DNA of 64,000 nucleotides. It comes from an uncultured Candidatus Saccharibacteria bacterium. Lineage in GTDB: Bacteria > Patescibacteriota > CPR2 > UBA1875 > CAIMLA01. The stretch spans positions 159,265-223,264 of the forward strand of contig CAZQLQ010000001.1 in the NCBI GenBank assembly GCA_964594415.1. The letters run 5' to 3'. The translations under genes were made by a program, and so were the position numbers. The notes under the pieces are model-generated. The model ran no database searches, was not told where the DNA came from, and worked only from the letters and a program-made list of their open reading frames with translations. Below, one piece after another: positions 1 to 64,000 of the stretch; the stretch's first letter is position 1; the number at the start of each line of letters is the position of its first letter.

Positions 1-27
1 TTATTTAAAGAATGTATTTGGGGTTTT

Positions 28-708
28 ATGAAAGCAATTGAAGAAGTAAGTAAGAAACAATTAAAGAACGTACCAGACCTTGCACCTGGAGATACTGTCC
101 GTGTGCATACGAAGATTATTGAAGGCAGCAAGGAGAGGATTCAAATTTTTGAAGGCGTTGTAATCCGCGTGAAAAGCAGCGGCATAGGTGGAACATTTAC
201 GGTAAGAAAAATCTCTTATGGCATTGGTGTCGAAAGAACGTTTTTGCTACATTCTCCCAAGATCGCAAAAGTTGAGATTAAAAAGAGAGCAAAAGTAAGA
301 AGGGCTTTCCTGTCTTATTTACGAAATCTTTCCGGTAAAGCCACCAGATTAAAAGACAGACAGTTTGACTCGCTTGCTGTAAATATTAAAGAAGAGGAAT
401 TGAAGGAAGCAGATTTAGCGCCAGCCGATACTGACAATAACGGAGAAAGCACAGAGATTACCGAATTAAACGAAGAACAAGTATTTGATGTAAAGGAAAC
501 CGAAGTAAGTACAGAAGATCTAGCCGAAGCCGAGCTCAAAATAGACGAGAAGATCGAGAAGGACGAGTTAAACTCTGATGAAGATGAAAATTTAGCCGCA
601 AAGGAAGAAATCGAAGAAGGACTAAAAGAGTCTGAGGAAGATCTCGAAAGAGGTGCAGCCAATGAAGGCGGGCTTGCTGAAAAAAACGCTGAAGAACAAG
701 AAGCATAA
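28..708 (+). CDS. rplS: 50S ribosomal protein L19 with a ~110-aa acidic (E/D/K-rich) C-terminal extension
   Basis: N-terminal 115 aa matches the L19 signature ([28 protein letters not shown]). The rest is low-complexity E/D/K-rich tail. Confidence 0.9.
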
Positions 709-719
709 TATGATAGATA

Positions 720-745
720 AAAGAGCCCTAGGGCTCTTTTAAAAT
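720..745 (+). terminator. Rho-independent terminator after rplS
   Basis: Hairpin AAAAGAGCCCTAGGGCTCTTTT followed by T/A run. Confidence 0.6.
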
Positions 746-774
746 ATATAAAAAGATAGTGCTATAATTGAATA

Positions 775-1392
775 ATGAAAATTATTCCTAATATGGATTG
801 TGAAAGAAAACTTTGGGCAGAAGGCTTTGAGTTTATTGGAGGAATTGATGAAGCTGGCAGGGGCTGTTGGGCGGGTCCTGTGGTTGCTGCTGTTGTTATT
901 TTGCCAAAAAATCATATTCAAATTGTAGGAGTAACCGATTCAAAATTAATCTCCGTAGATAAGCGTAGATCATTATACGAACAAATTACTAATTCTGTTC
1001 TTGATTTTGGTGTTGGTATAGTTAGCAATAGAGTAATTGATGAAATTGGAATTCTTGAGGCTACTAAATTAGCAGCAAAAGAAGCGGTCTTAATGGCGAA
1101 AAACAAACCGAAATATTTGTTAACAGATGCTTTGGATCTTAGGAAACATTTGGATATACCTCAAGAACGATTTGTCAAAGGTGATCAAAAAATTTATACA
1201 ATTTCTTGTGCTTCCATTATCGCAAAAGTTACTCGCGACAGTTTGATGTTAAATCTTTCCGGTGAGTACAAAAGATACCGGTTTGAATTGCATAAGGGGT
1301 ATGGGACGAAATTACATACTGAAATGCTAGAGCTTTATGGAGCTTCGGATATTCACCGTAAATCCTATAAACCAGTAAAGAGGTATCTATGA
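775..1392 (+). CDS. rnhB: Ribonuclease HII
   Basis: GIDEAGRGCWAGPVV motif and length typical of RNase HII. Confidence 0.9.
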   Translation: MKIIPNMDCERKLWAEGFEFIGGIDEAGRGCWAGPVVAAVVILPKNHIQIVGVTDSKLISVDKRRSLYEQITNSVLDFGVGIVSNRVIDEIGILEATKLAAKEAVLMAKNKPKYLLTDALDLRKHLDIPQERFVKGDQKIYTISCASIIAKVTRDSLMLNLSGEYKRYRFELHKGYGTKLHTEMLELYGASDIHRKSYKPVKRYL

Positions 1393-1745
1393 GTAGGGAG
1401 ATAGGGAAAATTGGCGAAGACCTGGCTTGTGAAATATTAACTGGAAGCGGATATAAGATTATCGAACGTAATTACTTCGCTAGATTTGGTGAGATAGATA
1501 TCATTGCGAAAGAAAATAACGATCTCGTTTTTATTGAAGTAAAGTATCGCAAAGATGAAGGCTTTGGTTCTGCTCTTGATGCGGTTACCAGGAAGAAACT
1601 AAAAAAAATTCACAAATCTGCACTAATTTACCTGAGCGAAAAAGGCCTAACGAATGTAGATTGGAGGGTTGATGTTATCGGGATAAGTCCAGACACAAAA
1701 AAATTTGAAATTCTAGAGAATGTTTATGTAGAGGGTATTTGTTAG
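1389..1745 (+). CDS. yraN: YraN/UPF0102 family endonuclease
   Basis: GEDLACEIL...GEIDIIAKENNDLVFIEVKYR pattern. Overlaps rnhB stop by 4 nt. Confidence 0.8.
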   Translation: MSREIGKIGEDLACEILTGSGYKIIERNYFARFGEIDIIAKENNDLVFIEVKYRKDEGFGSALDAVTRKKLKKIHKSALIYLSEKGLTNVDWRVDVIGISPDTKKFEILENVYVEGIC

Positions 1746-1789
1746 CTTGTTTATTGACCATAAAGGCTGATATTAATAAAATTTAAATT

Positions 1790-2278
1790 ATGGATATAAG
1801 GGAACTGGCTAAATATATTGAGTCTCAAAGGTATGAAGGCGTTTCTGACGAGGATATTCAGAATAATCTATTGGTAAATGGATTCAGTAGAAATGATATT
1901 CAGAATATTTTTAACCAACTCAAAAAAGGCAATCAACGGGTTGGCTTAGATATTCTAAGACCGACAAAGAAGTATTTCCTAAGAGGTGATTATAATTTCC
2001 AAGTCGTGGAAAATGGATTGTCAAAGAAAGACACTAATACTAAAAAATTATCTGGGCTAGTGCCGGGTTCTATTGGCATAGTCTGCATCTTTTTTTCGTT
2101 CATGAATTTTAATAATAGTGGCATGTTTATTCTTGCACTTGTTAGTTTGATTTGCGGCTTTTTGGCTTATCACTTAGGGGAGGAAACTCTGGGTAATATT
2201 ATTTTTGCCGCCTCTTTTTGTATTGCTCTTTCCGCACCTCTTATATGGTTCTTTGCTATGCTTCTGGGATTTGGTTAG
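1790..2278 (+). CDS. Hypothetical membrane protein (two C-terminal TM helices)
   Basis: ORF with hydrophobic C-terminal segments. No recognisable family. Confidence 0.45.
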   Translation: MDIRELAKYIESQRYEGVSDEDIQNNLLVNGFSRNDIQNIFNQLKKGNQRVGLDILRPTKKYFLRGDYNFQVVENGLSKKDTNTKKLSGLVPGSIGIVCIFFSFMNFNNSGMFILALVSLICGFLAYHLGEETLGNIIFAASFCIALSAPLIWFFAMLLGFG

Positions 2279-2471
2279 AATTGAAGTATTAATTATTAAA
2301 TTGCTCTATTGACGAAAAGAAAAAAATGTTATGCAGATGAGAGATGAACATTTTTACCAAGATGTTTAATGGCTTTGTTTTTTTCTTAGCAACAAAAAAT
2401 AATTTTTGTTAAAAAAATGTTGTTGTACTAGGCTTACTGTGCTATTATTTTTATTGAAAAGTGAGGGTAAA

Positions 2472-3128
2472 ATGAAAAACAACTTTAAGAAAGTGTTTAA
2501 TTTTTTATTAAGGCATAAAATTAGTACTCTCGGTGTGATTTTGACAATGCTTCTAGTAAGTGGTGGGCTGATTTATTATTCCGTATATAGAAAGAGCAGT
2601 GCTTGGGAAAAGGCAAGAAGCTATTATCAAGCCGCAGAGTATGTCAAGGCCGCAGAAGAGTTGAAAAAAGTTTCCTTCCCGTCAACCGTTGAAGAGCTAG
2701 AAATTTATTCGGAAACGATGTTTGCCGTAGGCAATTATGAAGTTGCTTCTAAAGGGTATGAAAAGATATATGAGATAAACAAAGATCCCAATGCGATGAA
2801 TATGATTGGGAACATTGCTAATCAGCAGAAAAATTACGAAAAAACAGTAGAATCTTATAAAAGCGTTATCGCAAATAACCCAAACTATATAAAGAGTTAT
2901 GTAAATTTGGCGACCGCATACCGTATAAAAGGGGATATTAATAATGCGATCAATACCACTAAAGAGGGTATTGTAAATAATCCGAGTAATGCTGAGCTGA
3001 GGGTTTTGTTGGTGTCTATTATGTCCTCAAATGAGGAGCTGAAAAAAACTAGTGATTTTAGAGAAGCTGTCGATAAACTGAAGGAGATTGATCCTAAAAA
3101 TCCGATTTTAACACAGATAGAGGGGTAG
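2472..3128 (+). CDS. TPR-repeat protein with N-terminal TM anchor
   Basis: TPR-like A/Y/N periodicity (YYQAAEYVKAAEEL, YVNLATAYRIKGDINNAI). Start moved to the ATG after the GTGAGGG RBS. The ORF track starts at 2406. Confidence 0.6.
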   Translation: MKNNFKKVFNFLLRHKISTLGVILTMLLVSGGLIYYSVYRKSSAWEKARSYYQAAEYVKAAEELKKVSFPSTVEELEIYSETMFAVGNYEVASKGYEKIYEINKDPNAMNMIGNIANQQKNYEKTVESYKSVIANNPNYIKSYVNLATAYRIKGDINNAINTTKEGIVNNPSNAELRVLLVSIMSSNEELKKTSDFREAVDKLKEIDPKNPILTQIEG

Positions 3129-10850
<7,722 letters not shown>

Positions 10851-10866
10851 GTATTCAAGGAGGGGA

Positions 10867-12432
10867 ATGTTTTTCCGAAGAAAGAAAAGCAAAAAACAAA
10901 AAATTGGTCTTGGCAAAATAGATGGTCTCTCGGTTGTAAAAAAAAATAAACATCGAGAAGGATTTAATGTTTACGAGATGGACCCCTTTATCGATTTGGA
11001 CCAAAAAAAGAGTTTTTTTTATAACTTTTTAGAATTTATTGGTGAAGACTTGCCAGGTTCGGTAATTAGATTCTTTAAAGAGCCGATATTTGATAAAAAA
11101 CATTTTTTTCCAGGCTCAAAAAGGAAAAAATTTAGTACTAATTTTCAGTTTTTATTAGCTGCCTTGCTGTTTTTTTTGGCCGCCTCTCTTTCTAACCTTA
11201 GCGTAAAGGCGTCTTTTGGCGAATACTCAAATCCGCCTGGAATTTTGAATGATCCAATAGCAACTGTTGATTCAGGAAAAGCAACAATAAGTTGGAAAAC
11301 TTCAAGAGAGTCAACAACTTATGTGTATTACGGGTTAAGTAGCGAGAATTTGAATCAAAGCAAAGAGTCTTCGGTGCTTACGAAGGATCATGAAGCGGTC
11401 ATTGACGGTCTTATGCCGGCAACTGTCTACTACTATAAAGTGCAGAGCTATGATATGAATCGCACTTACGACATCTCGGAATCTCTATCCGATTTCTTTA
11501 CCTTTAAAACCGATGATTCTTCTATTATTCATAATGTTACGACCGAAAATATTAGTTCCGATTCACTGTTTATTAATTGGGAAACGATTATTGAAACGAA
11601 TGCTGAAATTCAATATGGGGAAACAACAGATTATGGTTCAAGTCTTTTCATCAGCGAATATAAGGATAGTCACACACAAAAGATTACTGGGCTTAAATCC
11701 GGTGTTATTTATCACTTTAGGATTATCGCGTCTAATAGTAATTCGGAAAAATTTTTGAGCGCCGATTATGAATTTTACACGAAGGCTTTACCTATGATTC
11801 TAGATGTTAATATTGAGAGCAATAGAGATGACCCTTCCGACTCATTTTTAGTACGATGGAAGACTAACGTTCCAACGGACTCTTATGTGAGCTATGAGTT
11901 TGAAAATAGGGTAAAGGCTGAATTGGATGACGATCTGGCGGAGGAGCATTTAATTGAATTATATGATTTGCAAAGTAACGCAGAGTACGAAATTACTATT
12001 TCTGGGAAAGATCAGTTCGGGAATATCGCTACAAGTCAAATATATAGAAAGAAAACTGAAGTTAACGCTGAAGCGCCGAAAATTTCAGAGATATCAGTTC
12101 AGAATAACAGTTACGGAGTGGGCAAAGAGGCTGTCGCTCAAATATTGGTTACTTGGAAAACGGACAAGTTATCTACAAGTCAAGTGCAATATTCCAAGAT
12201 TATCTCAGAATCTTTTGATGATGAAGCTGGTAATAATAATGAATTTGCAAATACTCATTTGGTACTGATTTCAGATCTTCAATTATCACAGGTATATAAA
12301 ATAAGACTGCTTTCTAGAGACGAAAACGACAATATAACCTATAGCGAAGAGAGAATAGTTGTAACTGAGGATTATCAGCCTTCTCTATTAGAGGTGCTTG
12401 CATCAACTATTAATGGAATTCTTGGAGATTAA
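10867..12432 (+). CDS. Membrane-anchored protein with tandem fibronectin-III-like domains
   Basis: N-terminal TM. Four repeats of the pattern (I/V)xWxT..x(S/T)xVxYG, as in Fn3/PAP-N-like domains. RBS AAGGAGGGG. Confidence 0.65.
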   Translation: MFFRRKKSKKQKIGLGKIDGLSVVKKNKHREGFNVYEMDPFIDLDQKKSFFYNFLEFIGEDLPGSVIRFFKEPIFDKKHFFPGSKRKKFSTNFQFLLAALLFFLAASLSNLSVKASFGEYSNPPGILNDPIATVDSGKATISWKTSRESTTYVYYGLSSENLNQSKESSVLTKDHEAVIDGLMPATVYYYKVQSYDMNRTYDISESLSDFFTFKTDDSSIIHNVTTENISSDSLFINWETIIETNAEIQYGETTDYGSSLFISEYKDSHTQKITGLKSGVIYHFRIIASNSNSEKFLSADYEFYTKALPMILDVNIESNRDDPSDSFLVRWKTNVPTDSYVSYEFENRVKAELDDDLAEEHLIELYDLQSNAEYEITISGKDQFGNIATSQIYRKKTEVNAEAPKISEISVQNNSYGVGKEAVAQILVTWKTDKLSTSQVQYSKIISESFDDEAGNNNEFANTHLVLISDLQLSQVYKIRLLSRDENDNITYSEERIVVTEDYQPSLLEVLASTINGILGD

Positions 12433-12433
12433 T

Positions 12434-13306
12434 ATGGCAACGGTTAATTCATCGCCTAAAAAAGTAAAAGTTAGGATCGAAAAAAAGCTTGAGGAGGACA
12501 AGAATCTTCTTGGTGAGAATAAAAAGCATAATTCCCAGTCATTTAGTCTGGGGCATTTTACGGAAGCACCAATAATTGAAGCTGTTGGTTTGTCTAAGAT
12601 CTATAAAGTAGGTAAGCAATTGGTAAGCCCGGTTAAGGAAATGTCTTTGCAAATCGGATACGGTGATTTTGTTATTATTTTTGGTCCTTCAGGCGCTGGA
12701 AAGACAACATTAATAAATATTCTTCTTGGTCTGGAAAAACCAGATGTCGGAGAGGTGTATATAAAAGAAGAGTCTCTTTACGCTTATAACTCTGATGAGC
12801 GGGCAAGGATTAGATTAAAAAGATTTGGAGTCATAACCCAAACACCTTATTGGCTTGACTATCTCAGTATTCTTGAGAATGTTGCTTTACCGCTTCTTTT
12901 GGATGGAGTAAGTAGAAATATTGCAATAAAGAAAGCCAAGAAGCTGTTGCGCTCTGTAAAAATGACCAAGTATGCTAGGTTTAAACCGCATGAATTGTCT
13001 GGAGGACAGCAACAAAAAGCAGCAATAGCAAGGGCGATGGTTAATGATCCCTGGATAATTTTTGCCGATGAGCCAACCGTCAATCTAGATTCTGTATCCA
13101 TAAAAGAGGTTACAGATATTTTGCGTGATTTGAATAAGAAAAAGGGCATTACTGTCATTATGGTGACGCACAACCTGGAATTTTTGAAATATTCTAAAAA
13201 ATGGTTCTTGGTTAAGGAAGGCCGTTTATCTGAGGCAGAAGATATCAAGAATCCGTTCCACACAATCAAAGAAGTTATCGGTTATGTCAAGGAGGATATT
13301 GAATGA
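12434..13306 (+). CDS. ABC transporter ATP-binding protein (MacB/LolD-like)
   Basis: Walker A GPSGAGKTT, signature LSGGQQQKAAIARA, Walker B IIFADEPT. Start placed at ATG after GGAGAT. The ORF track begins at 12398. Confidence 0.85.
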   Translation: MATVNSSPKKVKVRIEKKLEEDKNLLGENKKHNSQSFSLGHFTEAPIIEAVGLSKIYKVGKQLVSPVKEMSLQIGYGDFVIIFGPSGAGKTTLINILLGLEKPDVGEVYIKEESLYAYNSDERARIRLKRFGVITQTPYWLDYLSILENVALPLLLDGVSRNIAIKKAKKLLRSVKMTKYARFKPHELSGGQQQKAAIARAMVNDPWIIFADEPTVNLDSVSIKEVTDILRDLNKKKGITVIMVTHNLEFLKYSKKWFLVKEGRLSEAEDIKNPFHTIKEVIGYVKEDIE

Positions 13307-14502
13307 AGCCGTTTTATATCTTCAAATTAGCTTTAATAAGTATTTTTTCAAACAAGTTAAGGACTGCTTTAACTATTATAGGGATTGGCGCTTGTGTAGC
13401 AATAACGGTTTTTCTGATTGCTCTTAATGCTGGGCTTAAGAGCATAATTTCTTCAGAACTCAAAAGGCCAGAGTTTTCCAACCTTATAACGGCCAACCCG
13501 AGAGCAAGCGATATTGTCTTGAACGAAAGCGTTGTCTCGATGATTAAACTAATGAATAATGTTTCTAAAGTTGAATACATATCTAATCTATCGGGCACTA
13601 TAAACTATCATGGTAAAGATTTCCCAGTACCAATTTACGGGCTATCCGAAGGGTATTTTTCTGTAGTTCCGGTTACTTTTGTTGAAGGGAGGAGTTTCGA
13701 GTTTGATGGAAAGAAAAATCAGGTTATCTTGAATGAAAAAGCTATCGAATTGATGGGCATAGAAAAGGCAGATGAAAAAATTGGTACGAATATTAATCTC
13801 AGCATCTCTGTAACTGAAAATATCGCTCCCGAACAAGAAGAAGTTACAAAAGCTTATCCTGGAATAGAATACGAAATAGTTGGTATAATCAATAAGGGCG
13901 ATTTGCCATTAGTGTATGTTCCTTTAACAACTCTGTCTGAATTGGGAGTTAAAAACTATAACCAATTAAAGATTTTAGCTACTGAGTACGATAAAATATC
14001 TTTAACAGAAAAATCCATTGAACAGCTAGGTTTCAATGCTACTATTTCGAGGGATACCGTAGAGCAATTTAGTAAAATTTTTTCACTTTTTAATTTTATT
14101 TTAATAGTTTTTGTGGTATTGACGCTTTTAGTATCTGTTTTTGGGACAGTAAATACAATTAGCATATCGTTGGTAGAACAGACCAGGCAAATCGGGTTTT
14201 TGCGGTTGTTGGGTATTAGGGAAAAAGATGTGAGATTTTTATTTATTTTTGAAGCCATAGTTTTGATGTTTTTGGGTTCCGTGATTGGGATTTTGTTATC
14301 CTGGCTTCTAATTTTCTTGGGTAACAAGTGGATATCGATTATTGCAACTACGGCAAATTATTCTATTGGCAATATTTTAGAAATTTCTTATCTGGTTATA
14401 ATAGTAGTTTTGGTAGTATCATTAATAATAGGATGGCTAACGGGAATTAAACCGGCAAAAAGAGCTGTAAAAATTGATCCGTTGGCGGCGTTGAGGTTTT
14501 GA
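13303..14502 (+). CDS. ABC transporter permease, FtsX/MacB family
   Basis: N-terminal TM, large extracytoplasmic domain, then three C-terminal TM helices. Translationally coupled to the ATPase. Confidence 0.8.
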   Translation: MKPFYIFKLALISIFSNKLRTALTIIGIGACVAITVFLIALNAGLKSIISSELKRPEFSNLITANPRASDIVLNESVVSMIKLMNNVSKVEYISNLSGTINYHGKDFPVPIYGLSEGYFSVVPVTFVEGRSFEFDGKKNQVILNEKAIELMGIEKADEKIGTNINLSISVTENIAPEQEEVTKAYPGIEYEIVGIINKGDLPLVYVPLTTLSELGVKNYNQLKILATEYDKISLTEKSIEQLGFNATISRDTVEQFSKIFSLFNFILIVFVVLTLLVSVFGTVNTISISLVEQTRQIGFLRLLGIREKDVRFLFIFEAIVLMFLGSVIGILLSWLLIFLGNKWISIIATTANYSIGNILEISYLVIIVVLVVSLIIGWLTGIKPAKRAVKIDPLAALRF

Positions 14503-15020
14503 TGGAAAAATATATATTATTTGTTTTGATATTTATAGGAATCATGTGGATTTTTCTATTTTTTATTATCATTTTTCTGCACAAGAATTTGAAGAAAATC
14601 TCAGAGTCGTTTGGTAAGATAGGCTATCTGGCGAGAGAAGATACTAAGAGGTATTTCAAGGAGTCATCCGAAAAAGCCACTGAAATATTTGCCAATGCGG
14701 CCGAAAAAAACAAGGAAGTTATTGGGCTGACAATGCAAAAGGTTTTAAATGATTCCACTGGGGTAGTAAAAGAGGTTATCTCGGGAGCTGAAAAGGAAGC
14801 TTCAAAGATAATAACCGAGGCAAGAAAAGAAGCCGCGAGTATTAAAAGAGAGGCCGAAGAAGAGTCTAGTAAATATTTTGACAAGATAATTAGTGATGCC
14901 GTACAGGCAGTAGATTGGTCGGTGGAACAATTTGTAAAAAACAATTATACGGTGAAGGAGCATGAAGATATTATAAGGAGGCTTATTTCGATATATGTCG
15001 ATGAACACAGAAAATCTTAA
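14499..15020 (+). CDS. atpF: ATP synthase F0 subunit b-like (single TM plus long charged coiled coil)
   Basis: N-terminal TM followed by an E/A/K-rich helical region (EARKEAASIKREAEEE). Position immediately before delta/alpha. Confidence 0.55.
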   Translation: MMEKYILFVLIFIGIMWIFLFFIIIFLHKNLKKISESFGKIGYLAREDTKRYFKESSEKATEIFANAAEKNKEVIGLTMQKVLNDSTGVVKEVISGAEKEASKIITEARKEAASIKREAEEESSKYFDKIISDAVQAVDWSVEQFVKNNYTVKEHEDIIRRLISIYVDEHRKS

Positions 15021-15561
15021 TTTAATTTATAAATATTTGGAAGAAACGTGTTCTTTTTATCCGCGAAACAAGATAATAAAGGAACTCAATCTTGTTTGTG
15101 ATCGAATCAATTTCAGTAAGGATCTACAAGATTTGTTTCTTTCTTTGAAAAGAGATGATCCTAAGAGTGCGGAAACAGTGACAACCCTTTTTAAACAAGA
15201 AGTTTCTGAAGAAGTTTTTAGATTTTTAGATAAATTGGCAGACGAGGGTCTTCTCTGGACTTTAGTCGGCGAGGATGGGGTTAGCTTAATAAATTTTTCG
15301 CATAATAACTTGTATCAGTATGAAGAAGTCTATTTTATCTCTGCCGTAAAGATGTCAAATGCTATGCGAGATATGATTTCAAAGAATATAATTTCTGTCC
15401 GTACCGGTGAGATTGTGAGGGTGGTCTTTGACGAGAACCCCAACCTAATTTTTGGATTCATTATCCAGGAGAGTGATAGGCTTTTGGATTATTCATACAA
15501 AACTAATGTCATTTTTTATCTGAAAACCTATTTTAAAAATAAATTGAAAGAAATAAGATGA
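14995..15561 (+). CDS. atpH: ATP synthase F1 delta subunit (divergent)
   Basis: 188 aa, located between b-like and alpha genes. Weak C-terminal resemblance to OSCP/delta. Assignment mostly by synteny. Confidence 0.45.
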   Translation: MSMNTENLNLIYKYLEETCSFYPRNKIIKELNLVCDRINFSKDLQDLFLSLKRDDPKSAETVTTLFKQEVSEEVFRFLDKLADEGLLWTLVGEDGVSLINFSHNNLYQYEEVYFISAVKMSNAMRDMISKNIISVRTGEIVRVVFDENPNLIFGFIIQESDRLLDYSYKTNVIFYLKTYFKNKLKEIR

Positions 15562-17115
15562 GTGAGCCTATTACTGAATGTGGAGATTTATTGGACCAGA
15601 TTGGCCGTGTTGAATCGGTTATGAACGAAATTTGTATTGTTGAAGGGTTGAAATATGTTGCCCTAAATAATTTAGTTGAATTTTCTTCTGGCGAAAAAGG
15701 AATGGTACTTGGTTTTACGACAACTGAGGTTCAAGTAATAATTTTTGGGGATTACAGAAAAATAAAAAAAGGCGATCTTGTCAAAATTGTTGACGATTAT
15801 TTGTGTGTAGAAACAGGAGATGAATTACTCGGGAGGATAATTGATCCTTTGGGTAACCCCCTTGATGGGCGAGCTCGACCGGAATGCGAATCTTCTAGAT
15901 ACATTGATTCGCAGGCAAAAACAATTAGCGAAAGAAATACAATAACAAAACCGCTTTGTACAGGCTATCTCATCATTGATTCGCAAGTGCCAATAGGCCT
16001 TGGACAAAGAGAACTTTTTATTGGCGAAAAAAAGGTTCATAAAGCAGATGTCGGTATGGGAATTATTACTAACCAAGCTAGAATTAATTCTGATGTCATT
16101 TCTATTTATGTAACGATAGATGTTGAAAGTTCGACAGTGAAAAGAAAAATAGAGCAGCTTGAAGAGAGCGGTTCTCTTAAAAACAGCGTAATAATTATTG
16201 GGCGATCATCGGATCCGGCCTCAGTAAACTATATTGCACCAATGACCGCAGTAACTATTGCCGAATACTTCGCAAACAAGGGAAAGGACGTATTGGTAAT
16301 TTTTGACAACCTGACAAGTCACGCAAAAGTATATAGGCAGATCTCGCTACTTTTAAATAGAGCGCCAGGTAGAGAGGCTTATCCCGGTGATATCTTTTAT
16401 TTGCATGCAAGGCTTTTGGAGAGATGCGGAGCTTTTAGCGAGTCTGCCGGCGGAGGTTCCATAACGGCAATTCCAATTGTTGAGACGCAAGGCACAGAGG
16501 ATATCACTGATTATCTCTCGACAAACTTAATGTCGATTACTGACGGGCACGTTTTGTTTAGACTGAGTTTGTCCAACAAAGGAATTCAGCCAGCCGTAGA
16601 CAGCGGTTTTTCGGTATCAAGAATTGGCGGAAGGGCGCAGCATCCTATAATGAGAGAACTCTCAGATTTGCTGAAGAATATAATTATTAAATATCATGAA
16701 GTTGAAAAATATTTAATTTTTGATTCAGAGATGAAGAAAGAAACGCTCGAAACCATAGAGCTGGGCAAGAGAGCATACCAGTTTTTTTATCAAACTCCAA
16801 TTGAGCTTTTTTCTACCGCAGAAGAAATTATCTTACAGTATTTTATAATAGGAAATTATGTCTTAGAGTGGGAAGTCGAAAAGATATTATCGGTAAGGAA
16901 TCAATTAGTCGAGTTTATAAGAAAAACTGAAAACAAGAAATTCCTCGATGAAATATTGGTAAGAGAAAGCATCAAGGATGCTGAAGAATATCTTGAGATG
17001 ATTATTGGTGAATTTGTTGAATTGCCGACCACTATTCCTAAAATTAGAAGAAGGAAGCCATCAAAAGCTGAAAAAGAAACGGTGGTAGATATATTGAAAG
17101 ATAGAGAGGGTTCAG

Positions 17116-19585
<2,470 letters not shown>

Positions 19586-19636
19586 ATCGGTGGATATTGA
19601 CAAAAAAGTCTTTTTGAAATATAATTTTTTTACAGA

Positions 19637-19662
19637 TGTCGCAGCGATGCGACTTTTTTGTT
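19637..19662 (+). terminator. Rho-independent terminator after atp operon
   Basis: GTCGCAGCGATGCGAC hairpin followed by TTTTTTGTT. Confidence 0.6.
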
Positions 19663-19703
19663 CAGAAAAGTGAATAACAACTAAATACAAGAAAGTAGGA
19701 AAA

Positions 19704-21155
19704 ATGCAAACTAATTTCTCAGCAGCGATAGGGCAAATATGCGAAGAAAAAAATATCCCGAAAAATATAGTTATAGAGACTATTGAGGCTGCTCTCGCCG
19801 CGGCCTATAAAAAAGACTACGGTAGTAAGAATCAAGAAGTCAGAGTAGATATGAATGAAGAAACAGGCGAAATCATTGTTTATGTTTCAAAAGAAGTTGT
19901 TGAAACAGTCGAGGATTCCTTTACTCAGATAGGCGTAATGGAAGCGGATAGACTTAAAAAGGGGTCAAAAGTAGGCGATATTATCGAAATTAAGGACTTT
20001 CCGAATGATTTTGGAAGAATAGCTGCTCAAACGGCAAAACAGGTGATAATCCAAAGAATAAGAGAGGCAGAAAGAGATATTGTTTTTGGCGAATACAAAG
20101 ACAAGGAAGGCGAAGTAATCAATGGTATTATTCAGAGAATTGAGGGGAATAATGTTATTGTGGATATCGGAAAAGCTTCAGGGATTCTTTTTCCCAAGGA
20201 GCAGGTTCAGGGGGAGAGATATTATATTGGGCAGAGGCTGAAATTCTTTGTTGTAAGAGTAGAGCAAAACACAAAAGGGCCACAAATTATTATTTCAAGA
20301 TCGCACCCAGGTTTGGTTAAGAGGTTGTTTGAGCTTGAAGTTCCTGAAATTTTGTCAGGGGTTGTTGAGATAAAGTCGATTGCGCGAGAGGCTGGCCAAA
20401 GAACAAAAATTGCTGTTACCAGCAATCAAGAAGGAGTCGATCCGGTTGGTTCTTGTGTCGGGCAAAGAGGTGTTCGTGTTCAAGCTGTAATGAATGAAAT
20501 TGGGGCTGAAAAAATTGATATCATTCTTTGGGATGAAGACGCTCGAACATTCATTTCCAATGCTTTGTCTCCAGCAAAAGTATCAACAATTGCTATCAAC
20601 GAAGAAGAAAAGAAGGCTGAAGTAACAGTAACTGAAGATCAATTGTCTCTTGCAATCGGTAGATCTGGCCAGAATGTAAGGCTTGCAGCTAAATTAACTG
20701 GATACAACGTAGATATTAAGGGCGGAGATGAGTCAGGTGTTGAGGCAGCTTCAAAAATATTACGACCAGTTGAGGATAAAAGAGATTTAGAAGACGAATT
20801 ACTGAAAGCTGTTGAGCTGGTTGGAGAAGAGCCAGAAAAGAGTTCAGATCAACCAACAGACTTAGAAAAAAAAGAAGAGGTAAAAGAATTATTGGAAGAA
20901 GAAAAGGGTTCTCAAGAAGTTAAATCCGCTACAGCTGAAGCTAAGGTGATTGAAAAAGAGAAAGGTGATCAAAATCCTGTAAAGGTTGAATCAAAAGAAC
21001 TAGTCACTGAAGGTGAAATTGAAGCAAAAGAAAAAAACTTAGAGGAAGAAAGCACTAAGTCAGCGGACTTGCAGAAGGGTGTATTGGATGCAGATGACGG
21101 AATAGACGAAATAGCACAGATTCTAGAAGAGGAACAAAGAACTCAATCTTCCTAA
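19704..21155 (+). CDS. nusA: Transcription termination/antitermination factor NusA with acidic C-terminal tail
   Basis: NusA N-terminal domain, S1 and KH regions (GVDPVGSCVGQRGVRVQAV), then about 130 aa E/K-rich tail. Confidence 0.9.
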   Translation: MQTNFSAAIGQICEEKNIPKNIVIETIEAALAAAYKKDYGSKNQEVRVDMNEETGEIIVYVSKEVVETVEDSFTQIGVMEADRLKKGSKVGDIIEIKDFPNDFGRIAAQTAKQVIIQRIREAERDIVFGEYKDKEGEVINGIIQRIEGNNVIVDIGKASGILFPKEQVQGERYYIGQRLKFFVVRVEQNTKGPQIIISRSHPGLVKRLFELEVPEILSGVVEIKSIAREAGQRTKIAVTSNQEGVDPVGSCVGQRGVRVQAVMNEIGAEKIDIILWDEDARTFISNALSPAKVSTIAINEEEKKAEVTVTEDQLSLAIGRSGQNVRLAAKLTGYNVDIKGGDESGVEAASKILRPVEDKRDLEDELLKAVELVGEEPEKSSDQPTDLEKKEEVKELLEEEKGSQEVKSATAEAKVIEKEKGDQNPVKVESKELVTEGEIEAKEKNLEEESTKSADLQKGVLDADDGIDEIAQILEEEQRTQSS

Positions 21156-21172
21156 AAAAGTTAGGAGGTAAT

Positions 21173-23665
21173 ATGAATAATCAATTTGATCGTTTTGCTG
21201 AGGATGCTAAGCAAAGCTTAATGTTTGCGCAAGAATATGCTTTTGCAAGTGGTGCGAAAGTTATAGACACCGCGTTTATGATCTTGGGATTTCTTAAAGT
21301 CCCTGAGTCTATTGCGTCGGAAATTCTTGCTGAAGCCGGAATAAATGACCAGAAAGTAAAAAGTCTGATCGTGCCTGGCCAAAATATAATAACACCGATG
21401 GAGGTGAAGACGGGTTTAAGCTATTCAGCACAAAGAACGCTTGAAATTGCTTTTACGATAGCACATAAAGAGGGGGATACTTTCGTTGGTACTGAGCACT
21501 TGTTGTTGGCGATTCTCAAGCAGGAAAACTCCGAGGGAGTGATTCTTCTAAAGAAATTAGATATTTCTGTTAGTCAACTAACCAGGAAGCTAGAAGACTA
21601 CTTCAAGGAAGGCGGACAGGATTATTCAGACGATTTTTCGGAATTTTCAAAATTTTCAGATATGCCAAAAGACCAAAACGGAAAAGGAGAGAAAGTCTCA
21701 ACTTTATCAAAATTTAGTACCGATCTTACCTCTTTGGCAAAAGAAGGGAAGTTGGATCCTGTAATTGGAAGGGAAAAAGAGATATCGCGTTTGATTTCGA
21801 TTTTAAACAGACGAACGAAGAACAATCCTGTATTAATAGGTGAGCCAGGGGTTGGAAAGACTGCAATTGTAGAGGGGCTAGCGCAGAGGATCGTTTCCGA
21901 AAATGTTCCCGATCTCCTTCTTGATAAAAAGGTTTTGGTTTTAGACCTGCCTGGAGTAATCGCCGGAACCAAATATAGAGGTGAGTTCGAAGAAAGACTG
22001 TTGAAAATAATTGAGGAGGCAAAGCAGGATAGGAGTGTAATCCTCTTTATTGACGAAATTCATAATCTTATTGGCGCAGGCGCAGCGGAAGGAGCGATAG
22101 ATGCCGCTAATATTTTAAAGCCCGCGCTTTCTAGAGGCGTAATTCAGGTAATCGGAGCAACAACTTTAAATGAGTATCGAAAATACATTGAAAAAGACGC
22201 TGCCCTTGAGCGTCGTCTTCAGCCAATTATTGTTCCAGAAGCTTCAGAAGAAGAAACCGTTCAGATCTTAAATGGACTTAAGTCAAAATATGAAGAATAT
22301 CATAAGGTAAGAATAACGGACGAGGCAATTAATGCTGCAGCAAGATTGGCCAAGCGTTATATAAGTGATAGGTTTTTGCCTGATAAAGCGATCGATCTTA
22401 TTGACGAAGCTGCAAGTTTGCAAAAAATTAAGAAAGGGAAAGCTTCAAAGAATATACGAACAATGATGCGAGAAATCAAGGAGATTATAAGCAAAAAGGA
22501 GGACGCAGTTTTATCAGAAGATTTTGCCTATGCGGCAGCGCTTAAGCAGAAAGAAGATATTTTAAACACTAAACTGAAAAATCTCAAAAAACGCGAAGGT
22601 CTTAATGGCGATGAATACCCGTTAATTGATGAAGAAAATATTGCTGAGGTTATCTCTATTTCAACTGGTGTTCCAATAACTAGACTTGTTCAAAAAGAAA
22701 CCGAGAGCTTACTTAATCTAGAAGATTCCTTAAAGAAAAAGGTAATAGGGCAAGATGAAGCTGTAAGCGTGGTTGCAAGCGCAATCAGAAGATCAAGAAC
22801 GGGAGTTTCGGACACGAAAAGACCGATAGGTTCATTTATGTTTTTGGGTCCTACGGGGGTTGGCAAGACCGAGCTTGCAAGGGTATTGGCCCAAGAAATC
22901 TTTGGTGATATTGAAGCTCTTGTAAAGGTGGATATGTCTGAATTTATGGAGAAACATAATGTTTCTAGGCTTATTGGGGCTCCGGCTGGGTATGTTGGAT
23001 ATGAAGAAAGTGGACAGCTTACGGAAACAATCAGGAGGCGTCCGTATTCTGTAATATTATTTGACGAAATTGAAAAAGCTCATCCCGATGTATTTAATAT
23101 TCTTCTTCAGATTCTTGAAGACGGCTATCTTACTGATGCAAAAGGGATCAAAGTAGACTTTAGAAACACCATAATAATCATGACTTCGAATATCGGTGCG
23201 CATTGGCTTAATAGGGAGGCAAAATTAGGGTTTTCTGCAGTCACAAAAGATGAAGAAAAAGAATTAGAGAACGAGCATGCAAAGCATTCTGATCTGATTA
23301 TGGAAGACCTGAAGAAGAGATTCCGTCCGGAATTCTTGAATAGGGTTGATAAGGTGATTGTATTTAGAGCACTTTCAAAGTTAGCCATGAAGAAGATAGT
23401 AACTCTTCAAATCAATGAATTGGCAAAGAGGCTTTCCGACAAGCACATTAGTATTAAGATCACTGAAGCAGCTAAGGGTTTGTTGATTGAAAAGGGTTAT
23501 GATGCTGATAATGGCGCCAGGCCGCTTCGCAGGGTGATACAGACTATTATAGAAAACCCTCTTGCTAATGGGATACTGACTGGTGAGTTTAAAGAAGGCG
23601 ATACAATATCCGTTTTAAAGGAAGGAGACGCTTTAAAGCTTTACGTATTGGAAGCTGCGAAGTAG
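21173..23665 (+). CDS. clpC: Clp ATPase (ClpC-like, two AAA+ modules, Clp-N domain)
   Basis: Two Walker A motifs GEPGVGKTAIVEGLA and GPTGVGKTELARVLA. N-terminal Clp repeat domain. Confidence 0.9.
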   Translation: MNNQFDRFAEDAKQSLMFAQEYAFASGAKVIDTAFMILGFLKVPESIASEILAEAGINDQKVKSLIVPGQNIITPMEVKTGLSYSAQRTLEIAFTIAHKEGDTFVGTEHLLLAILKQENSEGVILLKKLDISVSQLTRKLEDYFKEGGQDYSDDFSEFSKFSDMPKDQNGKGEKVSTLSKFSTDLTSLAKEGKLDPVIGREKEISRLISILNRRTKNNPVLIGEPGVGKTAIVEGLAQRIVSENVPDLLLDKKVLVLDLPGVIAGTKYRGEFEERLLKIIEEAKQDRSVILFIDEIHNLIGAGAAEGAIDAANILKPALSRGVIQVIGATTLNEYRKYIEKDAALERRLQPIIVPEASEEETVQILNGLKSKYEEYHKVRITDEAINAAARLAKRYISDRFLPDKAIDLIDEAASLQKIKKGKASKNIRTMMREIKEIISKKEDAVLSEDFAYAAALKQKEDILNTKLKNLKKREGLNGDEYPLIDEENIAEVISISTGVPITRLVQKETESLLNLEDSLKKKVIGQDEAVSVVASAIRRSRTGVSDTKRPIGSFMFLGPTGVGKTELARVLAQEIFGDIEALVKVDMSEFMEKHNVSRLIGAPAGYVGYEESGQLTETIRRRPYSVILFDEIEKAHPDVFNILLQILEDGYLTDAKGIKVDFRNTIIIMTSNIGAHWLNREAKLGFSAVTKDEEKELENEHAKHSDLIMEDLKKRFRPEFLNRVDKVIVFRALSKLAMKKIVTLQINELAKRLSDKHISIKITEAAKGLLIEKGYDADNGARPLRRVIQTIIENPLANGILTGEFKEGDTISVLKEGDALKLYVLEAAK

Positions 23666-23700
23666 AATATTCTTAAAACTGTAACTTGAAAGGGGGATTT

Positions 23701-24639
23701 ATGAAAGATAATTACGTAGTAATGATCGGTATATTAATGACTTTAGTCATTGCCTACGTAATCCTAAAGAAGTATGCAAGGCTAAATAACAGGCAGACAT
23801 ATCTAGGTATTTTTTTCGGGGGCATTATTGGTCTTATTATTGGGGCATTGTTAAGTGGACCCCTATCATACCTGCCTGGTATCTTTGGCGAATGGTTGCC
23901 ACTGATGGTATCTATTCTTTCTGCATTATTAATGATGGGATTATTTTGGCAACAAGCGGAAACCTTGGAAAAGATCTCTGATTATTTTCTAGGACTTTTG
24001 CCTATCAATAGGACGGAAACGAAAAACCATACTGCTAACTGTGAAGAAGTGGTCTTGGATACGTCGGTTCTTATTGATGGAAGAATCGCAGATGTTATAG
24101 CTACGGGTTTTTTGTATCAAAAAATTTTAATTCCGCAGTTTGTTCTTGCAGAATTGCAAAATATTGCAGATTCAAAGGACTCGGATCGTAGGGAAAAAGG
24201 TCGTCGCGGTTTTGACACGATAGAGAAAATGAAGAAGAAAAAGAAAAATGAGGTTGAAATCATCTCGGAAGATTTTCCAGAAATTCAAGAGGTTGATGCT
24301 AAGCTTTTGGCTTTGGCAAAAGAAAAGAAAATTGCTCTTGTAACCACTGATTACAATTTAAATAAGATAGCTCAAGCTAGTGGGGTCAGCGTACTTAATA
24401 TTAACGAGCTTGCGCAGAGTTTGCGTCCAGTTCTTCTCCCAGGCGAAGAGTTGGAAATTAGAATAGTTCACCCAGGAAAGGGGAGAAGGCAAGGAGTGGG
24501 ATATCTTACTGACGGAACTATGATTGTAGTGGAAGACGGAGAATCATTGATAGAAAAGGACGTTAAAGTAAAAATAGTAAAAGCCTTGCAGACAGCCGCA
24601 GGCAAAATGTTTTTTGCGAGGAAAATAGATGAAGATTAA
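23701..24639 (+). CDS. Membrane-anchored PIN-domain/TRAM-domain protein (YacL-like)
   Basis: N-terminal TM helices, PIN-like region (VLDTSVLIDGRI...LVTTD), C-terminal TRAM-like beta domain. Sits next to clpC, as yacL does in Firmicutes. Confidence 0.7.
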   Translation: MKDNYVVMIGILMTLVIAYVILKKYARLNNRQTYLGIFFGGIIGLIIGALLSGPLSYLPGIFGEWLPLMVSILSALLMMGLFWQQAETLEKISDYFLGLLPINRTETKNHTANCEEVVLDTSVLIDGRIADVIATGFLYQKILIPQFVLAELQNIADSKDSDRREKGRRGFDTIEKMKKKKKNEVEIISEDFPEIQEVDAKLLALAKEKKIALVTTDYNLNKIAQASGVSVLNINELAQSLRPVLLPGEELEIRIVHPGKGRRQGVGYLTDGTMIVVEDGESLIEKDVKVKIVKALQTAAGKMFFARKIDED

Positions 24640-25543
24640 TCTTAAAAAAGATGTAATTTTGGCGCCGTATACTACTTATGGCATCGGAGGTAAGGCTGAT
24701 TATTTTTGCGTAGTTAAGGACAGGCAATCTTTTTTAGACTCCCTGGATTGGGCATATAAAGAAGGGCTCACTTTTTTTGTTATCGGAGGCGGTAGCAATG
24801 TATTGATTGCTGATAGCGGAGTTCGTGGGCTAGTGATTATTAATAGAGCAAATAACTATAAAATTACAAATGACGAAGTAGTCGCAGAAAGTGGAGCAAG
24901 CTTATCAAAAATAGCCAAAGAAACAATCAGTCTTGGGCTTACGGGATTAGATTTTGCGGCTAACATTCCCGGGACTATAGGTGGCGCGGTTGTGGGAAAC
25001 GCAGGTGCTTACGGTAGAAGTGTTTCAAACTCTTTGATAAGCGGGGAAGTCTGGCAAGCTGGTGAAGTAAAAAATCTAAATAATCAAGATTTTGATTTTA
25101 GCTATCGCTATTCAAATGTAAAAAACAATCCTGAGAAGGTACTTATAAGCGCCAGATTCTCTCTTTGTCCCGGGGATAAGAATGAGATGGAAAAGGCTCT
25201 TAATGAGGATAAACAAAAAAGGGCAGTGTATTCTGGCAAAAACTGCGGGAGTTATTTTTGTAATGTAAATACTTCAAGTTTAAGCGAAAACCAGCTAAAT
25301 AAACTGAGTAATTATATTGTTCATGATAAGGTAGTGCTTGGAAAACTTTTTGATGACCTTGGTTATAAAGGGAAAGAAGTTGGTGATGCTAGGATAAGTG
25401 AGAAACACGCTAATGTAATCTTGAATACTGGGAACGCAACCGCAAAAGATATTATAGAGCTAGAAAAAGAAATTATGAGGTCAGTTTTTGAAGAATACGG
25501 TATGGTACTTATTCCTGAGGTAACAAAAATTGGAGAATTTTAA
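24629..25543 (+). CDS. murB: UDP-N-acetylenolpyruvoylglucosamine reductase
   Basis: FAD-binding N-terminus (APYTTYGIGGKADYF, FVIGGGSNVL). Confidence 0.9.
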   Translation: MKINLKKDVILAPYTTYGIGGKADYFCVVKDRQSFLDSLDWAYKEGLTFFVIGGGSNVLIADSGVRGLVIINRANNYKITNDEVVAESGASLSKIAKETISLGLTGLDFAANIPGTIGGAVVGNAGAYGRSVSNSLISGEVWQAGEVKNLNNQDFDFSYRYSNVKNNPEKVLISARFSLCPGDKNEMEKALNEDKQKRAVYSGKNCGSYFCNVNTSSLSENQLNKLSNYIVHDKVVLGKLFDDLGYKGKEVGDARISEKHANVILNTGNATAKDIIELEKEIMRSVFEEYGMVLIPEVTKIGEF

Positions 25544-26138
25544 TCTAGAGAAAAGGTTATCAGGAGAATTTTTCAATAGGGATACTCATGCAGTTGCGAA
25601 AAATCTTCTCGGTAAGCTAATTGTTCGAAAGTTTGATAATGGTGACTTTAAAATAGGAAGAATCGTTGAGGTAGAAGCATATCAAGGGTTCGAAGATAAA
25701 GCTTCCCATGCATCAAGAAAAAGAACCGTTAGAAACGAAGTAATGTTTGGCAAAGCCGGTTGCTATTACATTTATTTTATCTACGGCATGTACTATTGCT
25801 TGAATATTGTAACAGAGGGACAGGGGTTTCCTGCGGCAGTTCTGATTAGGTCAGTTGAGCCTGTTTTTGATTCAGAAATCAATATTTCAAAGCTCTTGAT
25901 CTCCGAAAGAAGGAAACTTAGTGCTGGTCCCTGCAAACTTTGTCGTTGGCTTCAAATAGATAAGGAACTCAGCGGCAAGTCTGTTAACGATAACACATTA
26001 TTCTTTATCGAAGATAGTTTGGCACCAAAAATAAAGATAAATAAAACGAAAAGAGTTGGCGTAGATTATGCTGGTGAGTCGGCTCAGTGGGATTGGCGGT
26101 ACTATATCAAAGGCAGTAAATTTTTAAGTGTCAAATAG
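25530..26138 (+). CDS. mpg: DNA-3-methyladenine glycosylase (MPG/AAG family)
   Basis: GRIVEVEAYQG...DKASHA...GKAGCYYIYFIYGMYYCLN signature. Confidence 0.85.
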   Translation: MENFNLEKRLSGEFFNRDTHAVAKNLLGKLIVRKFDNGDFKIGRIVEVEAYQGFEDKASHASRKRTVRNEVMFGKAGCYYIYFIYGMYYCLNIVTEGQGFPAAVLIRSVEPVFDSEINISKLLISERRKLSAGPCKLCRWLQIDKELSGKSVNDNTLFFIEDSLAPKIKINKTKRVGVDYAGESAQWDWRYYIKGSKFLSVK

Positions 26139-26496
26139 CTCTAAATACAAGGAGCCGCTTGTTTGGTGTGTTCGCGAAAACGCACGGCACTCGCGGCTCC
26201 AACTCTAGACAACAATAAGCGCCTAAATTTTGGGCAATTTATTGTTTTTAGTGTCTAGGTTTCTCCTTTGCTAATTACTTCAAAGTATAGATGGGGTCCG
26301 TAGCTCTCAAACGACAATGGAGTTTCTTTTTGTTCGCTCTAAGGTCGTAAAAGTTGAGCCCGTGGCTCCAGCCAAGGCATCAATACTAATCTGTTGTAGC
26401 CGGGAGAAAATTGTTAGTTTTATCGTAAAATTAACAATTTTCTCCAGACTAAAGCGAAATAATTATAGCAAATTAAAAATTTTCTTACAATTAAGT

Positions 26497-29298
26497 CTAA
26501 GTCGAACTTTCTTCTACTGTAATTCCAATCTTTTCATTGGCAATTTGATATTTACTATCCTTTACGGTAGCGGTAATCTCATGAGCCCCAGATGATATTT
26601 CGGAAAAGCTTGCAATATAGCGATTACCATTTTTGTGTTCGGCCTCGATCGTTTTACCGCCTACGGTAACTTTCACACTCATAATCCCTGCAGGAGCCTC
26701 TACGATCACTTCCACATCGAATTCACTTCCCAATACGTCTCCGTCATTAGGGCTGATAATGTTGATTTCCGGTAAATCATCGCCAGTGTGAAGGTCGCAT
26801 ATTTCTGTTGGTAATCCTGAAGAATCGGTGGTATAGCCCTGGCTTTGCGCCCATGCCAGGATAGGGCCATACCATCTTGAATACGCAGAGTCGCTAGAAG
26901 ATATCTCTGCCGTTATTGGATTGTACACTTTTGTTTCTATCAGCTCTTCTGGGCATTTATCTGTGGCAAGCTTTCCGGATAACTTATCAATTTTTATTTC
27001 TTGCGATACACCTGCTCCTTCAGGTATCTTGTACCATGAAGGAAATATATCAGTAATTGTTTTGCTTGTAGGGCCTGGCTTATGGCCAGTAATCGAATCC
27101 AAAACTACTGTTTTAACTCCGCTTGGTTTTGTAAACTGCTCGACCGCGGTTCCAGCAAGAGCTTTCGTCATGAAATCATGCCATATGGGAGCAGCAGCGA
27201 TTGATCCGCCAGCTTTCGTCATGGGCGAATTGTCGTTATTTCCTGCCCAAACACCAGCAACGAGGCTTGGTGTATAGCCCATAGTCCAAGCGTCTTTGTA
27301 ATCATTGGTTGTGCCTGTTTTTGCGGCTGCTGGACGGCCACTGATTGTAAGCGGTCCTCCTGCACCAAAGGTTCTGGCTCTTGCAGAGTCGTCAGAGAGA
27401 ACATTGCTCATTAAATAAGCAACTTGAGTATCAAGAATTTTTGAACCCTCGGTGTCCTTGTATTCGTCAATAGTTTTGCCCTCAGAATCCTCAATTTTTA
27501 GCATCCAGGTCGTGTCTTTTTTGATACCATTGTTGGCAAATACGCCGTATGCAGTTGTCATATCGAGTAGCTTCACCTCACCAGCTCCAAGAACAAGCGA
27601 TAGTCCATATTGGCTGGTATCATTTAATGTGGTTATTCCCATACTGTGTGCTAAATCTAGCACGGTCTGCATACCAGCTATATACAAGGTTTTTACGGCA
27701 GGTATATTTAAGGAGTTTTGAAGAGCTGTTCGCATAGAAACGGGGCCCCAAAACCCGCCACTGTAGTTATTTGGTATATAGCCTCCACCAAAATCTGTCT
27801 TTAGGTCATATACAACGCTTCCCGGACCCCAGTTTGGTGTCGCCCATGCAGCGGCATATGCAAACGGCTTAAAGGACGACCCTGGTTGTCTTTCCTGCAA
27901 GGCAACATTTACGTTTCCATCTATTTCCTCATCAAAGAAGTCCCTGCTGCCAACCATTGCCAGGATTTGTCCAGTTTTCGGATCTATAGCCACTAGGGAA
28001 GCATTCGAAGCGTTATACTTGGCATAATTCTTATCAACATTTGTTGCAACAGCTTCTTCGGCCATCTGTTGTTTAGACAAATCCAATGTCGTATAAACCT
28101 TCAGTCCGCCTTCATTTACTACTTGTTCCCCATATTTTTCAACAAGCTGTTCTTTTACATAAAGAACAAAATGAGGAGCTGTAATCGTCCCATATTCATT
28201 TTTTGCAAAAACTATTTCAATTTCTTTGGCCTTTTCAGCTTCTTCTTTTGTGATAAATCCCTGTTCAGACATCTGATCGAGAATAATGTCTTTTCTAGCT
28301 AGTAGATCTTCTTTATGATTCCCATAGGGTGAATAATAGGTCGGAGCTTGCGGAAGTGCTGACAACAAAGCACATTCTTCAAGGGTTAAATCTTTTAATT
28401 CCTTACCAAAAAAGGTTTTTGCGGCAACCTTTGCTCCATAAGCATTTGACCCGTAGGGAATTTCGTTTAGATACATCTTTAGGATATCGTCTTTTTTAAA
28501 CATTTGTTCGATTTCAATCGATATAATAAGTTCCTTGATTTTACGGGTATAGGTCTTTTCATTTGTAAGCAGTGCATTTTTGACAAACTGTTGAGTAATG
28601 GTGGATCCTCCTTGTGCTTTGCTGCCTTGCAATACATTTAATATTGCCGAACCTATTATACGTTTTGCGCTAAACCCACTATGTTTATAGAAATTTCTAT
28701 CTTCAATTGCAACGGTAGCATTTTTTAAGTTCTGAGGTATTTCGTCCCATCCCGCGAGAATTCTATTTTCGTCGCCATGAATCTCATATAGTAGTTTCCC
28801 GTTACGATCAAATATTTGAGTTGATTGAGCCGAAACTCTCGCATTTATCTTATCGGGAGTTGGTAGGTCTTTTGCATACCAAAGGAAAAAACCAAAAATT
28901 ACCCCCAAAAAGATTACAAAGGCCAGAAAGAGTCTTTTCCAACCTTGTTTCGTAGTAAATAAATCACGAAGAAAACCACCTAAGTTTATCAATATGGACT
29001 TTGGGTTTTTTATATCTAATTTTGTTTTGTTGTTTGTTGAGGGTCTTGGTGATGTATACCTTTTTCTTGATCTTAAGACTGTTCTTCTCTTGAGAAACCT
29101 TGTTTTTCCGATTTTAAAGGCCATATTTTCTCCAATTTTTTTAAGCATTATTTTTAAACTGCTCATCTTTTTTATTTTTTCAAAGACTAGTCTTGAGAGC
29201 GGCTTTACATATTTTTCGAAAAGTTTATTTTTGTTTAAAACGTATTTTTTTATTCTCAAGGCCATATTTTCTCCAATTACCTTTGAAATTATTGTCAA
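26497..29298 (-). CDS. Class A penicillin-binding protein (glycosyltransferase + transpeptidase) with C-terminal Ig-like domain; start uncertain
   Basis: GT51 motifs (EDRNFYKHSGF, RIIGSAILNV) and TP motifs (STxK-like, KTGTTND). N-terminal region contains a 47-aa tandem duplication. True start may be at M45 (29166) or M59 (29124). Confidence 0.9.
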   Translation of the reverse strand: MTIISKVIGENMALRIKKYVLNKNKLFEKYVKPLSRLVFEKIKKMSSLKIMLKKIGENMAFKIGKTRFLKRRTVLRSRKRYTSPRPSTNNKTKLDIKNPKSILINLGGFLRDLFTTKQGWKRLFLAFVIFLGVIFGFFLWYAKDLPTPDKINARVSAQSTQIFDRNGKLLYEIHGDENRILAGWDEIPQNLKNATVAIEDRNFYKHSGFSAKRIIGSAILNVLQGSKAQGGSTITQQFVKNALLTNEKTYTRKIKELIISIEIEQMFKKDDILKMYLNEIPYGSNAYGAKVAAKTFFGKELKDLTLEECALLSALPQAPTYYSPYGNHKEDLLARKDIILDQMSEQGFITKEEAEKAKEIEIVFAKNEYGTITAPHFVLYVKEQLVEKYGEQVVNEGGLKVYTTLDLSKQQMAEEAVATNVDKNYAKYNASNASLVAIDPKTGQILAMVGSRDFFDEEIDGNVNVALQERQPGSSFKPFAYAAAWATPNWGPGSVVYDLKTDFGGGYIPNNYSGGFWGPVSMRTALQNSLNIPAVKTLYIAGMQTVLDLAHSMGITTLNDTSQYGLSLVLGAGEVKLLDMTTAYGVFANNGIKKDTTWMLKIEDSEGKTIDEYKDTEGSKILDTQVAYLMSNVLSDDSARARTFGAGGPLTISGRPAAAKTGTTNDYKDAWTMGYTPSLVAGVWAGNNDNSPMTKAGGSIAAAPIWHDFMTKALAGTAVEQFTKPSGVKTVVLDSITGHKPGPTSKTITDIFPSWYKIPEGAGVSQEIKIDKLSGKLATDKCPEELIETKVYNPITAEISSSDSAYSRWYGPILAWAQSQGYTTDSSGLPTEICDLHTGDDLPEINIISPNDGDVLGSEFDVEVIVEAPAGIMSVKVTVGGKTIEAEHKNGNRYIASFSEISSGAHEITATVKDSKYQIANEKIGITVEESST

Positions 29299-29394
29299 AA
29301 AAGTGTATATTATAAAGTTAATGAATAGGTCAAATATTCTTTGATATCAAGGCAAATTATATTAATTTTTATTTAAACTGTCAAGGAGAGTCAA

Positions 29395-30579
29395 ATGGAG
29401 AAAATAGATGAATTGTTAACTCGTGGTGTAACGGAGGTAATTGTAAGGGAGTCGCTCGAAAAGGCTTTGAAGAGCAAAAAGAAGCTTAGGATCAAATACG
29501 GGATTGATCCCACCGGACCAAAGATACATATAGGGCGTGCCGTACCGATTTGGGCTCTTCGTAAGTTTCAAGATTTGGGGCATACAATCGTTCTCATAAT
29601 TGGAGATTTTACCGCACAGATTGGGGATGCGTCTGACAAAACTGCCGAGAGGCAAATACTGACTCTTGAGGACATCAAGAAAAATATGGAAACCTATAAG
29701 GAACAGTTGGGGCTAATTTTAGATATGGGAAAAGTTGAATTACACTACAATAGCGAATGGTTGAACTCTATGTCTTCGGCAGATCTTATTCGGGAGGCAA
29801 TGAATTTTACGGTGAATCAAATGATCAAAAGAGATAATTTTTATCAACGTTTTGAAGCTGATAAGCCTATCGGACTTCATGAGATTCTTTATCCTTTACT
29901 TCAGGGTTACGATTCTGTAGCCGTAAAGGCTGATGTTGAAATCGGAGGAAACGATCAACTCTTTAATTTAATGGCAGGGAGAACATTACAGAAAAAATAT
30001 GGCCAAAAAGAGCAGGATATAATGACATTTGAGCTTTTGATGGGAACAGATGCTAGAAAAATGAGCACTTCATATGGCAATTGTATTTATATTCAAGATA
30101 ATCCTACCGAGATGTTTGGTAAGATTATGTCTATAAATGACGAACTCATCATAACCTACATGACCTTAGTGACTGACTTAAAGTTATCCGAGATAGAAAA
30201 AATCAAAAAGGAGCTTGAAGGCGGCATGAATCCGCGCGATGCCAAGATTATTCTGGGTAAAGCTCTTGTAGAAAGATACTATGGAAAAAAAGTTGCAAAT
30301 GAGGCAGCGGAAAACTTCAAGAATGTTTTTGCAAAAAATGAGCTCCCAGAGGAGATTCGTGAGGCTAAGATACTAGACAAGGAATGGCATCTCGTTGAGC
30401 TCATGTTATTTATCGGCATGGTTCCTTCAAAGAACGAAGCAAGAAGATTAATCACGCAAGGTGGCGTCAAGATAGATGGAGCTGTTATAGGGGACATCAA
30501 TGCACAGATTAGTCCTATTGATAATATGGTTATTCAGATAGGCAAACGTAATTACGTTCGTATTAAACTAGACAAATAA
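29395..30579 (+). CDS. tyrS: Tyrosyl-tRNA synthetase (class I, with C-terminal S4-like domain)
   Basis: HIGR (HIGH-like) and KMSTS (KMSKS-like) motifs. C-terminal S4 motif ARRLITQGGVKIDG. Confidence 0.8.
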   Translation: MEKIDELLTRGVTEVIVRESLEKALKSKKKLRIKYGIDPTGPKIHIGRAVPIWALRKFQDLGHTIVLIIGDFTAQIGDASDKTAERQILTLEDIKKNMETYKEQLGLILDMGKVELHYNSEWLNSMSSADLIREAMNFTVNQMIKRDNFYQRFEADKPIGLHEILYPLLQGYDSVAVKADVEIGGNDQLFNLMAGRTLQKKYGQKEQDIMTFELLMGTDARKMSTSYGNCIYIQDNPTEMFGKIMSINDELIITYMTLVTDLKLSEIEKIKKELEGGMNPRDAKIILGKALVERYYGKKVANEAAENFKNVFAKNELPEEIREAKILDKEWHLVELMLFIGMVPSKNEARRLITQGGVKIDGAVIGDINAQISPIDNMVIQIGKRNYVRIKLDK

Positions 30580-32654
30580 TGAATTTAAAGACCTCTATAG
30601 TAGAAATTGACGGTATCGGTAAAGAACATGCTGCTTTATTAAATAAGTTAGAGATCTTTACCATGGAAGACCTGCTTTGGTACTTGCCATTTAGGTGGGA
30701 TGATTACTCCAGAATCGTTAATATCCGTGATGTAAAAACAGGCGAAGTTTTATGTGTATATGGAGAAGTGCAGCAAATATCGAATAAAATCAGTAAAAAA
30801 GGACTGAATATAACAGAGGCAATTATTGCCGACGAAACAGGTACTCTAAAAGTTGTCTGGTTTAATCAGCCTTATTTACAAAAAACTTTTAAGAAGGGTG
30901 ATAAGGCATTTTTTGCAGGCAAAATAGATTTTAATTACGGTGGATTCAATCTCCAGTCACCTAGTTATGAAAAAATTACTTCATCAAATGAAGGTGAAAG
31001 CGTGACAAGAACTGAATTGATCCACGTAGGCGGACTGATACCGGTTTATCATGAAACTGAGGGAATCTCCTCGAAATGGCTTCGGAGTAGAATTAAGCCC
31101 ATAATGAAATATATCTACAGCATAAAAGACTATTTGCCGGAAAGCGTAAAAGGGCAATATGACCTTATTGGCTTGCCTGCGGCAATCAGGCAAATGCATT
31201 TTCCAGAAAACTTAGCTCAGATTAAGAAAGCAAGAGAAAGGCTTGATTTTGACGAATTGTTTTTACTACAAATAGAGGTGCTAAATGCGAGAAAAAACCT
31301 CCGTAGCAAAAAAGCAATTGCAATCCCTTTTAATGAGGATCTGAGTCAGAAATTTGTTCAAGGTCTTGGCTTTACCTTGACTAATTCTCAACGTAAGGCA
31401 GCATGGGAGATAGTTCAAGACTGCAGTAAATCTGAGCCAATGAATAGGCTTCTTCAGGGTGACGTAGGAAGCGGAAAGACAGTTGTTGCGGCTCTTGCTA
31501 TGGCGAATGTAGCAGCAAATAGTGCACAATCAGTTTTGCTTTGCCCTACTGAAATACTGGCAAAGCAACACTTTGCAAAAGTTTCTAAAATGCTTGAGCC
31601 GTTAGATATCAGCTGCGCCTTAATAACCGGTAGTATGTCAAAGGCGGAAAAAGACGAACTTATTACAAAAATATATGAAGGCGAAGTATTGGTTATTATT
31701 GGGACGCATGCGGTTTTGAATCAAAATATTAAGTTTTGGCGTTTAGGACTTGCAATAATAGATGAACAGCATCGTTTCGGAGTTGAGCAAAGATCTGCAC
31801 TTAGAAAAGAAAGTGGTGAAATAGGAACATTGCCACATTTTCTCTCGATGACGGCGACTCCTATTCCACGCACCCTTACTCTAACCGTTTTTGGTGATTT
31901 GGATATTTCTGTTCTGAATGAGTTGCCACCAGGTAGAAAAAAAGTTATTACGAAGATTGTTCCTGAAAACAAAAGAGCCGATAGCCATAAGTTTATCAAA
32001 GAAGAAATCCAAAAAGGAGGTCAGGCGTATATTGTTTGTCCTTTAGTGGAAGATAAAGACGAAGAAACGGATAAAAAATCGGTACTAGGAGAATATGAGA
32101 ATTACAAGTCGAACATATTTCCCGATATCGAGATCGGGTATGTTTATGGTGGTATGAAGGCAAAAGAAAAAGAATCGGTCATGAGTGATTTTCTAGACGG
32201 TAAGATAAAAATTTTGATTGCTTCTTCCGTAATAGAAGTTGGTGTAGATGTTCCAAACGCATCCATTATAGTAGTTGAAGACGCCGATAGATTTGGGCTC
32301 GCTCAATTGCATCAGCTTAGAGGAAGAGTTGGCAGGGGCGACAGACAATCTTATTGTTTTCTTTATACCAAGTCAATTTCAGATATCGCTGTAAGAAGGC
32401 TAGATTCAATTACTAAGATTGATGATGGCTTCAAATTGGCAGAAGTTGATCTGGAACTAAGAGGACCTGGAGAAGTTCTTGGAATAAGGCAGCACGGTGT
32501 TTTGGGGATTAGGGCAAAGAATCTGACAAATGTTGAATTAATTAGAAAATGCAGAATGGCAGCTACGAAGTTCCTCGAGAATAACGACTTGGATAACTAC
32601 CCTTTGTTGAAGGAGAAGTCAAAAAGCTTTAACTATATTTTGAACTTGGAGTGA
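30579..32654 (+). CDS. recG: ATP-dependent DNA helicase RecG
   Basis: Wedge domain N-terminus. Helicase motifs GDVGSGKTVVA, DEQHRFGV, TATPIPRTL. Confidence 0.9.
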   Translation: MNLKTSIVEIDGIGKEHAALLNKLEIFTMEDLLWYLPFRWDDYSRIVNIRDVKTGEVLCVYGEVQQISNKISKKGLNITEAIIADETGTLKVVWFNQPYLQKTFKKGDKAFFAGKIDFNYGGFNLQSPSYEKITSSNEGESVTRTELIHVGGLIPVYHETEGISSKWLRSRIKPIMKYIYSIKDYLPESVKGQYDLIGLPAAIRQMHFPENLAQIKKARERLDFDELFLLQIEVLNARKNLRSKKAIAIPFNEDLSQKFVQGLGFTLTNSQRKAAWEIVQDCSKSEPMNRLLQGDVGSGKTVVAALAMANVAANSAQSVLLCPTEILAKQHFAKVSKMLEPLDISCALITGSMSKAEKDELITKIYEGEVLVIIGTHAVLNQNIKFWRLGLAIIDEQHRFGVEQRSALRKESGEIGTLPHFLSMTATPIPRTLTLTVFGDLDISVLNELPPGRKKVITKIVPENKRADSHKFIKEEIQKGGQAYIVCPLVEDKDEETDKKSVLGEYENYKSNIFPDIEIGYVYGGMKAKEKESVMSDFLDGKIKILIASSVIEVGVDVPNASIIVVEDADRFGLAQLHQLRGRVGRGDRQSYCFLYTKSISDIAVRRLDSITKIDDGFKLAEVDLELRGPGEVLGIRQHGVLGIRAKNLTNVELIRKCRMAATKFLENNDLDNYPLLKEKSKSFNYILNLE

Positions 32655-32655
32655 T

Positions 32656-33030
32656 ATGGAGGCCGAAAGAAAGATTAAATTGCAAGAAAGAATAGGGGTT
32701 TTCTTATTAGTATGTATCCTTATTATGGTAGGACTGATTATGACTAAAACCGATAAGGCAGAAAGCAAGTTTGTTTCGAACAGTCAAAACCAATTCAATA
32801 ACTCTACGACTACTACTAAAAAGATAAATAATTCAAATACGAAGATCAGCATTAATAAAGCTTCGGTAGAGGATCTGGACACACTTCCGGGAATAGGTGC
32901 AGTGATAGCTGGAAGAATCGTAGAATATAGGACTCAAAATGGTGGCTTTAAGTCGCTTGATGAACTCAAAGAAGTTTCGGGAATAGGGGACGCAAAGTAT
33001 GAAAAAGTGAAAGATCTTATAAGTTTGTGA
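32656..33030 (+). CDS. comEA: ComEA-like helix-hairpin-helix DNA-binding protein
   Basis: N-terminal TM. C-terminal tandem HhH (LDTLPGIGAVIAGRIV, VSGIGDAKYEKV). Confidence 0.8.
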   Translation: MEAERKIKLQERIGVFLLVCILIMVGLIMTKTDKAESKFVSNSQNQFNNSTTTTKKINNSNTKISINKASVEDLDTLPGIGAVIAGRIVEYRTQNGGFKSLDELKEVSGIGDAKYEKVKDLISL

Positions 33031-33253
33031 TTTTTCTATCACTTGAAAAAAAGCGTTAAAAGTGCTAAACTTTACAAGTTAATTCATGGTGGGTTCGCGA
33101 AAGCGAGTACAATTTAATAAAGAGCATTGACGAAACATTTCCATGCAATTAACACTCTTACAAATTAGTTTGCCGCTATTGCGGACCCACGCACTTAGAA
33201 AAGTGCGGGGTAATCTGGCGAACGATTTGTGACTAAATAGATTATTGGTGCAT

Positions 33254-33340
33254 GCCGCGGTGGCGGAATTGGTATACGCGCTAGTCTTAGGAACTAGTGC
33301 CAGTGATGGCTTGCGAGTTCGAGTCTCGCCCGCGGCACCA
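33254..33340 (+). tRNA. tRNA-Leu (anticodon UAG), class II with long variable arm, CCA encoded
   Basis: Manual fold: acceptor GCCGCGG/CCGCGGC, 3-bp D stem, anticodon stem CTAGT/ACTAG with loop CTTAGGA (anticodon TAG), long variable arm, T-arm GCGAG-TTCGAGT-CTCGC, ACCA 3' end. Confidence 0.85.
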
Positions 33341-33351
33341 GAATTATATAC

Positions 33352-33378
33352 AAGAAGAGGCCCTTGAGCCTCTTTTTT
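33352..33378 (+). terminator. Terminator after tRNA-Leu
   Basis: GAGGCCCTTGAGCCTC hairpin plus TTTTTT. Confidence 0.55.
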
Positions 33379-33476
33379 AGATTGAAATTTTATTCATTTT
33401 ATGCTAAAATGCTCTCGTTAAATTCAGTTTTGCTCGTAAATTTGGACCTTAAAAAACAGCTAAAGGAGGAAGGAAA

Positions 33477-33908
33477 TTGGAAAAACGTTTTCCCGTTATT
33501 ATTATTCTAGGCTTTCTTATGCAAAGGAATTTATCAACAGATGGCATGGGCGGCATATTGAAGCTACTTTCTTTTATGACAGGAAGAGCTTTGAGTGAAA
33601 TGCCAGGTAAGGAACTATGCGAATGCTGCAGGGCATCAATCTTGAAGCAGTTTCCCCAGTTTGATGCGAAAGCCTTAAAAAAGGTGGGTGAAGATCTTGA
33701 TTCCGAGCTGTCAGAGTCAATGAAAATGATTGGCGACGATCCCTTCAAAAGCTTAGCGAAAAGACAGGAAGCTGCTTCTAGAGAAGCGGTCAACTCGGTA
33801 TTGGAAAAATTTTATTCTGGAGAATATGATATTTATTTTGAAGGAATGATGCCAGTCAAACAGCTCCCGGAAAAAGTTAGAGAATTCTATTTGGCGGCTG
33901 ATTCATAA
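33477..33908 (+). CDS. Hypothetical protein
   Basis: ORF preceded by GGAGGAAGG RBS and an upstream TGCTAAAAT -10. Confidence 0.4.
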   Translation: MEKRFPVIIILGFLMQRNLSTDGMGGILKLLSFMTGRALSEMPGKELCECCRASILKQFPQFDAKALKKVGEDLDSELSESMKMIGDDPFKSLAKRQEAASREAVNSVLEKFYSGEYDIYFEGMMPVKQLPEKVREFYLAADS

Positions 33909-33938
33909 GCTTAGTTATCGAATGCTAGACGGGAGTGA

Positions 33939-34292
33939 TTGGCTATTTGTGAAGACATTTTAGAAATGGAAAAAGTGATACAGCTAGCAATTCCTAAAGA
34001 GATATTGGATGACCTTATAGCGGGAAAAATTAACTTTTTCTCTCTCAATGTGAATTTTCCCAGGAGAAGAAAAAGTGTCCTCTCTATCGTCAGAAAACGT
34101 AAAGTTGGCAATGAAGGAGAAACTCAAGAACCTTCAGATGAACGTCTTTTTCTAACAAAAAAGGGCTTAGAAAAAAGATTTGGATTTGAATGCGTCGACT
34201 CCTTAAGAAGGGAGAAAGTAAAATTTCTTCAAATAACGAGCAAACTCGTAAATGAAGAAGTTAAACTTGTAAAGCTCGTGATTTATTATTGA
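33939..34292 (+). CDS. Hypothetical protein
   Basis: ORF only. No RBS verified. Confidence 0.3.
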   Translation: MAICEDILEMEKVIQLAIPKEILDDLIAGKINFFSLNVNFPRRRKSVLSIVRKRKVGNEGETQEPSDERLFLTKKGLEKRFGFECVDSLRREKVKFLQITSKLVNEEVKLVKLVIYY

Positions 34293-34309
34293 AAAAGCTT
34301 TAGAATATT

Positions 34310-34339
34310 GCGCTGATTAATGTAGTCAGCGCTTTTTTT
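34310..34339 (+). terminator. Intrinsic terminator (first of the cassette series)
   Basis: GCGCTGATTAATGTAGTCAGCGC hairpin plus TTTTTTT. Confidence 0.6.
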
Positions 34340-34340
34340 A

Positions 34341-34369
34341 TTGAAAGACTGCTCTTTTTGTGCTAAAAT
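34341..34369 (+). promoter_or_regulatory. Consensus sigma-70-type promoter with extended -10 (TTGAAA-17-TGcTAAAAT)
   Basis: Read directly: TTGAAA ... TGTGCTAAAAT, 17-nt spacer. The same architecture recurs at six downstream cassettes. Confidence 0.6.
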
Positions 34370-34434
34370 GCGCGTGATTGAATCTAATTTTAGATTTGCA
34401 GTGGCATATTGACATTATTAAAAGGAGGAAGTGG

Positions 34435-34755
34435 ATGGTTGAAAAAGCTATTTCCAGTGAATTGTCTAAATCTAAAGGACTTCGACTGATAATCTTTTCA
34501 ATTTTTTTGACAATATTCTCGTTTATGCTTGGTGGAAAGGACGTCGGCTTGTTATTCCTATCATTCTTTCTTTGCGCTTTTAGTTTTTTGTACTTAGTGA
34601 GTACTTTCTATCTTCTTTCTCATGGAAAACTGAGGAAGGTAAAGAATTCTAAAGTAATCTCTATTATTCTTTTATTGTCGCTAGTTCTAATTTTAGGACT
34701 AATATCTCTTAATAATAGTTTTGGGAAAATTTTCAGTATTATTAAGATTAGCTGA
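34435..34755 (+). CDS. Small hypothetical membrane protein (about 106 aa, three TM segments)
   Basis: ATG 8 nt after AAAGGAGGAAG. Hydrophobic segments. The ORF track starts at 34378. Confidence 0.5.
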   Translation: MVEKAISSELSKSKGLRLIIFSIFLTIFSFMLGGKDVGLLFLSFFLCAFSFLYLVSTFYLLSHGKLRKVKNSKVISIILLLSLVLILGLISLNNSFGKIFSIIKIS

Positions 34756-34773
34756 AAACCGTTAAAGAAAAGA

Positions 34774-35124
34774 TTGGGGGGAACTTGCTTGGTTTATACA
34801 AAAGAAGAATCAACTATTGCTTTGAGGGATCTTCGTGAGGGTTCGATAATTTTCTTTGAAGTCATATCGGATATTCGCTCATCCGTTGGTATGGGTATTT
34901 TTACTCTTGAGGAAATAGGTACTAGCGAAAAAGAGTTGGAAGAACTTTGGAGAAAATGTGCTTTGTATGCAGCAAGGTCTTGGCTGTCCGACCTTAGGGG
35001 TCAAATTGAGGATCCTGAAATTTGTATCCATTGGATCCGGAGAAATGCCGAGCTTGGTCAGTTGACTCTTGAAGAAATAGGTACCAACGCCAAAGAGTTA
35101 GCAAATTATTTGACTGTCAAGTAA
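34774..35124 (+). CDS. Hypothetical protein with internal duplicated TLEEIGT-x-KEL motif
   Basis: Two copies of FTLEEIGTSEKELEEL and LTLEEIGTNAKELANY. Confidence 0.4.
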   Translation: MGGTCLVYTKEESTIALRDLREGSIIFFEVISDIRSSVGMGIFTLEEIGTSEKELEELWRKCALYAARSWLSDLRGQIEDPEICIHWIRRNAELGQLTLEEIGTNAKELANYLTVK

Positions 35125-35136
35125 GGAGGTAAAAAT

Positions 35137-35796
35137 ATGCTAGCACTCACCTACAGCATTAGAGCAGAAAATCTCAGATTGACCCTAAAGGGAATGAATA
35201 GGGTTGCTCTAAGGGAAAATGTTCTTTTGGCTGTATATTTCGGAAATGTGGCAATTTTAGAGAGGCCAGAGAGCGATCAGACTAGATTTGATCGTGTCTG
35301 TATGAATCTCGGAGACATACTCATCTCGAATCCCTATACGGGGCAGTATGAAGAGATTCCTTCATGTAAGCTAGAAAGAAGAACTGCTACAGAGGATTTT
35401 ACCGTCTGGAAAGACGGAATCGTGCCTCTTGTAGTTACTGTTTATGCTGACAATTTTTCTCGTCTGTCGGAATACTTCATAAAAAATAAAGCCTTGTTTG
35501 ATGTTGCCTTGTGTTTCGCAGGACTTATTGAGTTCCAATATTCAAAGAATGAAAACGAAAAGAATTTCCAAAATATTGCAGAAGACGCATGGATACAGTT
35601 ATCGGCACAGAAGGAAATAACCGATGACGACTTTGTCTGCATTCTGCTTCTTCTTTTAAAAGGTTGGAAATATGGCGAATCTTTGTTTCGTTGGGGCCTA
35701 AACAAAAGATTCAGGGGCAGCGTAACAACGAAAGAAGAACTAATATCGTTGTTGAAGCTTAATCAGGCAGTAAGTGGCCTAAGGCCAGGTAAGTAG
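35137..35796 (+). CDS. Hypothetical protein
   Basis: ATG preceded by TAAGGAGGT RBS. Confidence 0.5.
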   Translation: MLALTYSIRAENLRLTLKGMNRVALRENVLLAVYFGNVAILERPESDQTRFDRVCMNLGDILISNPYTGQYEEIPSCKLERRTATEDFTVWKDGIVPLVVTVYADNFSRLSEYFIKNKALFDVALCFAGLIEFQYSKNENEKNFQNIAEDAWIQLSAQKEITDDDFVCILLLLLKGWKYGESLFRWGLNKRFRGSVTTKEELISLLKLNQAVSGLRPGK

Positions 35797-35947
35797 ACAA
35801 TGCAAGTTTCTAAGGGCTGGAGATTTTGATAATCTTCAGCCTTTTATTTAATTTTTTTTCAATTTGTGTTATCATTCACGCGGAAAATAAACTTTTCATT
35901 GTGCAAAAGCTTACTCAGTATCTTAAAAATTAAAGGAGGTGTATTGA

Positions 35948-36553
35948 TTGCCTGACGTCGGTAGAGAGTTTTTAACTCCGGAAGAATTAGTTCGAAGTGT
36001 CGTCAAGATCTGGTCACGCAAAAAAGAGGTAATAGAGCGGTTTGGGCAGGCAGAAGGAGTTTGGAATTCATTTCCTATCATAGAAAGCGGGTTGCTAATG
36101 GAGGGAGCAAGTCGGCAATGGCTTGTAACTTTTTGTGAAGCCAAAAAGATCGGAAATGGGTCGAGTATGCCATATCGGTGCTATGTTTCGGGTTCACCAA
36201 TTAAGGCTATCCCTGATCAAAAATCAAAAAAATCAATATTTCAGTTGTTTAAAAGGGCAAAAGAAGACAAGTCTCCAACTGATAACTTCTCCATAACGGA
36301 AGACCATGTCAGCGTTTTGCTGGGAAAAGGTACTTTGCTGTCAAATGCGCTAGTCGTAATTGATTCCCAAAACAATTTAAGAATTCTAGAAAACAGATTT
36401 GCAAATAGTCATCTGAGGAATTTCTACCAGAAAAAAAATTTTTATAGTAAGGAGATATCTCTTGTCGCTGAAACAAAATCAGAAGAGGAATTATATAATT
36501 CAGATTTGATAAATTATCTCTCTGCACTGCTTCTGTCGGTATTAACCCAATGA
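35948..36553 (+). CDS. Hypothetical protein (TTG start)
   Basis: TTG start 6 nt after AAAGGAGGTG. Confidence 0.45.
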   Translation: MPDVGREFLTPEELVRSVVKIWSRKKEVIERFGQAEGVWNSFPIIESGLLMEGASRQWLVTFCEAKKIGNGSSMPYRCYVSGSPIKAIPDQKSKKSIFQLFKRAKEDKSPTDNFSITEDHVSVLLGKGTLLSNALVVIDSQNNLRILENRFANSHLRNFYQKKNFYSKEISLVAETKSEEELYNSDLINYLSALLLSVLTQ

Positions 36554-36561
36554 AATTGAAA

Positions 36562-36588
36562 GGCTTGTGTTTTCACGAGCCGCTTTTT
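36562..36588 (+). terminator. Intrinsic terminator
   Basis: GGCTTGTGTTTTCACGAGCC hairpin plus GCTTTTT. Confidence 0.5.
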
Positions 36589-36593
36589 AATTC

Positions 36594-36622
36594 TTGAATT
36601 TGTGCCTATTCTAAGGTAAACT
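36594..36622 (+). promoter_or_regulatory. Cassette promoter (TTGAAT-17-TAAACT)
   Basis: TTGAATTTGTGCCTATTCTAAGGTAAACT, near-identical to the cassettes at 37408, 38740 and 40212. Confidence 0.55.
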
Positions 36623-36674
36623 GTGCAAACAAAGAATTTTTGAGAAGCTTGACAAAGAAAGAGGAGGGGTATTT

Positions 36675-37349
36675 GTGGAAAAGGTTACTATCAACGTAGA
36701 AACACCGTGGATTCTAGAGGGGAAATATGATCCAGAAAAGGAGTTTTGGTCGTCGTCGAAAATAATTGATCATGTAATATGCAATTTGGTGTTAGCTTCG
36801 CCAGATTTTAACAAGACCATTCTGCTGCCTGAAAATCAAATAACAAAAGTCTCAGATAGCGAGTATTCTACAATTTTCCAAAAGACGATTTTTGCATGGA
36901 GCGAATATCGGTCATTGATACACATAGTTATCAATGGCAAAAGATGGGCAGTCGGAGTTGGATCTGGGTCAAGTAATTTGGTAAAGGTGGCAAGTAACGG
37001 GATTCTAGATATAATCGCTCTGCCAGTAGAGGTCGGCGAAAATGGGATAGACCCTTATGATGAATTTTATGTAGATCTAATGACTAATCATAATTACCGT
37101 AAATCTTTGTTAATAGCTTTTGACGACGGTAGTTTTGGTTCAAGTCGTTGGAATGTTAGCCGCTGGAGCCATAGGCTAGAACCTATCTGTGAATTCATTG
37201 AAAACGGTTTGGATGAATTTACTGTTTATGCGAAAAAAGATGATCCAGACTTTGTTTGGGCACAGAAATTTAAATCTGTTCCTATGTACAAGCCTGAACT
37301 GGCTGATAAGCTTTCGGAATTAATGATTTGTGCTCTTAGTTACCGATAA
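36675..37349 (+). CDS. Paralog family A member 1 (GTG start)
   Basis: Shares INGxRWA...(L/I)DI(I/A)A(L/V)...NHNYxKSL(L/I)(I/V)A...FIEN motifs with the CDSs at 38042 and 41042. Confidence 0.6.
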   Translation: MEKVTINVETPWILEGKYDPEKEFWSSSKIIDHVICNLVLASPDFNKTILLPENQITKVSDSEYSTIFQKTIFAWSEYRSLIHIVINGKRWAVGVGSGSSNLVKVASNGILDIIALPVEVGENGIDPYDEFYVDLMTNHNYRKSLLIAFDDGSFGSSRWNVSRWSHRLEPICEFIENGLDEFTVYAKKDDPDFVWAQKFKSVPMYKPELADKLSELMICALSYR

Positions 37350-37379
37350 AGGTAGCTAAAGTAGCCATTGATTTATTAT

Positions 37380-37407
37380 CTCGCCCGCGTACGCGCGGGC
37401 TTTTTTA
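37380..37407 (+). terminator. Intrinsic terminator
   Basis: CGCCCGCGTACGCGCGGGC hairpin plus TTTTTTATT. Confidence 0.65.
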
Positions 37408-37436
37408 TTGAATTTGTGTCTATTTTAAGGTAAAAT
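37408..37436 (+). promoter_or_regulatory. Cassette promoter (TTGAAT-17-TAAAAT)
   Basis: TTGAATTTGTGTCTATTTTAAGGTAAAAT. Confidence 0.6.
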
Positions 37437-37473
37437 GCATAGGCAAAAACTTTGAGGATCTTGAAAAAAGGGG

Positions 37474-38019
37474 TTGATTGTATTGGCAGATGACTATCTT
37501 ATCAGCTCGAGCGAAGTATTGAGTCAAGTTTGTCAACTATTTCTGGAAAATCAAAACTGTGAAAGGTTTGAGTTTCCAGAATGTCCACAAGCACAGGTTT
37601 TTCCTGAGGAGAAGGATATGGCCACTTTCCCAGAAGGCATATTGATCAGAAGCTGTGGTAATGATTGGGTTATGGCTGTTGGGTATGTTATCGGAGGAAA
37701 AGAAGTTTATGATTGCAATCTCGTTGTAAAGAAAATTTATTGCCTCAACTCCTCAATGTCTTATGGAGACAGAAGAGACGAGGTGATCAAGGTCCTGGAA
37801 TTACCCAATCCTTTATATGGCACTTTGATATTCGGGGCTGAAGGGATACTGGGGTGTAGAAATGTCAAATGGCTAGTCGACGCCCTTAATAATGCTAAGA
37901 AGGAATATGTTTTGGCTGCAGAGGATAGTCAGCAAGATTTTTGCTCAAAGCTTTTTTACGGCCCAGAAATTATCAAAAACTTATATGAGGGAGTATCTTT
38001 TTATCTCCAAGTTGCATAA
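37474..38019 (+). CDS. Paralog family B member 1 (TTG start)
   Basis: Shares (F/L)PECP motif and the (I/V)L(I/L)xxS...(V/L)xxVG block with the CDSs at 38824 and 41913. Confidence 0.55.
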   Translation: MIVLADDYLISSSEVLSQVCQLFLENQNCERFEFPECPQAQVFPEEKDMATFPEGILIRSCGNDWVMAVGYVIGGKEVYDCNLVVKKIYCLNSSMSYGDRRDEVIKVLELPNPLYGTLIFGAEGILGCRNVKWLVDALNNAKKEYVLAAEDSQQDFCSKLFYGPEIIKNLYEGVSFYLQVA

Positions 38020-38041
38020 ATATTTTGTTGAGGAGAGGATA

Positions 38042-38674
38042 TTGTTGGGTAATAAAAAATATTTTTTAACAGAAATTCCAGACGATTTCAGTGAAGAGCT
38101 TCATTCGGCAAAAAGTATTTTGTCCAGGGTCTATGTGCATATCATTTCAATGGCCGGAAAAGACTGTCGCATTAAGTTCAAACATAATATAGAAGCAAAG
38201 GTTCATATTAGGGACATTGAAGACATAAAAATTTCTGGCATGGCCTATTATCATTATGCGGATATTGTAGACTTCGGAGTCAACACGTATGCTCTAGCCA
38301 GAGGCAACATGTATATTGTTGAAGGCCCGCCAAGCATTAGCTACGCAGTAGATATTGTTGCGATTCCCATTGATGTAAATGGGAAAACCCACAATGATCT
38401 AGGGGTAGAAATATCCCAGGCACTAGCCGGAAATGAAAACTATCAGAAAAGCTTAATCGTTGCCTATTATGATGGCACTTTCCGAGCTAGTTCTTCAAGC
38501 GAATGCTTTGAAAAGGTATCGGGCTTTATTGAAAACAGGATTCCTGAGTATGCCATTGTATCTGCAAAAAGAGATAACGAATTCATAGCTGGAATCGACA
38601 AGATCCTGTACAAAAGGAATCTCGAGGACGATTTAGAAGAATTCGTTCATAAACTCTTATCCCTGCTTATCTAG
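38042..38674 (+). CDS. Paralog family A member 2 (TTG start; 5' end overlaps previous gene in another frame)
   Basis: NENYQKSLIVAYYDG and FIENRIPEYAIVSAKRDN align to family A. Start chosen after GAGGAGAGG. The ORF track begins at 37892 in the overlap. Confidence 0.55.
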   Translation: MLGNKKYFLTEIPDDFSEELHSAKSILSRVYVHIISMAGKDCRIKFKHNIEAKVHIRDIEDIKISGMAYYHYADIVDFGVNTYALARGNMYIVEGPPSISYAVDIVAIPIDVNGKTHNDLGVEISQALAGNENYQKSLIVAYYDGTFRASSSSECFEKVSGFIENRIPEYAIVSAKRDNEFIAGIDKILYKRNLEDDLEEFVHKLLSLLI

Positions 38675-38710
38675 TTTTGATATCAAAATATAGGTTGTAT
38701 ATGTAACATA

Positions 38711-38739
38711 AGGCCCGCATAAAAGAGCGGGCTTTTTTC
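38711..38739 (+). terminator. Intrinsic terminator
   Basis: AGGCCCGCATAAAAGAGCGGGC hairpin plus TTTTTTCTT. Confidence 0.6.
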
Positions 38740-38768
38740 TTGATTTTTTGCCTATTTTGAGGTAAAAT
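38740..38768 (+). promoter_or_regulatory. Cassette promoter (TTGATT-17-TAAAAT)
   Basis: TTGATTTTTTGCCTATTTTGAGGTAAAAT. Confidence 0.55.
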
Positions 38769-38823
38769 GTGCAAGCGTATTTTACCGAGCAATTTAACAA
38801 AGAAATAAAAAGGAGGAATTCAT

Positions 38824-39438
38824 GTGGAGGCTAGTTTGCTAACTCCAAAAATGGTTTTTGATGGTGTGATTCAAGAATTTATGCAAATTCAAGGTACCGG
38901 ATATCATGAGCTTCCGGAATGCCCATTATCAGAGATGGGAGTGTCTGGCATTTACTTGAAACATGAAAAAGCTATAATCTTGACTACCTCAGAGAAAAAA
39001 ATCTTACTCTCTGTTGGGAAGGTTGTTTTAAACGAAAATGAGGACGACCTGCTAGATTGTGGTCTTATCATTAGCGAAATTTCTCTCAACGATTCAAGAA
39101 TTAGAGAGCAAATACTCGGTTTCCTGCAAGACAATTCCGTATTCCTTGGAAGTGCTTTTTACGGATGGAAAAACGGCTACATTAGTATGAACGAAGACAT
39201 AATACCTACCCATGAATTTATTGGCGTGCTCGTAGACAAGCAAAACAAAAAAATTAAGGAATTAATGCCTTGTTATAGTGATAGCTTAGAAAAGAATAAT
39301 CTAACTTTTCGGCTGAGCTATACCCCAGCATTATACGAAAAGGAGTTTGTGCGTAATTTCTACTCAGGGCTGAAGGCTTATATCTATGGGCGTTGGGGTA
39401 ACTATAATATTACAGAAAATTTATCCTGCATGAGGTAA
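38824..39438 (+). CDS. Paralog family B member 2
   Basis: YHELPECPLSE and ILLSVGKVV blocks align with family B. Confidence 0.55.
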   Translation: MEASLLTPKMVFDGVIQEFMQIQGTGYHELPECPLSEMGVSGIYLKHEKAIILTTSEKKILLSVGKVVLNENEDDLLDCGLIISEISLNDSRIREQILGFLQDNSVFLGSAFYGWKNGYISMNEDIIPTHEFIGVLVDKQNKKIKELMPCYSDSLEKNNLTFRLSYTPALYEKEFVRNFYSGLKAYIYGRWGNYNITENLSCMR

Positions 39439-39473
39439 GAACTGTTAAGCTGATAAAAAAGGAGGAGATTGGA

Positions 39474-40154
39474 TTGCCAAACGGCGTACAAATCATATTA
39501 AAAGCAATGGAACTTATAAACGATCCTTCGTGGCCACCAGAAGAAAAGTATATTACTATTTCTCGAGAGGATTTTCTAAAGAAAGGATGTCCAAGTTGTG
39601 GTTTTAAAATCGGTCACAAATTTAATTTTCGACCAGAAGGCTATACTTGGGGGTGTAATAATCCAAACTGCAAAAAATATTGTTTTATTCTCTCAGATAA
39701 ACTCAGTGCGATCCCGGATAATTTAGTAAATATTTTACCGGAGCTTATTCCTCATCCGCGCCGAATCCGGATAAGATCACATAAGAAAAAGATTACGGAA
39801 GACGGCGTAAAGCTTTTTGGAATTTATAGGCCTAGCCCGGGAGATATTGATTATGGTAGGGGTAACTGCTCTTGTTTTGCTTGTGTCGATAGTCTTGAGA
39901 ATCAATTCAATCTTAAGACGAGAACTACTATTGTCTTGTATGTTCGTTTAAAGGAAGAATGCGAGGAAATTATGAGGATGTTTGGTTACGGCGCTTATAT
40001 AAGCGAAGAAGAGGGTCAATCAGACCTTTTCAAGTTATCGATAGGCGCTTGTCATAAGCATTTTGACAACCTGGTTTGTCTGCTGAAACTTTTAAGGAAG
40101 GACAGCTGGATAACGCCGGAAAAAATCAAAAAAGCCAGAAATTATACTGGTTGA
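39474..40154 (+). CDS. Paralog family C member 1: Cys-rich zinc-ribbon protein (TTG start)
   Basis: CPSCG...GCNNPNCKK treble-clef-like motif and second cluster CSCFAC...CHKH. 35-40% identical to the CDS at 40302 by eye. Confidence 0.6.
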   Translation: MPNGVQIILKAMELINDPSWPPEEKYITISREDFLKKGCPSCGFKIGHKFNFRPEGYTWGCNNPNCKKYCFILSDKLSAIPDNLVNILPELIPHPRRIRIRSHKKKITEDGVKLFGIYRPSPGDIDYGRGNCSCFACVDSLENQFNLKTRTTIVLYVRLKEECEEIMRMFGYGAYISEEEGQSDLFKLSIGACHKHFDNLVCLLKLLRKDSWITPEKIKKARNYTG

Positions 40155-40168
40155 AGTTTAGCTAAATA

Positions 40169-40210
40169 GCGCTTATTCTGTCTGCTATAGACAGAATAAG
40201 CGCCTTTTTT
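40169..40210 (+). terminator. Intrinsic terminator (long perfect hairpin)
   Basis: GCGCTTATTCTGTCTGCTATAGACAGAATAAGCGC plus CTTTTTTATT. Confidence 0.7.
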
Positions 40211-40211
40211 A

Positions 40212-40240
40212 TTGAAATTTCGTCCGTTTTAAGGTAAAAT
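40212..40240 (+). promoter_or_regulatory. Cassette promoter (TTGAAA-17-TAAAAT)
   Basis: TTGAAATTTCGTCCGTTTTAAGGTAAAAT. Confidence 0.55.
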
Positions 40241-40301
40241 GTGCGAACTGAAATTGAGCTTGTAGCTGGTAAATTGACAACAAAAAAAGGAGGAAAAGGG
40301 A

Positions 40302-40976
40302 TTGGCGCGAACGGTTAATCGATCAGAGAAGAGAACGAATGAATTCACATCAGTACTTTACAAGCAATTTTCTAAATACGGGTGTCCCTATTGTGGTGGC
40401 AAGAAAGGATTTAAATTTAACTTCAGGGCGGAGGGTTTTAGTTGGCAATGCGATGAGGAAAAATGTAAAAAGATTTGCTTTGTACTAGCAAAGGATCTTG
40501 GAGCGGTTCCTGATTACAAAGGAAATGTTATTCCAGCTCTTTCTTTTGATCAGTTTCCTGCCAGGCCGATGAAAAATCCAAGAGTAACACAACCTTTAGA
40601 AAAATGTGACGTGCCAGTTTTGATAAAGGATCGGAGCTACCGCTCAAGTTATTGTCTTTGCTTTGCATGTGAGGATAAGCGCTCTAGTCTTTATTGGTTG
40701 GAAAAGAGAAAGCTTGTAAGATTGGGCTTTAGTTCGAAAGAAGAAGCTGAAGCTGTTGTGCAGATGTTTGGTCACGGCGCCTTTATGAAAGATAAAAAGA
40801 AGGATAAATCCGGAGATTATACTGCATATGTAGGCGTCTGTAGAGAACATCAAGATAAGTTAGAATTCTTATTGAACAACCTTGAAGAATATCGGGGAGA
40901 ACTGATATTGAATCCTAAAAAAATTATGCATGCCCGAATCGTTATAATACATTGGATGACAAATGAAAATTATTAG
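40302..40976 (+). CDS. Paralog family C member 2: Cys-rich zinc-ribbon protein (TTG start)
   Basis: CPYCGGKKGFKFNFRAEGFSWQCDEEKCKK and CLCFAC...CREH align with the CDS at 39474. Confidence 0.6.
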   Translation: MARTVNRSEKRTNEFTSVLYKQFSKYGCPYCGGKKGFKFNFRAEGFSWQCDEEKCKKICFVLAKDLGAVPDYKGNVIPALSFDQFPARPMKNPRVTQPLEKCDVPVLIKDRSYRSSYCLCFACEDKRSSLYWLEKRKLVRLGFSSKEEAEAVVQMFGHGAFMKDKKKDKSGDYTAYVGVCREHQDKLEFLLNNLEEYRGELILNPKKIMHARIVIIHWMTNENY

Positions 40977-41041
40977 GCGTCCGGGAATTTATTAAATTCC
41001 TAAAAGCTAAAAAGCAAAAGAGGGAGAAGGGGGAGATTCTT

Positions 41042-41647
41042 TTGTCGGATAATTCGGATAATATAGCAACTGTGGATGCTGGAAAGTACAAAAAGAATAT
41101 TACCGATGTGCAGCTTCTAACTGACGAAGTGTATGGAAGACTTACTGTTGGCTCAAAGTTTTCTGCTAAGTTCCCATACCAGGCTATTTCATACGTGAGA
41201 TACAAGGATTCGAAAAGGAACATAGATACTGAAGATAAAAATATCTATTCTCAGTTTGACCTCGTAGAAATCAACGGAGCAAGATGGGCGTTTGCATATG
41301 GAAATACTTCCTGGAGCGACCCCGACATGCCATTTCTTATCGACATAGCGGCTGTCAAGGTGCTAACTACAAGCGATTATGAAACTGATATTGTTTCAGA
41401 GGTCCATAGGGCTTTATGTTATAACCACAATTTTTTAAGTAGCTTAATTGTGGCTTGTGAGGGTAATGTTTTATGGTTCAACGGGTCTAGTGTTTTCTCG
41501 CCAAAAATTGCCGAATTCTTTGAGAAGGAATTGCAGAAATATACCATACTATTACCGAGTGGTGAAATCTGGAGAACAGAATATAGAGCTGACCTGCCTG
41601 AAGTTCTTTCAGATCTCTTTATTTCTATTCTTTCCGAAAGGAGTTAA
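41042..41647 (+). CDS. Paralog family A member 3 (TTG start)
   Basis: EINGARWAFAYG, LIDIAAVKVL and NHNFLSSLIVACEGN align to family A. Confidence 0.55.
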   Translation: MSDNSDNIATVDAGKYKKNITDVQLLTDEVYGRLTVGSKFSAKFPYQAISYVRYKDSKRNIDTEDKNIYSQFDLVEINGARWAFAYGNTSWSDPDMPFLIDIAAVKVLTTSDYETDIVSEVHRALCYNHNFLSSLIVACEGNVLWFNGSSVFSPKIAEFFEKELQKYTILLPSGEIWRTEYRADLPEVLSDLFISILSERS

Positions 41648-41675
41648 TCAAGTTCTGTAATCTTTATGAATCATA

Positions 41676-41703
41676 AGCCCGCGAGCATTCGCGGGCTTTT
41701 TTT
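41676..41703 (+). terminator. Intrinsic terminator
   Basis: AGCCCGCGAGCATTCGCGGGCT plus TTTTTTT. Confidence 0.65.
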
Positions 41704-41708
41704 AACTC

Positions 41709-41737
41709 TTGACAAGCTCATAGTTAAATGTTATATA
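41709..41737 (+). promoter_or_regulatory. Promoter (TTGACA-17-TGtTATATA)
   Basis: TTGACAAGCTCATAGTTAAATGTTATATA. Confidence 0.5.
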
Positions 41738-41912
41738 AAAGGTAGTTATATCATGCATCTTGACAATCTGAGGAGAGAACGAGCATCTTTGGAGAAGGTC
41801 ACTTTGGTAGCCCGTAACAAAAGTATTTATCGTTTTATTATTTAGACTACTAAAACAAAAATCAAAAATTGCAGCGTAGGATTTGACTTATTACCTGAAG
41901 GAGGGGATTACG

Positions 41913-42467
41913 ATGTGTCTCAACGGCATATGCTCAAGATCGGTTTTGCTTGAAATCTACGAGAAATTTTTGAGAGAAAAAGGCAGCAGGAGATTAAGTT
42001 TTCCCAAAATAAACTCAAGGCTACACAATTCACGTACGGTTACGGTCGCGACAGCTTACTCGGAAGGAGTTCTTGTAAATCTTTCTGGGAGGAGCCTATT
42101 GGTTTCAGTAGGTACTAGCAGTGACCCAGGATATTCTAGTTACAGTAATAACTGCAACTTGTTTGTCCATCAGATGTTAAAGCACAGATTTAATGAGGAT
42201 CCGCTTGAACTTTTAGCTCAAGAAACGTTGAAAAGAATTGAGGGATTCAGAGGATCAATAATCTTCGGTGATTGCCACGGCTTTTTGCAGCTATTTGAGA
42301 GGGAAGGATCTCTATTCTGCTATTCTATCGCAGACATCCTTTCAAAGGAAAACAAGATACTCGTCGAGGAAGTTTCTGCCAAGCAAACGCCTTGTCCTCT
42401 ATATAGCAAGAAGATAGTAAGACCAATGTACGAAGTCCTAAGAGGGACTTTGATAAAAGAATTTTAA
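41913..42467 (+). CDS. Paralog family B member 3
   Basis: RRLSFPKINSRL and VLVNLSGRSLLVSVG align with family B. Start set at ATG after GAAGGAGGGG. The ORF track starts at 41883. Confidence 0.5.
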   Translation: MCLNGICSRSVLLEIYEKFLREKGSRRLSFPKINSRLHNSRTVTVATAYSEGVLVNLSGRSLLVSVGTSSDPGYSSYSNNCNLFVHQMLKHRFNEDPLELLAQETLKRIEGFRGSIIFGDCHGFLQLFEREGSLFCYSIADILSKENKILVEEVSAKQTPCPLYSKKIVRPMYEVLRGTLIKEF

Positions 42468-42504
42468 GAAAGGTGGAGTAAAAGTGGTGAATGAATTAGA
42501 TTAA

Positions 42505-42540
42505 AGCCGGTAATGTTATAACGTTACCGGCTTTTTCATG
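42505..42540 (+). terminator. Intrinsic terminator
   Basis: AAGCCGGTAATGTTATAACGTTACCGGCTTTTT. Confidence 0.6.
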
Positions 42541-42749
42541 TCCTTGAACTTATTACTTTTATAAAGGGAAAAGGTGCAGATACTTGACTTTTGTGCTCAT
42601 TTATGTCAATATATACATATAGTAGCTTGAAAACCGAATAAAAAGAGCTACACAGAGAAGGTTTCTCGAACTAAAACTTTTCAATCTTGGCACACAACCA
42701 AGCTTATTTTATAGTTGAGTTATTGTGACACGGCAGTAAAAGATAGGAG

Positions 42750-43397
42750 TTGATTGGGTTCAAGGAGAAAATATATTTTTTAATAGTCCTAGTTTCTCTA
42801 ATAACAGCTTCAAACTACACGTCTCATCCAAATTTAGCCCCACTCGCAGAAAATTCTGCACAACCTTCAGTGGTGATGGAGGAAAATTCTAGCGTTCCTA
42901 CAACTGAATTGCCGCCACCAATACTGATAAGTCCAGACCCAGTTCCGGCTCCGGTTCGAACCGAAACTGCTAACGTTTCTCGTGGAGGAGAAGTTTCTCG
43001 ACTTTCAAATGAGCAAATCATTTGGAATTTTTTGAGGCAATTTTTTAACGAAAAAGCAACCGCCGGCATTATGGGCAACATGGAATGGGAAAGTTCTTAC
43101 TCAACTGCTGATACTAGGGGCGGCTTAGGTCTTCTACATTGGATTGGTTCTCGCAGAGCAGAACTTATAGCCGAACATCCAAATGATTATTTAAATCTCG
43201 AAGTTCAGCTAGCCTATTTGATGAAAGAGCTAAACAAACCTTCCTACATCGGGACATATGAAAAATTAAAAAAAGTCACAACTGTTAATGAAGCCTGTAT
43301 TATTTTTCAGAACGACATCGAACGTCCTGGAATACCTAAACAAGCTGATCGTATTAGATGCGCAAATGAAATTTACCAAAAATATTCTGGCAAATAA
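42750..43397 (+). CDS. Secreted/anchored lysozyme-like peptidoglycan hydrolase (phage-tail-lysozyme-type domain), TTG start
   Basis: N-terminal signal anchor and Pro-rich linker. Then TAGIMGNMEWESSYS...GGLGLLHW...QLAYLM, which I recognise from memory as the phage_tail_lysozyme-type (PF18013-like) pattern. Confidence 0.55.
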   Translation: MIGFKEKIYFLIVLVSLITASNYTSHPNLAPLAENSAQPSVVMEENSSVPTTELPPPILISPDPVPAPVRTETANVSRGGEVSRLSNEQIIWNFLRQFFNEKATAGIMGNMEWESSYSTADTRGGLGLLHWIGSRRAELIAEHPNDYLNLEVQLAYLMKELNKPSYIGTYEKLKKVTTVNEACIIFQNDIERPGIPKQADRIRCANEIYQKYSGK

Positions 43398-43407
43398 TAT
43401 GACATTT

Positions 43408-43440
43408 GCCCTTGCCCGCGGTAAAACCGCGGGCTTTTTT
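43408..43440 (+). terminator. Intrinsic terminator
   Basis: GCCCGCGGTAAAACCGCGGGC plus TTTTTTTAT. Confidence 0.65.
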
Positions 43441-43472
43441 TATGTTAAAATGAGTAAAAGCGAAAGAATTTT

Positions 43473-44234
43473 ATGAGTACAAAAGCAGAACAGATCGCTG
43501 AACTAATAAAAGGTTCAGGACACACAATAATATTTACAGGAGCGGGAGCGAGTACCGAGGCGGGGATACCGGATTTTAGGAGTCCTGGCGGTATTTGGAC
43601 CAAATATGATCCTAGGGTGCTGGATATCAACTATATTTTGTCTAGCGATGAGGCAAAACGGGAATACTGGAAGTTCAACAAGGAGCTAGGGAAGATGACG
43701 GAGGGGTCAGAACCGGGAGATACTCATAAAATAATTGCTCAGCTTGAGAGCAAAAATCTGGTGAACACAATTATTACTCAAAATATCGATGCCTTGCATG
43801 AAAAAGCAGGAAGTAGGTCCGAAAATATTCTGGAACTTCACGGTAATGCGGCCAATGTAATCTGTATGAAATGCAAGGAAGAGTGCTCGATTTCGGAAAT
43901 TTTGAAGCGTCTTCAAGATGAAGATATACCGAGATGCGAGAATTGCGGAGGGATACTGAAGGTGGATTTTGTCTGTTTCGGAGAGCAGTTGCCGGCTGAT
44001 GTTTTGAACAGAGCCTTTGAAGAATCTTCGGCTTGCGATCTTTTTATAGTTATCGGTTCTTCACTGGTGGTAAATCCGGCAGCCCAGCTTCCGTATGTGG
44101 CAAAGGCAAACGGAGCAAAACTAGTAATTATAAATCTTTCCGATACTCCGCTTGATTCTTATGCAGACGTACTTTGGAACGTAGAATGCGATAAAGCTCT
44201 TTCTGAAGTAAAAGAAGCATTAGACTTAGAATGA
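43473..44234 (+). CDS. cobB: NAD-dependent protein deacylase, Sir2 family with zinc ribbon
   Basis: GAGASTEAGIPDFRSPGGIW, QNIDALHEKAG, Cys4 zinc module CMKC...CENCGG. Confidence 0.85.
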   Translation: MSTKAEQIAELIKGSGHTIIFTGAGASTEAGIPDFRSPGGIWTKYDPRVLDINYILSSDEAKREYWKFNKELGKMTEGSEPGDTHKIIAQLESKNLVNTIITQNIDALHEKAGSRSENILELHGNAANVICMKCKEECSISEILKRLQDEDIPRCENCGGILKVDFVCFGEQLPADVLNRAFEESSACDLFIVIGSSLVVNPAAQLPYVAKANGAKLVIINLSDTPLDSYADVLWNVECDKALSEVKEALDLE

Positions 44235-44248
44235 TACGAATAAAAGCG

Positions 44249-45367
44249 CTATTCGTTGTTTTGAGTTGATTGTTTTTCTCTCTCGGCTCTTCTTAATAAA
44301 TATGCAACCACTGTTGCTATTTGTTCGGATCTTATTAACGGCATATCGTGATTACCAAATTCTTTTCCGCGGGCCCATTTTATGTAGCTGCTATTTGGAA
44401 AAATCTTAGCTAAATTCTTCTCATGATATTCTGTGATTTCATCTTCTGAAAGCCCTTTTATGGCTGCTTTTTCAGTCTTTTCAGGCATGGAAACAGAATC
44501 ATTCATTCCTTGTATTAGCACTACTGGGCACTTTATTTTTTTGAGTAATGGACTTTGTTTGGCCATCTGTGATACTTCTTTTCCAAATCTTTTTGGATAT
44601 GAGAATCCTGATTTTTTAATTTCGCGGCCAAGGCCGATTGCAATATCAAGGCCTTCTTGAATAACTTTTTTTAGGGGAGATTTGAAAAAAGATGAGAGAC
44701 TATTTTCCATAAAATTGTATGCAAGTTCTAAGCTGCCTTGATCATATATTCCTACAGGGTCAAGCAGTATTACGCCGTCAAGCTCTATTTCGGGGTTCTT
44801 TTTTTTCAATATAGCAGCTAAGGTAGCTGCTTCTAAGCCCCCTTGAGAATGTCCCGCGAGAATTACTTCCTTTAGCCCTTGTTCTTCTATAAGCCTTCTT
44901 ACTGCTTCTGCCTCGGCCATTATTGAGTTGTCAACGATTTGTTCTGCTCTTGTGTCTATCGAATAAACCGCTGAATAACCGTTCTTTGTTACTTCTTCAG
45001 CTAGATTGTCAGCTAGGTTTTCGGGGGATTTGGCATCTACGTTCATACTCCAGCCATTGAAAAAAATCACATTATTCTTCGGATTTGTTATTTTTTCCTC
45101 GCCGGTTGTTTCGGGGAGAAATCGCCTCCATTCTACGGTGATAGTTTTTTTACCCACTTTTAGTTCAATTGTTCCACTGTTTCTTTCTTCGTGAATTTCG
45201 GATAGTTTCTCACGGACCTCTTTTAATCGTTCTTCATCATTCGTTCCAAATCTTTCTAATCGATCATCCGCATTTATACTATTATTTTCTCCTGACCCTA
45301 TGGCAATAGGGGATTCTTCTGTTTTTGAAACAAACTCTTCGTTATTTTCTGGTGAAAATTTTTCCAT
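44249..45367 (-). CDS. Alpha/beta-hydrolase fold esterase/lipase
   Basis: Nucleophile elbow GHSQGG within the typical alpha/beta hydrolase context. Confidence 0.65.
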   Translation of the reverse strand: MEKFSPENNEEFVSKTEESPIAIGSGENNSINADDRLERFGTNDEERLKEVREKLSEIHEERNSGTIELKVGKKTITVEWRRFLPETTGEEKITNPKNNVIFFNGWSMNVDAKSPENLADNLAEEVTKNGYSAVYSIDTRAEQIVDNSIMAEAEAVRRLIEEQGLKEVILAGHSQGGLEAATLAAILKKKNPEIELDGVILLDPVGIYDQGSLELAYNFMENSLSSFFKSPLKKVIQEGLDIAIGLGREIKKSGFSYPKRFGKEVSQMAKQSPLLKKIKCPVVLIQGMNDSVSMPEKTEKAAIKGLSEDEITEYHEKNLAKIFPNSSYIKWARGKEFGNHDMPLIRSEQIATVVAYLLRRAEREKQSTQNNE

Positions 45368-45491
45368 AAGGCAAGTGTATCACAAAAAATTTTTGCTATA
45401 AACAAGAAATTAATACGATGTACGTGCCTTGTTTTTGCGGGTAAAATTTGTTATTATTGAAATCCAAAAGTAGATAAGGAAAGGAGTGGTT

Positions 45492-45815
45492 ATGGCTATT
45501 GTTTATGTAGATGAGACAAATTTTGAAGATGAAGTGATTGCTTCGGACATGCCGATAGTGGCTGATTTTTTTGCTGAATGGTGTAATCCTTGCAGGATAC
45601 TGGGTCCGATTTTTGAGAATATGAGTGAAAAGTTCGAAGGGAAGATTAAATTTGTTGAAATAAACATTGATGAAGCTCAAGAGATTGCAGAAAAATACAC
45701 TGTTATGAGCATTCCAACGCTCTTGATTTTTAAGGGTGGAGAAGTTGTTGACACATTAGTTGGGCTTCAGGACGAAGAGTCCCTAGAAGAAAAGTTAAAA
45801 TCTTTAATTGCATAG
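45492..45815 (+). CDS. trxA: Thioredoxin
   Basis: WCNPC (WCxxC) active site. About 107 aa. Confidence 0.85.
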   Translation: MAIVYVDETNFEDEVIASDMPIVADFFAEWCNPCRILGPIFENMSEKFEGKIKFVEINIDEAQEIAEKYTVMSIPTLLIFKGGEVVDTLVGLQDEESLEEKLKSLIA

Positions 45816-45830
45816 AAGCGAAAGGACAAT

Positions 45831-47114
45831 ATGAAAGTAACGAGAGAAGACCTTGGCAGCAAGGTGAAGTTGGTTATTGAGGTAGAGAAGGACAAGTTAG
45901 TAGAAGCCGGCGATGTGGCCTTCAATAAGCTAGCGCCAACTGTAAAAGTAGACGGATTTAGGCCAGGAAGAGCGCCGAGAAATATTGTTATCAGAGAAAT
46001 AGGCCAGCAGGCATTTGATGCTGAAGTTCTCGATAATGCAATCGTAAGCACCTATTACGAAGCGGTTATTCAGGAAAAATTAGATGTAGTTGGCTCTCCG
46101 GAAGTCAAAATTATTAAATTTGTGCCGACTGATGAACTTACTTATGAAGCAACTGTAGAAATAATGCCGGAAGTAAAACTGCCGGATTTGACAAAAATTT
46201 CTGTTAAGAGAGAAACGCAAAAGGTTACCGAAAAGGAAATTCGAGAAGTTTTGGATGACATTGCCAAACAGTTAGCAAAAAACGTGAAATCAGAAAAACC
46301 AGCTGTTTTGGGTGATAGGGTAGAGATAAATTTTGAAGGATTCAAATGCGGAGTCCCTTTTGACGGCGGAAAAAGCGAGAATCATCCTTTTGTTCTTGGT
46401 GAAGGCAAATTTGTGCCTGGATTTGAGGATCAGATAGCCGGGATGGCTGAAGGCGAGGAAAAGGAAATCGAAGTTACTTTTCCGGCAGATTACCACTCGA
46501 AGGACCTAGCCGGGCAGAAGACGACCTTCAAGATCAAGATGAACCTTGTCGAAAATATCATTTTGCCTGAGCTTACAGATGAGTTTGCAAAAAATGTAGG
46601 TCCTTTTACTGATCTTGCACAGCTCAAGGCTGATATCGAAAAAGAACTTCTTTTTACCAAAGAGAGAGAAGCTAGAAAAAAAGTAGAGGACGAGATTATC
46701 GAAAAGCTAGTCGAGAAGACCAAACTGGAAGCTCCTCACTCACTCGTGCACCAAGAAACTCACAGATTATTGCACGAGATGGAACACAACCTTCAGCATA
46801 GCGGACTTTCGATGGAAAAATATTATGAGATGGCGAAGAAAACTGAAGAAGAAGTAGAGAAAGATCTCGAGCCGGAGGCAGAAAAGCGCGTGAAGGGAGG
46901 ACTGGTACTTTCACAAGTCGCAAGAGATATAAAGGCTGAAGCCACTGAGGATGAAATAAATGCCTTTATCACAGAAAAAACTGCGCTTTATCCCGAGGAA
47001 CAGAGAAAACAAGCGGAAGAATATTTCGATACTGATAATGCAAGGCGTCAGGTAGAAAATGCGATAGTCGGCCAGAAGGTAATGGACCACCTCTACGAAA
47101 CCTGTTCTAAGTAA
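45831..47114 (+). CDS. tig: Trigger factor
   Basis: N-terminal ribosome-binding domain (GFRPGRAPRNIV), PPIase middle region, C-terminal arm. Confidence 0.9.
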   Translation: MKVTREDLGSKVKLVIEVEKDKLVEAGDVAFNKLAPTVKVDGFRPGRAPRNIVIREIGQQAFDAEVLDNAIVSTYYEAVIQEKLDVVGSPEVKIIKFVPTDELTYEATVEIMPEVKLPDLTKISVKRETQKVTEKEIREVLDDIAKQLAKNVKSEKPAVLGDRVEINFEGFKCGVPFDGGKSENHPFVLGEGKFVPGFEDQIAGMAEGEEKEIEVTFPADYHSKDLAGQKTTFKIKMNLVENIILPELTDEFAKNVGPFTDLAQLKADIEKELLFTKEREARKKVEDEIIEKLVEKTKLEAPHSLVHQETHRLLHEMEHNLQHSGLSMEKYYEMAKKTEEEVEKDLEPEAEKRVKGGLVLSQVARDIKAEATEDEINAFITEKTALYPEEQRKQAEEYFDTDNARRQVENAIVGQKVMDHLYETCSK

Positions 47115-47126
47115 TTAATTATCCAA

Positions 47127-47161
47127 AAGGGGCTTTGGGAGTACTCCCAAAGCCCTATTTT
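47127..47161 (+). terminator. Terminator after tig
   Basis: GGGGCTTTGGGAGTACTCCCAAAGCCC hairpin plus TATTTT. Confidence 0.65.
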
Positions 47162-47163
47162 CC

Positions 47164-47425
47164 ATGTCATCCCTGGCGCCATTCCAGGGATCTATATAAA
47201 AAGTATAGATTCCAAGGCTTGACACTTGGAATGACAATGGTGTGTCATCCTCGCGAACGCGGGGATCCCTCTTCTCCTTGTCATTCTGTCCGACGACTCC
47301 GATGAGTTCGTGTCGGACTCCGTCGGAGAGCGTAGTCGAAGAATCTCGTCCTCCCATGTCATTCCAAGAGTCAATCCTTGGAATCCATTTCTTTGCCTGC
47401 CCGAACCTTCAAGGGGTGGAATGAA
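47164..47425. repeat. Mosaic palindromic repeat cluster R1 (GTCATYC...GRATGAC unit family)
   Basis: Consecutive short hairpin units: GTCATCCCTGGCGCCATTCCAGGGATC, GATTCCAAGG..CCTTGGAATGACA, GTCATCCTCGCGAACGCGGGGATC, a 68-bp unit GTCATTCTGTCCGACGACTCCGATGAGTTCGTGTCGGACTCCGTCGGAGAGCGTAGTCGAAGAATCTCG, GTCATTCCAAGAGTCAATCCTTGGAATCC. Individual units recur in clusters R2-R8. Confidence 0.8.
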
Positions 47426-47495
47426 TTTAGTTTTGTATACTTAAATATTTATATTTATTTGCCTATAATAAGGAAGAAAATAAGCAAATACTATA

Positions 47496-47887
47496 TGGAT
47501 GAACAAATAAAAACAAGTGAGATTATTGCAAAGTATAGAGGCATATATGAGGGACTAAAGCCGATATATTCTCCTGCGATTGGTGAAAAAGTTTATTTTA
47601 ATATGCCAGGATTTAAGCATCTTATATTTAAAGGAAAACATAGACGACAAACTAAAGCTATCCTTAACCGTTTAGTGCTTATACCCTTGATTGCGCCTGT
47701 AATAATAAATTGTAAAGAAGAGACAGAAATTCGCATAAGAAAAGAAAATATTGATGGTAAGAAAATTAGGGTTACTTATTATGCGCTCGAGGCTCATGTT
47801 GGTAAAGATAGCGTTCGAGTAAGAGTAATAACGCGAAAAGTTGGCGAAAAAGGAAAACATTATTTTCAAAGCATAATGAAGTATTAA
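47496..47887 (+). CDS. Hypothetical protein
   Basis: ORF after the repeat cluster, followed by a clean terminator. The 5' part of ORF-track entry 47378 lies in the repeat and is discarded. Confidence 0.45.
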
Positions 47888-47918
47888 AAAAAGCGTTTCA
47901 AATGAAACGTTTTTTTTG
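47888..47918 (+). terminator. Intrinsic terminator
   Basis: AAAAAAGCGTTTCAAATGAAACGTTTTTTTT. Confidence 0.7.
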
Positions 47919-48029
47919 TGCTTGTTTCCGACTTAGGAGATTTCACCTTGGCCGGTTCTAGGGCAAGCCCCACAAGCACAACTTCATTATATATCATTAA
48001 GAGTTTTTTGTAAATCCACCATCTTGTCG

Positions 48030-48240
48030 CTTGCCCGAACCTGTAAGGGGCGGGAAGGGTCTCTTTTACTTGTCATCCTCGTGCTTGACACGGGGATCTC
48101 TCTTCTCCTTGTCATTCTGTCCGACGACTCCGATGAGTTCGTGTCGGACTCCGTCGGAGAGCGAAGTCGAAGAATCTCGAGATCCTTCATTACATTCAGG
48201 ATGACATTGTATTTATTGTTCGAGCGCAGCGAGAACTATT
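48030..48240. repeat. Mosaic palindromic repeat cluster R2
   Basis: Contains TGCCCGAACCTGTAAGGGGCGGG unit, GTCATCCTCGTGCTTGACACGGGGATC, the 68-bp GTCATTCTGTCCGACG...GAATCTCG unit and CATTCAGGATGACATTGTATTTATTGTTCGAGCGCAGCGAGAAC unit. Confidence 0.8.
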
Positions 48241-48266
48241 AGTGTATAATTTTATAAGAAGGAGGA

Positions 48267-48641
48267 ATGATGGATCCTGTAATAATTGGTGTTATGGCTA
48301 TGATAGTCTTTGCAGCCATTTTAGGAGTTTTTGAGTGGGGTTCTTCGATAAATGAAAAAGAATCATATAAGACACGAAAAAAGGAGTCTAACACACTTAT
48401 AACGTTCGGAGCGGTTTTGTTAGGTATAAGCTATATCTTCGCTACTTCGTTGACTTTTCAAATTTATAATTATACTTGTCGGTTTTTTATTTTACTTCTT
48501 GTTATTACTACAATTTTATTGATATATTTTCACAACTTATATAAAAATAAGCTCTATTTTTATGTTATTTTAGTCCTATTTTTTTTTATGCTTTTTGTTT
48601 TCTATATGACGGAACATGCTTTTGATGGAGCATTGATGTAA
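48267..48641 (+). CDS. Hypothetical polytopic membrane protein
   Basis: TATAAT -10 and AAGGAGG RBS upstream. Hydrophobic throughout. Confidence 0.45.
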   Translation: MMDPVIIGVMAMIVFAAILGVFEWGSSINEKESYKTRKKESNTLITFGAVLLGISYIFATSLTFQIYNYTCRFFILLLVITTILLIYFHNLYKNKLYFYVILVLFFFMLFVFYMTEHAFDGALM

Positions 48642-48686
48642 TTTTAAAAAATAAAAATTATATTAACTGTTAAAAAGGAGGGGATT

Positions 48687-48779
48687 ATGGTAAAAATAGG
48701 ACTTATTGTCATTGTACTAATAATAATCATCGGTGGAGCTTACGCATCATATTATATGAGCCAGAAGAAGGATAAGTAA
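48687..48779 (+). CDS. 30-aa single-TM peptide (not in ORF track)
   Basis: AAAAAGGAGGGG RBS 6 nt before ATG. MVKIGLIVIVLIIIIGGAYASYYMSQKKDK. Followed by hairpin terminator. Confidence 0.3.
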   Translation: MVKIGLIVIVLIIIIGGAYASYYMSQKKDK

Positions 48780-48799
48780 TTTCTTCTGTTCCTTTTTCT

Positions 48800-49215
48800 T
48801 GATAAAAAGGAACACAAAAATCAAGAAAAACTGAACTCTTTTTAAAAAAATTACCCCTCTTTCAATATATTAAAGGAACTAGATCCCTGGAATGGCGCCA
48901 GGGATGACATCGGTATGAGGTAATTTTTTTAAAATGTCGGGCTACCGAGCCGAGCAGTTTTTCGGAGGGGGATCCTCTGTCATCCTCGACTAGTCAATTG
49001 AAAAATATAATCAGTTGATCGGGGATCTAGATTCCCGCTTTCGCGGGAATGACAATATTTCCCCCTGTCATTCTGTCCGACGACTCCGATGAGTTCGTGT
49101 CGGACTCCGTCGGAGAGCGTAGTCGAAGAATCTCGTCCGCCTGTTGTCATTCCTAGTCGCAAGCTAGGAATCCATTCTTTATATAGATCCCTGGGTTGGC
49201 GCCAGGGATGACAAA
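48800..49215. repeat. Mosaic palindromic repeat cluster R3
   Basis: GATCCCTGGAATGGCGCCAGGGATGACA, GTCGGGCTACCGAGCCGAGCAGTTTTTCGG unit, GTCATCCTCGACTAGTC..., GATTCCCGCTTTCGCGGGAATGACA, the 68-bp unit, GTCATTCCTAGTCGCAAGCTAGGAATCC. The 5' about 170 bp is colinear with R8 (62095-62240). Confidence 0.8.
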
Positions 49216-49233
49216 TTGTACTATAATACCTAC

Positions 49234-49773
49234 ATGACCACATACAAAATCCACATTTTTGAAATAGACAAGGGCAGTGGGAAGCTGTATATAAATTTCA
49301 GCACGAAGGGCGAAACGGAATGCTTCGCGAAGTTTAAAAAGAAAGTAAAAAAGGGCAATAATCCGATATCTCTAACCAAATCCCTTGGGACTTCAGAAGC
49401 ATTCCCGAAACAGAAAGAAGCAATAATCGCAATCGACGAGCTGATCAATGAGCTGGAGAAAAAGGGCTTCGAGGTAATAGCAGGGCCACCGTTTCAGAAT
49501 AAGTATTATCAAATATACGTAATAGAGCTAAACAACTACCCACATACGGTTTATGTCGGGCAGACGAAATATTTCCCGGAGATTAGACTCGCACAACACC
49601 AGATAGGGTACAATTCGGCGAGTGTAGTCCGAAGGGCAGAAAGTGCAAAACTTCGCCCGGATCTCTTCGTCCATATCGAGGAGGCCAAAACGAAAGAAGA
49701 GGCGCTGTATCTAGAGTCAGAAGTCGCAGAATATCTCAAATGGAAAGGGTATAAGGTTTACGGCGGCCACTAA
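49234..49773 (+). CDS. GIY-YIG nuclease-domain protein
   Basis: C-terminal YQIYVIEL...TVYVGQTKYFPEIRLAQHQ...E matches GIY-YIG core (GIY, YIG, R, H/E). Start uncertain: ATG 49216 overlaps a TACTATAAT -10, so 49234 is chosen and may be leaderless. Confidence 0.55.
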   Translation: MTTYKIHIFEIDKGSGKLYINFSTKGETECFAKFKKKVKKGNNPISLTKSLGTSEAFPKQKEAIIAIDELINELEKKGFEVIAGPPFQNKYYQIYVIELNNYPHTVYVGQTKYFPEIRLAQHQIGYNSASVVRRAESAKLRPDLFVHIEEAKTKEEALYLESEVAEYLKWKGYKVYGGH

Positions 49774-49927
49774 TATTGTATAAATATTTTATACAATATT
49801 TGCAATTGTGCAAAATTATCGAATTTTTGTGCATAAATAATCGCTCTGTATAGACAAAAAATCAAAATAAAAAGGCTTTATTTTCAAATTTACAAGAGTA
49901 TAATATGGTTAGTAATGAAGGACTTGT

Positions 49928-50278
49928 ATGGACAAAATAGAAGATTTACAGCAAAAAGTTGCAAAATTTAGAGATGACAGAGATTGGCAGCAATTTCATA
50001 ATCCTAAAGACTTAGCGATTGCGATATCTATTGAGGCGTCTGAATTACTAGAATGCTTTAGATGGAAGTCTATAAAAGAAGTTGAAGAATTTATGAAATC
50101 TGAAAAGTCTACCAGCGTGGAAGAGGAAATGGCGGACGTTCTTATTTTGCTCTTAAATCTGGCCGATACAACTGGGATTGATGTCGTAAAAGCGGCAAAC
50201 GATAAACTAGATGCAAATAATAAAAAATACCCTGTAGAAAAATCTAAGGGTAGCGCTAAGAAGTATACGGAGCTTTAA
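49928..50278 (+). CDS. MazG-like nucleoside triphosphate pyrophosphohydrolase (small, single domain)
   Basis: EASELLECFRW and EEEMADVLILLLNLA helices typical of the all-alpha NTP-PPase (MazG/YpjD) fold. Confidence 0.7.
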   Translation: MDKIEDLQQKVAKFRDDRDWQQFHNPKDLAIAISIEASELLECFRWKSIKEVEEFMKSEKSTSVEEEMADVLILLLNLADTTGIDVVKAANDKLDANNKKYPVEKSKGSAKKYTEL

Positions 50279-52146
50279 TGAGATTATATGAGGCATCGCT
50301 GGCTGATTTTAATAGGGACATAACTTATAATAAAATTACTGATATTCTAACTGAAGCATTTAGTTTTTTTTATAAAAAAGAACCCACAATTGGCGAAAAA
50401 CTATCTTGGACAAATTCTTTGAGACAGGTAAGGGACGTTCTTACTGAAGCCAAATTAACAGACAATTACATAGCGATTGAAACTGAGGTGCCCTATACCT
50501 CAAGAAGAATAGATGTACTTTTGTTTGGTAGGAATCAACAAAAAGGCGATAACATCGTTCTTATTGAGCTTAAACAATGGGATAATTCTGGAGTGTTGGA
50601 TTCAGAAATAGATGGTAATGTTTATGTAAAATACAGAAACGGCTTCAGCGAAGAGCCTCATCCTAGTTTGAAAGTAGAGGGATATCATTATGGATTGATT
50701 GACAATTACTCAATTTTTGAAGAACAGCCGCCTGTAAGTTTAGTTTCTTGCGTATTTTGTCATAATTATTCAAGGACGGCAGCAAGTCAAGTCTTGTTCA
50801 ATAACAAATTTTCTGAATATACAGAAAAATACCCGGTTTTTACAAAAGAGCAGGTTCAGGAACTGGGGAATTACTTAACACTGAGGTTAGCCGGAGGCGC
50901 TGGACTAGAAGTCTTTAATAGATTTATAACGAGTAATATAAGGCCATCCAAGAAACTACTTGATCACACTTCAGATATGATTCACAAGCAGCAAATATTT
51001 AATCTTATTGATGATCAAATTACTGCATATAATGCCATTAGGTCAGTATCTAATAAGCTGGCAAAATTAGATGAAAAGTCAGTTTTTATTATAAAAGGTG
51101 GCCCAGGAACAGGGAAATCTGTTATTGCTTTGGAGGTTTTGGGCGAATTACTAAGGAAAGGTTTTAACGCTTTTTATTTAACTGGCTCAAAGTCATTTAC
51201 TGAGACTCTGAGGAAAATTGTGGGCGTAAGAGCGAAAGACAGAATTAAATATTTTAATAGTTACAGAGATTATAAGGGCCCGCAAATTGATGTGTTTGTT
51301 TGTGACGAGGCTCATCGCATTAGAGAAAAAAGCAAAAAGATGTTTGATAGAAATGAGATTATTGACCAGTTACCTCCTCAAATAGATGAGATCTTGAAAG
51401 CAAGTAAAATGTCTATCTTTTTGATAGACGAAAAACAAACAGTTCGACCGGATGAAGTTGGAAGTGTTAGTATGATCAAAGAGGCCGCGATTAGAAATGG
51501 AGTTCTGCAGAAGAATATAAGGGAATACGAATTAACGACCCAATTTAGATGTAATGGGTCTGATTCTTATATTCAATGGCTAGACAATACTCTGCAGCTA
51601 GCAGATACTGATAAAGTTACTTTAGAGAAAAGTGATAAATATGATTTTAAAATTTTTTATACACCCCAATTGCTTAAAAGTGCTATTGAAGAAAAAAACA
51701 AGATAAAAGAAAATTCTTCACGTCTCGTAGCGGGTTTTTGTTGGCCATGGAGCGAACCGCTTGAGGACGGCTCCTTGGTTGATGATGTTATCATTGGCGA
51801 TTTTAAGATGCCCTGGGAAGATAAGAGAAATTTTTGGAAATGGGCCACAGACAAAAGCGGCATGGAACAGGTTGGAACAGTATACACCTCCCAAGGTTTT
51901 GAATTTGACTATATAGGTGTTATCTTTGGTCCAGACTTAACTTATAATAACAAAACAAAAAATTGGGAAGCACACCCAGATCTTTCTCACGATTCTATGT
52001 TAATAAGAAATAACGACAAAATAAAAGAACATCTGAAAAATGTTTACAGAGTTTTAATGTCTAGGGGAATGAAGGGTTGTTATGTGTATTTTATGGATAA
52101 AGAAACTGAAAAATATTTTCGTGATAGGTTGAATCTAGCCGAATAG
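50278..52146 (+). CDS. DUF2075/Schlafen-like nuclease-helicase: N-terminal PD-(D/E)xK nuclease plus SF1-like P-loop ATPase
   Basis: IDVLLF...IVLIELKQW (D...ExK), Walker A GGPGTGKS, Walker B VCDEAHR, C-terminal SQGFEFDYIGVIFG. Translationally coupled to the MazG-like gene (stop/start overlap). Confidence 0.8.
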   Translation: MRLYEASLADFNRDITYNKITDILTEAFSFFYKKEPTIGEKLSWTNSLRQVRDVLTEAKLTDNYIAIETEVPYTSRRIDVLLFGRNQQKGDNIVLIELKQWDNSGVLDSEIDGNVYVKYRNGFSEEPHPSLKVEGYHYGLIDNYSIFEEQPPVSLVSCVFCHNYSRTAASQVLFNNKFSEYTEKYPVFTKEQVQELGNYLTLRLAGGAGLEVFNRFITSNIRPSKKLLDHTSDMIHKQQIFNLIDDQITAYNAIRSVSNKLAKLDEKSVFIIKGGPGTGKSVIALEVLGELLRKGFNAFYLTGSKSFTETLRKIVGVRAKDRIKYFNSYRDYKGPQIDVFVCDEAHRIREKSKKMFDRNEIIDQLPPQIDEILKASKMSIFLIDEKQTVRPDEVGSVSMIKEAAIRNGVLQKNIREYELTTQFRCNGSDSYIQWLDNTLQLADTDKVTLEKSDKYDFKIFYTPQLLKSAIEEKNKIKENSSRLVAGFCWPWSEPLEDGSLVDDVIIGDFKMPWEDKRNFWKWATDKSGMEQVGTVYTSQGFEFDYIGVIFGPDLTYNNKTKNWEAHPDLSHDSMLIRNNDKIKEHLKNVYRVLMSRGMKGCYVYFMDKETEKYFRDRLNLAE

Positions 52147-52152
52147 AGTAAA

Positions 52153-52839
52153 ATGAAAGATATTTTAAAATATACAGAATTAACATCGAAAGAAAACTTG
52201 CCACTTCAAAAAGGTATGAATTTCAGGCCTTCTGGAAAGTCGTATTCTATTTTGTTGATGTCGGTAAGAAAAAATTCTCCGTATAACGACGGATTTGATG
52301 AAAATAATAATCTTGTTTATGAAGGGCATGATGTTTCAAAAAGACAAGGTATTGATCCTAAAAAATTAGACCAGCCAATGTTTAATTTAACAGGAACACT
52401 TACTGATAATGGTAAATTTTATAAAGCAGCAGAGGATTACAAACTATCTAGAAAAAATAAAGAAAAAATTCAGGTTTATGAAAAAATAAATGATGGAATG
52501 TGGTCTGATAAGGGCATGTATTATTTAATTGATGCAAGAACGGAGTTTTCGGAGACAGAGAAAAGAAAAGTCTTTAAGTTTGTCTTATCCCCAATCGAAT
52601 CATATTCTACTGATATAGAGGAAATAGTTGAAGACTTTGAATTTTCCCGTAGAATTCCAACTGTTATTAAGCAGAAAGTGTGGCAAAGAGATAATGGCAA
52701 GTGTGTAGAATGCGGTTCAAAAGATGATTTGCACTTTGATCACATCATCCCATTTTCTAAAGGAGGGTCTAGTTTAACTGAAAGTAATGTTCAGATTTTG
52801 TGCAGAAAATGTAATTTAAAAAAATCAGCAAAAATTTAG
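52153..52839 (+). CDS. HNH endonuclease with about 150-aa uncharacterised N-terminal domain
   Basis: C-terminal CVECGSKDDLHFDHIIPFSKGG...CRKCNLKK = HNH with Cys4 zinc. N-terminal domain unassigned. Confidence 0.75.
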   Translation: MKDILKYTELTSKENLPLQKGMNFRPSGKSYSILLMSVRKNSPYNDGFDENNNLVYEGHDVSKRQGIDPKKLDQPMFNLTGTLTDNGKFYKAAEDYKLSRKNKEKIQVYEKINDGMWSDKGMYYLIDARTEFSETEKRKVFKFVLSPIESYSTDIEEIVEDFEFSRRIPTVIKQKVWQRDNGKCVECGSKDDLHFDHIIPFSKGGSSLTESNVQILCRKCNLKKSAKI

Positions 52840-52991
52840 TTATTAATCAGAATTAGGTAAAAATGGCACTGGAAAAAAAATCAGTCAAATAATGAGTTTA
52901 CATCTGTCCTTGCGGGGGTGGCAGGGGAGTATTTTAAGAGTAGATTAAAACCATCTTGTTTGCTATAATAACGAAAATATGAGGAAATCAG

Positions 52992-53987
52992 ATGACTACT
53001 AATCGAATAACCGACTTAATAACTGAGCTTGAAGAAGATAGAAAATCTAAGGTTATAGTTTACTTTACTAGTGACAAGCAACCAAACGAACATTTTGGAA
53101 CCCAAGTACATCCTGAGCAGCTTGTTTATTTTCGTAAAATCTTAGAAGAAATAAAAAAAACGGAAAGAATAACTCTGGTTTTGGATACTAGAGGAGGTGC
53201 AATAGATATGCCTTGGCCCCTAGTTAATTTGATTAGAGAATATTGTAAAAAATTTGAAGTAATTATTCTAGAAAAGGCACTTAGTGCTGGAACATTGATA
53301 GCCTTAGGTGCAGATAAAATTGTCATGCAACCATTTTCACATTTAAGCCCTGTTGATCCCGCCACCTTTATCCCAGATGGTAATTCAAGTATTCTAAAGA
53401 AACTCGAAATAGAAGACATAATAGGTTTTATAGATTTTGCTAAGGAAAAAGTTGGCATTGCAGAACAGTCTTCGTTAACAGAAGTTATGAAAGAGCTAAC
53501 TAAGGAAGTTCGTCCGACGTTATTGGGTTCAGTAAATAGAACATACGCACTGATTAGAAAACTTGCTAGACAGCTCCTGTCTTTGCATAATGGAAAATTA
53601 ACGGAAAAACAAGTAAACGAGATTACCGAGCATTTGACACAGAAGCTTTATTCTCATAGTTATTTAATAAATAGGAAAGAAGCAAAAGAAATTATCGGCT
53701 TTGGCAATATTATTGAAAATTCTTCGGAAAATACGAAAAGGATTTCAAAGGATATAATGGATTATTATAGAGAAGTCATGGAAATTGAAAAAGATTTTGA
53801 CCCATTATATTTACTCTCCGAAAAAGAAACAGTTGACTGCAAGGTAGTCGGGGCAGCCATACATAGCAATACAATGAGATATTCCTTCAGCCATAAGATT
53901 AGGCTTACAAAAATCCCAGATCCGGCTGGTAGGCTAAATATTAATTTCGAGATACTAGAAAGAAAGTGGTCGGAAGAGAAAATTTAA
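52992..53987 (+). CDS. ClpP/SppA-fold serine peptidase (SDH-family-like)
   Basis: VLDTRGGAID...ALSAGTLIALGADKIVM resembles ClpP-fold nucleophile region. C-terminal alpha-helical extension. Confidence 0.5.
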   Translation: MTTNRITDLITELEEDRKSKVIVYFTSDKQPNEHFGTQVHPEQLVYFRKILEEIKKTERITLVLDTRGGAIDMPWPLVNLIREYCKKFEVIILEKALSAGTLIALGADKIVMQPFSHLSPVDPATFIPDGNSSILKKLEIEDIIGFIDFAKEKVGIAEQSSLTEVMKELTKEVRPTLLGSVNRTYALIRKLARQLLSLHNGKLTEKQVNEITEHLTQKLYSHSYLINRKEAKEIIGFGNIIENSSENTKRISKDIMDYYREVMEIEKDFDPLYLLSEKETVDCKVVGAAIHSNTMRYSFSHKIRLTKIPDPAGRLNINFEILERKWSEEKI

Positions 53988-53996
53988 GGAGAAGTT

Positions 53997-54212
53997 ATGT
54001 TGAATACTTGTAACACGGTGTGTACGTCTAATAACAAAATTGTTAATTTTGAAAACTTAACTGCCAGGGGTGGCAATGTCCCAAAGTATAAAGTAGTCGA
54101 ACATTACACTATAAATAAGTCAAGTGTATTGATTCAACATTATGATGAGGATTCAGACCAAAATATTGACTCAAAGATTAATAGAAAGTTTTTTGAAACA
54201 AGAAATGTTTAA
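53997..54212 (+). CDS. Hypothetical small protein
   Basis: ORF only. Confidence 0.3.
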   Translation: MLNTCNTVCTSNNKIVNFENLTARGGNVPKYKVVEHYTINKSSVLIQHYDEDSDQNIDSKINRKFFETRNV

Positions 54213-54215
54213 TAT

Positions 54216-54710
54216 ATGTACATTCCCAGTCACGAACTAGATAGAGGTAAATTTTATCAAGGGGATGTCGTAAAAGATTTCCCCTTTTTTGTATTGTCCA
54301 ACTTAGAAGATCAATTATCTATATTAACAAATACAAGAGAGGGTACGCTAGAAATTAAATCTAAACTTATAGATGTTATGATTCTTTCGCAAACTTGTGA
54401 TATACAAAGAAGAGACCAGATTATTATTGCTCCAATAGTCCCAATGCAACCGAGTATTGATAATGGTGACCTCGGAGTAAATATTTTGAACAATATTAAA
54501 AACCGTAAGATAAACTACTTGTTTTATTTACCGGAAAGTCCCGGAATAATTCCTGATTCATACTGTAATTTTCAGTTGATCTATTATGTTTCGCCCTTAT
54601 TATTAAATAATTTTATCAACAACAAAATTACATCTTTAAGTGATTGGGGTAGGCATCACCTTAGTTGGTCTCTTAGTAACTATTTTGGAAGACCAATTTT
54701 AAGTAAATGA
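54216..54710 (+). CDS. Hypothetical protein
   Basis: ORF, tightly packed after previous. Confidence 0.4.
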   Translation: MYIPSHELDRGKFYQGDVVKDFPFFVLSNLEDQLSILTNTREGTLEIKSKLIDVMILSQTCDIQRRDQIIIAPIVPMQPSIDNGDLGVNILNNIKNRKINYLFYLPESPGIIPDSYCNFQLIYYVSPLLLNNFINNKITSLSDWGRHHLSWSLSNYFGRPILSK

Positions 54711-54765
54711 CGAATACCAAATAATAAGCGACTTTTTGAGAAATAAATATTTTAAAAACATAAAG

Positions 54766-55083
54766 ATGTATATAATGCGACTTCAAAAATCTAATTTAGA
54801 AAAAGCGGAAGCTTTTGTGGAGTCGGTTGAGTGGATATTTGCTAAGACTTATGCAAAGACGGCTCCGCATGAATATATAGTGAAGAGATATCTGCCCAAA
54901 GAAAAGTGGGACGAATTTTTGTGGTTTGCCCGGCTTATCAGAGAAGAAGGGTATGATGGGAAATTTTATGACCATACCTATAGATACCTGGACATCGATG
55001 GTAAGAAATATTGGACTATGGATGAGGATGTCGAAATGACTGAGCTGATAAATAGGTGTGATGTCGGGGATGAGTATGAATAA
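54766..55083 (+). CDS. Hypothetical protein
   Basis: ORF. ATG at 54766 preferred over 54736. Confidence 0.35.
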   Translation: MYIMRLQKSNLEKAEAFVESVEWIFAKTYAKTAPHEYIVKRYLPKEKWDEFLWFARLIREEGYDGKFYDHTYRYLDIDGKKYWTMDEDVEMTELINRCDVGDEYE

Positions 55084-55522
55084 TTTAACTAAAGAAATTT
55101 TTGATGCGATAAAAAACGGAAAAAATGTTTTTCTTGTTGGGGCTACGGATAGCGGTAAAAGCTGGTTTTTACAAAATGAGATTATCCCTTTTCTAAGGGA
55201 AAATAATTATAAGGTTTGTTATCTTGAGGATAGTCTAGCCGATAGTCATATTTCAGAAAACTGCGATATTGTTATCGCCGATGAATATGAAACATTTGTC
55301 GATAAAGACTTTCTAGAAAAAAGACACCCCGAAGAAGTCCCATACTACTCTGGTTCATATATAAAACAGGTCAATAATTGTCAGAAAACATTAGGAAACG
55401 CAAGGTTTCCTGTAGTTTTTGTTATAACAAGAAATGAAGACGTGGAAATCGATTATCTAGTGAATAAGATAAGTGAGGAATATTCAGATTCTTTGGTTGC
55501 CCTGAAGATGACTAGGAAATAG
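55058..55522 (+). CDS. Small P-loop NTPase
   Basis: Walker A GATDSGKSW and Walker B IVIADEYE. Confidence 0.5.
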   Translation: MMSGMSMNNLTKEIFDAIKNGKNVFLVGATDSGKSWFLQNEIIPFLRENNYKVCYLEDSLADSHISENCDIVIADEYETFVDKDFLEKRHPEEVPYYSGSYIKQVNNCQKTLGNARFPVVFVITRNEDVEIDYLVNKISEEYSDSLVALKMTRK

Positions 55523-55605
55523 ATCCCAGGGTTTCCTCTAGAAGCGGACAAGTGCGACCAGGAATGACACAAATTCGTCAGGGATGATATACTCTATATT
55601 AGAGT
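55523..55605. repeat. Repeat cluster R4 (short)
   Basis: GATCCCAGGG..., CCAGGAATGACACAAATTCGTCAGGGATGAT: same GGAATGAC / GGGATG unit ends. Confidence 0.6.
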
Positions 55606-55621
55606 TAATTGGAGGGAAAAT

Positions 55622-55897
55622 ATGAAAAAAATAATAAGAATTTTTTCAATTTGCTTAGTGGTAACTTATCTTTTAGTGATTTCTTATCAAGCGTTTATTT
55701 GGCAACGTTATAAAACCCCAACTTTTATGAGCGATAGAGTGTTTTGTGATCTTGAAAGTAAACAAATACCTCCCACAAATACAGTATACGAAAAGGTATT
55801 TGGCAAAGCCTGTACTTGTTGTGGAGCGCCTACGCCCTTAACTTTGGCTGATGGAGTAAGGGGCTTTACTCAATTAATTTTTCTTGATTTTGAATAA
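55622..55897 (+). CDS. Small secreted/membrane protein with CTCCGAP motif
   Basis: GGAGGG RBS. N-terminal TM. Confidence 0.4.
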   Translation: MKKIIRIFSICLVVTYLLVISYQAFIWQRYKTPTFMSDRVFCDLESKQIPPTNTVYEKVFGKACTCCGAPTPLTLADGVRGFTQLIFLDFE

Positions 55898-55929
55898 AAT
55901 TAGTTTCAAGATCGTTTCTTCTAATAAAT

Positions 55930-56090
55930 AGGTATGATGACGGGGATGAGTATGAGTGGGGGATAGGGAATGAGATTCTTCCCGCCCCTTTCAGGTTCGG
56001 GCAGACGTCAGGCTCCCTTCGACTAACGCTCTCCGACGGAGTCCGACACGAACTCATCGGAGTCGTCGGACAGAATGACAAAAAGGAATA
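55930..56090. repeat. Repeat cluster R5 (contains reverse-complement of the 68-bp unit)
   Basis: CGACTAACGCTCTCCGACGGAGTCCGACACGAACTCATCGGAGTCGTCGGACAGAATGACA is the reverse complement of the unit in R1-R3. Also CCCGCCCCTTTCAGGTTCGGGCAG is the reverse complement of TGCCCGAACCTGAAAGGGGCGGG. Confidence 0.8.
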
Positions 56091-56093
56091 AAT

Positions 56094-56585
56094 ATGAATG
56101 AGAATTACATAAATGAATTAGAAGAATACATGATTTCGGTGTTGAAGGCTGGGAATAAGGGTAAGCCTCTTTCGATGCTCGCAAAATACAATTGCAGTGA
56201 GGTTTCGAGGCTCGTCGGTCTGAAGGTTCTTGAGTATCTAGGTGAAGATAGTAAGCCGTTTATACTAAAGGGTGAGGTGACTAAGAACGGAATAGATAAG
56301 GATAATATCCATGACATTTTAGGCTTTCTTGACGTTGATTCCTCAAAGTTCGTTCTTATTGATCCGACTATCTGGCAATTCTTCCCGGAAAGTGAAGAAA
56401 TTTTCTTGGGCGAATTTGAAGCGCTTGATGATGCAATTGCTTTCTGTGCTGATTTCTATGAAGGGGAGTGGAACTTTTCGGAATATGTAGACAAAGAGAG
56501 TGAAGACGTAAATGAGATGATGAAAATCATTAAGATGAATTGTGGCCAAGCCTCTGATTGGGAGAGAGATACAACCCAGGATTAG
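56094..56585 (+). CDS. Hypothetical acidic protein
   Basis: ORF between repeat clusters. Confidence 0.45.
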   Translation: MNENYINELEEYMISVLKAGNKGKPLSMLAKYNCSEVSRLVGLKVLEYLGEDSKPFILKGEVTKNGIDKDNIHDILGFLDVDSSKFVLIDPTIWQFFPESEEIFLGEFEALDDAIAFCADFYEGEWNFSEYVDKESEDVNEMMKIIKMNCGQASDWERDTTQD

Positions 56586-56589
56586 TAGG

Positions 56590-56830
56590 GGATGTATTGT
56601 TCGAGCTAAGGGAGAACTATTTATATTTAGGACTTCTCTCTGCGCTCGAAGAATAAAAATAGGGGAGGGGGCTAGATTCCAAACATCCTTCTTCGCCAAG
56701 GCTACGAAAGGACAAGTACGATTTGGAATGACACAGGGGAGTGAGGATTAGATTGCCGCGCTTCCAACTTCGCTAAAGCTTCGCTAGACAAGTCGCTCGC
56801 AATGACGATGAGGCGTGCAAGCAGGGGAAT
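56590..56830. repeat. Repeat cluster R6
   Basis: TATTGTTCGAGCTAAGGGAGAACTATTT, CTTCTCTCTGCGCTCGAAGAATAAAAAT and GATTTGGAATGACA units shared with R2, R7 and R8. Confidence 0.7.
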
Positions 56831-56885
56831 CGGGATTAATACAAAAAAATTTGGCCGGCTTTCATAACGCTTTTGTATATATACG

Positions 56886-58511
56886 TTATGTTAGCCGGCC
56901 ATTTATTAATTCTATTGTTCGGTTTGGACGGATAGAGTCTATGAAATCTCTGTCGTGTGAAACAACGACGAAGGTTTCGGGATAAGTCTGAAGGGCTTTT
57001 TCTAGCTCTTCGATAGCTGGGATGTCCAGATGGTTTGTCGGTTCATCCAGGAGAAGTAAATTGGTGTTTTTATAGACTAGTGTTGCAAGAAGCAGTCTGG
57101 CACGTTCCCCAGGACTTAGACTCTTACCTTTTTGTTGGAGCTTTTCTTGGTCGAAGTTGAAGCTATGCAAGATGGTTCGCAACCTAGAGTCGTCGATAGG
57201 GCCGTCTTCTGAGGCAAGCTTCTTGGCGTTCTCGAGGGCTGAGATTTCTTCGTCAGGCAAACTCTTAAATTGGTCTATGAGGCCAATTTTCACTCCGTTC
57301 CCGAAACGAACATCTCCTTCTTCTGGGCTTTGCACTCCTTCGATAATCCGCAGTAGAGTCGTCTTACCACTGCCATTTGGGCCAGTGATTACGATTCGAT
57401 TTCCTCGCTCAATCATGAGATCGAGCGGACCGACATCGATCTTGGGATAATGGATTGTAACGTTTTTAAGCTCGACTAGAATATTGCTCACTTCGCCCTG
57501 GTGTCCGCTGAAGGCAAACTTCAGATTGATCTCTTTGAGCGGTTTCTGCGGTATCGCTAGCTGTTCTTCGCGAGTAGCTGTAGCTTTGGCGGTTGCAGAC
57601 AATCTACCTGCAGCCTTCTCTTTGGCCGAGTTTCTTCCTAACTTTTCAGTATCCGAAGCTTTCGAATTTGAATCTGCTCTCCTGGCTTCGTTGTGCAGTC
57701 TGCGACTTGTATCGCTTAGTCTTTTTCTCTCTTCCAGATATCTTTCGTAAGCCTCTTTCACTGATTTTTTTTGCGCTTCCCTCGCTTCTAAATATTCTTC
57801 GTATCCAAGCGAGTAGAGATCGATTCTAGATCCATCCGAGAGTAGTTCGGCAATTTTGGTCGTAACTGTTTTAAGCATTCGTCTGTCGTGAGTAACAATT
57901 ACAACAGCCGAGTTTGTGGAAAGCAGGAACGCTTCAAGAATCTCGATGCCTTCTAGATCCAAGTCGTTAGTCGGCTCGTCTAGCAAAAGAATGTCGAACT
58001 GCGACATAAGAATGGCCGCCAGCATTACGCGCTTGCGTTCACCGCCTGATAGGGTGCTGACAGGCTGTTCCAACAGACGAGTGTCGAGGGTAATTTTCTG
58101 CAATACTTTTTGAAGCCTCGTATCGAATGAATAAGTTCCAAGGTGTTCAACTTTTTCCATTGCTTGTTCGAGTCGGGAAAGAGATTCTTTGCTGGCATCA
58201 ACTTTCTCAGAAGCTTGTTCGAACTCAAGCTCGGCATCCATTATGCCAGTGAGCTTTTTGATGAATTCAACAACAGGTAGTTCGAGATGTTCTCTCGGTT
58301 CTTGAGGAAGGTAACCAACTATTAGATTGTCTCTGATTACTTTTCCAGACGACGGAAGGATTTCTCCAGCAATGATGCGGAGCAACGTGGTTTTTCCGGT
58401 TCCGTTAGGACCGATAAGTCCGATTCTTTCGCCCTCATTTATGATAAGCGAAATTCCTTTTAGAACCTCTCTAGTCTCATATTCGAATCGTACGTCGTCT
58501 ACTTTCAGCAT
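56886..58511 (-). CDS. ABC-F family ATPase (two ABC domains, charged interdomain linker, no TM domain)
   Basis: GPNGTGKTTLLRI / LSGGERKRVMLAAIL and GPNGSGKTTLLRI / LSPGERARLLLATL. R/K/E-rich linker between them. Confidence 0.85.
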   Translation of the reverse strand: MLKVDDVRFEYETREVLKGISLIINEGERIGLIGPNGTGKTTLLRIIAGEILPSSGKVIRDNLIVGYLPQEPREHLELPVVEFIKKLTGIMDAELEFEQASEKVDASKESLSRLEQAMEKVEHLGTYSFDTRLQKVLQKITLDTRLLEQPVSTLSGGERKRVMLAAILMSQFDILLLDEPTNDLDLEGIEILEAFLLSTNSAVVIVTHDRRMLKTVTTKIAELLSDGSRIDLYSLGYEEYLEAREAQKKSVKEAYERYLEERKRLSDTSRRLHNEARRADSNSKASDTEKLGRNSAKEKAAGRLSATAKATATREEQLAIPQKPLKEINLKFAFSGHQGEVSNILVELKNVTIHYPKIDVGPLDLMIERGNRIVITGPNGSGKTTLLRIIEGVQSPEEGDVRFGNGVKIGLIDQFKSLPDEEISALENAKKLASEDGPIDDSRLRTILHSFNFDQEKLQQKGKSLSPGERARLLLATLVYKNTNLLLLDEPTNHLDIPAIEELEKALQTYPETFVVVSHDRDFIDSIRPNRTIELINGRLT

Positions 58512-58599
58512 TACTTATCACCTCCTTTATTTATAATAACAAGGTACGCAACTGACATCAACCGAGTTCCTGCATTTTACAATAAAAAGCTATTTTTGT

Positions 58600-59808
58600 C
58601 TAGGTACACTTAGTGTTGTAATATTTTATAAAAGCAGAGATTCCATAAGGATCTTTGCTATAAACTTCGCCGTTAAATAAGTAAGCGCAGGCTTGGCATT
58701 CGGCTAATCCTTGTTTCCGAAAGTTAATAAAAGTCTCATTTTCTCGCCAATTCTTTACAAAGTTTTTATCAAATAAAGGCAGGTCTTCCTTTTTGTAATA
58801 ATCGGCTTCGTATAACAAGGCGCACGGCAACATATAGCCGTCTACGTCGATAGTTAGACCGCTAACTCCGGCGCGACAAACATCTCTCTTTACCCCCCTT
58901 AGGAATCCCTCGATTGCTGCGTTGGTAACGCCTGTCTTGACACCTTTTTGCTGTAGAGCGTATATCTCCATAATAAAATCAAAATATTTTTCTGGCTCAA
59001 TTACTAGGTCTTGATGCGAGCCTTTGAACGGCTTGAATAAATTGAAGTTGCAAGGACAGTCATGCTCCTGTGCAAATTCAATTAATTTTTTGTAATTTGG
59101 ATAGTTAAAATTGTTTAGAGTGCAGGAAATCTCGACATAAAAACCTTCTTTGCGGAGCTTGCTGATCGATTTCTCTACCTTTTCGAAGACTCCTTTTCCT
59201 CTAATCTCGTCGTTTATTTCTTTTATTCCTTCAAGGCTGACCAGGAAGGCTGGTTTGTTCTCCAATTTTTTTAATTTTTCGATAGTATCGTCATCTATTA
59301 ATGTGGCGTTTGTAATAATATTTACAGCGAATCCGTAATAATCGCAGGCTCTTTCTATGATTTTCATTGCGTCTTCGTGGAGAAAGATTTCTCCGCCGAC
59401 AAGATTGAGCATAAAAACTTTCTCTTTTGCCAGTAATGAAAGCCTATGGTCTATTTTCTCATAGCTAAGCAGTTTTGTGTAATCACCCTGAAAGCAGTGT
59501 TTGCATCTTAGATTGCAAGTGTTGCTGACCTGTATTTCTCCAGAAAGGGGAGTGTCAAAATAGTCTTTGTCTGGTACGGGATAGCTTAGCTGATCTTCTT
59601 TTAGGCTTTGCTTTATGTCTTCCAAGAAAGATTGTAGCTTCTCGGCATCTATCTTCAGCTCTTTTGATATTTCTTCAGCCGATTCCTCCATGTTGAAAAA
59701 CAGGTCTAGAATCCTAGACCCATCTTCGTTCACAAATACCAATTTCCTTATTTCCGGGAAAAAGGCTACCGTGTAGTCAGCATCTTTTCTTAATACTACT
59801 GTTTTCAC
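58600..59808 (-). CDS. Radical SAM / SPASM-domain peptide-modifying enzyme (GTG start)
   Basis: CNLRCKHCF (CxxxCxxC) radical-SAM cluster. C-terminal Cys-rich SPASM-like region (CPCNFN..., CRAGVSGLTIDVDGYMLPCALLYEAD). Confidence 0.85.
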   Translation of the reverse strand: MKTVVLRKDADYTVAFFPEIRKLVFVNEDGSRILDLFFNMEESAEEISKELKIDAEKLQSFLEDIKQSLKEDQLSYPVPDKDYFDTPLSGEIQVSNTCNLRCKHCFQGDYTKLLSYEKIDHRLSLLAKEKVFMLNLVGGEIFLHEDAMKIIERACDYYGFAVNIITNATLIDDDTIEKLKKLENKPAFLVSLEGIKEINDEIRGKGVFEKVEKSISKLRKEGFYVEISCTLNNFNYPNYKKLIEFAQEHDCPCNFNLFKPFKGSHQDLVIEPEKYFDFIMEIYALQQKGVKTGVTNAAIEGFLRGVKRDVCRAGVSGLTIDVDGYMLPCALLYEADYYKKEDLPLFDKNFVKNWRENETFINFRKQGLAECQACAYLFNGEVYSKDPYGISAFIKYYNTKCT

Positions 59809-59814
59809 GATAAT

Positions 59815-59958
59815 TTAGATTTTCTTTAATCTTTTTTCCGTTTTTGTGACTTTGTTTTTGGCCTCAAACTCTTGAACGCAAGGCTTGCCGCCGCAGCTTC
59901 GGAAGCAACATCCAGTCTCGCTATTTTCAGTGCTCTTTTTGATAACCTTAGGTTCCAT
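59815..59958 (-). CDS. Candidate RiPP precursor peptide, 47 aa, four Cys (not in ORF track)
   Basis: Hand translation of minus strand: MEPKVIKKSTENSETGCCFRSCGGKPCVQEFEAKNKVTKTEKRLKKI. GGGGGA RBS 7 nt upstream. Stop lies 6 nt before the rSAM/SPASM gene start. Confidence 0.5.
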   Translation of the reverse strand: MEPKVIKKSTENSETGCCFRSCGGKPCVQEFEAKNKVTKTEKRLKKI

Positions 59959-60243
59959 CTTTTTGTCCCCCAATTAATTATTGGCCGTATTGTATCTTTG
60001 AAATCTTTTGTTGTCAATAGTAATTTTCAGGTGAATACTTTCGCTACCCTTTATCATTTAGTCAAAGCGAAAATTCTTGAGGTCTATTACTTTTGGGTAA
60101 GCAGAGCGAGTATGAGAGGACTCTCGTTTTTTTGTTGAGGAAGGGTGTTTTTTGTGCTATAATCACGCCGGAATGTAAGGAGGATTCTACTATCTTGTAG
60201 ATTCCTTTTCGTTTAGGAACTGAAAAATAAAGGGGGTTACTAC

Positions 60244-60489
60244 GTGCTGGTAATCAGAAAAGTACTTGTCAAGATGTTCGGTTGGAAGCCGGTAGTAAAA
60301 AAGACGCATATCTTTGAGTGCTACGAAGCCGGTTCCCATAACGGGTTTTCATTGTGCGGAATATATGTTTCCGATAAGGATTCCTTAAGTGAAAAAGACG
60401 CAAAAGAATTAACGGGTAAAGAAGCGTCTACTTGCAAGAAGTGCGAAAAGATTTTGGAAAAAAGGCTCAAGGATGAGAAAAAGCAATAA
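60244..60489 (+). CDS. Small basic Cys4 protein, tandem paralog 1 (GTG start)
   Basis: KTHIFECY...SLCG...TCKKCEKILEKRLK. AAAGGGGG RBS. Confidence 0.5.
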   Translation: MLVIRKVLVKMFGWKPVVKKTHIFECYEAGSHNGFSLCGIYVSDKDSLSEKDAKELTGKEASTCKKCEKILEKRLKDEKKQ

Positions 60490-60503
60490 AGGAGGGATAT
60501 CTG

Positions 60504-60728
60504 ATGTACGTTGAATGGAAAACATTTGCAAGAATTTCTGGCAGTGATCTGGTTGTGAGAAAAACACATGCATTTGGGCCGCGTGGAAGATTGTGTTCGT
60601 GTTGCGGTCTTGTGGCGAGATCGAATGAAATGATACATGAACAAGTAGCCAGGGATGTGCTAAAGAAGCCGCCCAAAAGATGCAAAAAATGCGAAGCTGC
60701 CGTGAAGAAATTGCGCAAGCAAAGATAA
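60504..60728 (+). CDS. Small basic Cys4 protein, tandem paralog 2
   Basis: KTHAFGPRGRLCSCCG...RCKKCEAAVKKLRK. Identical AAAGGAGGGATATCTGATG leader to paralog 3. Confidence 0.5.
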   Translation: MYVEWKTFARISGSDLVVRKTHAFGPRGRLCSCCGLVARSNEMIHEQVARDVLKKPPKRCKKCEAAVKKLRKQR

Positions 60729-60744
60729 GCCAAAAAGCAGAAAA

Positions 60745-61029
60745 TTGACGGCAAAGGAGGGATATCTGATGAATTACGAAGCAAGAGTTCTTGTGAGGAT
60801 TTCCAGTTGGGAACTAATAGTTGGCAGGTCGCATTTAGTAACCGGGCAATATAACAATTATTCTCTTTGTGGACAACACTTGGGTTCAGGTAAATCGCTG
60901 AGCGAAAACGAAGCAAAGAGAGTGCTCAAAAAGCCGGTTGTCAGATGTAAGACATGCGAGAAAATCCTCGCAAAGAAAAAAGCCGAAGAAAAAGAACAGG
61001 CAAAGAAAAACAGAGCCAAAAGAGGCTGA
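60745..61029 (+). CDS. Small basic Cys4 protein, tandem paralog 3
   Basis: RSHLVTGQYNNYSLCG...RCKTCEKILAKKK. Confidence 0.5.
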   Translation: MTAKEGYLMNYEARVLVRISSWELIVGRSHLVTGQYNNYSLCGQHLGSGKSLSENEAKRVLKKPVVRCKTCEKILAKKKAEEKEQAKKNRAKRG

Positions 61030-61138
61030 TCTTAAAGAGCTAATATCAAAAGGTATTTCAACATTCACTATCTAATCACCAAAGCCCACCCGAGGTAGCA
61101 ATATTGCTTCCAAGGGTGGGTTTTTACTTTGGTACTTT

Positions 61139-61412
61139 TGTCACTCTGAGCGAAGTCGAAGAGTCTAGAGATCCTTCACTACGTTCAGGATGACATTGTA
61201 TTTATTGTTCGAGCAGCGAGAGAACCATTTTATTGAAAACTTCTCACTCCGTTCGAAGAATAAAATCCACGTCATCCCGAGCTTGTCGAGGGATCTCGGT
61301 CTTATAGATCCTTCGAATCGCTCCGCTCCCTCAGGATGACAAATAGTATATCGTTCGGGGCGAAGCAGAGAGATAGGTAGATCCCCGCGTCCGCGAGGAT
61401 GACATAAAATCT
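61139..61412. repeat. Repeat cluster R7
   Basis: GTCACTCTGAGCGAAGTCGAAGAGTC, CATTCAGGATGACATTGTATTTATTGTTCGAGCAGCGAGAGAAC, CTTCTCACTCCGTTCGAAGAATAAAAT, GTCATCCCGAGCTTGTCGAGGGATC, CCTCAGGATGACA, GATCCCCGCGTCCGCGAGGATGACA. Confidence 0.8.
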
Positions 61413-61446
61413 CGTAATTTTCTCATTTTTGTGCTAAAATTACGCA

Positions 61447-61965
61447 ATGAAAATGCCACAAAAACTTTTTACCGAACATTTGCTATTAAGGCCAGTCTCT
61501 CCAAAGTATTCGAGAGAAGTATTCACGAATTTTACCGACGAAGTAACGGCTATGATGTATCCTTCTACTCCTAAGGAAGAGCAAGAGACAATTGATTATC
61601 TTGTTGAAGCAGAAGAAAAGATGAGAGAAGGTATAAATTATCAAGTGTTAATTTTTCTTAAAGACACGGATGAATTTATAGGAGGAGCAGGAGTTCATCA
61701 TATTGACACTAAAACTCCTGAGTTTGGAATTTGGATAAAAAAATCTGCTCAAGGGCATAAATATGGTAGAGAAGCAGTTGTGGGACTAAAAGACTGGGCA
61801 GATAAGAATCTAGAGTATGATTATTTAAGATACCCGGTAGTAACTAGCAATACACCTAGTAGAAAAATTCCGGAGTTTCTCGGTGGAAAAGAAGTAAATG
61901 AATTTGATACAGAAAAGCAGGACGGAACTATAATGAAAATGGTAGAATATTATATTTTTAAATAG
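61447..61965 (+). CDS. GNAT family N-acetyltransferase (RimJ/RimL-like)
   Basis: TEHLLLRP start typical of RimL-type GNATs. Central acetyl-CoA-binding-like block. Preceded by TGTGCTAAAAT -10. Confidence 0.7.
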   Translation: MKMPQKLFTEHLLLRPVSPKYSREVFTNFTDEVTAMMYPSTPKEEQETIDYLVEAEEKMREGINYQVLIFLKDTDEFIGGAGVHHIDTKTPEFGIWIKKSAQGHKYGREAVVGLKDWADKNLEYDYLRYPVVTSNTPSRKIPEFLGGKEVNEFDTEKQDGTIMKMVEYYIFK

Positions 61966-61969
61966 CATC

Positions 61970-62225
61970 TATTGTTCGAATAAAATGAGAACTATTTTTA
62001 CTACAGACTTCTCTCTACGTTCGAAGAATAAAAATTGTCATTCTGAGCTTGTCGAAGAATCTAATCTGTTTTCTGCCACTTTTCCTTGATGAAAAGTGAC
62101 TCAAAAATCAAGAAAAACTGAACTCCTTTTTAAAAGATTATCCTTTTTTCGATATTCTGTAAGGTTTTCCTACAAGGAATAACTTTTTAAAATAGTCGGG
62201 CTACCGAGCCGAACAGTTTTTCGGG
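61970..62225. repeat. Repeat cluster R8
   Basis: CTTCTCTCTACGTTCGAAGAATAAAAAT, GTCATTCTGAGCTTGTCGAAGAATC, then a block colinear with R3 (CAAAAATCAAGAAAAACTGAACTC...GTCGGGCTACCGAGCCGAACAGTTTTTCGG). Confidence 0.8.
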
Positions 62226-62295
62226 GGATAGAACTACCTCGCAAAAGTTGCATTTTTGTGCTAAAATAGGTGCACTTTAACTATTGGAGGACTTT

Positions 62296-62901
62296 ATGGA
62301 AAACATACAAAGTCAAATACTTATACCAACTGTAATTCAGAAAACTTACGCCGGCGAGCGGGCGTTTGACATATATTCGAGACTTCTTGAGGATAGAATA
62401 ATCTTCCTCGGGACGCCGATCGACGATAACGTCGCAAACCTTATCATCGCTCAGCTTTTGTACTTAGAGAGCGTAGATACCAAGAAAGATATATCGCTGT
62501 ATATCAACAGTCCCGGCGGGAGCGTAAGCTCGGCTCTCGCAATCTACGATACTATCCAACTCGTTAAACCGCATGTTTCGACTATTTGCGTAGGGCTTGC
62601 AGCTAGTGCCGCCGCCTTAATTCTTACCGCTGGTGAAAAGGGCAAGAGATTAACTCTCCCAAATTCCCGCATAATGATCCATCAGCCGATCGTTTCCGGT
62701 ATGGAGGGGCAGGTAACTGACATTGAGATTCATGCGAGAGAACTTCTGAGAACGAAAAAACAATTAAATGAGATTTTATCGAAGCATACGGGTCAGAAAA
62801 TCGAAAAGATTAACGTCGACGTTGAGCGTGATTACTTTATGACTGCAGAAGAGGCGAAGAAATATGGTCTCATCGACAGTATAATAGAAAAGAATAAATA
62901 A
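62296..62901 (+). CDS. clpP: ATP-dependent Clp protease proteolytic subunit
   Basis: [18 protein letters not shown]...[11 protein letters not shown]...MIHQP: ClpP Ser-His-Asp context. Preceded by TGTGCTAAAAT promoter and GGAGGA RBS. Confidence 0.9.
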
Positions 62902-63106
62902 CATCTGATTATTCTTGACAAAACCGCTGAAATAATGTAAATTTTGTATTACACGGCTTTAGAGCAAGCCGCAATCTTATGTTGTGGTTTAGAATTTTGG
63001 CTTGTTTTAAACAAAACTGCGGGGCAGTAAATCGCTTACAATGTGAATAGTAAACAACTCCTGTGAAATTTTATTGATTAATTAAATATAAGGAGCAAGT
63101 ATTTTT

Positions 63107-64000
63107 ATGGCAAAAGAACCGCTTGCGTTTGCGTCCACTTCAACAACTGGTCGCAAATATGTGAACCCAGAACCTTATGTACTTCAGTTACCAAATCTAA
63201 AAGAAGTACAAACGGACAGCTTTAAATGGTTTATCCGAGAAGGATTGGCCGAACTGTTTGAAGAAATCTCCCCGATAGAGGATTATACCGGCAAAGTAAT
63301 GGGACTAACCTTCAAGGATTATTATCTTGGCGAACCTAAGTATTCCGAAAAAGTTGCAAAGGAAAGAAAAGTAACCTATGAAGCACCTCTAAAGGTAAAT
63401 ATTGAACTAAAGAATAAAGATACCGGCAAGACCCGAACTCAAGAAGTTTTCTTGGGTGATATTCCTGTCATGACCGATAACGGCAGCTTTATTATAAATG
63501 GAGTAGAAAGAGTTGTCGTGAGCCAATTAGTCCGTTCATCGGGTGTTTTCTTCACTTCAGAAGACAACAACGGCACCTCGCTTTTTGGGGCAAAGGTAAT
63601 TCCTGGTCGTGGTGCTTGGCTTGAGATAGAAACATCTCCACAGGATGGTCTTTATGCAAAAATTGACCGGAAACGTAAATTTCCTGTGACTACGCTTTTG
63701 CGTGCTTTTGGTTATGATACAAACGAAAGTATCATTAATCTTTTTCGTGACGTAAACACTAACAAGGAAAGAGATTACATCAAAAACACTTTGGAAAGAG
63801 ATTCTGCCACAACTGCGGGAGAGGCTTTTATAGAAGTATATAAGAGAATGAGGCCCGGCGATCTTGCTACCGTAGAAAACGCAAAAAATTTTGTCGAAGG
63901 AACTTTTTTTGACGTTAAAAAGTATGATTTGTCCAGAGTGGGCCGTTACAAAGTTAATAAAAGGCTTGAGCTTGATGTCGAGAATATCAGAGAAAATCGG
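63107..64000 (+). CDS. rpoB: DNA-directed RNA polymerase beta subunit, N-terminal part (runs off window)
   Basis: VMTDNGSFIINGVERVVVSQLVRSSGVFF conserved beta-subunit segment. Confidence 0.9.
   Translation, partial: MAKEPLAFASTSTTGRKYVNPEPYVLQLPNLKEVQTDSFKWFIREGLAELFEEISPIEDYTGKVMGLTFKDYYLGEPKYSEKVAKERKVTYEAPLKVNIELKNKDTGKTRTQEVFLGDIPVMTDNGSFIINGVERVVVSQLVRSSGVFFTSEDNNGTSLFGAKVIPGRGAWLEIETSPQDGLYAKIDRKRKFPVTTLLRAFGYDTNESIINLFRDVNTNKERDYIKNTLERDSATTAGEAFIEVYKRMRPGDLATVENAKNFVEGTFFDVKKYDLSRVGRYKVNKRLELDVENIRENR

Follow-up and report, generated by a model that had tools for sequence, protein, structure and literature searches.

A probable flexible genomic islet with REP/BIME-like hairpin repeats between tig and clpP in a Patescibacteria lineage

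In this study, we analyzed the interval between the trigger factor gene (tig) and clpP in a 64-kb window (the whole stretch of DNA under study, 64,000 nt) of the genome of a tiny, uncultured Patescibacteria bacterium. The tig-clpP junction is probably a flexible genomic islet, i.e., a variable, largely defence-related hotspot flanked by core genes, in this lineage. The tig stop and the clpP start are 15,181 nt apart and both genes are confirmed by their domains, in agreement with the first-pass annotation, which had described two normally adjacent genes separated by about 15 kb of accessory DNA. The large expansion is known from two genomes only, the window and its closest relative, L001. The claim of repeated turnover therefore rests on a small sample, to which smaller variants from more distant relatives can be added.

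Core flanks and adjacency of tig and clpP

The left flank comprises the thioredoxin gene trx (45486..45815, + strand; Pfam Thioredoxin, E = 1e-27) and tig (45831..47114, +; matches to Trigger_N, FKBP_C, and Trigger_C), which is followed by a terminator-like hairpin (47129..47156, +) with a 12-bp stem and then a T-rich tail. The right flank comprises clpP (62296..62901, +; CLP_protease, E = 1.5e-83) and the 5′ part of rpoB (63107..64000, +), recognized by homology to relatives and starting at about 63107. clpP starts with the ATG at 62296, just 3′ of a GGAGG, and its 201-amino acid product equals the ClpP of relatives; the listed clpP ORF begins at a TTG (62284). On the left, trx accompanies tig in all relatives; the pairing is kept in L001, L003, L083, L086, L088, and L096, and the clpP-rpoB order is also kept in relatives.

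Among 80 species-level GTDB tig loci, clpP lies less than 700 bp after tig in 60, and the widest gap is 1.5 kb. In family-level relatives, the gap is 27 bp (L088) or 39 bp (a 57% relative). Adjacency in the order trx-tig-clpP-rpoB, with a gap of 27–39 bp, is by all appearances ancestral in the lineage. Sibling contigs L096 and L097, also from the family, have a 1.67-kb gap; their 1.7-kb insert is unlike that of the window, and one small gene differs between them. The interval of L086 is 2.5 kb, with hairpin units around tig. Relatives with contiguous genes or with other cargo, which the first reading had proposed to look for, thus both exist, in L088 and L001, respectively.

An extended −10 promoter-like motif, TGTGCTAAAAT (62257..62267, +), is present 5′ of clpP, and homology to L001 restarts at 62254. 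clpP had been assigned a promoter of its own directly after the last repeat cluster. The motif is indeed there, but it is the generic extended −10 motif of the host (12 matches in the whole window vs 3.8 expected) and therefore carries no clpP-specific meaning.

Scaffold and cargo in the window and L001

L001 is a JGI metagenome contig and the window belongs to an NCBI metagenome-assembled genome (MAG); the two assemblies are independent. They are 77% identical in tig and 92.5% in ClpP. The L001 gap is 8.6 kb, in the order trx-tig-[RE_EcoO109I, MTase, AAA_13, small ORFs]-clpP-rpoB. Shared scaffold and breakpoints were located by blastn and blastp between the window and L001. Both share, in the same order, a GIY-YIG gene or its remnant, a 163-amino acid ORF, Cys-rich paralogs, and repeats, although 10,709 of the 15,181 nt of the window interval (70%) have no DNA homology in L001 and 1,294 nt are homologous inside L001's own interval. 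The same 15 kb is therefore not found in this close relative, and the interval is accessory and variable in the cargo that it carries; the scaffold is common property, and the interval is not wholly foreign. These alignments show that the sub-lineage of the window and L001 apparently gained the scaffold (repeat clusters, GIY-YIG gene, 163-amino acid ORF, and Cys-rich paralogs) at the junction, and that a slot within it evidently differs in content between the two.

The interval holds small hypothetical genes, the GIY-YIG gene, a MazG-like/DUF2075/HNH/SDH-protease block, an ABC-F/radical-SAM unit, the Cys-rich paralogs, and a GNAT gene. The GIY-YIG gene (49234..49773, +; Pfam GIY-YIG, E = 6e-7; weak UPF0213 similarity) bounds the swappable slot on the left, and the swapped defence cargo begins directly 3′ of its stop codon (49774), off any repeat. 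In L001, the gene is a remnant consisting of its last 37 nt (7229–7265, 92% identical). The central slot of L001 holds a type II restriction-modification (R-M) system and a PrrC-like ATPase (type II MTase and PDC-S06/PrrC-like protein in PADLOC), whereas that of the window holds a MazG-like gene (49928–50278) paired with an SLFN-g3 helicase/DUF2075 gene (50278–52146) at 49928..52146 (+; Pfam), an HNH endonuclease (52153–52839, +), and an SDH-type ClpP-like serine protease (52992–53987, +), the latter two assigned by domain matches. Four small window-specific ORFs follow (53997–54212, 54216–54710, 54736–55083, and 55058–55522, all +). Protein comparison found no homologs of the cargo at 52153..55522 in L001. 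A window-specific ORF for a predicted membrane or secreted protein of 91 amino acids lies at 55622..55897 (+).

PADLOC gave partial matches only (PDC-S41, AbiO, and Nhi) for the MazG-like/DUF2075 region, and none of the window's defence-like genes matched a complete known defence system. The MazG-like and DUF2075 genes are also neighbors in a genome of Doudnabacteria and in that of a Pacearchaeota (DPANN) archaeon; the archaeal DUF2075 protein is 56% identical, vs only 35–40% between the host tig and those of other Patescibacteria classes. The pair clearly appears to be horizontally mobile cargo. The GC content of the 49.9–55.5 kb cargo block is lower than elsewhere (0.339 vs 0.359–0.410), whereas in dinucleotide signature the block falls inside the backbone range. 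Composition, which had been suggested as a check, marks the cargo as foreign weakly.

To the right of the slot, the scaffold continues with the 163-amino acid ORF (56094..56585, +), which is 68% identical to the product of L001 12318–12818; its function is unassigned, and profile searches returned no family matches. Three tandem small Cys-rich paralogs (60244–60489, 60504–60728, and 60769–61029, all +) are 29–43% identical to those at L001 13089–13573. Their promoter, TGTGCTATAAT (60135–60163, +), lies on the 5′ side, where 60148–60236 aligns to L001 12993–13084. Between these two parts of the scaffold is a complete transcription unit on the minus strand (56886..60017), with a TTGACA-17-TACAAT promoter (60017–59989), a 47-amino acid Cys-rich precursor (59815–59958), a radical SAM/SPASM maturase (58600–59808), and an ABC-F protein (56886–58511). 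It is 70% identical in DNA to L001 4818–1696, inverted, and 74%, 72%, and 72% identical in its proteins. In L001, the unit sits on the plus strand upstream of trx, outside the tig-clpP gap, and is flanked by two remnants of the 5′ end of a SIR2 gene. The comparison shows a unit that has moved as one block between the two variable regions flanking trx-tig. Its right edge, at 60017–60148, is off any repeat.

Hairpin repeats of the interval

The repeats are hairpins framed by TGTCATYC and GRATC, the short unit having the form TGTCATYC-stem-loop-stem-GRATC. The core motif TGTCATYC has 24 matches in the window vs 3.3 expected, a number reached by none of 100 shuffles, and 21 of the 24 fall in 47165–62043. 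Among intergenic gaps, a strict repeat unit is found in 7 of the 12 that belong to the interval and in none of the 18 that lie outside it (Fisher p = 4e-4). Palindromic clusters had been said to separate all units, but no cluster is present between the GIY-YIG and MazG-like genes (49774–49927) or between the radical-SAM unit and the Cys-rich paralogs (59809–60243).

Cluster 1 (47160..47430) combines short units in both orientations with copy 1 of a 56-nt long unit (47278–47333). Copy 2 (48109–48163) is in cluster 2 (48020..48245) and copy 3 (49066–49120) in cluster 3 (48757..49215), together with short hairpins and a composite AT-rich structured element of about 170 nt (48777–48983). A single hairpin unit (55523..55568, −) closes the cargo block. 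Cluster 4 (55921..56085) bounds the swapped slot on the right, with L001 homology restarting at 56073, and contains copy 4 in minus orientation (56026–56081), 100% complementary to copy 1. Clusters 5 (56592..56810), 6 (61135..61405), and 7 (61967..62230; R8 in the first-pass annotation) follow, the last including a second copy of the 170-nt element (62044–62227). The four long units in the window are 100% identical, and the unit is 88–92% identical between the window and L001, where trx-tig DNA is 73.7% identical; conservation is higher in the repeats than in tig DNA. Folding of the short units gives z scores of about −2.8 to −3.0. The stems of the units covary while the TGTCATYC and GRATC flanks stay constant, and in the first hairpin of the 170-nt element, compensatory changes keep pairing at 7 of 11 pairs across six copies. 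The L001 interval contains 11 core-motif matches vs 0.9 expected. Units also occur at other loci of L001's metagenome, on separate contigs and flanking surface-protein genes, and none are present in the unexpanded L003, L083, and L088.

Three window-specific cassettes each lie between direct copies of one repeat unit. The first, a gene for a 130-amino acid hypothetical protein (47495..47887, +) with its own terminator (47885–47918), is bracketed by 92-nt direct repeats (47257–47348 and 48088–48179, 97% identical); it has no match in family searches and no homolog in L001. The second comprises two small membrane-protein genes (48267..48779, +; 124 amino acids at 48267–48641 and 30 at 48687–48779), for which a weak DUF2157 match was the sole Pfam result and protein comparison found no counterpart in L001. 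The third is a GNAT acetyltransferase gene (61447..61965, +), with its own TGTGCTAAAAT motif (61430–61440) and no counterpart in L001, between unit copies at 61228–61265 and 61996–62033 (84% identical). The comparison shows what appear to be self-contained transcription units, with their own promoter and often their own terminator, present or absent between repeat copies.

Origin and turnover of the islet

The first-pass annotation had proposed that the repeats mediate insertion. In its strongest form, the hairpin clusters would be active cassette-capture sites: a structure-specific enzyme would recognize TGTC plus hairpin units and put in or cut out cassettes there, and the interval would resemble an integron or a REP/RAYT array. 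Candidates for this enzyme would be the neighboring GIY-YIG nuclease and a RAYT-type Y1 transposase from another part of the genome. The three bracketed cassettes fit this reading, as do the constant flanks around variable, covarying stems, a signature of protein recognition of the hairpin base. So do the four identical long units, conserved beyond coding DNA, the many units in expanded intervals and their absence from unexpanded ones, the breaking of short metagenome contigs at repeats, and a GIY-YIG gene that borders the slot in the window and in L001 alike. However, two major junctions (49774 and 60017–60148) are off repeats, no integrase, transposase, or RAYT was found anywhere in the 64 kb, and the weak GIY-YIG match points to a UPF0213-like protein and to no known homing endonuclease. 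Moreover, the cassettes have their own promoters, unlike those of integrons; L086 has hairpin units around tig and yet an interval of only 2.5 kb; and units flanking surface-protein genes elsewhere fit passive accumulation. We therefore consider active capture unlikely, and the proposed mediation of insertion by the repeats is hypothetical.

A reading in which the 15 kb was inherited stably from an ancestor as a non-accessory part of the lineage's chromosome, tig and clpP having come apart in an old rearrangement, is very improbable. The common scaffold order and the backbone-like dinucleotide signature would agree with it, but the 70% without homology, the different slot genes of L001, the contiguous genes of relatives, and a cargo pair common to archaea (56% identity in DUF2075) argue against it, and comparison with L001 and L088 already largely refutes it. 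A misjoined MAG contig, with unrelated pieces placed between tig and clpP at repeat clusters, might be suspected from the repeats of 56–112 nt and 75–100% identity at many junctions and from the related metagenome's contigs that break exactly at such repeats; it is nonetheless hardly credible. Two independent assemblies agree in the scaffold order between tig and clpP-rpoB, which argues against an artefact; the largest junctions (49774 and 60017–60148) are in unique sequence, and GC skew is positive throughout the plus-strand parts and rises steadily.

We propose that in the flexible islet, cargo is swapped mostly through DNA uptake followed by homologous recombination, for which the conserved scaffold and the core flanks would be the sites. 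A ComEA-like HHH protein is encoded by the host; relatives likewise encode one. For single cassettes, recombination between the 56–92-nt direct repeats may account for gain or loss. The hairpin units would be REP/BIME-like elements dispersed in accessory regions and kept by structure-level constraint, offering recombination substrates and perhaps transcript insulation; a role as integration sites is hypothetical. Since the same repeats flank surface-protein genes elsewhere, their presence may reflect no more than a build-up in permissive DNA.

Like REP/BIME elements of Proteobacteria, the units are short extragenic imperfect palindromes (23–60 nt) with a conserved tetranucleotide 5′ of the hairpin (TGTC here, GTAG in E. 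coli REPs), dispersed at several genome loci in mosaic clusters of several unit types and both orientations. Unlike these, they are unrelated in sequence, have no RAYT transposase seen in the window, vary in the stems while the flanks stay constant, are confined in the window to one accessory interval, and share their clusters with a 56–70-nt long hairpin and the AT-rich element. Chromosomal integron arrays and CALINs similarly hold small, mostly co-oriented genes of unassigned or defence function between imperfect palindromic, structure-conserved repeats. However, the window has no IntI, its repeats end in TGTCATYC/GRATC and not RYYYAAC/GTTRRRY, its junctions have several hairpins vs one attC, and its cassettes have promoters and terminators of their own.

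Flexible islands flanked by core genes, or core defence hotspots, are known from E. coli, Pseudomonas, and Vibrio pangenomes. The tig-clpP junction resembles them in its two housekeeping flanks, in cargo differing in one slot between related genomes and rich in R-M, nuclease, helicase, and abortive-infection-type genes, and in having no dedicated integrase, with turnover compatible with recombination in conserved flanks. It differs in belonging to a reduced Patescibacteria genome, in the two genomes with large cargo, and in a slot inside a lineage-specific scaffold laced with hairpin-repeat clusters. To our knowledge, tig-clpP is not a described hotspot site. The island between these genes is real, yet of a fairly ordinary hotspot kind, with REP/BIME-like repeats.

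Gene order around tig and clpP

In this Patescibacteria (CPR) genome (window GC ~38%), tig (45831-47114) encodes three trigger-factor domains, and clpP starts with an ATG at 62296, preceded by GGAGG. The clpP product (CLP_protease, E 1.5e-83) has 201 aa, equal to ClpP of relatives, and rpoB starts ~200 nt 3' of the gene. The tig stop and the clpP start are 15,181 nt apart. The interval between them contains genes for a 130-aa hypothetical protein, two small membrane proteins, a GIY-YIG protein, a MazG-like/SLFN-g3 (DUF2075) pair (49928-52146), an HNH nuclease, an SDH-type ClpP-like protease, five small ORFs, a conserved 163-aa ORF, a minus-strand unit of ABC-F, radical SAM/SPASM and 47-aa Cys-rich precursor genes (56886-60017), three small Cys-rich paralogs, and a GNAT protein. 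For the small ORFs and the GIY-YIG protein, PHROGs, NCBIfam, and PDB gave no informative match. The first-pass annotation had described the gap accurately.

The premise that tig and clpP are normally neighbours holds in the relatives. Among 80 tig loci, taken from one genome per GTDB species, clpP lies at most 700 bp downstream in 60 (median 249 bp) and 1.0-1.5 kb away in two, the largest gap being 1.5 kb; it is not nearby in 16. L003 was the only family member found in this species-level scan, and the other loci are distant. The family backbone order is PBP1(-)-tyrS-recG-comEA-[variable]-trx-tig-[variable]-clpP-rpoB-rpoC-rpsL-rpsG-fusA. In L088 (an 842-kb contig, tig 55% identical), 27 bp separate tig and clpP, and in a relative with 57% identity the distance is 39 bp. 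Two contigs with 58% identity (L096 and L097) have a 1.67-kb insert with a uracil-DNA glycosylase gene and two small genes, one of which is not the same in the two contigs. In a clade with ~60% identity (L003 and L083-L087), tig is followed by 0.7-2.5 kb and then rpoB, and clpP is absent from the site. Because of these gaps, inserts, and absences, the junction downstream of tig appears to be recurrently remodelled in the family, with the 15-kb gap as an extreme case.

The window also encodes a ClpC/ClpB-type AAA+ ATPase (21173-23665) between nusA and a PIN/TRAM gene. In L083, L084, and L086, which lack clpP beside tig, nusA is directly followed by the PIN/TRAM gene, suggesting that clpP and its partner ATPase may have been lost jointly in this clade.

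We compared the interval at the DNA and protein levels with that of L001, the JGI metagenome contig of the closest relative (tig 77%, ClpP 92.5%, and trx-tig DNA 73.7% identical), in which the tig-clpP gap is 8.6 kb. The two share a scaffold that consists, in order, of repeat clusters directly 3' of tig, the GIY-YIG gene, a variable slot, the 163-aa ORF (68% amino-acid identity), repeats, the small Cys-rich paralogs behind a conserved promoter, further repeats, and the clpP promoter with clpP-rpoB. The GIY-YIG gene is whole in the window, and L001 keeps only its final 37 nt (92% identity). The slot is wholly different. In the window (49774-56072) it holds the MazG-like/DUF2075 pair, the HNH and SDH protease genes, and small ORFs, and in L001 it holds a type II restriction-modification system (RE_EcoO109I and a cytosine methyltransferase) together with an AAA_13 protein of 803 aa that matches the PDC-S06/PrrC models of PADLOC. 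Only 1,294 of the 15,181 nt have a homologous counterpart in the L001 interval, and a further 3,178 nt match other parts of L001. For the other 10,709 nt (70%), L001 contains no homologous DNA. It is very improbable that misassembly at the repeats created the window arrangement: L001, assembled independently, shows the same scaffold order between tig and rpoB, and the largest junctions of the interval lie in unique sequence. The comparison bears out the first-pass reading of the interval as accessory DNA at a hotspot: the window, L001, and L096/L097 differ in cargo at one position, with large cargo in two genomes only, and the flanks are conserved core genes that adjoin each other elsewhere in the family, as in core-gene-flanked variable or defence hotspots.

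A second variable region (33370-45370) lies between comEA/tRNA-Leu and trx and spans 12 kb, compared with 0.17-2.3 kb in relatives. It comprises ~14 co-oriented ORFs of 125-260 aa, mostly without a family match, and a recurring promoter-like sequence of 38-47 nt stands 5' of several of them. A phage-tail-lysozyme-domain protein (42750-43397), a SIR2 protein, and an alpha/beta hydrolase (44249-45367, minus strand) are also encoded here. No TGTCATYC hairpin, the repeat type described below, was found in this region.

Putative defence genes and the radical-SAM/ABC-F unit

The candidate defence genes of the window (MazG-like/DUF2075, HNH, and SDH protease) have only partial PADLOC matches. The DUF2075 protein has hundreds of relatives with 53-61% identity, including proteins from Doudnabacteria, Omnitrophota, Pacearchaeota, and Nanoarchaeota. 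A MazG-like gene also lies immediately 5' of the DUF2075 gene in one Doudnabacteria genome and one Pacearchaeota archaeon. The two genes are directly successive or overlapping in the window and in the pair loci L098 (4660-6857) and L101 (4630-6851), and the DUF2075 protein is 56% identical in these CPR/DPANN loci. By contrast, the host tig shares only 35-40% identity with its counterparts in other Patescibacteria classes, and the pair is therefore a horizontally spreading two-gene module. We regard the MazG-like/SLFN-g3 DUF2075 pair as a candidate defence module; PADLOC has no complete-system entry for it. The 49.9-55.5 kb block has a lower GC (0.339 vs 0.359-0.410 in equal-sized backbone windows), but its dinucleotide distance (43.9) is inside the backbone null (51 ± 22). 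Composition is thus weak evidence of foreign origin and was rejected as proof.

The radical-SAM unit, consisting of a promoter, precursor, maturase, and ABC-F gene, is 70% identical to a block in L001 that lies at another locus, upstream of trx, in the opposite orientation relative to tig; the unit proteins have 72-74% amino-acid identity. The L001 block is flanked by SIR2 5'-end remnants (1604-1638 and 4866-4952) as 35-nt direct repeats (80% identical), and the SIR2 gene is intact in the window (43473-44234). The unit was thus relocated as a whole in one lineage or the other, and the flanking remnants suggest insertion into a SIR2 gene or recombination inside one. The 47-aa Cys-rich precursor (MEPKVIKKSTENSETGCCFRSCGGKPCVQEF...) adjoins the radical SAM/SPASM maturase and the ABC-F protein. 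The latter scores above the NCBIfam cutoff for ribosomal-protection-like ABC-F (421 vs 380 bits), and no transporter domain was found in it. These features suggest that the RiPP-like unit may produce a ribosome-targeting peptide, with the ABC-F protein conferring self-protection.

Structure and distribution of the hairpin repeats

The basic repeat unit is a hairpin of 23-60 nt with the constant frame TGTC-ATYC-stem-loop-stem-GRAT-C and variable stems. Approximately 20 such units are present in the window, all of them intergenic. The core motif TGTCATYC has 24 matches (3.3 expected), of which 21 are within 47165-62043. Units occur in 7 of the 12 intergenic gaps inside the interval vs none of the 18 outside (p = 4e-4). 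They form clusters at 47160-47430, 48020-48245, 48757-49215, 55921-56085, 56592-56810, 61135-61405, and 61967-62230, which mix several unit types in both orientations. Plus units predominate near tig, and all units in the right half are minus except the last. Folding of the short units is more stable than that of shuffled controls (z about -2.8 to -3.0).

A long unit has a 56-nt core with four copies at 100% identity, at 47278, 48109, and 49066 (plus) and 56026 (minus). It is 88-92% identical between the window and L001, more conserved than the trx-tig DNA, and the outer stem shows covariation, with ATTCT/AGAAT in the window and ATTGC/GCAAT in L001. A hammerhead-like or unusually stable RNA was ruled out for the long unit (folding z -0.5 to -1.0; no Rfam match). 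Three ORFs of 67-87 aa lie wholly inside repeat clusters (47115-47357, 47987-48190, and 48980-49243, all minus). They have peptide strings in common, such as GGRDSSTTLSDGVRHELIGVVGQND, which are the translated long hairpin unit, and are almost certainly spurious gene calls.

An AT-rich element of ~170 nt is present in six copies (window 48777-48983 and 62044-62227; L001 6876-7046 and 14954-15122; and the further loci L091, 1920-2086, and L094, 111-276). Its two or three small hairpins show stem covariation from copy to copy, and pairing in the first hairpin is kept by compensatory changes in 7 of 11 pairs. Since it occurs in either orientation relative to adjoining genes, it is not a clpP leader; possible identities are a small RNA gene and a MITE-like element.

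The L001 interval has the same repeat families (11 core matches vs 0.9 expected). A few related units surround tig in L086, and none were found in L003, L083, and L088. A metagenome scan with the long-unit core retrieved six short contigs from one sample, one of which belongs to the L001 strain (98.7% identical). In the other five, the repeats lie beside genes that encode secreted or surface proteins (camelysin-like, LTD, RCC1-repeat, and DUF11/SpaA-like). Thus, the repeats are dispersed in accessory regions of these genomes and are not specific to the tig-clpP site. At gathering thresholds, Rfam detected only tRNA-Leu in the window; permissive thresholds for 47.1-49.3 kb gave sub-threshold matches only (FtrB, 27 bits vs a cutoff of 66). 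The repeats are not a described RNA family. Nothing relevant emerged from literature searches on repeats and hotspots in CPR or on the sequence of the repeats.

Role of the repeats in cargo turnover

The first-pass annotation attributed the insertions to the repeats. In agreement with this, direct copies of one repeat unit bracket each of three window-specific cassettes (47495-47887, 48267-48779, and the GNAT gene). Repeats also adjoin the slot on its right side and the radical-SAM unit on its left side. On the other hand, the left slot edge lies just past the GIY-YIG stop, the radical-SAM unit ends on the right in unique sequence, the scanned ORFs of the 64-kb window include no integrase, transposase, or RAYT, and the repeats also occur at unrelated loci. 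Mediation by the repeats is thus unproven. Because of these observations, and because the cassettes have their own TGTGCTAWAAT-type promoter motifs and often their own terminators, we regard the repeats as REP/BIME-like elements associated with this accessory DNA. Like REP/BIME, they are short extragenic imperfect palindromes in many copies with a conserved 5' flank, arranged in mosaic clusters that mix unit types and orientations; no cognate RAYT (Y1 transposase) was found in the 64-kb window. RecA-type events that delete or duplicate DNA would probably use the repeats as substrates.

An active, site-specific role of the repeats is a minority hypothesis. In its most specific form, the hairpin clusters would be recognition sites of a putative structure-specific enzyme that captures and shuffles self-contained cassettes, the GIY-YIG protein at the slot edge being one candidate. 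The constant TGTC-ATYC...GRAT-C frame, the variable covarying stems, and the conservation of the long unit beyond that of housekeeping genes point in this direction, and we consider it a long shot; if true, ultra-small Patescibacteria would have a cassette system that resembles an integron but lacks the integron integrase. An integron or CALIN itself was ruled out. Integrons have an IntI tyrosine recombinase and attI beside the array and a single attC with RYYYAAC...GTTRRRY ends between promoterless cassettes, whereas the scanned window ORFs have no recombinase domain, the unit ends are TGTCATYC/GRATC, several units occupy each junction, and the cassettes carry promoters and terminators. The locus also differs from a classical genomic island or integrative element, which combines an integrase, a tRNA/att site, and flanking direct repeats: no att-like direct-repeat pair bounding the whole interval was found, and the sole tRNA (Leu, 33254-33340) is 14 kb upstream. 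The comparisons support a core-gene-flanked variable/defence hotspot with REP/BIME-like repeats in a Patescibacteria genome.

Patescibacteria have very small genomes, and the gain and loss of defence and accessory genes in them is little known. The locus is a concrete, mappable variable slot between the highly conserved tig and clpP-rpoB, and flank-anchored primers or read recruitment could survey its cargo diversity in metagenomes. It shows a MazG-like/DUF2075 pair common to CPR bacteria and DPANN archaea, the block relocation of a complete RiPP-like radical-SAM/ABC-F unit, and a structure-conserved hairpin repeat family that tracks accessory DNA in these genomes. These results do not overturn current ideas and extend known hotspot biology to a poorly studied group. 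Their main value lies in a tractable marker locus for CPR accessory-gene flux and in the structure-conserved hairpin repeats.

Follow-up and report, generated by a model that had tools for sequence, protein, structure and literature searches.

The tig-clpP island and its intergenic arrays

The 15-kb variable island described here belongs to a small-genome Patescibacteria/CPR bacterium (about 38% G+C), and its intergenic gaps are dense in short hairpins. It lies at 47161-62231 of the window, i.e. of the whole 64-kb stretch of DNA that was analysed, and contains eight intergenic arrays (R1 to R8) with 24 hairpin units, equally divided between the strands (12 + and 12 -) and stacked up to six per spacer. 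There is no unit in the remaining 47 kb of the window; those with an 8-bp stem were absent from 1-47114, although spacers of 100 nt or more add up to 2.6 kb there. Counted on both strands, the motif TGTCATYC occurs 24 times, 21 of them in the island arrays, whereas 3.3 ± 1.75 would be expected from 100 shuffles, none of which gave more than 8. The short hairpin repeats of the island are real: the eight clusters of shared units reported in the initial annotation are all there, every unit it described was found in its place, and the enrichment is far above chance.

The R1 array (47161-47430) lies downstream of the tig terminator (47129-47156) and is composed of units at 47166-47192(+), 47208-47235(-), 47244-47267(+) and 47358-47385(+), a composite at 47280-47345(+) and a CTGCCCGAACC..GGGG hairpin at 47397-47419. 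R2 (47918-48245) carries a CTTGCCCG hairpin (48031-48053), units at 48072-48098(+) and 48181-48205(-), a composite (48111-48176, +) and the left half of the TTGTTCGAGC..GAGAAC long hairpin (48206-48240). In R3 (48780-49213), a 165-nt structured block (48780-48970), broken by the unit 48882-48908(-), is accompanied by units at 48979-49027(+), 49030-49053(-), 49146-49172(+) and 49186-49212(-) and by a composite at 49067-49132(+). The short R4 array (55520-55600) consists of a unit with a ACTTGTCC.. loop insert (55522-55568, -) and a truncated unit remnant, while R5 (55898-56081) includes a stretch of 35 nt (55921-55955) that repeats the 3' end of ORF 54736-55083, a CTGCCCG hairpin (55975-56004, -) and a composite whose right arm is degenerate (56011-56079, -).

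A complete 69-nt long hairpin (56592-56660, z -4.3) is present in R6 (56590-56807) together with two units bearing ACTTGTC.. loop inserts (56675-56732 and 56751-56806, both -). R7 (61139-61404), downstream of a terminator at 61081-61124, has units at 61140-61165(+), 61170-61194(-), 61271-61295(+), 61307-61340(-) and 61380-61403(-) and a long hairpin at about 61195-61265. Finally, R8 (61967-62231) is made up of a long hairpin (61967-62035), a unit (62037-62061, +) and a second 165-nt structured block (62067-62231) located immediately upstream of the clpP promoter. The longer repeats interleaved with the hairpins are thus the 165-nt block, a 66-70-nt TTGTTCGA..TCGAAGAA hairpin and the CTTGCCCG hairpin; TGCCCGAACCT..AAGGGG and the hairpin arm ACTTCTC..TCGAAGAATAAAA are each present in three copies. 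The named 24-28-nt units were located at 47166, 49146 and 61271, the 68-bp unit corresponds to the 66-69-nt composite of R1, R2 and R3 (+) and R5 (-), and both the 82-nt repeat of R2/R7 and the block common to R3 and R8 were recovered.

Seven ORFs borne by these repeats are artefacts, as had been proposed: 47115-47357(-), 47192-47374(-) and 47242-47424(+) in R1, 47987-48190(-) and 48024-48242(+) in R2, 48980-49243(-) in R3 and 55866-56081(-) in R5. They share repeat-derived peptides and overlap each other on the two strands; for one representative peptide, 5.8 billion proteins contained no homologue.

Structure and class of the hairpin units

The basic unit is asymmetric, running from an unpaired (T/C)GTC tag through an 8-9 bp stem that begins with A-T and T-A, and a variable loop, to a C(C/T)A tail, which is CCA or CTA throughout the unit catalogue. 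In the predicted folds the 4-nt tag is unpaired, the stem starts from the A of GTCAT, and a tail of 3-4 nt follows. Where the stem has 8-9 bp, the fold is ....((((((((....)))))))).... and z-scores range from -1.7 to -5.7 (below -3 in seven of nine units tested). Hairpin folding, suggested at the outset for all units, was found for most of them, the exception being the 'GAGC..GTCGAAG' type (61140, 61271, 62037), whose stems are only about 5 bp long and whose z-scores are near 0. The GRATGAC ends noted earlier simply represent units in reverse orientation. In a set of 32 distinct tag-anchored units, taken from the window and its relatives, several pair types were seen at each stem position, and positions 3-8 were paired in 86% of cells, versus 58% with permuted partners (maximum 69% in 1000 permutations). 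Loops are of 4-8 nt, many of them 7-8 nt, or composite.

Feature by feature, this unit matches the published definition of CGTC/TGTC-tagged REPs (PMC3733652), and the island hairpins therefore belong to an already described class rather than to the novel family initially supposed. The superfamily of Di Nocera, De Gregorio and Rocco (2013) includes Neisseria dRS3, classed as CGTC-1, and Rickettsia RPE-4/6 (PMC3733652). Moreover, the unit 49030-49053, which reads TGTC-ATTCCCGC-GAAA-GCGGGAAT-CTA, contains at 49031-49050 the sequence ATTCCCGCTTTCGCGGGAAT, an exact fit to the consensus of dRS3, the 20-bp inverted repeat ATTCCC-N8-GGGAAT (PMC1797815); most units here differ from dRS3 in having other stems (ATCCC, ATTCCAAA, ATTGCG) and longer loops. 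What is shared with the superfamily is the unpaired tag, the 8-9 bp stem with A-T and T-A first, the 3-nt tail near CCA, the heterogeneity of stems and loops within one genome and the lack of a linked transposase gene. In-frame intragenic copies are known in some of its hosts, and in other CPR genomes a related three-hairpin element was seen within TsaE, within GyrA and within a further ORF. On the other hand, loops in the superfamily are of 4-5 nt, most dimers are head-to-head and clusters are seldom seen, whereas clustering is the norm in the island and tail-to-tail (6) and head-to-tail (6) pairs outnumber head-to-head ones (2). Its reported hosts are Proteobacteria, Chlorobi, Bacteroidetes, Spirochaetes and Thermotogae, and not CPR (PMC3733652); a Patescibacteria genome as host appears to be new.

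As a whole, the arrays resemble the NIME arrays of Neisseria, in which many hairpins are also separated by longer repeat families, which also adjoin variable genes, and in which unit number also varies between relatives at syntenic sites; in 2007 such arrays were stated to be absent outside Neisseria (PMC1797815). The island arrays differ in their host, a Patescibacteria bacterium of about 38% G+C, in the small hairpins nested in unit loops, and in that neither filamentous phage nor an IS110-type transposase was seen nearby. The comparison with BIME/REP mosaics made in the initial annotation also holds, as units are shared between clusters in both orientations; E. coli REP/BIME and Pseudomonas REPIN-RAYT systems are likewise extragenic tagged palindromes in mosaics with other short motifs, but their tag is GTAG instead of TGTC, and their dedicated, REP-flanked RAYT has no counterpart found here, nor is one known for CGTC REPs.

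Modular gain and loss, and variable gene cassettes

The units behave as discrete modules that are gained and lost. A 40-nt nested hairpin, TCCGACG..CGTCGGAG (47289-47328, +), is inserted at GTCATTCTG^AG of its host unit, and other copies are present at 48120-48159(+), 49076-49115(+) and 56031-56070(-). In 14 of 15 sites it follows GTCATT(CT/GC)G and precedes AG (GTCATTSYG^AG), in several different host-unit sequences, and the related contig L021 has exact empty sites with the uninterrupted host sequences GTCATTGCGAGACCTTGAAATGG and GTCATTGCGAGGAAGAATGACGA. This is a site-specific insertion without clear duplication. A second insert type (ACTTGTCC..) is located at the loop apex of units. Single units of about 30 nt differ in presence or absence at matching sites of relatives, the unit 48882-48908 breaks into just one copy of the 165-nt block out of the seven that were aligned, and L021 and L002, collinear past tig, differ by whole units. 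The filled and empty sites bear out the proposal of a mobile element, at least to the extent that units are discrete insertable modules; precise deletions of palindromes instead of insertions could in principle give the same pattern. Taken together, the repeats are probably mobile. Both the 40-nt hairpin at its fixed site, with empty sites in a relative, and the polymorphism of the ~30-nt units appear to be new.

The same units also flank unrelated genes on other contigs, as expected of the dispersed family that had been postulated: the mosaic borders the gene of a 1319-aa surface protein and SipW/TasA-like genes. In an arrangement that recalls NIME arrays, the 165-nt block has units on either side in L021, L002 and L011. 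The mosaic, present in L018, is missing at the syntenic site of L015-17 and L023-28. Dispersal to unrelated loci is established for the relatives. All 24 window units lie in one island, and in this organism genome-wide dispersal is only a possibility.

The gene content between the arrays varies as well. While tig is common to the window, L002 and L021, and clpP and a few island genes to the window and L002, the cassettes between them are MazG, a Schlafen-like helicase and HNH in the window, and the EcoO109I restriction enzyme, a methyltransferase and AAA_13 in L002. Homology blocks with relatives terminate at R1, R5, R6 and R8. Clusters do delimit cassettes, then, in that arrays mark the borders between gene modules which vary from one relative to another; one edge (60017) of a relocated radical-SAM module has no unit, and many island gene junctions are unit-free (e.g. 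49774-49927 and 52840-52991). That arrays coincide with most breakpoints of homology to relatives carrying different defence genes appears not to have been described before.

Origin and possible role of the arrays

One could assume that the units are mainly functional RNA or DNA structures (e.g. 3'-end stabilisers, weak terminators or protein-binding sites), which selection maintains and which spread through local duplication and gene conversion rather than transposition. Arrays downstream of unidirectionally transcribed genes would fit this idea, as would units with terminator-like pyrimidine- or T-rich tails (48075-48097, 49149-49171, 47361-47384, 47232-47209), an excess of terminator-like sites (27 versus 12.2 ± 4.1 expected), covarying stems, a 165-nt block in which 16 of the 30 predicted pairs show compensatory changes, T-G pairs in ATCCTCGC/GCGGGGAT stems that are tolerable as G-U in RNA, and the argument of Di Nocera et al. 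that many REPs act as RNA. However, separate real terminators precede arrays (47129-47156, 47885-47918, 61081-61124), units are equally frequent on both strands, no single regulatory role needs six of them in one spacer, the spacers of the other 47 kb lack them, and nesting of the 40-nt hairpin at a fixed position in several host-unit sequences is hard to obtain by duplication. We consider this explanation unlikely, yet worth keeping in mind. A somewhat lower chance is given to the idea that these are REP/REPIN elements moved by a RAYT whose gene lies elsewhere in the genome. IS200/IS605-type elements insert 3' of a short target, which the insertion of the 40-nt hairpin without clear duplication resembles; short tagged palindromes in both orientations and possible REPIN-like doublets (e.g. 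47205-47236 with 47357-47388, 91% complementarity) point the same way. Still, the role of RAYT substrate envisaged initially is not supported: the GTAG tag of RAYT-associated REPs is replaced by TGTC/CGTC, the Y1_Tnp domain is absent from the window ORFs tested, the diversity of stem sequences greatly exceeds that of typical REPIN populations served by a single RAYT, and CGTC REPs flanked tyrosine transposase genes in none of the species examined (PMC3733652).

Recombination sites of an integron-like, gene-capturing integrase (attC analogues) are highly improbable and for the most part refuted. The imperfect hairpins do have conserved ends and variable middles, and they lie between mostly co-oriented gene modules whose content varies between relatives, but tyrosine recombinases are absent from the island and the window ORFs tested, units end in TGTCAT../..ATCCA and not RYYYAAC/GTTRRRY, several occupy one junction in both orientations while many junctions are empty, and the same units flank ordinary chromosomal genes elsewhere. 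Hardly any weight is left for a pattern produced by local duplication or by faulty assembly of the metagenome-assembled genome, as suggested by the confinement of all window units to one 15-kb stretch and by related-population contigs that break at repeats (short contigs L004-L011). This reading is refuted by independent JGI and ENA assemblies, in which the unit types, the composites and the 165-nt block of this NCBI MAG recur in differing gene contexts; moreover, units differ by compensatory stem changes and are not copies of one segment.

The reading we favor, at a probability of about 0.6, is that the eight clusters are NIME-like mosaic arrays of CGTC/TGTC-tagged REP hairpins which grow by modules, are moved in trans as non-autonomous elements and serve as substrates for cassette swaps. 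The 165-nt block, the 66-70-nt hairpin and the CTTGCCCG hairpin would play the part of the Neisseria RS elements. Arrays would grow as small modules are added into or beside existing ones, ~30-nt units coming and going and the 40-nt hairpin landing at GTCATTSYG^AG in the loop of a host unit. Transposase or recombinase domains were found in no tested ORF of the 64-kb window, and the modules would be moved by an enzyme encoded elsewhere, most plausibly, by analogy, an IS110-like or HUH enzyme acting on hairpin DNA. PATEs (palindrome-derived small elements of IS200/IS605 type) and the loop-targeting IS1397, IS621 and IS1111-attC all enter hairpins or the DNA next to them, at a short fixed target and with no obvious duplication of it, much like the 40-nt element, which differs from them in being only 40 nt long, a single two-stem hairpin with no coding capacity and no identified cognate transposase. 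Once established, the arrays may act as recombination substrates that aid swaps of defence-type cassettes in the tig-clpP island, as has been proposed for NIME; it is the co-location of arrays and module edges that suggests such a role.

Repeat units between tig and clpP

The repeats of the eight intergenic arrays between tig and clpP (R1-R8, 47161-62231) are genuine and exceed chance expectation by far, and all of those listed in the initial annotation were recovered. The sequence TGTCATYC occurs in 24 copies, both strands counted, as compared to 3.3 ± 1.75 in shuffled sequences, and 21 of the 24 fall within the arrays; CGTC variants of the tag were found at 56806 and 61270. The 24 tagged units of the window, 12 per strand, make up 919 nt, and every one of them is extragenic, yet all are confined to a single island; the first 47 kb contain no unit, although its spacers of 100 nt or more add up to 2.6 kb. 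When the window was scanned for perfect stems following GTCAY, units with 8-bp stems were confined to 47166-56732. A composite unit is present four times (47280-47345, 48111-48176 and 49067-49132 on the plus strand, 56011-56079 on the minus strand), as is a 66-70-nt hairpin, either as a full copy or as a half; a CTTGCCCG hairpin occurs three times and a 165-nt block twice.

The two ends of the unit differ: (T/C)GTC is followed by a stem opening with A-T and then T-A, a loop, and a C(C/T)A tail. Stems of 8-9 bp starting from the AT of GTCAT are present in the units at 47166, 47208, 47244, 47358, 48072, 48882, 49030, 49146, 49186 and 61380, whose folds leave 4 unpaired 5' bases and a 3-4-nt tail, with z-scores from -1.7 to -5.7 (below -3 in seven of the nine tested). 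The units of the GAGC..GTCGAAG type (61140, 61271, 62037) form weak hairpins, whose stem of about 5 bp is accompanied by an internal loop. Hairpin potential thus holds for most of the units, not for every one. Among 32 distinct units from the window and its relatives, picked by tag and tail alone, pairing at stem positions 3-8 reaches 86% of cells, versus 58% with permuted partners, and several pair types occur per position.

Such units had been taken for a novel family, a claim which is not supported, as the published definition of CGTC-tagged REPs covers them (PMC3733652). With few exceptions, the units catalogued from the window and from relatives have a CCA or CTA tail, which fits the CCA of the CGTC REP consensus. 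The loop criterion of this class is 4-5 nt, whereas loops in the window measure 4 nt (47244, 49030, 61380), 5 nt (48072, 49146), 7-8 nt (47166, 47208, 47358) and, in composite units, 20-45 nt. Head-to-head dimers predominate among CGTC REPs, which is a tendency rather than a strict criterion, but not in the window arrays, where adjacent pairs are tail-to-tail in six cases, head-to-tail in six and head-to-head in two. The CGTC-1 family includes the Neisseria dRS3 element, and Rickettsia RPE-4 and RPE-6 are also placed in CGTC families (PMC3733652).

An exact match to the dRS3 consensus, ATTCCCNNNNNNNNGGGAAT (PMC1797815), lies at 49031-49050 and is flanked by TGTC and CTA; it is the only one in the window, where the other units are variants, and relatives contain further matches. 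In Neisseria, dRS3 hairpins alternate with RS elements of 50-150 bp, of which there are over 100 families, in NIME arrays; these arrays adjoin variable genes and differ in unit number among strains (PMC1797815). Here, the role of RS elements is taken by the 165-nt block and the 66-70-nt hairpin, both flanked by units in the window and in three metagenome contigs from relatives (L002, L011, L021). Syntenic arrays with varying unit number and variable neighbours are found in this case as well, since the array following tig is shared by the window, L002 and L021 and differs in unit content. The layout is alike, although most of the sequences differ and the host belongs to another genus than Neisseria. 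Given the match to the CGTC-tagged REP definition, that of one unit to the dRS3 consensus and that of the arrays to the NIME layout, the units belong to a described class, and the finding is one of CGTC/TGTC REPs in NIME-like arrays of a CPR host. A literature search by unit sequence returned nothing relevant.

Nested hairpins and the 165-nt block

The composite unit is a basic unit bearing a 40-nt hairpin, TCCGACG..CGTCGGAG, in its loop. This 40-nt element follows GTCATT(CT/GC)G and precedes AG in 14 of 15 copies from the window and relatives, in host units of several sequences, and the nesting is thus site-specific. Two of these host sequences also occur in L021, exact and uninterrupted, and one of the empty sites corresponds in position to the filled site of L002. 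Units are likewise gained and lost as modules: ahead of its 165-nt block, L021 carries a unit of 30 nt, which L002 lacks at the aligned position, and the unit at 48882-48908 interrupts the R3 copy of the block, while none of the six other aligned copies is interrupted. An insert of a second type (ACTTGTCC..) is placed at the apex of the loop in three units of the window and in four from relatives. Insertion is a more economical reading of filled and empty sites than precise deletion, especially in view of the interrupted R3 block and the fixed target of the 40-nt element. As to the MITE-like character suggested initially, for which a direct target duplication would be expected, two filled sites show a 2-nt TA/AT junction ambiguity and the 40-nt element at most 1 nt, and the hairpin arms could count as terminal inverted repeats.

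The 40-nt element also exists in a version with three hairpins (CTCCGACG..GTCGG / TCCGACGACTCCGACGAGTGTCGGACTCCGTCGGAGAG / TCCCGAC..GTCGGGA), which was observed in other CPR contigs, namely in frame within TsaE (L014, 3051-3575, minus strand), in the 5' region of gyrA (L013, 1052-4189, minus strand) and in a 244-aa ORF (L010, 6604-7338, plus strand). In TsaE, no start codon downstream of the element would keep the conserved fold. This intragenic location resembles that of the Rickettsia RPEs and of the intragenic CGTC REPs of the literature.

The 165-nt block is found in R3 and R8 of the window (48780-48970 and 62067-62231), twice in L002 (6886-7050, plus strand, and 14957-15121, minus strand), once each in L007 (1927-2089), L011 (111-273) and L021 (1310-1474), and as a diverged copy in L018 (11407-11562); in L021, L002 and L011 it is bracketed by units. 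Its structure includes a hairpin at the 5' end and a closing helix of long range, GAAAAACTG / CAGTTTTTC, covarying to GAAAAATTC / GAATTTTTC, and RNAalifold found compensatory changes in 16 of its 30 predicted pairs. No Rfam family matches the block, which could be a small RNA, a MITE or a repeat of the RS type.

The island and its counterparts in relatives

The window belongs to a metagenome-assembled genome of Patescibacteria (CPR); its trigger factor is identical to an NCBI protein, and homologues at greater distance carry the label Patescibacteria group bacterium. The 15 kb between the end of tig (47114) and clpP (62296-62901), which is followed by rpoB, form an island of accessory genes: a GIY-YIG protein, a MazG-like protein, a Schlafen/DUF2075-type helicase, an HNH protein, an SDH-type ClpP-like protease, a small P-loop protein, three paralogous small Cys-rich proteins and a GNAT protein, with an ABC-F protein, a radical-SAM/SPASM protein and a small peptide encoded on the minus strand. 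A candidate defence cassette at 49928-55522 comprises the MazG-like, helicase, SRA-like plus HNH and SDH ClpP-like protease genes and small ORFs; the helicase gave weak PADLOC matches to PDC-S41, AbiO and Nhi. The Cys-rich paralogues (81, 74 and 94 aa) lie in tandem at 60244-61029, bear paired Cys motifs, have no Pfam match, and have homologues at 13077-13561 of L002. A promoter-like motif, TTTTTGTGC(T/A)(A/T)AAAT, resembling an extended -10 element, recurs at 49809-49838, 61411-61440 and 62238-62267, upstream of the MazG-like gene, the GNAT gene and clpP. R5 holds a gene fragment, as 55921-55955 is a 35-nt copy (91%) of 55045-55079, the 3' end of the ORF at 54736-55083. Seven ORFs predicted in the arrays are indeed repeat artefacts, as had been proposed, for they lie within repeats, overlap on both strands and share recurring peptides. 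One representative peptide had no relative among 5.8 billion proteins, which counts solely toward these ORFs not being genes.

The other 47 kb carry dense housekeeping genes and a block of unannotatable ORFs after tRNA-Leu (33254-33340). The latter block (33449-42467, about 9 kb) consists of some 13 co-oriented ORFs without Pfam matches, after which come a phage-tail-lysozyme-like and a SIR2 gene, and contains no TGTC units. It is a second insertion, since in outgroup contigs L015, L018 and L023 RecG and HHH have trx and tig as their immediate neighbours.

In L002, whose Tig is 77% identical, tig and clpP are separated by a different island with the same repeat family: the candidate defence cassette is absent, and an EcoO109I-type restriction enzyme, a C5 methyltransferase and an AAA_13 ATPase are encoded instead. 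The small peptide, radical-SAM/SPASM and ABC-F ATPase genes form a RiPP-like module (56886-59973, minus strand), which is 70% identical to its counterpart in L002 (1754-4829, plus strand), where it is inverted and relocated upstream of trx; one of its edges adjoins array R6. The blocks of homology between the window and L002 end at R1, R5, R6 and R8, and the arrays are thus co-located with module boundaries. In L021 (Tig about 76%), tig is followed by one array and an intact GIY-YIG gene, while L002 keeps, directly after its first array, a 37-nt remnant of the 3' end of this gene (7229-7265, 92% identical to window 49735-49771), which points to gene decay at an array edge. Distant relatives (L015-17, L023-28) have a compact arrangement of tig, one gene and rpoB, without units; L018 is an exception, with units, two additional small ORFs and the diverged copy of the 165-nt block at this site, so that the repeat family is patchy among lineages.

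A 21-mer of the composite unit matched eleven metagenome contigs. Seven of them, from one sample, share the mosaic vocabulary around unrelated genes, including SipW/TasA-like genes and a gene for a surface protein of 1319 aa that is flanked by arrays on either side, and bear no homologue of any island gene. The family is thus dispersed in that population, whereas the window's own copies all reside in one island. A contig scan with TCGTGTCGGACTCCGTCGGA, whose leading T shut out a variant found in relatives, gave one unrelated match, to GTCGGA iterons in a proteobacterial MAG. R1 matched no plasmid or phage record, and viral contigs contained neither the 40-nt element nor a common unit; the core of the 165-nt block gave three matches there, chance A-rich ones.

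Possible mechanisms and significance

In the initial annotation, it was suggested that the units may be the substrate of a RAYT. This is not supported: REPs of the REPIN-RAYT systems carry GTAG at the 5' end of the palindrome, while the tags here are TGTC or CGTC, and CGTC REPs are reported not to be associated with dedicated transposase genes (PMC3733652). REPIN-RAYT systems also have a RAYT (Y1/HUH transposase) gene in single copy with the repeats on its flanks; among the window ORFs tested, no such gene, integrase or other mobilising enzyme was found within the 64 kb. A filamentous phage integrates at dRS3 by means of its own transposase (PMC1797815). The GIY-YIG gene (49237-49773) was considered as a mobilising nuclease and excluded as a general agent because of its three database homologues only, the most distant of which (L020) has no units nearby. 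Integron attC sites require RYYYAAC/GTTRRRY, one site per cassette and intI; the present units end in TGTCAT/ATCCA and occur in up to six copies per junction in both orientations. CRISPR, integron and attL/attR readings were rejected, in view of the irregular spacing, the lack of an integrase in the window ORFs tested, and the block shared by R3 and R8, which is also found inverted and at other loci.

A live alternative is that part of the repeat material acts as structural RNA. This is favoured by 27 terminator-like matches, as compared to 12.2 expected, and by the compensatory changes in the 165-nt block; no Rfam family passed the gathering or E-value thresholds, the sole signals being E ~1 matches to Francisella FtrB. 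As for mobility, we infer that the units may be mobilised in trans by an enzyme recognising hairpin DNA, and the comparisons between relatives are consistent with arrays that would promote cassette exchange, as proposed for NIMEs. A stronger version would make the arrays the sites of a dedicated hairpin-specific recombinase, which both seeds units and captures or exchanges cassettes, thereby building the defence islands of streamlined CPR genomes. Such a system would correspond in function to integrons and to the recombinase that has long been postulated for the NIME arrays of Neisseria, and the 40-nt element found in frame in essential genes of other CPR lineages would be a by-product of this enzyme; we consider this improbable.

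CPR genomes are about 1 Mb in size and are usually seen as tightly packed. The CGTC REP class has been described from five phyla, Proteobacteria, Chlorobi, Bacteroidetes, Spirochaetes and Thermotogae (PMC3733652), and the present finding extends it to the Candidate Phyla Radiation, together with a NIME-like array architecture outside Neisseria. For annotation, it matters that the arrays yield spurious ORFs and break metagenome assemblies. Two parts merit follow-up, namely the 40-nt hairpin with its fixed nesting site and the link between arrays and a hotspot of defence genes. Nesting at a fixed site, along with exact empty sites, provides clean evidence for tiny palindromes as discrete insertable modules, which bears on the spread of CGTC REPs, a class without a known transposase, and the arrays mark this hotspot, which is variable, between tig and clpP.

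Follow-up and report, generated by a model that had tools for sequence, protein, structure and literature searches.

A low-GC gene block between tig and clpP as a probable mosaic of conflict cassettes

Between tig and clpP the window (the whole 64-kb stretch of DNA that was analysed) has a variable region, and in it lies a 6.3-kb block of nine genes, described in an earlier note as a repeat-bounded candidate defence island. The block raises the question of whether its genes form one system or several. We favour, with a probability of about 60%, a mosaic, acquired horizontally, of conflict cassettes that are each inherited independently, including the roles proposed below for cassettes A and B. 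These two candidate defence cassettes, a MazG/DUF2075 pair that often recruits a nuclease cutting modified DNA and a trio of protease, acidic protein and MazF-like toxin, were not found in the literature searched.

Layout of the block

An ORF check placed all genes from GIY-YIG to the ATPase on the + strand, with the orientation and coordinates given by the earlier note. Domains were assigned with Pfam, which upheld each of the earlier domain calls, and PADLOC, NCBIfam and PHROGs profile searches were made as well. The features are:

49044..49135, no strand: left copy of a GC-rich repeat of about 90 nt (further copies at 47257-47348 and 48088-48179; inverted partner at 56026-56081)
49216..49773, +: GIY-YIG-domain protein, 185 aa from TTG (PF01541, E 6e-7)
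49774..49927, +: intergenic region of 154 bp, with palindrome TATTGTATAAATATTTTATACAATA at 49774-49798 and a perfect TATAAT at 49899-49904
49928..50278, +: MazG-like all-alpha NTP pyrophosphatase (PF12643, E 9e-20)
50278..52146, +: DUF2075 protein, 622 aa, N-terminal PD-(D/E)xK-type nuclease motifs and SF1-like (Schlafen group 3) helicase (PF09848, E 1e-85)
52153..52839, +: SRA-HNH protein, 228 aa, SRA at residues 1 to about 150, zinc-ribbon HNH at residues 184-227 (PF01844, E 8e-13)
52907..52968, +: terminator-like hairpin at 52907-52927, then TGcTATAAT at 52960-52968 (terminator scan and direct sequence reading)
52992..53987, +: SDH-family ClpP-fold serine protease, 331 aa (PF01972, E 1.6e-14)
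53997..54212, +: small protein, 71 aa, with an acidic stretch
54216..54710, +: protein of 164 aa with a MazF/Kid/CcdB toxin fold
54736..55083, +: ORF of 115 aa, its 3' end overlapping the ATPase gene
55058..55522, +: mini P-loop NTPase, 154 aa
56026..56081, no strand: right inverted repeat copy, 100% complementary to the left copies over 55-56 nt
56094-56585: orf163, downstream of the mini-ATPase

The two unknown ORFs mentioned previously became three unannotated ones (71, 164 and 115 aa). Minimal spacing holds for part of the block, since the MazG-like stop overlaps the DUF2075 start and only 6 nt separate DUF2075 from the HNH gene, but not for two gaps of 152-154 bp, both of which carry promoter-like or terminator-like signals. 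The region at 49774..49927 is a candidate promoter/operator for the MazG-DUF2075-HNH unit; its TATAAT was read directly in the sequence, and the promoter scan did not list a full −35/−10 site there. The hairpin and −10-like sequence at 52907..52968 likely form a boundary separating two transcription units, between HNH and SDH. The GIY-YIG gene probably starts at ATG 49234 and the ATPase gene at ATG 55076. The GC content is 33-34% across the block versus 38-40% in the flanks, and no mobility gene was found inside the island within the window. The region resembles a horizontally acquired conflict island, in agreement with the antiviral or conflict character first proposed for it.

The MazG-like/DUF2075 pair and its nuclease neighbours

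Among PDB sequences, the single-domain MazG-like protein matched DCTPP1 (6sqw) and RS21-C6 (2a3q), both with E 1.9e-23, which identifies it as a homologue of dCTP pyrophosphatase 1 (DCTPP1/RS21-C6); by homology, a dCTP-type substrate may be predicted. Its metal-binding motifs E36-x-x-E39 and E67-x-x-D70 are intact, and R18, W20, F23, H24, E36, E39, W46, E67 and D70 are invariant among 15 partner sequences. The D...ELK, GGPGTGKS, VCDEAHR and SQGFEFDY motifs reported for the 622-aa protein are all present and invariant in a 20-sequence alignment (D79 and E97-L98-K99; the G274-K280 P-loop of Walker A; D343-E344-x-H346-R347 of Walker B; T537/Q539/G540 within SQGFEFDY), as are E68 and R77. This protein shares its architecture, an N-terminal nuclease plus DUF2075, with the reported anti-phage proteins Nhi and Nhi-like (bioRxiv 10.1101/2022.05.11.491447), which agrees with its earlier placement in the Nhi class. 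The PADLOC query proposed in the earlier note gave partial matches only, which hit the helicase core (PDC-S41 2.7e-18, AbiO 6e-13, Nhi 2e-12, NERD+UvrD 1.5e-3) and the HNH domain; the MazG-like, GIY-YIG, SDH, 71-aa and 164-aa proteins had no match.

We compared the block genes with fetched loci (L numbers). The recurrent pairing named in the earlier note was found again: in 17 of 18 informative genome loci, the gene immediately upstream of DUF2075 is MazG-like. Across 29 non-redundant related loci (bacteria, archaea and phages) the two genes are neighbours in 21, two of which have them in divergent or downstream order; the 21 include archaeal plasmids and a Microcystis phage. DUF2075 homologues (32-56% identity) are scattered over plasmids, phages and a wide range of phyla. 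The genes on either side in L020 are 79-80% identical to those of the window, whereas the DUF2075 gene belongs to another subfamily (33% identity); the operon frame was retained and its middle gene exchanged. Neighbours of the cassettes in other loci include type I and DpnII restriction-modification, GmrSD-HNH, Cas3 and serine recombinases.

The only gene of the block seen with MazG/DUF2075 elsewhere is SRA-HNH. The N-terminal domain of this protein, previously called novel but suspected of being a modification reader, has the SRA fold, a modified-base reader type, in line with that suspicion. The SRA + HNH architecture is that of TagI, a type IV modification-dependent restriction enzyme; TagI-like enzymes cleave 5mC/5hmC DNA, restrict phage and are active as stand-alone proteins (PMC6212794). 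When the sequences are aligned by eye, Gly47 takes the place of the canonical pocket Asp (TagI D58, UHRF1 D469), with an invariant Asp46 one residue earlier, and the modified base recognised here may therefore be one other than 5mC/5hmC. Other SRA domains are readers of m6A (PMC10101028).

A co-oriented nuclease adjoins the pair in 9 of 29 loci, and several of these nucleases have modified-DNA reader domains. The neighbours are SRA+HNH_2 in L001 (gap 22 nt), SRA-HNH in L007 and L008 (10 and 22 nt, respectively), MrcB_N+HNH in L111 (overlap of 4 nt), HNH in L005 (1 nt), PDDEXK_5 in L018, EEP in L113 and DUF3883 in L114 and L132. The MazG-DUF2075-SRA-HNH triad recurs in L020, L024 and L072. The pair is mostly found without SRA-HNH, and of the 32 HNH-anchored loci whose upstream sequence spans 2.5 kb or more, just 2 have the pair beside SRA-HNH. 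Since they are usually apart, their co-location could reflect island clustering rather than cooperation. The nuclease partner of the pair is facultative and swappable, the pair and SRA-HNH each occurring alone too.

These data bear on the possibility that the three proteins are obligate subunits of an ATP-dependent, modification-dependent restriction machine, a split analogue of SauUSI or McrBC with an exchangeable specificity reader-nuclease (MrcB_N-HNH, DUF3883 and others). The close, co-oriented spacing (at most 22 nt, the tightest case being a 4-nt overlap, in the window, L001, L007, L008, L020, L072 and L111; 76 nt in L024), the presence of at least three unrelated reader types next to the pair and the DUF2075 exchange in L020 all fit this idea, and Lutz et al. 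(2019) independently noted McaZI-group modification-dependent enzymes beside DUF2075 proteins and proposed joint testing (PMC6765204). We nevertheless consider an obligate machine doubtful: no nuclease adjoins about 70% of the pairs, the pair is missing beside about 94% of the SRA-HNH homologues for which enough upstream sequence is available, SRA-HNH enzymes work alone and the DUF2075 protein has nuclease motifs of its own.

DCTPP1-type enzymes are house-cleaning enzymes, and the pair might accordingly be a housekeeping one, devoted to DNA repair or nucleotide-pool sanitising, with coincidental neighbours. NUDIX/MutT genes adjoin it in L014, L015 and L111, and many relatives have a LexA-like S24 domain, a feature that hints at a connection with DNA damage. 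However, the distribution is patchy and jumps between phyla, identity being no higher than 52-56% among Patescibacteria, Omnitrophota, Planctomycetes, Nitrospirae and Woesearchaeota; the pair also occurs on plasmids and phages, and close to recombinases and restriction-modification systems; DUF2075 subfamilies have been exchanged in situ; and the architecture is that of proven anti-phage proteins. A housekeeping role of the pair is thus unlikely.

Within the favoured mosaic, cassette A (49928-52839) consists of a core, the DCTPP1-like pyrophosphatase and the Nhi-like-architecture nuclease-helicase, joined here by the SRA-HNH type IV nuclease. In the proposed mechanism the SRA domain would flip a modified base out of invading DNA and the HNH domain would nick or cut that DNA. 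The DUF2075 motor-nuclease, using ATP, would unwind and degrade invader DNA or replication intermediates, and the MazG-like enzyme would hydrolyse dCTP-type nucleotides, probably 5-modified dCTPs, either starving phages with modified DNA or preventing recycled modified nucleotides from entering host DNA.

The protease, acidic protein and toxin-fold trio

The ClpP/SppA-fold peptidase of the earlier note is an SDH-family protease, matching NCBIfam Clp_like_SDH at 2.3e-18, below the cut-off of that model, and phrog_11747 at 2e-36. All family members keep S98, the Ser of the LSAGT nucleophile motif, and the protease sequence weakly matches the PH1510 NfeD protease. The 71-aa protein is fast-evolving and gave no family match in Pfam, PADLOC, NCBIfam or PHROGs; the alignment shows a conserved C-terminal K-x-x-K-K-x-F-E-T-K-N. 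The 164-aa protein has the MazF/CcdB toxin fold, although no Pfam PemK/MazF match was obtained at E<=0.01.

The trio is inherited as a unit. The SDH gene, a 67-72-aa ORF at the same position and the 164-aa homologue occur together in L102, L116-L119 and L120-L123; the trio is kept in four independent contexts, always without cassette A, and is intact, conserved at 48-77% identity. Of 49 homologues of the 164-aa protein, at least 24 have a longest contig equal in length to that of an SDH homologue. Elsewhere the trio neighbours restriction-modification, toxin-antitoxin and recombinase genes. The small acidic protein is encoded directly upstream of the toxin-fold gene, the usual antitoxin-toxin order, and the trio resembles a toxin-antitoxin cassette that carries a protease of its own.

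A remnant of prophage morphogenesis, with a head-maturation protease and scaffold or decoration genes, would also contain a ClpP-related protease: weak head-maturation protease matches were obtained (NCBIfam 5.9e-8; PHROGs 1e-6 to 3.5e-4), the best PHROG matches, phrog_11747 and phrog_4575, are families of unknown function, and distant homologues lie on IMG/VR viral contigs. Yet no capsid, portal or terminase gene adjoins the trio in any of the four contexts, its neighbours are the conflict and recombinase genes named above, the 164-aa partner does not have a capsid or scaffold fold and the trio is intact and conserved, making this origin very unlikely. As a toxin-antitoxin or abortive-infection module, cassette B (52992-54710) may work through neutralisation of the toxin by the acidic 71-aa protein, which the in-operon SDH protease would remove when triggered.

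Remaining genes and flanking repeats

In the GIY-YIG protein the nuclease domain covers residues 98-171, and no domain was assigned to the N-terminal 95 or so residues. Neither a homologue nor a conserved partner gene was found among the 123 fetched loci, nor an exact copy of the product as read from TTG in the protein collection; it appears to be a solitary nuclease gene without a cassette partner. The 115-aa ORF had no family match in the four profile searches and no tblastn match in any other fetched locus. The earlier note's Walker A/B ATPase does have a P-loop, with only weak Pfam matches; a search of 1.8 billion proteins gave 68 cluster representatives at E<=1e-3, typically of 140-155 aa, which indicates a real small family. 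In L129, from a related genome (ClpP 93%, RpoB 90% identical to the window), homologues of the ATPase (58% identity) and of orf163 (68% identity) follow one another in that order, and no island genes were found in the 2.8 kb upstream of this ATPase. The mini-ATPase goes with the downstream orf163 and belongs to neither cassette.

That all nine genes make up one repeat-bounded, multi-component defence system, as their common orientation, low GC and flanking repeats could suggest, is scarcely credible, as in no other fetched locus do the GIY-YIG, SDH, 71-aa, 164-aa, 115-aa or ATPase genes lie beside MazG/DUF2075, the trio occurs by itself four times, the ATPase is syntenic with orf163 in L129 without the island, terminator-like and promoter-like signals divide the block, and related repeat units also occur in L129. 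The MazG-DUF2075-HNH-peptidase order accordingly recurs in no other fetched locus, and the single tightly packed system with peptidase and ATPase gives way to a modular block, the trio and ATPase/orf163 being found elsewhere without cassette A.

The repeats themselves are real. Their 41-nt core has only four copies in the window, three in + orientation at 47.3, 48.1 and 49.1 kb and one inverted at 56.0 kb, and did not occur in 100 shuffles; the block lies between the arms of a perfect 55-nt inverted pair (49066-49120 / 56026-56080). The L129 units lie in intergenic DNA, and the repeats are lineage-wide intergenic elements rather than island ends.

Gene content and probable mosaic structure of the block

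An ORF scan of the segment 49216-55522 gave nine plus-strand ORFs, and profile searches bore out all the domain calls that an earlier note had made by reading the sequence. The block which that note described is present, although three of its ORFs, not two, are unassigned and two intergenic gaps of about 150 bp interrupt the otherwise close spacing.

ORFs of the block (window positions; values from Pfam)
from 49216, plus strand: GIY-YIG protein, 185 aa (PF01541, E 6e-7)
49928-50278, plus strand: MazG-like protein (PF12643, E 9e-20; 71.1 bits against a cut-off of 27)
50278-52146, plus strand: DUF2075/Schlafen group 3 helicase, 622 aa (PF09848, E 1e-85, full model length)
52153-52839, plus strand: SRA-HNH protein (HNH domain, PF01844, E 8e-13)
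52992-53987, plus strand: SDH-type ClpP-like protease (PF01972, E 1.6e-14; 54.1 bits against a cut-off of 31.3)
53997-54212, plus strand: 71-aa protein
54216-54710, plus strand: 164-aa protein
54736-55083, plus strand: 115-aa ORF
55058-55522, plus strand: mini P-loop ATPase, 154 aa

Our main reading, to which we give a probability of roughly 0.8, is that this block is mosaic, its units having been inherited separately. The earlier idea that all its genes form one system fails: the MazG-like, DUF2075 and SRA-HNH genes (cassette A) and the SDH protease, 71-aa and 164-aa genes (cassette B) appear to be inherited as different units, and the latter trio is found elsewhere without the former genes. 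Searches with PADLOC-DB v2 gave partial single-domain matches only and no complete system call, with no match for the MazG, SDH, 71-aa, 164-aa and 115-aa proteins or for GIY-YIG. Homologues of the window proteins came from sources named Paceibacterota, Woesebacteria, Moranbacteria and Patescibacteria. Neither the GIY-YIG protein nor the 115-aa ORF had a homologue in the 123 loci compared, and a PDB sequence search with the GIY-YIG protein returned nothing useful. Loci used for comparison, bacterial, archaeal, plasmid and phage ones among them, carry L numbers below.

The GC content is 33-34% in the island and 38-40% in its surroundings. The block is bracketed by a perfect 55-nt inverted pair, and the 64-kb window holds four copies, no more, of a 41-nt repeat core (0 in 100 shuffles), in plus orientation upstream at 47.3, 48.1 and 49.1 kb and inverted downstream at 56.0 kb. 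The repeat clusters are mosaics of small palindromic units, and short units of these repeats are also found in intergenic DNA of L129, the locus of a related genome. These flanking repeats are lineage-wide REP-like repeats and not island ends. We rejected the possibility that they are the ends of a transposon-like element, because no transposase or recombinase is encoded in 47-62 kb, the clusters are palindromic mosaics and related units occur in the relative. An integrative element targeted to a tRNA gene was likewise rejected: a scan of the island for tRNAs, Rfam families and a recombinase gene found none, and thus no tRNA integration site.

The GC-rich, partly palindromic clusters of repeat units fill the intergenic DNA around the island (47164-47430, 48019-48240, 48880-49213, 55546-55571, 55921-56081 and 56592-56742), and many of the units end in GGAATGACA or TGTCATTCC. 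Their 55-90-nt unit is perfectly conserved between copies, the clusters resemble REP/BIME-like or MITE-like mosaics, and they match no Rfam family.

The MazG-like/DUF2075 pair and its variable third gene

The 622-aa protein matched PF09848 over model positions 1-354 of 354 (residues 267-607, 288.6 bits against a cut-off of 24). The motifs quoted for it in the earlier note are present, and they are invariant in 20 homologues from bacteria, archaea and a phage, as are residues E68, D79 and E97-x-K99 upstream of the helicase and both Walker A and Walker B. Nhi-like proteins were defined by an N-terminal nuclease and a DUF2075 domain, are anti-phage, and share no sequence identity with Nhi (Millman et al. 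2022, bioRxiv 10.1101/2022.05.11.491447). The window protein has the same layout as the anti-phage proteins Nhi of Staphylococcus and Nhi-like, and as AbiO and the PADLOC candidate PDC-S41: a putative nuclease motif set at the N-terminus followed by the DUF2075 (PF09848) core. However, the full-length Nhi model of PADLOC was matched at positions 191-344 of 470 only (E 2.1e-12), meaning that the protein has the Nhi/Nhi-like architecture but fails membership of that model. The Nhi, AbiO and PDC-S41 models match only parts of its helicase region, and weakly (44-64 bits), and a NERD+UvrD model of PADLOC weakly matches residues 49-376. In the PDB, the protein and its profile matched P-loop regions only, apart from a weak match to SLFN11/SLFN5, and thus no structural analogue was found for the N-terminal domain.

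Nhi and Nhi-like have been described as stand-alone proteins, whereas the window family has a MazG-like partner gene in about three quarters of its loci, is often also tied to a second nuclease, and counts many relatives that add a C-terminal S24 peptidase domain. Such close relatives, seen in L003-L009, L014, L017 and L072, reach about 790-800 aa and have a LexA-like Peptidase_S24 domain (motif GKSMEPTIPDGS) at the end. This domain occupies the C-terminal ~170 aa (PF00717, E 1.3e-6 in L007) and is absent from the window protein; its presence points to regulation through self-cleavage or to a connection with DNA damage. In some loci a second DUF2075 paralogue stands in tandem.

Scanning one genome per species gave 19 loci with relatives of the 622-aa protein. 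The closest are just 52-56% identical and come from Saccharimonadales, Woesearchaeota, Omnitrophota, Planctomycetes and Nitrospirae, and more distant ones from Bacteroides, Chryseobacterium and Mucilaginibacter. This scatter over phyla at such identities is the pattern of a horizontally mobile gene and argues against a housekeeping helicase. A scan of viral contigs with the DUF2075 alignment gave five loci only, since the patterns chosen were generic P-loop motifs.

Homology to dCTP pyrophosphatase 1 (DCTPP1/RS21-C6) extends over the whole MazG-like protein (E 1.9e-23, PDB sequence search), both for the mammalian enzyme and for archaeal homologues (PDB 4qgp). DCTPP1 prefers 5-modified dCTPs. 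The ExxE...ExxD motifs (E36, E39, E67 and D70) are invariant in 15 partner sequences, and so are W20 and W46 (15 of 15), which align with W47 and W73 of the mouse enzyme. Unlike DCTPP1, the window gene is translationally coupled to a nuclease-helicase gene and lies on mobile DNA. The recurrent association of the two genes, which the earlier note had put forward, was recovered: a MazG-like gene lies directly upstream of DUF2075 in 17 of the 18 loci with upstream sequence. When Priestia and Halalkalicoccus plasmids, the Microcystis phage Mwe-JY31 and a GVMAG contig were added to the tally, the pair was present in 21 of 29 non-redundant genome, plasmid, phage and viral-contig loci, plus one remnant. 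The arrangement is divergent in L125, and the MazG-like gene is downstream in L131. The two form a real and widespread pair of bacteria, archaea and phages. Our incomplete literature search found no paper for DUF2075 with MazG, for MazG-like with Schlafen, or a relevant one for MazG with Nhi, and no description of a near-obligatory DCTPP1-like partner of DUF2075 or of swappable reader-nucleases.

The sole other window gene that recurs next to the pair is the one for the SRA-HNH protein. Its N-terminal domain had been called novel, with a role as a reader of nucleic-acid modification proposed; novel it is not, and the proposed reading agrees with the SRA fold predicted by structure modelling (AlphaFold, pLDDT 84). 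Pfam gave a sub-threshold SAD_SRA match over residues 17-147 (E 2.6e-3), and comparison of the domain gave scores of 11.5 for SUVH5 (28% identity), 11.2 for UHRF1, 11.1 for both LpnPI and TagI, 10.9 for ScoMcrA, 8.9 for MspJI, 8.4 for AspBHI and 7.5 for SauUSI, with HNH domains ranking after the SRA entries. Across 53 aligned full-length homologues, the zinc-site and catalytic residues of the HNH domain (C184, H194, H197, N212, C217 and N221) do not vary and C187 is kept in at least 90% of sequences, as in a beta-beta-alpha-Me nuclease with catalytic His/Asn and a Cys4 zinc site. [quoted passage not shown] The canonical pocket Asp (D58 of TagI), a carboxylate that reads the edge of the cytosine, is apparently Gly47 here, an invariant Asp46 standing one residue earlier, as placed by eye from the motifs YNDGFD here and YEDDVD in UHRF1. 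TagI, ScoA3IV (Sco5333) and TbiR51I are characterised SRA-HNH type IV modification-dependent restriction enzymes (PMC6212794, PMC4333417) and share this architecture, but phmmer from the window protein reaches only the HNH part of the solved enzymes, and unlike TagI-type genes the gene sits, in a minority of loci, in a MazG/DUF2075 operon. The protein is a further member of this known family and a putative modification-dependent nuclease. A motif search of the window ORFs found no cytosine methyltransferase.

The SRA-HNH family has more than 5000 matches, mostly named Patescibacteria, and is mostly solitary: among 32 metagenomic HNH loci whose upstream sequence reaches 2.5 kb or more, only 2 carry the pair. 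The gene adjoins the pair downstream in L007, L020/L021, L024 and L072 and upstream in L008. The HNH genes associated with the pair fall into two or three separate clades of a neighbour-joining tree. One further candidate triad, L022, was rejected, as the 216 bp upstream of its HNH gene are non-coding and lack a DUF2075 C-terminus. For other pairs, the directly adjoining genes in the same orientation were scanned with Pfam, with these results.

Third genes beside other MazG-like/DUF2075 pairs
L001: unrelated SAD_SRA (E 1.5e-42) and HNH_2 protein, gap 22 nt
L111 (Priestia plasmid): MrcB_N (4e-57) and HNH protein, stop overlapping the MazG start
L005: bare HNH, gap 1 nt
L018: PDDEXK_5 nuclease, gap 79 nt
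L113: EEP nuclease, gap 21 nt
L114 and L132: DUF3883/NOV_C proteins
L014 and L015: NUDIX enzymes, gap 12 nt

A nuclease-type neighbour thus stands beside 9 of 29 pairs, several with recognised modified-DNA reader domains. Enzymes of the modification-dependent McaZI group have been noted beside DUF2075 proteins, and a joint assay was suggested (Lutz et al. 2019, PMC6765204). The locus L020 is informative here. Against the window, its MazG-like protein shows 79% and its SRA-HNH protein 80% identity, but the DUF2075 protein encoded between them (7068-8954 in L020, 50278-52146 in the window) shows just 33%; this protein is of a different subfamily and shares 56% identity with the DUF2075 proteins of Mucilaginibacter and the Microcystis phage. 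The three-gene frame was thus kept while the middle gene was exchanged in situ. We read cassette A as a putative two-gene core with a facultative, swappable nuclease partner, and the partners may either cooperate physically with the pair or be merely co-located with it. In L020 (region 2923-9643) the triad lies 2.2 kb from a gene for a 534-aa Resolvase/Recombinase. Directly upstream of the pair, a TPR-repeat protein of about 660 aa was seen in Mucilaginibacter (L015:7697-9673) and in the Microcystis phage Mwe-JY31 (L115:1629-3647), with gaps of 1 and 9 nt, and is possibly another accessory component.

The SDH protease trio

The 152-bp gap between the HNH and SDH genes contains a terminator-like hairpin (52907-52927) and the sequence TGcTATAAT (52960-52968). 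In all contexts examined an SDH homologue (55-77% identical to that of the window) is followed by an ORF of 67-72 aa and then by a 160-176-aa homologue of the 164-aa protein (48-70%). The trio adjoins an HTH gene and a serine recombinase in L102, an EcoRI-type methylase, GmrSD_N-HNH and a Panacea toxin-antitoxin module in L116-L119, and DpnII restriction-modification genes in L120-L123; MazG, DUF2075 and SRA-HNH genes are absent from all these contexts. The SDH peptidase belongs to a cassette separate from these three genes. Of 49 proteins homologous to the 164-aa one, at least 24 have a longest contig equal in length to that of a listed SDH homologue, and NCBI locus tags place one such pair two gene positions apart. 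In viral contigs a single SDH sequence found nothing, and the SDH alignment gave seven distant loci only, all of them without the 164-aa partner.

The SDH nucleophile S98 is invariant in the family. The NCBIfam equivalog NF047768 was not reached (66.6 bits against a cut-off of 250), meaning that the window protease belongs to a divergent subfamily. The 71-aa protein is fast-evolving, has an acidic stretch and a conserved C-terminal motif, and occupies the position usual for antitoxins. The 164-aa protein has the SH3-like barrel fold of MazF/CcdB, and Pfam, NCBIfam and PADLOC gave it no PemK or CcdB sequence match at E<=0.01. It shares this fold with the toxins of the type II toxin-antitoxin systems MazEF, Kid-Kis and CcdAB, and here too a small acidic protein is encoded just upstream; in contrast to MazF/CcdB toxins it has about 50 extra residues and no PemK/MazF sequence match, and no DNA-binding antitoxin domain is recognisable in the cassette. 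The protease, encoded in the operon itself, is of the SDH ClpP-fold serine type and not a host Lon/ClpXP. Three-gene toxin-antitoxin modules with a COG2856 Zn-peptidase, an Xre protein and a toxin were reportedly described by Makarova and co-workers in 2009. They too have a protease gene in the operon, but the protease of cassette B is of the SDH serine type and not a metallopeptidase. Peptidase-bearing three-gene modules are known in principle. No description of a version with an SDH protease and a MazF-fold toxin was found in the literature searched, and a literature query on SDH/ClpP-like proteases and phage defence returned irrelevant matches only. We infer that cassette B is a toxin-antitoxin or abortive-infection cassette with its own ClpP-fold protease.

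In L102 (region 8460-13640) the SDH trio has an HTH_3 gene on one side and a gene for a 517-aa resolvase on the other. Both cassettes, which elsewhere adjoin large serine recombinases, may be cargo of small integrative elements, the window copy having no recombinase. About 400 bp upstream of the trio, an 85-aa GIY-YIG protein is encoded in L116 (5328-5585) and L119 (55-312), a Patescibacteria-like contig, and is not detectably homologous to the 185-aa one of the window.

What could be observed directly is gene content, folds, intact catalytic motifs, patterns of co-inheritance and neighbourhoods of the mobile or defence type. On balance we favour a conflict or defence role for both cassettes, and regard the individual steps proposed for them as doubtful. 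In cassette A, a modified base would be flipped by the SRA domain and the DNA cut by the HNH domain; the DUF2075 protein, driven by ATP, would then unwind and degrade the invader DNA, as reported for Nhi. The DCTPP1-like enzyme would hydrolyse dCTP-type, probably 5-modified, nucleotides, and so either starve phages that build modified DNA or keep recycled modified nucleotides out of host DNA, where they would trigger self-restriction. In cassette B, a trigger-dependent proteolysis of the acidic antitoxin-like protein would free the MazF-fold toxin. SauUSI and McrBC carry out NTP-dependent, modification-dependent restriction; SauUSI combines a PLD nuclease and an SF2 helicase in one chain, and McrBC uses an AAA+ GTPase. 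By comparison, the parts of cassette A are separate genes, their cooperation being hypothetical; the DUF2075 motor is SF1-like, and a nucleotide pyrophosphatase comes in addition.

Slightly less likely than these single steps is a joint reading, in which the pair, an ATP-driven nuclease-helicase with an enzyme destroying modified dCTP, would be the conserved engine of restriction systems that target modification and make up a modular, so far undescribed family. Interchangeable readers (SRA-HNH of two lineages, MrcB_N-HNH and DUF3883 proteins) would dock onto it, and hypermodified phages would be attacked at the levels of DNA and of the nucleotide pool. Beside it, cassette B would be a second undescribed cassette, a MazF-fold toxin-antitoxin module carrying its own ClpP-fold protease. 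If the MazG-like enzyme does work with the nuclease-helicase, defence would act on the modified nucleotide pool of the phage in combination with DNA degradation, and the very widespread, unstudied DCTPP1-like/DUF2075 pairing of bacteria, archaea and phages would gain a function. Swappable reader-nucleases would also explain the scattered sightings of modification-dependent enzymes beside DUF2075 proteins. Cassette B, for its part, would be a toxin-antitoxin module independent of host Lon/ClpXP, which would be relevant to the small genomes of Patescibacteria. As they stand, the two are well-defined, clonable candidate systems with a hypothetical role in defence.

Right border and chromosomal setting

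The 154-aa ATPase gave weak P-loop matches only, yet it belongs to a small family that is real: 1.8 billion proteins contain 68 cluster representatives of it. Since most of these representatives measure 140-155 aa and start near residue 7 of the ORF, its true start is probably the ATG at 55076. In the related genome of L129 (ClpP 93% and RpoB 90% identical to those of the window), an ATPase copy (58% identical) is followed by orf163 (56094-56585 in the window, 68% identical) in the same order, and radical-SAM and FGase genes stand upstream of the ATPase in the island's place. From this synteny without the island, we place the end of the defence cassettes on the right side before position 55076.

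The island lies between tig (45831-47114) and clpP (62284-62901, then rpoB), which are about 15 kb apart, and the DNA between them looks variable; in L129 the gene content ahead of clpP is different. In this lineage the tig-clpP interval is possibly a hot spot for insertions. Besides the island, it includes the genes listed here.

Further genes between tig and clpP
56886-58511, minus strand: ABC-F ATPase
58600-59808, minus strand: radical SAM/SPASM protein
61447-61965: GNAT acetyltransferase

About 1.6 kb upstream of tig, a SIR2-family protein is encoded at 43473-44234 (PF02146, E 3e-51); SIR2 domains occur also in defence systems. The region 35137-43397 holds a run of about ten plus-strand ORFs of ~200 aa, mostly with TTG or GTG starts, among which are distant paralogues (39474/40302, 34% identity; 36675/37892/41042, 28-34%). 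A 2571-aa ORF at 3135-10850 has a signal-peptide-like N-terminus.

Follow-up and report, generated by a model that had tools for sequence, protein, structure and literature searches.

The locus considered here raises the question of whether a 47-codon open reading frame next to a radical-SAM gene encodes a peptide that this enzyme modifies, and what such a peptide would do beside a gene for an ABC-F ATPase. It lies within a window (the whole stretch of DNA analysed) of 64,000 nucleotides, and its central features are as follows.

56886-58511, minus strand: ABC-F ATPase of the ribosomal-protection type, 541 aa, presumed immunity factor (NF000355, 421 bits versus a cut-off of 380)
58600-59808, minus strand: radical-SAM peptide maturase, 402 aa, GTG start, motif CNLRCKHCF (Pfam Radical_SAM, 74 bits)
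58600..58911, minus strand: its C-terminal auxiliary-cluster domain, twitch-like (invariant C311, C329 and C371)
59494..59517, minus strand: its CX3CX2C radical-SAM cluster motif, C98/C102/C105 (invariant in 67 family members)
59599..59808, minus strand: its N-terminal, PqqD-like RRE, residues 1-70, three strands followed by three helices (structure model)
59815-59958, minus strand: precursor peptide gene, 47 aa, ATG start (open reading frame, RBS and 6-nt gap; equivalents in related loci)
59881..59919, minus strand: conserved core E14-T-G-C-C-F-R-S-C-G-G-K-P26, presumed modification site
59989..60017, minus strand: promoter-like TTGACA-17-TACAAT upstream of the precursor gene (11/12 consensus positions)

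The candidate precursor gene and its relatives

The short frame encodes MEPKVIKKSTENSETGCCFRSCGGKPCVQEFEAKNKVTKTEKRLKKI, arranged as a leader (M-x-PKV-IKK), the core and a Lys-rich tail. An RBS-like GGGGGA is located 6 nt 5' of its ATG, and its stop codon is separated from the GTG of the radical-SAM gene by 6 nt; the RBS and the latter gap had been reported in the preliminary description. The promoter-like site is the best in the region, as a consensus match only, in a region whose total of such sites is not above the shuffled expectation. Short frames are common here by chance (83 of at least 30 aa per 10 kb; GC 38%), so that 47 codons alone do not rise above chance and the case for a real gene comes from conservation.

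Related loci were sampled in two ways. In an enzyme-first sample, homologues of the radical-SAM enzyme were collected and the adjacent short frames examined; the peptide motif was present beside every sampled homologue, down to 35% identity. A peptide-first search with the motif alone recovered 48 metagenome loci, and the GG-x-P of the core lay outside the scan pattern. Peptide equivalents occur in 57 related loci, which with the window give 41 distinct variants of 47-70 aa. All have the core E-[ST]-G-C-C-[FL]-[RT]-S-C-G-G-x-P in common, spelled with many synonymous codons; its E, G, C, C, S, C, G, G and P never vary and are encoded by two to five different codons, both Ser codon families included. 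The leader motif is PK[IV][IL]KK in the window's subtype, where both peptide ends are conserved and Lys-rich, and KYxxPxxL in a second subtype, where the tails are acidic.

It could be argued that the frame is fortuitous and that the enzyme acts on a non-peptide substrate, given how plentiful short frames are in AT-rich sequence and that the peptide matches no family model. Protein-level conservation with synonymous change across 41 variants, reached from two independent starting points, refutes this reading, to which we attach virtually no probability. Judged by its conserved sequence, the 47-aa frame at 59815-59958 is a real gene. The expectation that the frame and its Cys motif would recur in homologous loci was thus borne out. 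Two details were not: only three of the four core Cys proposed as usable are kept family-wide, and the label 'SCIFF-like' finds no basis, as no NCBIfam or Pfam model, and hence none for SCIFF, matches the peptide, and the Cys pattern differs.

The radical-SAM gene adjoins the peptide gene in 36 of the 41 variants, with three of the five exceptions at contig ends, and an ABC-F gene adjoins in 28. The linkage of the three genes takes at least six gene orders, and the trio is kept together over a family of 35-100% enzyme identity. Named homologues are nearly all Patescibacteria, and the trio spans many uncultured genomes, mostly of that group.

The radical-SAM enzyme and its probable chemistry

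The AlphaFold model of the enzyme has a pLDDT of 94.7. PF05402 (PqqD) is annotated on many of its homologues, and PDB profile matches begin at residues 24-44, within the modelled RRE, rather than around residue 90, where the radical-SAM core lies. The closest PDB structures are SkfB (6efn, 2.5e-30), SuiB and CteB, and the enzyme groups with RRE-bearing peptide maturases and not with sulfatase maturases. Cfr and RlmN were absent among its family and PDB matches, and the Mycofactocin and NirJ models scored far under their cut-offs. The preliminary description had proposed a radical-SAM/SPASM maturase. Its radical-SAM part holds; the C-terminal domain scores just under the Pfam SPASM threshold (20.8 versus 21.5 bits), and C374 and C401 are not conserved in the family alignment. 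With only three invariant Cys, the domain fits a twitch-like type better than a full SPASM; the best NCBIfam match is a twitch-domain radical-SAM model (81 bits, under its cut-off of 170). The enzyme most likely modifies the adjacent peptide.

Among the nearest known arrangements are SkfB/SkfA and other sactipeptide systems such as AlbA/subtilosin: a short precursor lies beside a radical-SAM enzyme that combines an RRE at its N-terminus with a reduced (twitch) auxiliary domain, and Cys residues are the likely thioether donors. SkfB shares only ~19% identity with the window's enzyme, however, and the SkfB and AlbA models fall far under their cut-offs. Sactipeptide systems also have another core motif than the family described here, which has only three conserved auxiliary Cys and an ABC-F or Erm gene in place of an exporter or immunity membrane protein. 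The ranthipeptide systems CteB/SCIFF and PapB likewise pair an RRE-radical-SAM maturase with a Cys-rich core, and CteB ranks high in the structural comparison; yet SCIFF has six Cys near its C-terminus and a full two-cluster SPASM, as opposed to three to four mid-peptide Cys and a long conserved tail, and the PapB model scores 51 versus 340 bits on the window's enzyme.

In CteB a substrate Cys binds at an open site of the first auxiliary cluster, and we use this as a model for the window's enzyme. The leader (PK[IV][IL]KK or KYxxPxxL) would dock on the RRE, and the radical-SAM cluster would generate a 5'-deoxyadenosyl radical. An auxiliary Fe–S cluster on C311, C329 and C371 would keep a coordination site free for a core Cys to bind, and one or more C–S (thioether) cross-links would form inside the core, comparable to those made by SkfB and CteB.

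Small Cys/His proteins and flanking DNA

Beyond the peptide gene, the region contains additional genes and repeats.

60149, plus strand: TTTTTGTGCTATAAT
60244-60489, 60504-60728 and 60769-61029: three paralogous small genes (31-40% identity)
56592-56735, 61185-61357 and 61967-62062: dispersed repeat copies flanking the region

The second and third small genes have the exact leader AAAGGAGGGATATCTGATG in common (60488 and 60753), in agreement with the preliminary description. The conserved pattern of all three small proteins is H...C...CxxC and not the 'Cys4' proposed there. Small Cys/His proteins of this kind were absent from 57/57 related loci, contrary to their proposed membership of the locus, and a set of 1.84 billion representatives yields just four further small proteins of the family. 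On sequence grounds, they are a rare orphan family outside the module. The repeats do flank the region, but as brackets of the locus they fail, since the repeat is not locus-specific and a weaker copy is found at 48211.

Ribosome-protection genes and the proposed role of the peptide

The ABC-F protein, encoded after the radical-SAM gene, has tandem ABC domains and lacks a membrane domain. EttA, Uup and YbiT models fall far under their cut-offs (297 bits for EttA against 599 and 807), its distances to EttA, PoxtA, Uup and YbiT in the PDB are much the same, and its linker is ~27 residues longer than that of EttA. For all 10 clade representatives NF000355 is the best match (375-442 bits, 9/10 above the cut-off), as a broad model and with no named resistance subfamily cut-off reached; none of the 10 passed an EttA or Uup model. 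The possibility that this is the housekeeping EttA is thus not borne out. In purely descriptive terms, ABC-F and radical-SAM identities rise together (Pearson 0.66). The linked ABC-Fs form several clades, 31-36% identical to each other versus 38% to Rhodococcus ABC-Fs, a spread that leaves a common ancestry of the linkage conjectural. Within 6 kb of orthologues at 60% and 53% identity there are neither peptide nor radical-SAM genes, so the ABC-F may have its own role or be an orphan immunity gene.

A new association from this analysis is that of Erm-type 23S rRNA methyltransferases, whose genes adjoin the radical-SAM gene in seven variants, in both orientations, with 44-62% mutual identity, sometimes replacing the ABC-F (at locus L032, Erm is present and the sequence within reach contains no ABC-F). 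Four that were tested scored 208-248 bits on Erm versus 142-175 on KsgA; the true KsgA of locus L046 scores higher on KsgA than on Erm. No Erm gene is present in the window. Several loci carry decayed peptide or enzyme genes alongside an intact Erm. The ribosomal target, a speculation in the preliminary description, gains independent support from these genes: two classic 50S-protection genes on one peptide-enzyme pair favour a ribosome-targeting peptide with self-immunity.

ABC-F and Erm are an established self-resistance pair in producers of 50S-targeting antibiotics (TlrC/TlrA-D, LmrC/LmrB, OleB). LmrC is a self-resistance ABC-F (PMC8546547). The TlrC, OleB, CarA, SrmB, LmrC and Erm sets resemble the present loci in placing an ABC-F and/or an A2058 methyltransferase beside biosynthetic genes, a target-protection logic. 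They differ in that they protect against polyketides and lincosamides of actinomycetes, whereas a ribosomal peptide, mostly of Patescibacteria, is concerned here, and the window's ABC-F scores 301 versus the cut-off of 800 bits for the 'producer' subfamily.

The frame might alternatively be a stalling leader peptide that senses an antibiotic and induces ABC-F or Erm, with an enzyme that, like Cfr, modifies rRNA or a ribosomal protein. Such leader frames classically precede erm and ARE ABC-F genes, and in four variants the peptide gene is directly upstream of the ABC-F. Cfr is a precedent for a radical-SAM resistance enzyme (PMC12887959). We nevertheless regard this as highly improbable: the enzyme carries an RRE for peptide binding, and its family and PDB matches include SkfB, SuiB and CteB but neither Cfr nor RlmN; the frame has 47-70 aa with a strict Cys core and leader motif, and its usual partner is the radical-SAM gene, not the resistance gene.

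A product with a non-ribosomal role (a signal, metal binder, membrane-active bacteriocin or peptide-derived cofactor) is unlikely. ABC-F or Erm would then be nearby for another cause, such as translation of a difficult Cys-rich peptide or shared regulation. To our knowledge, none of the radical-SAM thioether peptides SkfA, subtilosin and SCIFF binds ribosomes. Housekeeping ABC-Fs do aid translation of hard sequences (Chadani 2024, PMC11162784, as cited in PMC12992588), and M16 peptidases near the module, in only three lineages, recall PqqF/G and AlbE/F. This reading sits poorly with two unrelated 50S-acting protein families being linked to the peptide-enzyme pair, with a linkage that withstands at least six rearrangements, and with the Mycofactocin and NirJ scores; related loci contain no PQQ or mycofactocin accessory genes.

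Also unlikely, though slightly less so in our estimate, is a modified peptide that is no antibiotic but remains inside the cell and regulates translation on the organism's own ribosomes (e.g. to slow growth or induce dormancy), with the ABC-F as a functional partner reversing or tuning its effect. No exporter or leader peptidase is conserved with the module in related loci, where a DUF2268 protease (one lineage) and a HExxH-motif protein without a Pfam match (three lineages) occur; this also weighs against the antibiotic reading. The Lys-rich ends of the window's subtype resemble small RNA-binding proteins, the module is retained in very small genomes, and solitary ABC-F orthologues would also fit. 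Against this, tails are acidic in the second subtype, the joining or replacement of ABC-F by Erm fits target protection better than partnership, and an intact Erm next to a decayed peptide or enzyme gene is the usual picture where a toxin has been lost and its immunity kept.

Overall, the preliminary reading is partly supported: the observation is confirmed and the core interpretation stands, while several details do not. By a narrow balance of judgement, we favour the three genes as a cassette for a radical-SAM-modified RiPP and a ribosome-protection gene. The mature peptide would bind close to the peptidyl-transferase centre or the exit tunnel of the large ribosomal subunit, and the ABC-F would shield the producer's ribosomes by displacing it; in some lineages an Erm-type A2058 methyltransferase may do so, alongside or instead. 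The chemistry and the target are proposed wholly from analogy and gene neighbourhood. We know of no radical-SAM RiPP with a ribosomal target. Precedent for a modified ribosomal peptide at the 50S tunnel comes from klebsazolicin and phazolicin, RiPPs that plug the exit tunnel according to a review (PMC7136475), which mentions no radical-SAM RiPP with such a target. These two differ in their YcaO azole chemistry and dedicated export pumps, and have no ABC-F or Erm immunity. We found no matching curated family or published system, and conservation of the trio suggests that a modified peptide not yet described acts on the ribosome.

The conserved peptide gene

The module is compact, with three genes in about 3.1 kb on the minus strand:

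59815-59958, minus strand: precursor ORF of 47 codons, product MEPKVIKKSTENSETGCCFRSCGGKPCVQEFEAKNKVTKTEKRLKKI
60017 to 59989, minus strand: promoter-like TTGACA-17-TACAAT, the best site of the region, just 5' of the small ORF
58600-59808, minus strand: radical-SAM gene
56886-58511, minus strand: tandem-ABC protein of 541 aa, 3' of the radical-SAM gene

The preliminary description of this locus rested on the small ORF being the precursor of a modified peptide. Its GGGGGA ribosome-binding site is present in the sequence 6 nt 5' of the ATG, and 6 nt separate the peptide stop from the GTG start of the 402-aa radical-SAM ORF, both as described. An overlapping ORF listed at 59826-60017, suspected to be an artefact, is read in a different frame from the conserved ORF and is not itself conserved. 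With 83 ORFs of 30 aa or longer in 10 kb, a 47-codon ORF is by itself unremarkable, and the question of whether the gene is real rests on conservation.

Conservation of the peptide was sampled twice independently, from homologues of the enzyme and from the peptide motif. Loci were fetched around enzyme homologues at 72, 68, 56, 44, 42, 41, 37 and 36% identity, and in every one an ORF of 47-70 aa with the same core (E-[ST]-G-C-C-[FL]-[RT]-S-C-G-G-x-P; E14-P26 in the window copy) adjoins the enzyme gene (10/10 loci). In several of these the source gene caller had already annotated the core-bearing small ORF. A scan of metagenome contigs with E[TS]GCC[FL][RT]SC gave 48 confirmed loci, which together with the window represent 41 distinct peptide variants, 36 of them with the enzyme gene adjoining. 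The GG-x-P that follows is invariant in all 41, though it lies outside the scanned pattern. Each of the invariant residues is encoded by 2-5 different codons among the variants, and the invariant Ser by both AGY and TCN codons. Such synonymous variation at invariant residues is, on the sequence evidence, a signature of purifying selection on a protein. The short ORF and its Cys pattern are therefore kept in homologous loci from both starting points, and a chance ORF, which we regard as having a negligible probability, is refuted by these comparative data.

The four core Cys that had been considered available for cross-links are reduced to three (C-C-x3-C) when the whole family is compared; the fourth, in P-C-V, is confined to the subtype of the window and a few others. 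Two leader types occur, one with PK[IV][IL]KK and Lys-rich tails and the other with KYxxPxxL...EPVETGCCLRSCGGSP and acidic tails. The acidic-tail subtype is also found in bins with labels other than Patescibacteria, namely L001 (CAVAJF010000037.1, labelled as an Eggerthellaceae bin) and L058 (GCA_052174015.1, labelled Clostridium sp.); these represent either real spread outside the CPR or mis-binning. The ABC-F gene of L058 is broken into three ORFs.

The proposal of a SCIFF-like precursor was not upheld, as seven diverse precursors have no NCBIfam or Pfam match at E values up to 1. SCIFF/ranthipeptide membership was ruled out on the same lack of a model match and on the three to four mid-peptide Cys, compared with six clustered near the C-terminus. 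A word-indexed protein search with the 47-aa peptide returned nothing; the index seems to be without peptides of such size, and the search missed the 53-aa peptide of L005, which nonetheless has five 5-residue words in common with the window peptide. A single-protein genome scan recovered only one locus, L001, and no peptide copy was found on the viral contigs searched.

A predicted RRE-containing radical-SAM maturase

The window enzyme matches Pfam PF04055 Radical_SAM (74.1 bits, cut-off 29.5) and belongs to a family of about 117 members at 90% clustering. Members with a named source are nearly all Patescibacteria (Parcubacteria, Pacebacteria, Moranbacteria and Falkowbacteria), and a few are labelled Clostridia. 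In a 67-sequence family alignment the Cys of the CX3CX2C motif (C98, C102 and C105) are invariant, as are C311, C329 and C371 in the C-terminal region, where C374 and C401 of the window enzyme are variable. The SPASM-type domain described earlier is not supported as a full SPASM domain: PF13186 scores 20.8 bits, below its cut-off of 21.5, there is no CX2CX5CX3C, and the seven-Cys motif is absent. The C-x17-C-x41-C spacing of C311, C329 and C371 is compatible with a twitch domain, and the best NCBIfam match is the generic twitch-domain model NF033640 (81 bits, cut-off 170), no NCBIfam cut-off being reached. Because C311, C329 and C371 are the sole invariant C-terminal Cys, the domain is predicted to hold no more than a single auxiliary cluster, ligated by three residues of the protein, and appears twitch-like rather than SPASM. 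In CteB, a Cys of the substrate is known to bind at a free coordination site.

In the AlphaFold model of the enzyme (pLDDT 94.7), residues 5-70 form, with high confidence, three strands followed by three helices, the topology of an RRE. PF05402 PqqD is on record for many homologues, and profile alignments to PDB entries start at positions 24-44, inside the modelled RRE (residues 1-70). The top PDB matches by both profile and fold are SkfB, SuiB and CteB, all of which are RRE-containing peptide maturases. A check for grouping with non-peptide radical-SAM enzymes placed sulfatase maturase, viperin and MoaA below these three. The precursor-plus-maturase arrangement that had been proposed is thus sustained by the co-conserved adjacent peptide, the RRE fold and the structural matches to peptide maturases, and the status of the peptide as putative substrate of the adjacent enzyme is close to settled. 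Like the SkfB and CteB systems, the module would be an RRE-dependent radical-SAM RiPP cassette; by analogy, we infer that its chemistry may be thioether cross-linking.

A resistance island made up of a leader peptide and a Cfr-like enzyme is very improbable: the RRE fold and the lack of any Cfr/RlmN similarity contradict it. A cofactor maturase of the PQQ/mycofactocin kind is not supported either (MftC model 69 bits against 265; no recurrent accessory genes). A peptide sharing the ESGCCLRSCGGSP core is also encoded in L050 (4941-7343), where the nearby radical-SAM protein is a different one (23% identity) in which no RRE match was seen, and where no ABC-F gene is close by. This protein may represent a second enzyme family acting on the same core.

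Putative ribosome-protection genes linked to the module

The tandem-ABC protein has two PF00005 stretches and no membrane domain, and both cassettes are intact in translation (GPNGTGKTT/LSGGERKR/LLLDEPTN and GPNGSGKTT/LSPGERAR/LLLDEPTN), in agreement with its initial identification as a soluble ABC-F protein. It scores 421 bits on NF000355, the NCBI model for ribosomal-protection-like ABC-F proteins (cut-off 380). This model is the best match for all ten clade representatives, and its cut-off is exceeded by nine, the tenth scoring 375 bits. The protein is not the housekeeping EttA (297 bits against 599 and 807), a concern raised at the outset. Housekeeping Uup and YbiT were ruled out in the same way (Uup 302 against 900, PRK15064 280 against 762), for the relatives as well. 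The named resistance subfamilies (Vga, Lsa, Msr, Sal, OptrA, CplR and the TlrC/OleB producer type) all fall far below their cut-offs, with 304 against 780 bits for CplR and 301 against 800 for the producer type. Among solved structures the protein is about equidistant from EttA, PoxtA, Uup and YbiT, and the linker between its two domains exceeds the EttA linker by about 27 residues. Promoter-like sites 5' of the gene match the suggestion that it has its own promoter, and no terminator-like site was found between the module genes on the minus strand.

An ABC-F gene adjoins the module in 28 of the 41 peptide variants, in gene orders that include pep-rSAM-ABCF, pep-ABCF-rSAM, pep-rSAM-ABCF(-), rSAM-ABCF-pep, ABCF-rSAM-pep and ABCF(-)-pep-rSAM. 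Six of the 13 remaining variants (L016, L021, L030, L036, L037 and L056) end within about 1.5 kb of the peptide, and five have an Erm gene (L014, L015, L027, L032 and L040), three of which (L014, L027 and L040) also end within about 2.3 kb. Two are clear exceptions: L038, with a DUF2268 protease in place of the ABC-F, and L050, with its different radical-SAM enzyme and no ABC-F nearby. Orthologues of the ABC-F also occur apart from the module, since neither a radical-SAM gene nor a peptide gene lies within 6 kb of P0126 (60% identity, L057) or P0128 (53%). On the contig of P0128 a second ABC-F, whose linker is the canonical ABC_tran_Xtn, lies at a distance of 2 kb, and immediately upstream is a GNAT (Acetyltransf_3) gene that recalls the GNAT gene at 61447-61965 in the window. 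The linked ABC-Fs form several clades with only 31-36% mutual identity, no closer to one another than to Rhodococcus ABC-Fs, and their monophyly was not obtained from pairwise scores. Even so, ABC-F and radical-SAM identities are positively correlated (Pearson 0.66, a descriptive value only). This pattern fits, without proving, co-inheritance with occasional replacement and orphan immunity genes.

ORF clustering across the loci revealed an Erm-type methyltransferase as the fourth most recurrent cluster, directly adjoining the radical-SAM gene (L014, L015, L023/24, L026/27, L032, L033 and L040), and no further recurrent family. These genes occur in both orientations with 44-62% mutual identity. 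On the Erm model NF000499 (cut-off 212) the four tested copies reach 248, 240, 226 and 208 bits, compared with 142-175 on KsgA; for a true KsgA, that of L046, the values are 225 on KsgA and 147 on Erm. L032 has an Erm gene and lacks an ABC-F within reach, both genes occur in L024 and L033, and the 64-kb window has no Erm gene.

Methylation of A2058 by Erm and displacement by ABC-F are the two classic routes of 50S protection, and producers of 50S-targeting antibiotics often have both. LmrC is an example of an ABC-F from such a producer (PMC8546547). In its self-resistance the module would follow the logic of producers of macrolides and lincosamides, here joined to a RiPP cassette. We rank first, at slightly better than even chances, a ribosome-targeting modified peptide with self-protection, mainly because two unrelated ribosome-protection families are tied to one peptide-enzyme pair. 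In such a system the ABC-F would, by analogy, displace ribosome-bound peptide and give immunity by target protection. That the peptides form a widespread, uncharacterised, Patescibacteria/CPR-centred radical-SAM-modified family that binds the 50S subunit, as a weapon against hosts or competitors or as a switch of the cell's own translation, with ABC-F and Erm as antidotes, seems to us an even proposition. A RiPP with a non-ribosomal role is doubtful.

No recurrent exporter or peptidase emerged from the ORF clustering. The lack of an exporter, together with the basic termini of the window's subtype, favours an internal regulator of translation that works with the ABC-F, which we consider unlikely overall, if less so than a non-ribosomal role. 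Candidate leader peptidases occur sporadically near the module (L004 458-1747; L005 8051-10684; L019 3518-4459; L038 1703-2359; L031 3661-4401). They comprise M16 peptidases in three lineages, the DUF2268 Zn-protease of L038 and a HExxH protein without a Pfam match (L016, L031 and L050), and none of these types is present in the window. An M16 peptidase as conserved leader protease was rejected on its restriction to three lineages and its absence from the window.

Some copies of the module are decayed. The peptide of L040 (673-771) has an in-frame stop, and L026/27, L032 (5189-6432) and L022 (438-851) have a split or fragmentary radical-SAM gene. Of the Erm ORFs beside such copies, that of L032 is full-length, those of L027 and L040 are truncated where the contig ends, and that of L026 is patchy; the ABC-F beside the fragmentary gene of L022 is apparently full-length. 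As far as these sequences indicate, this looks like loss of producer genes with protection retained.

Surrounding genes and implications

Other features lie on either side of the module:

60244-60489, plus strand: Z1, small protein, paralogue of Z2 and Z3
60504-60728, plus strand: Z2, paralogue of Z1 and Z3
60769-61029, plus strand: Z3, paralogue of Z1 and Z2
56592-56735, 61185-61357 and 61967-62062, with a weaker copy at 48211-48237 (minus strand): dispersed intergenic repeat of about 70-100 nt, core ACTTCTCnCTnCGnTCGAAGAATAAAA
50278-53987, plus strand: defence-island-like gene run with a Schlafen-group-3-type helicase, an HNH endonuclease and an SDH/ClpP-like serine protease
54216-56585, after the defence-island-like run: four small ORFs with no family match

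Z1-Z3 are three paralogues, basic as first described and 74-86 aa long, and an identical leader of 19 nt is shared between Z2 and Z3; the Cys4 description did not hold, the conserved pattern being H...C(C)G...CxxC. No homologue was found in 57 related loci, and nothing significant in Pfam or PHROGs. A profile search of 1.84 billion representative proteins returned only four other small homologues and two spurious repeat proteins. The suggestion that they supply the module with additional substrates or regulators is abandoned given their absence from related loci and their orphan family; by these comparisons, Z1-Z3 are neighbours and not module components.

The extended -10 box noted at 60149 is present and belongs to Z1-Z3 as their own promoter. 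Four copies of this box (TTTTTGTGCTAWAAT) occur at 34355, 60149, 61426 and 62253, all on the plus strand; three of them lie upstream of Z1-Z3 (an operon), of the GNAT gene and of clpP, and TTTTTGTGCTAWAAT is probably the strong promoter consensus of the organism. Repeats do flank the locus, with no copies of ACTTCTCnCTnCGnTCGAAGAATAAAA expected by chance, but they do not bracket it as had been thought, being copies of a dispersed intergenic element, perhaps a MITE or REP-like, also found at 48211. The Schlafen-group-3-type helicase matches PF09848, with PADLOC matches to AbiO, Nhi and PDC-S41. For the module genes themselves the PHROGs and PADLOC matches are only generic, and an anti-phage reading of the module was dropped.

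By its sequence matches, the module is outside SCIFF, the curated radical-SAM maturase families and the named ABC-F subfamilies. We found no description of it in the literature searched, in which subscription journals were thinly covered, so its novelty is not proven. A review of translation-targeting RiPPs makes no mention of radical SAM, ABC-F or Erm (PMC7136475). The proposed function, if correct, would make this the first class of radical-SAM RiPPs to target the ribosome. A peptide that targets the ribosome would represent a new chemical class of translation inhibitor, with resistance factors already in hand (an unclassified ABC-F lineage and an Erm-type methyltransferase), and would be of use for antibiotic discovery and for the origins of ABC-F and Erm resistance genes. 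Patescibacteria have few conserved specialised-metabolite systems, and the module would also count as one of them; given their reduced genomes and dependence on hosts, any offensive or regulatory peptide that they retain is informative.
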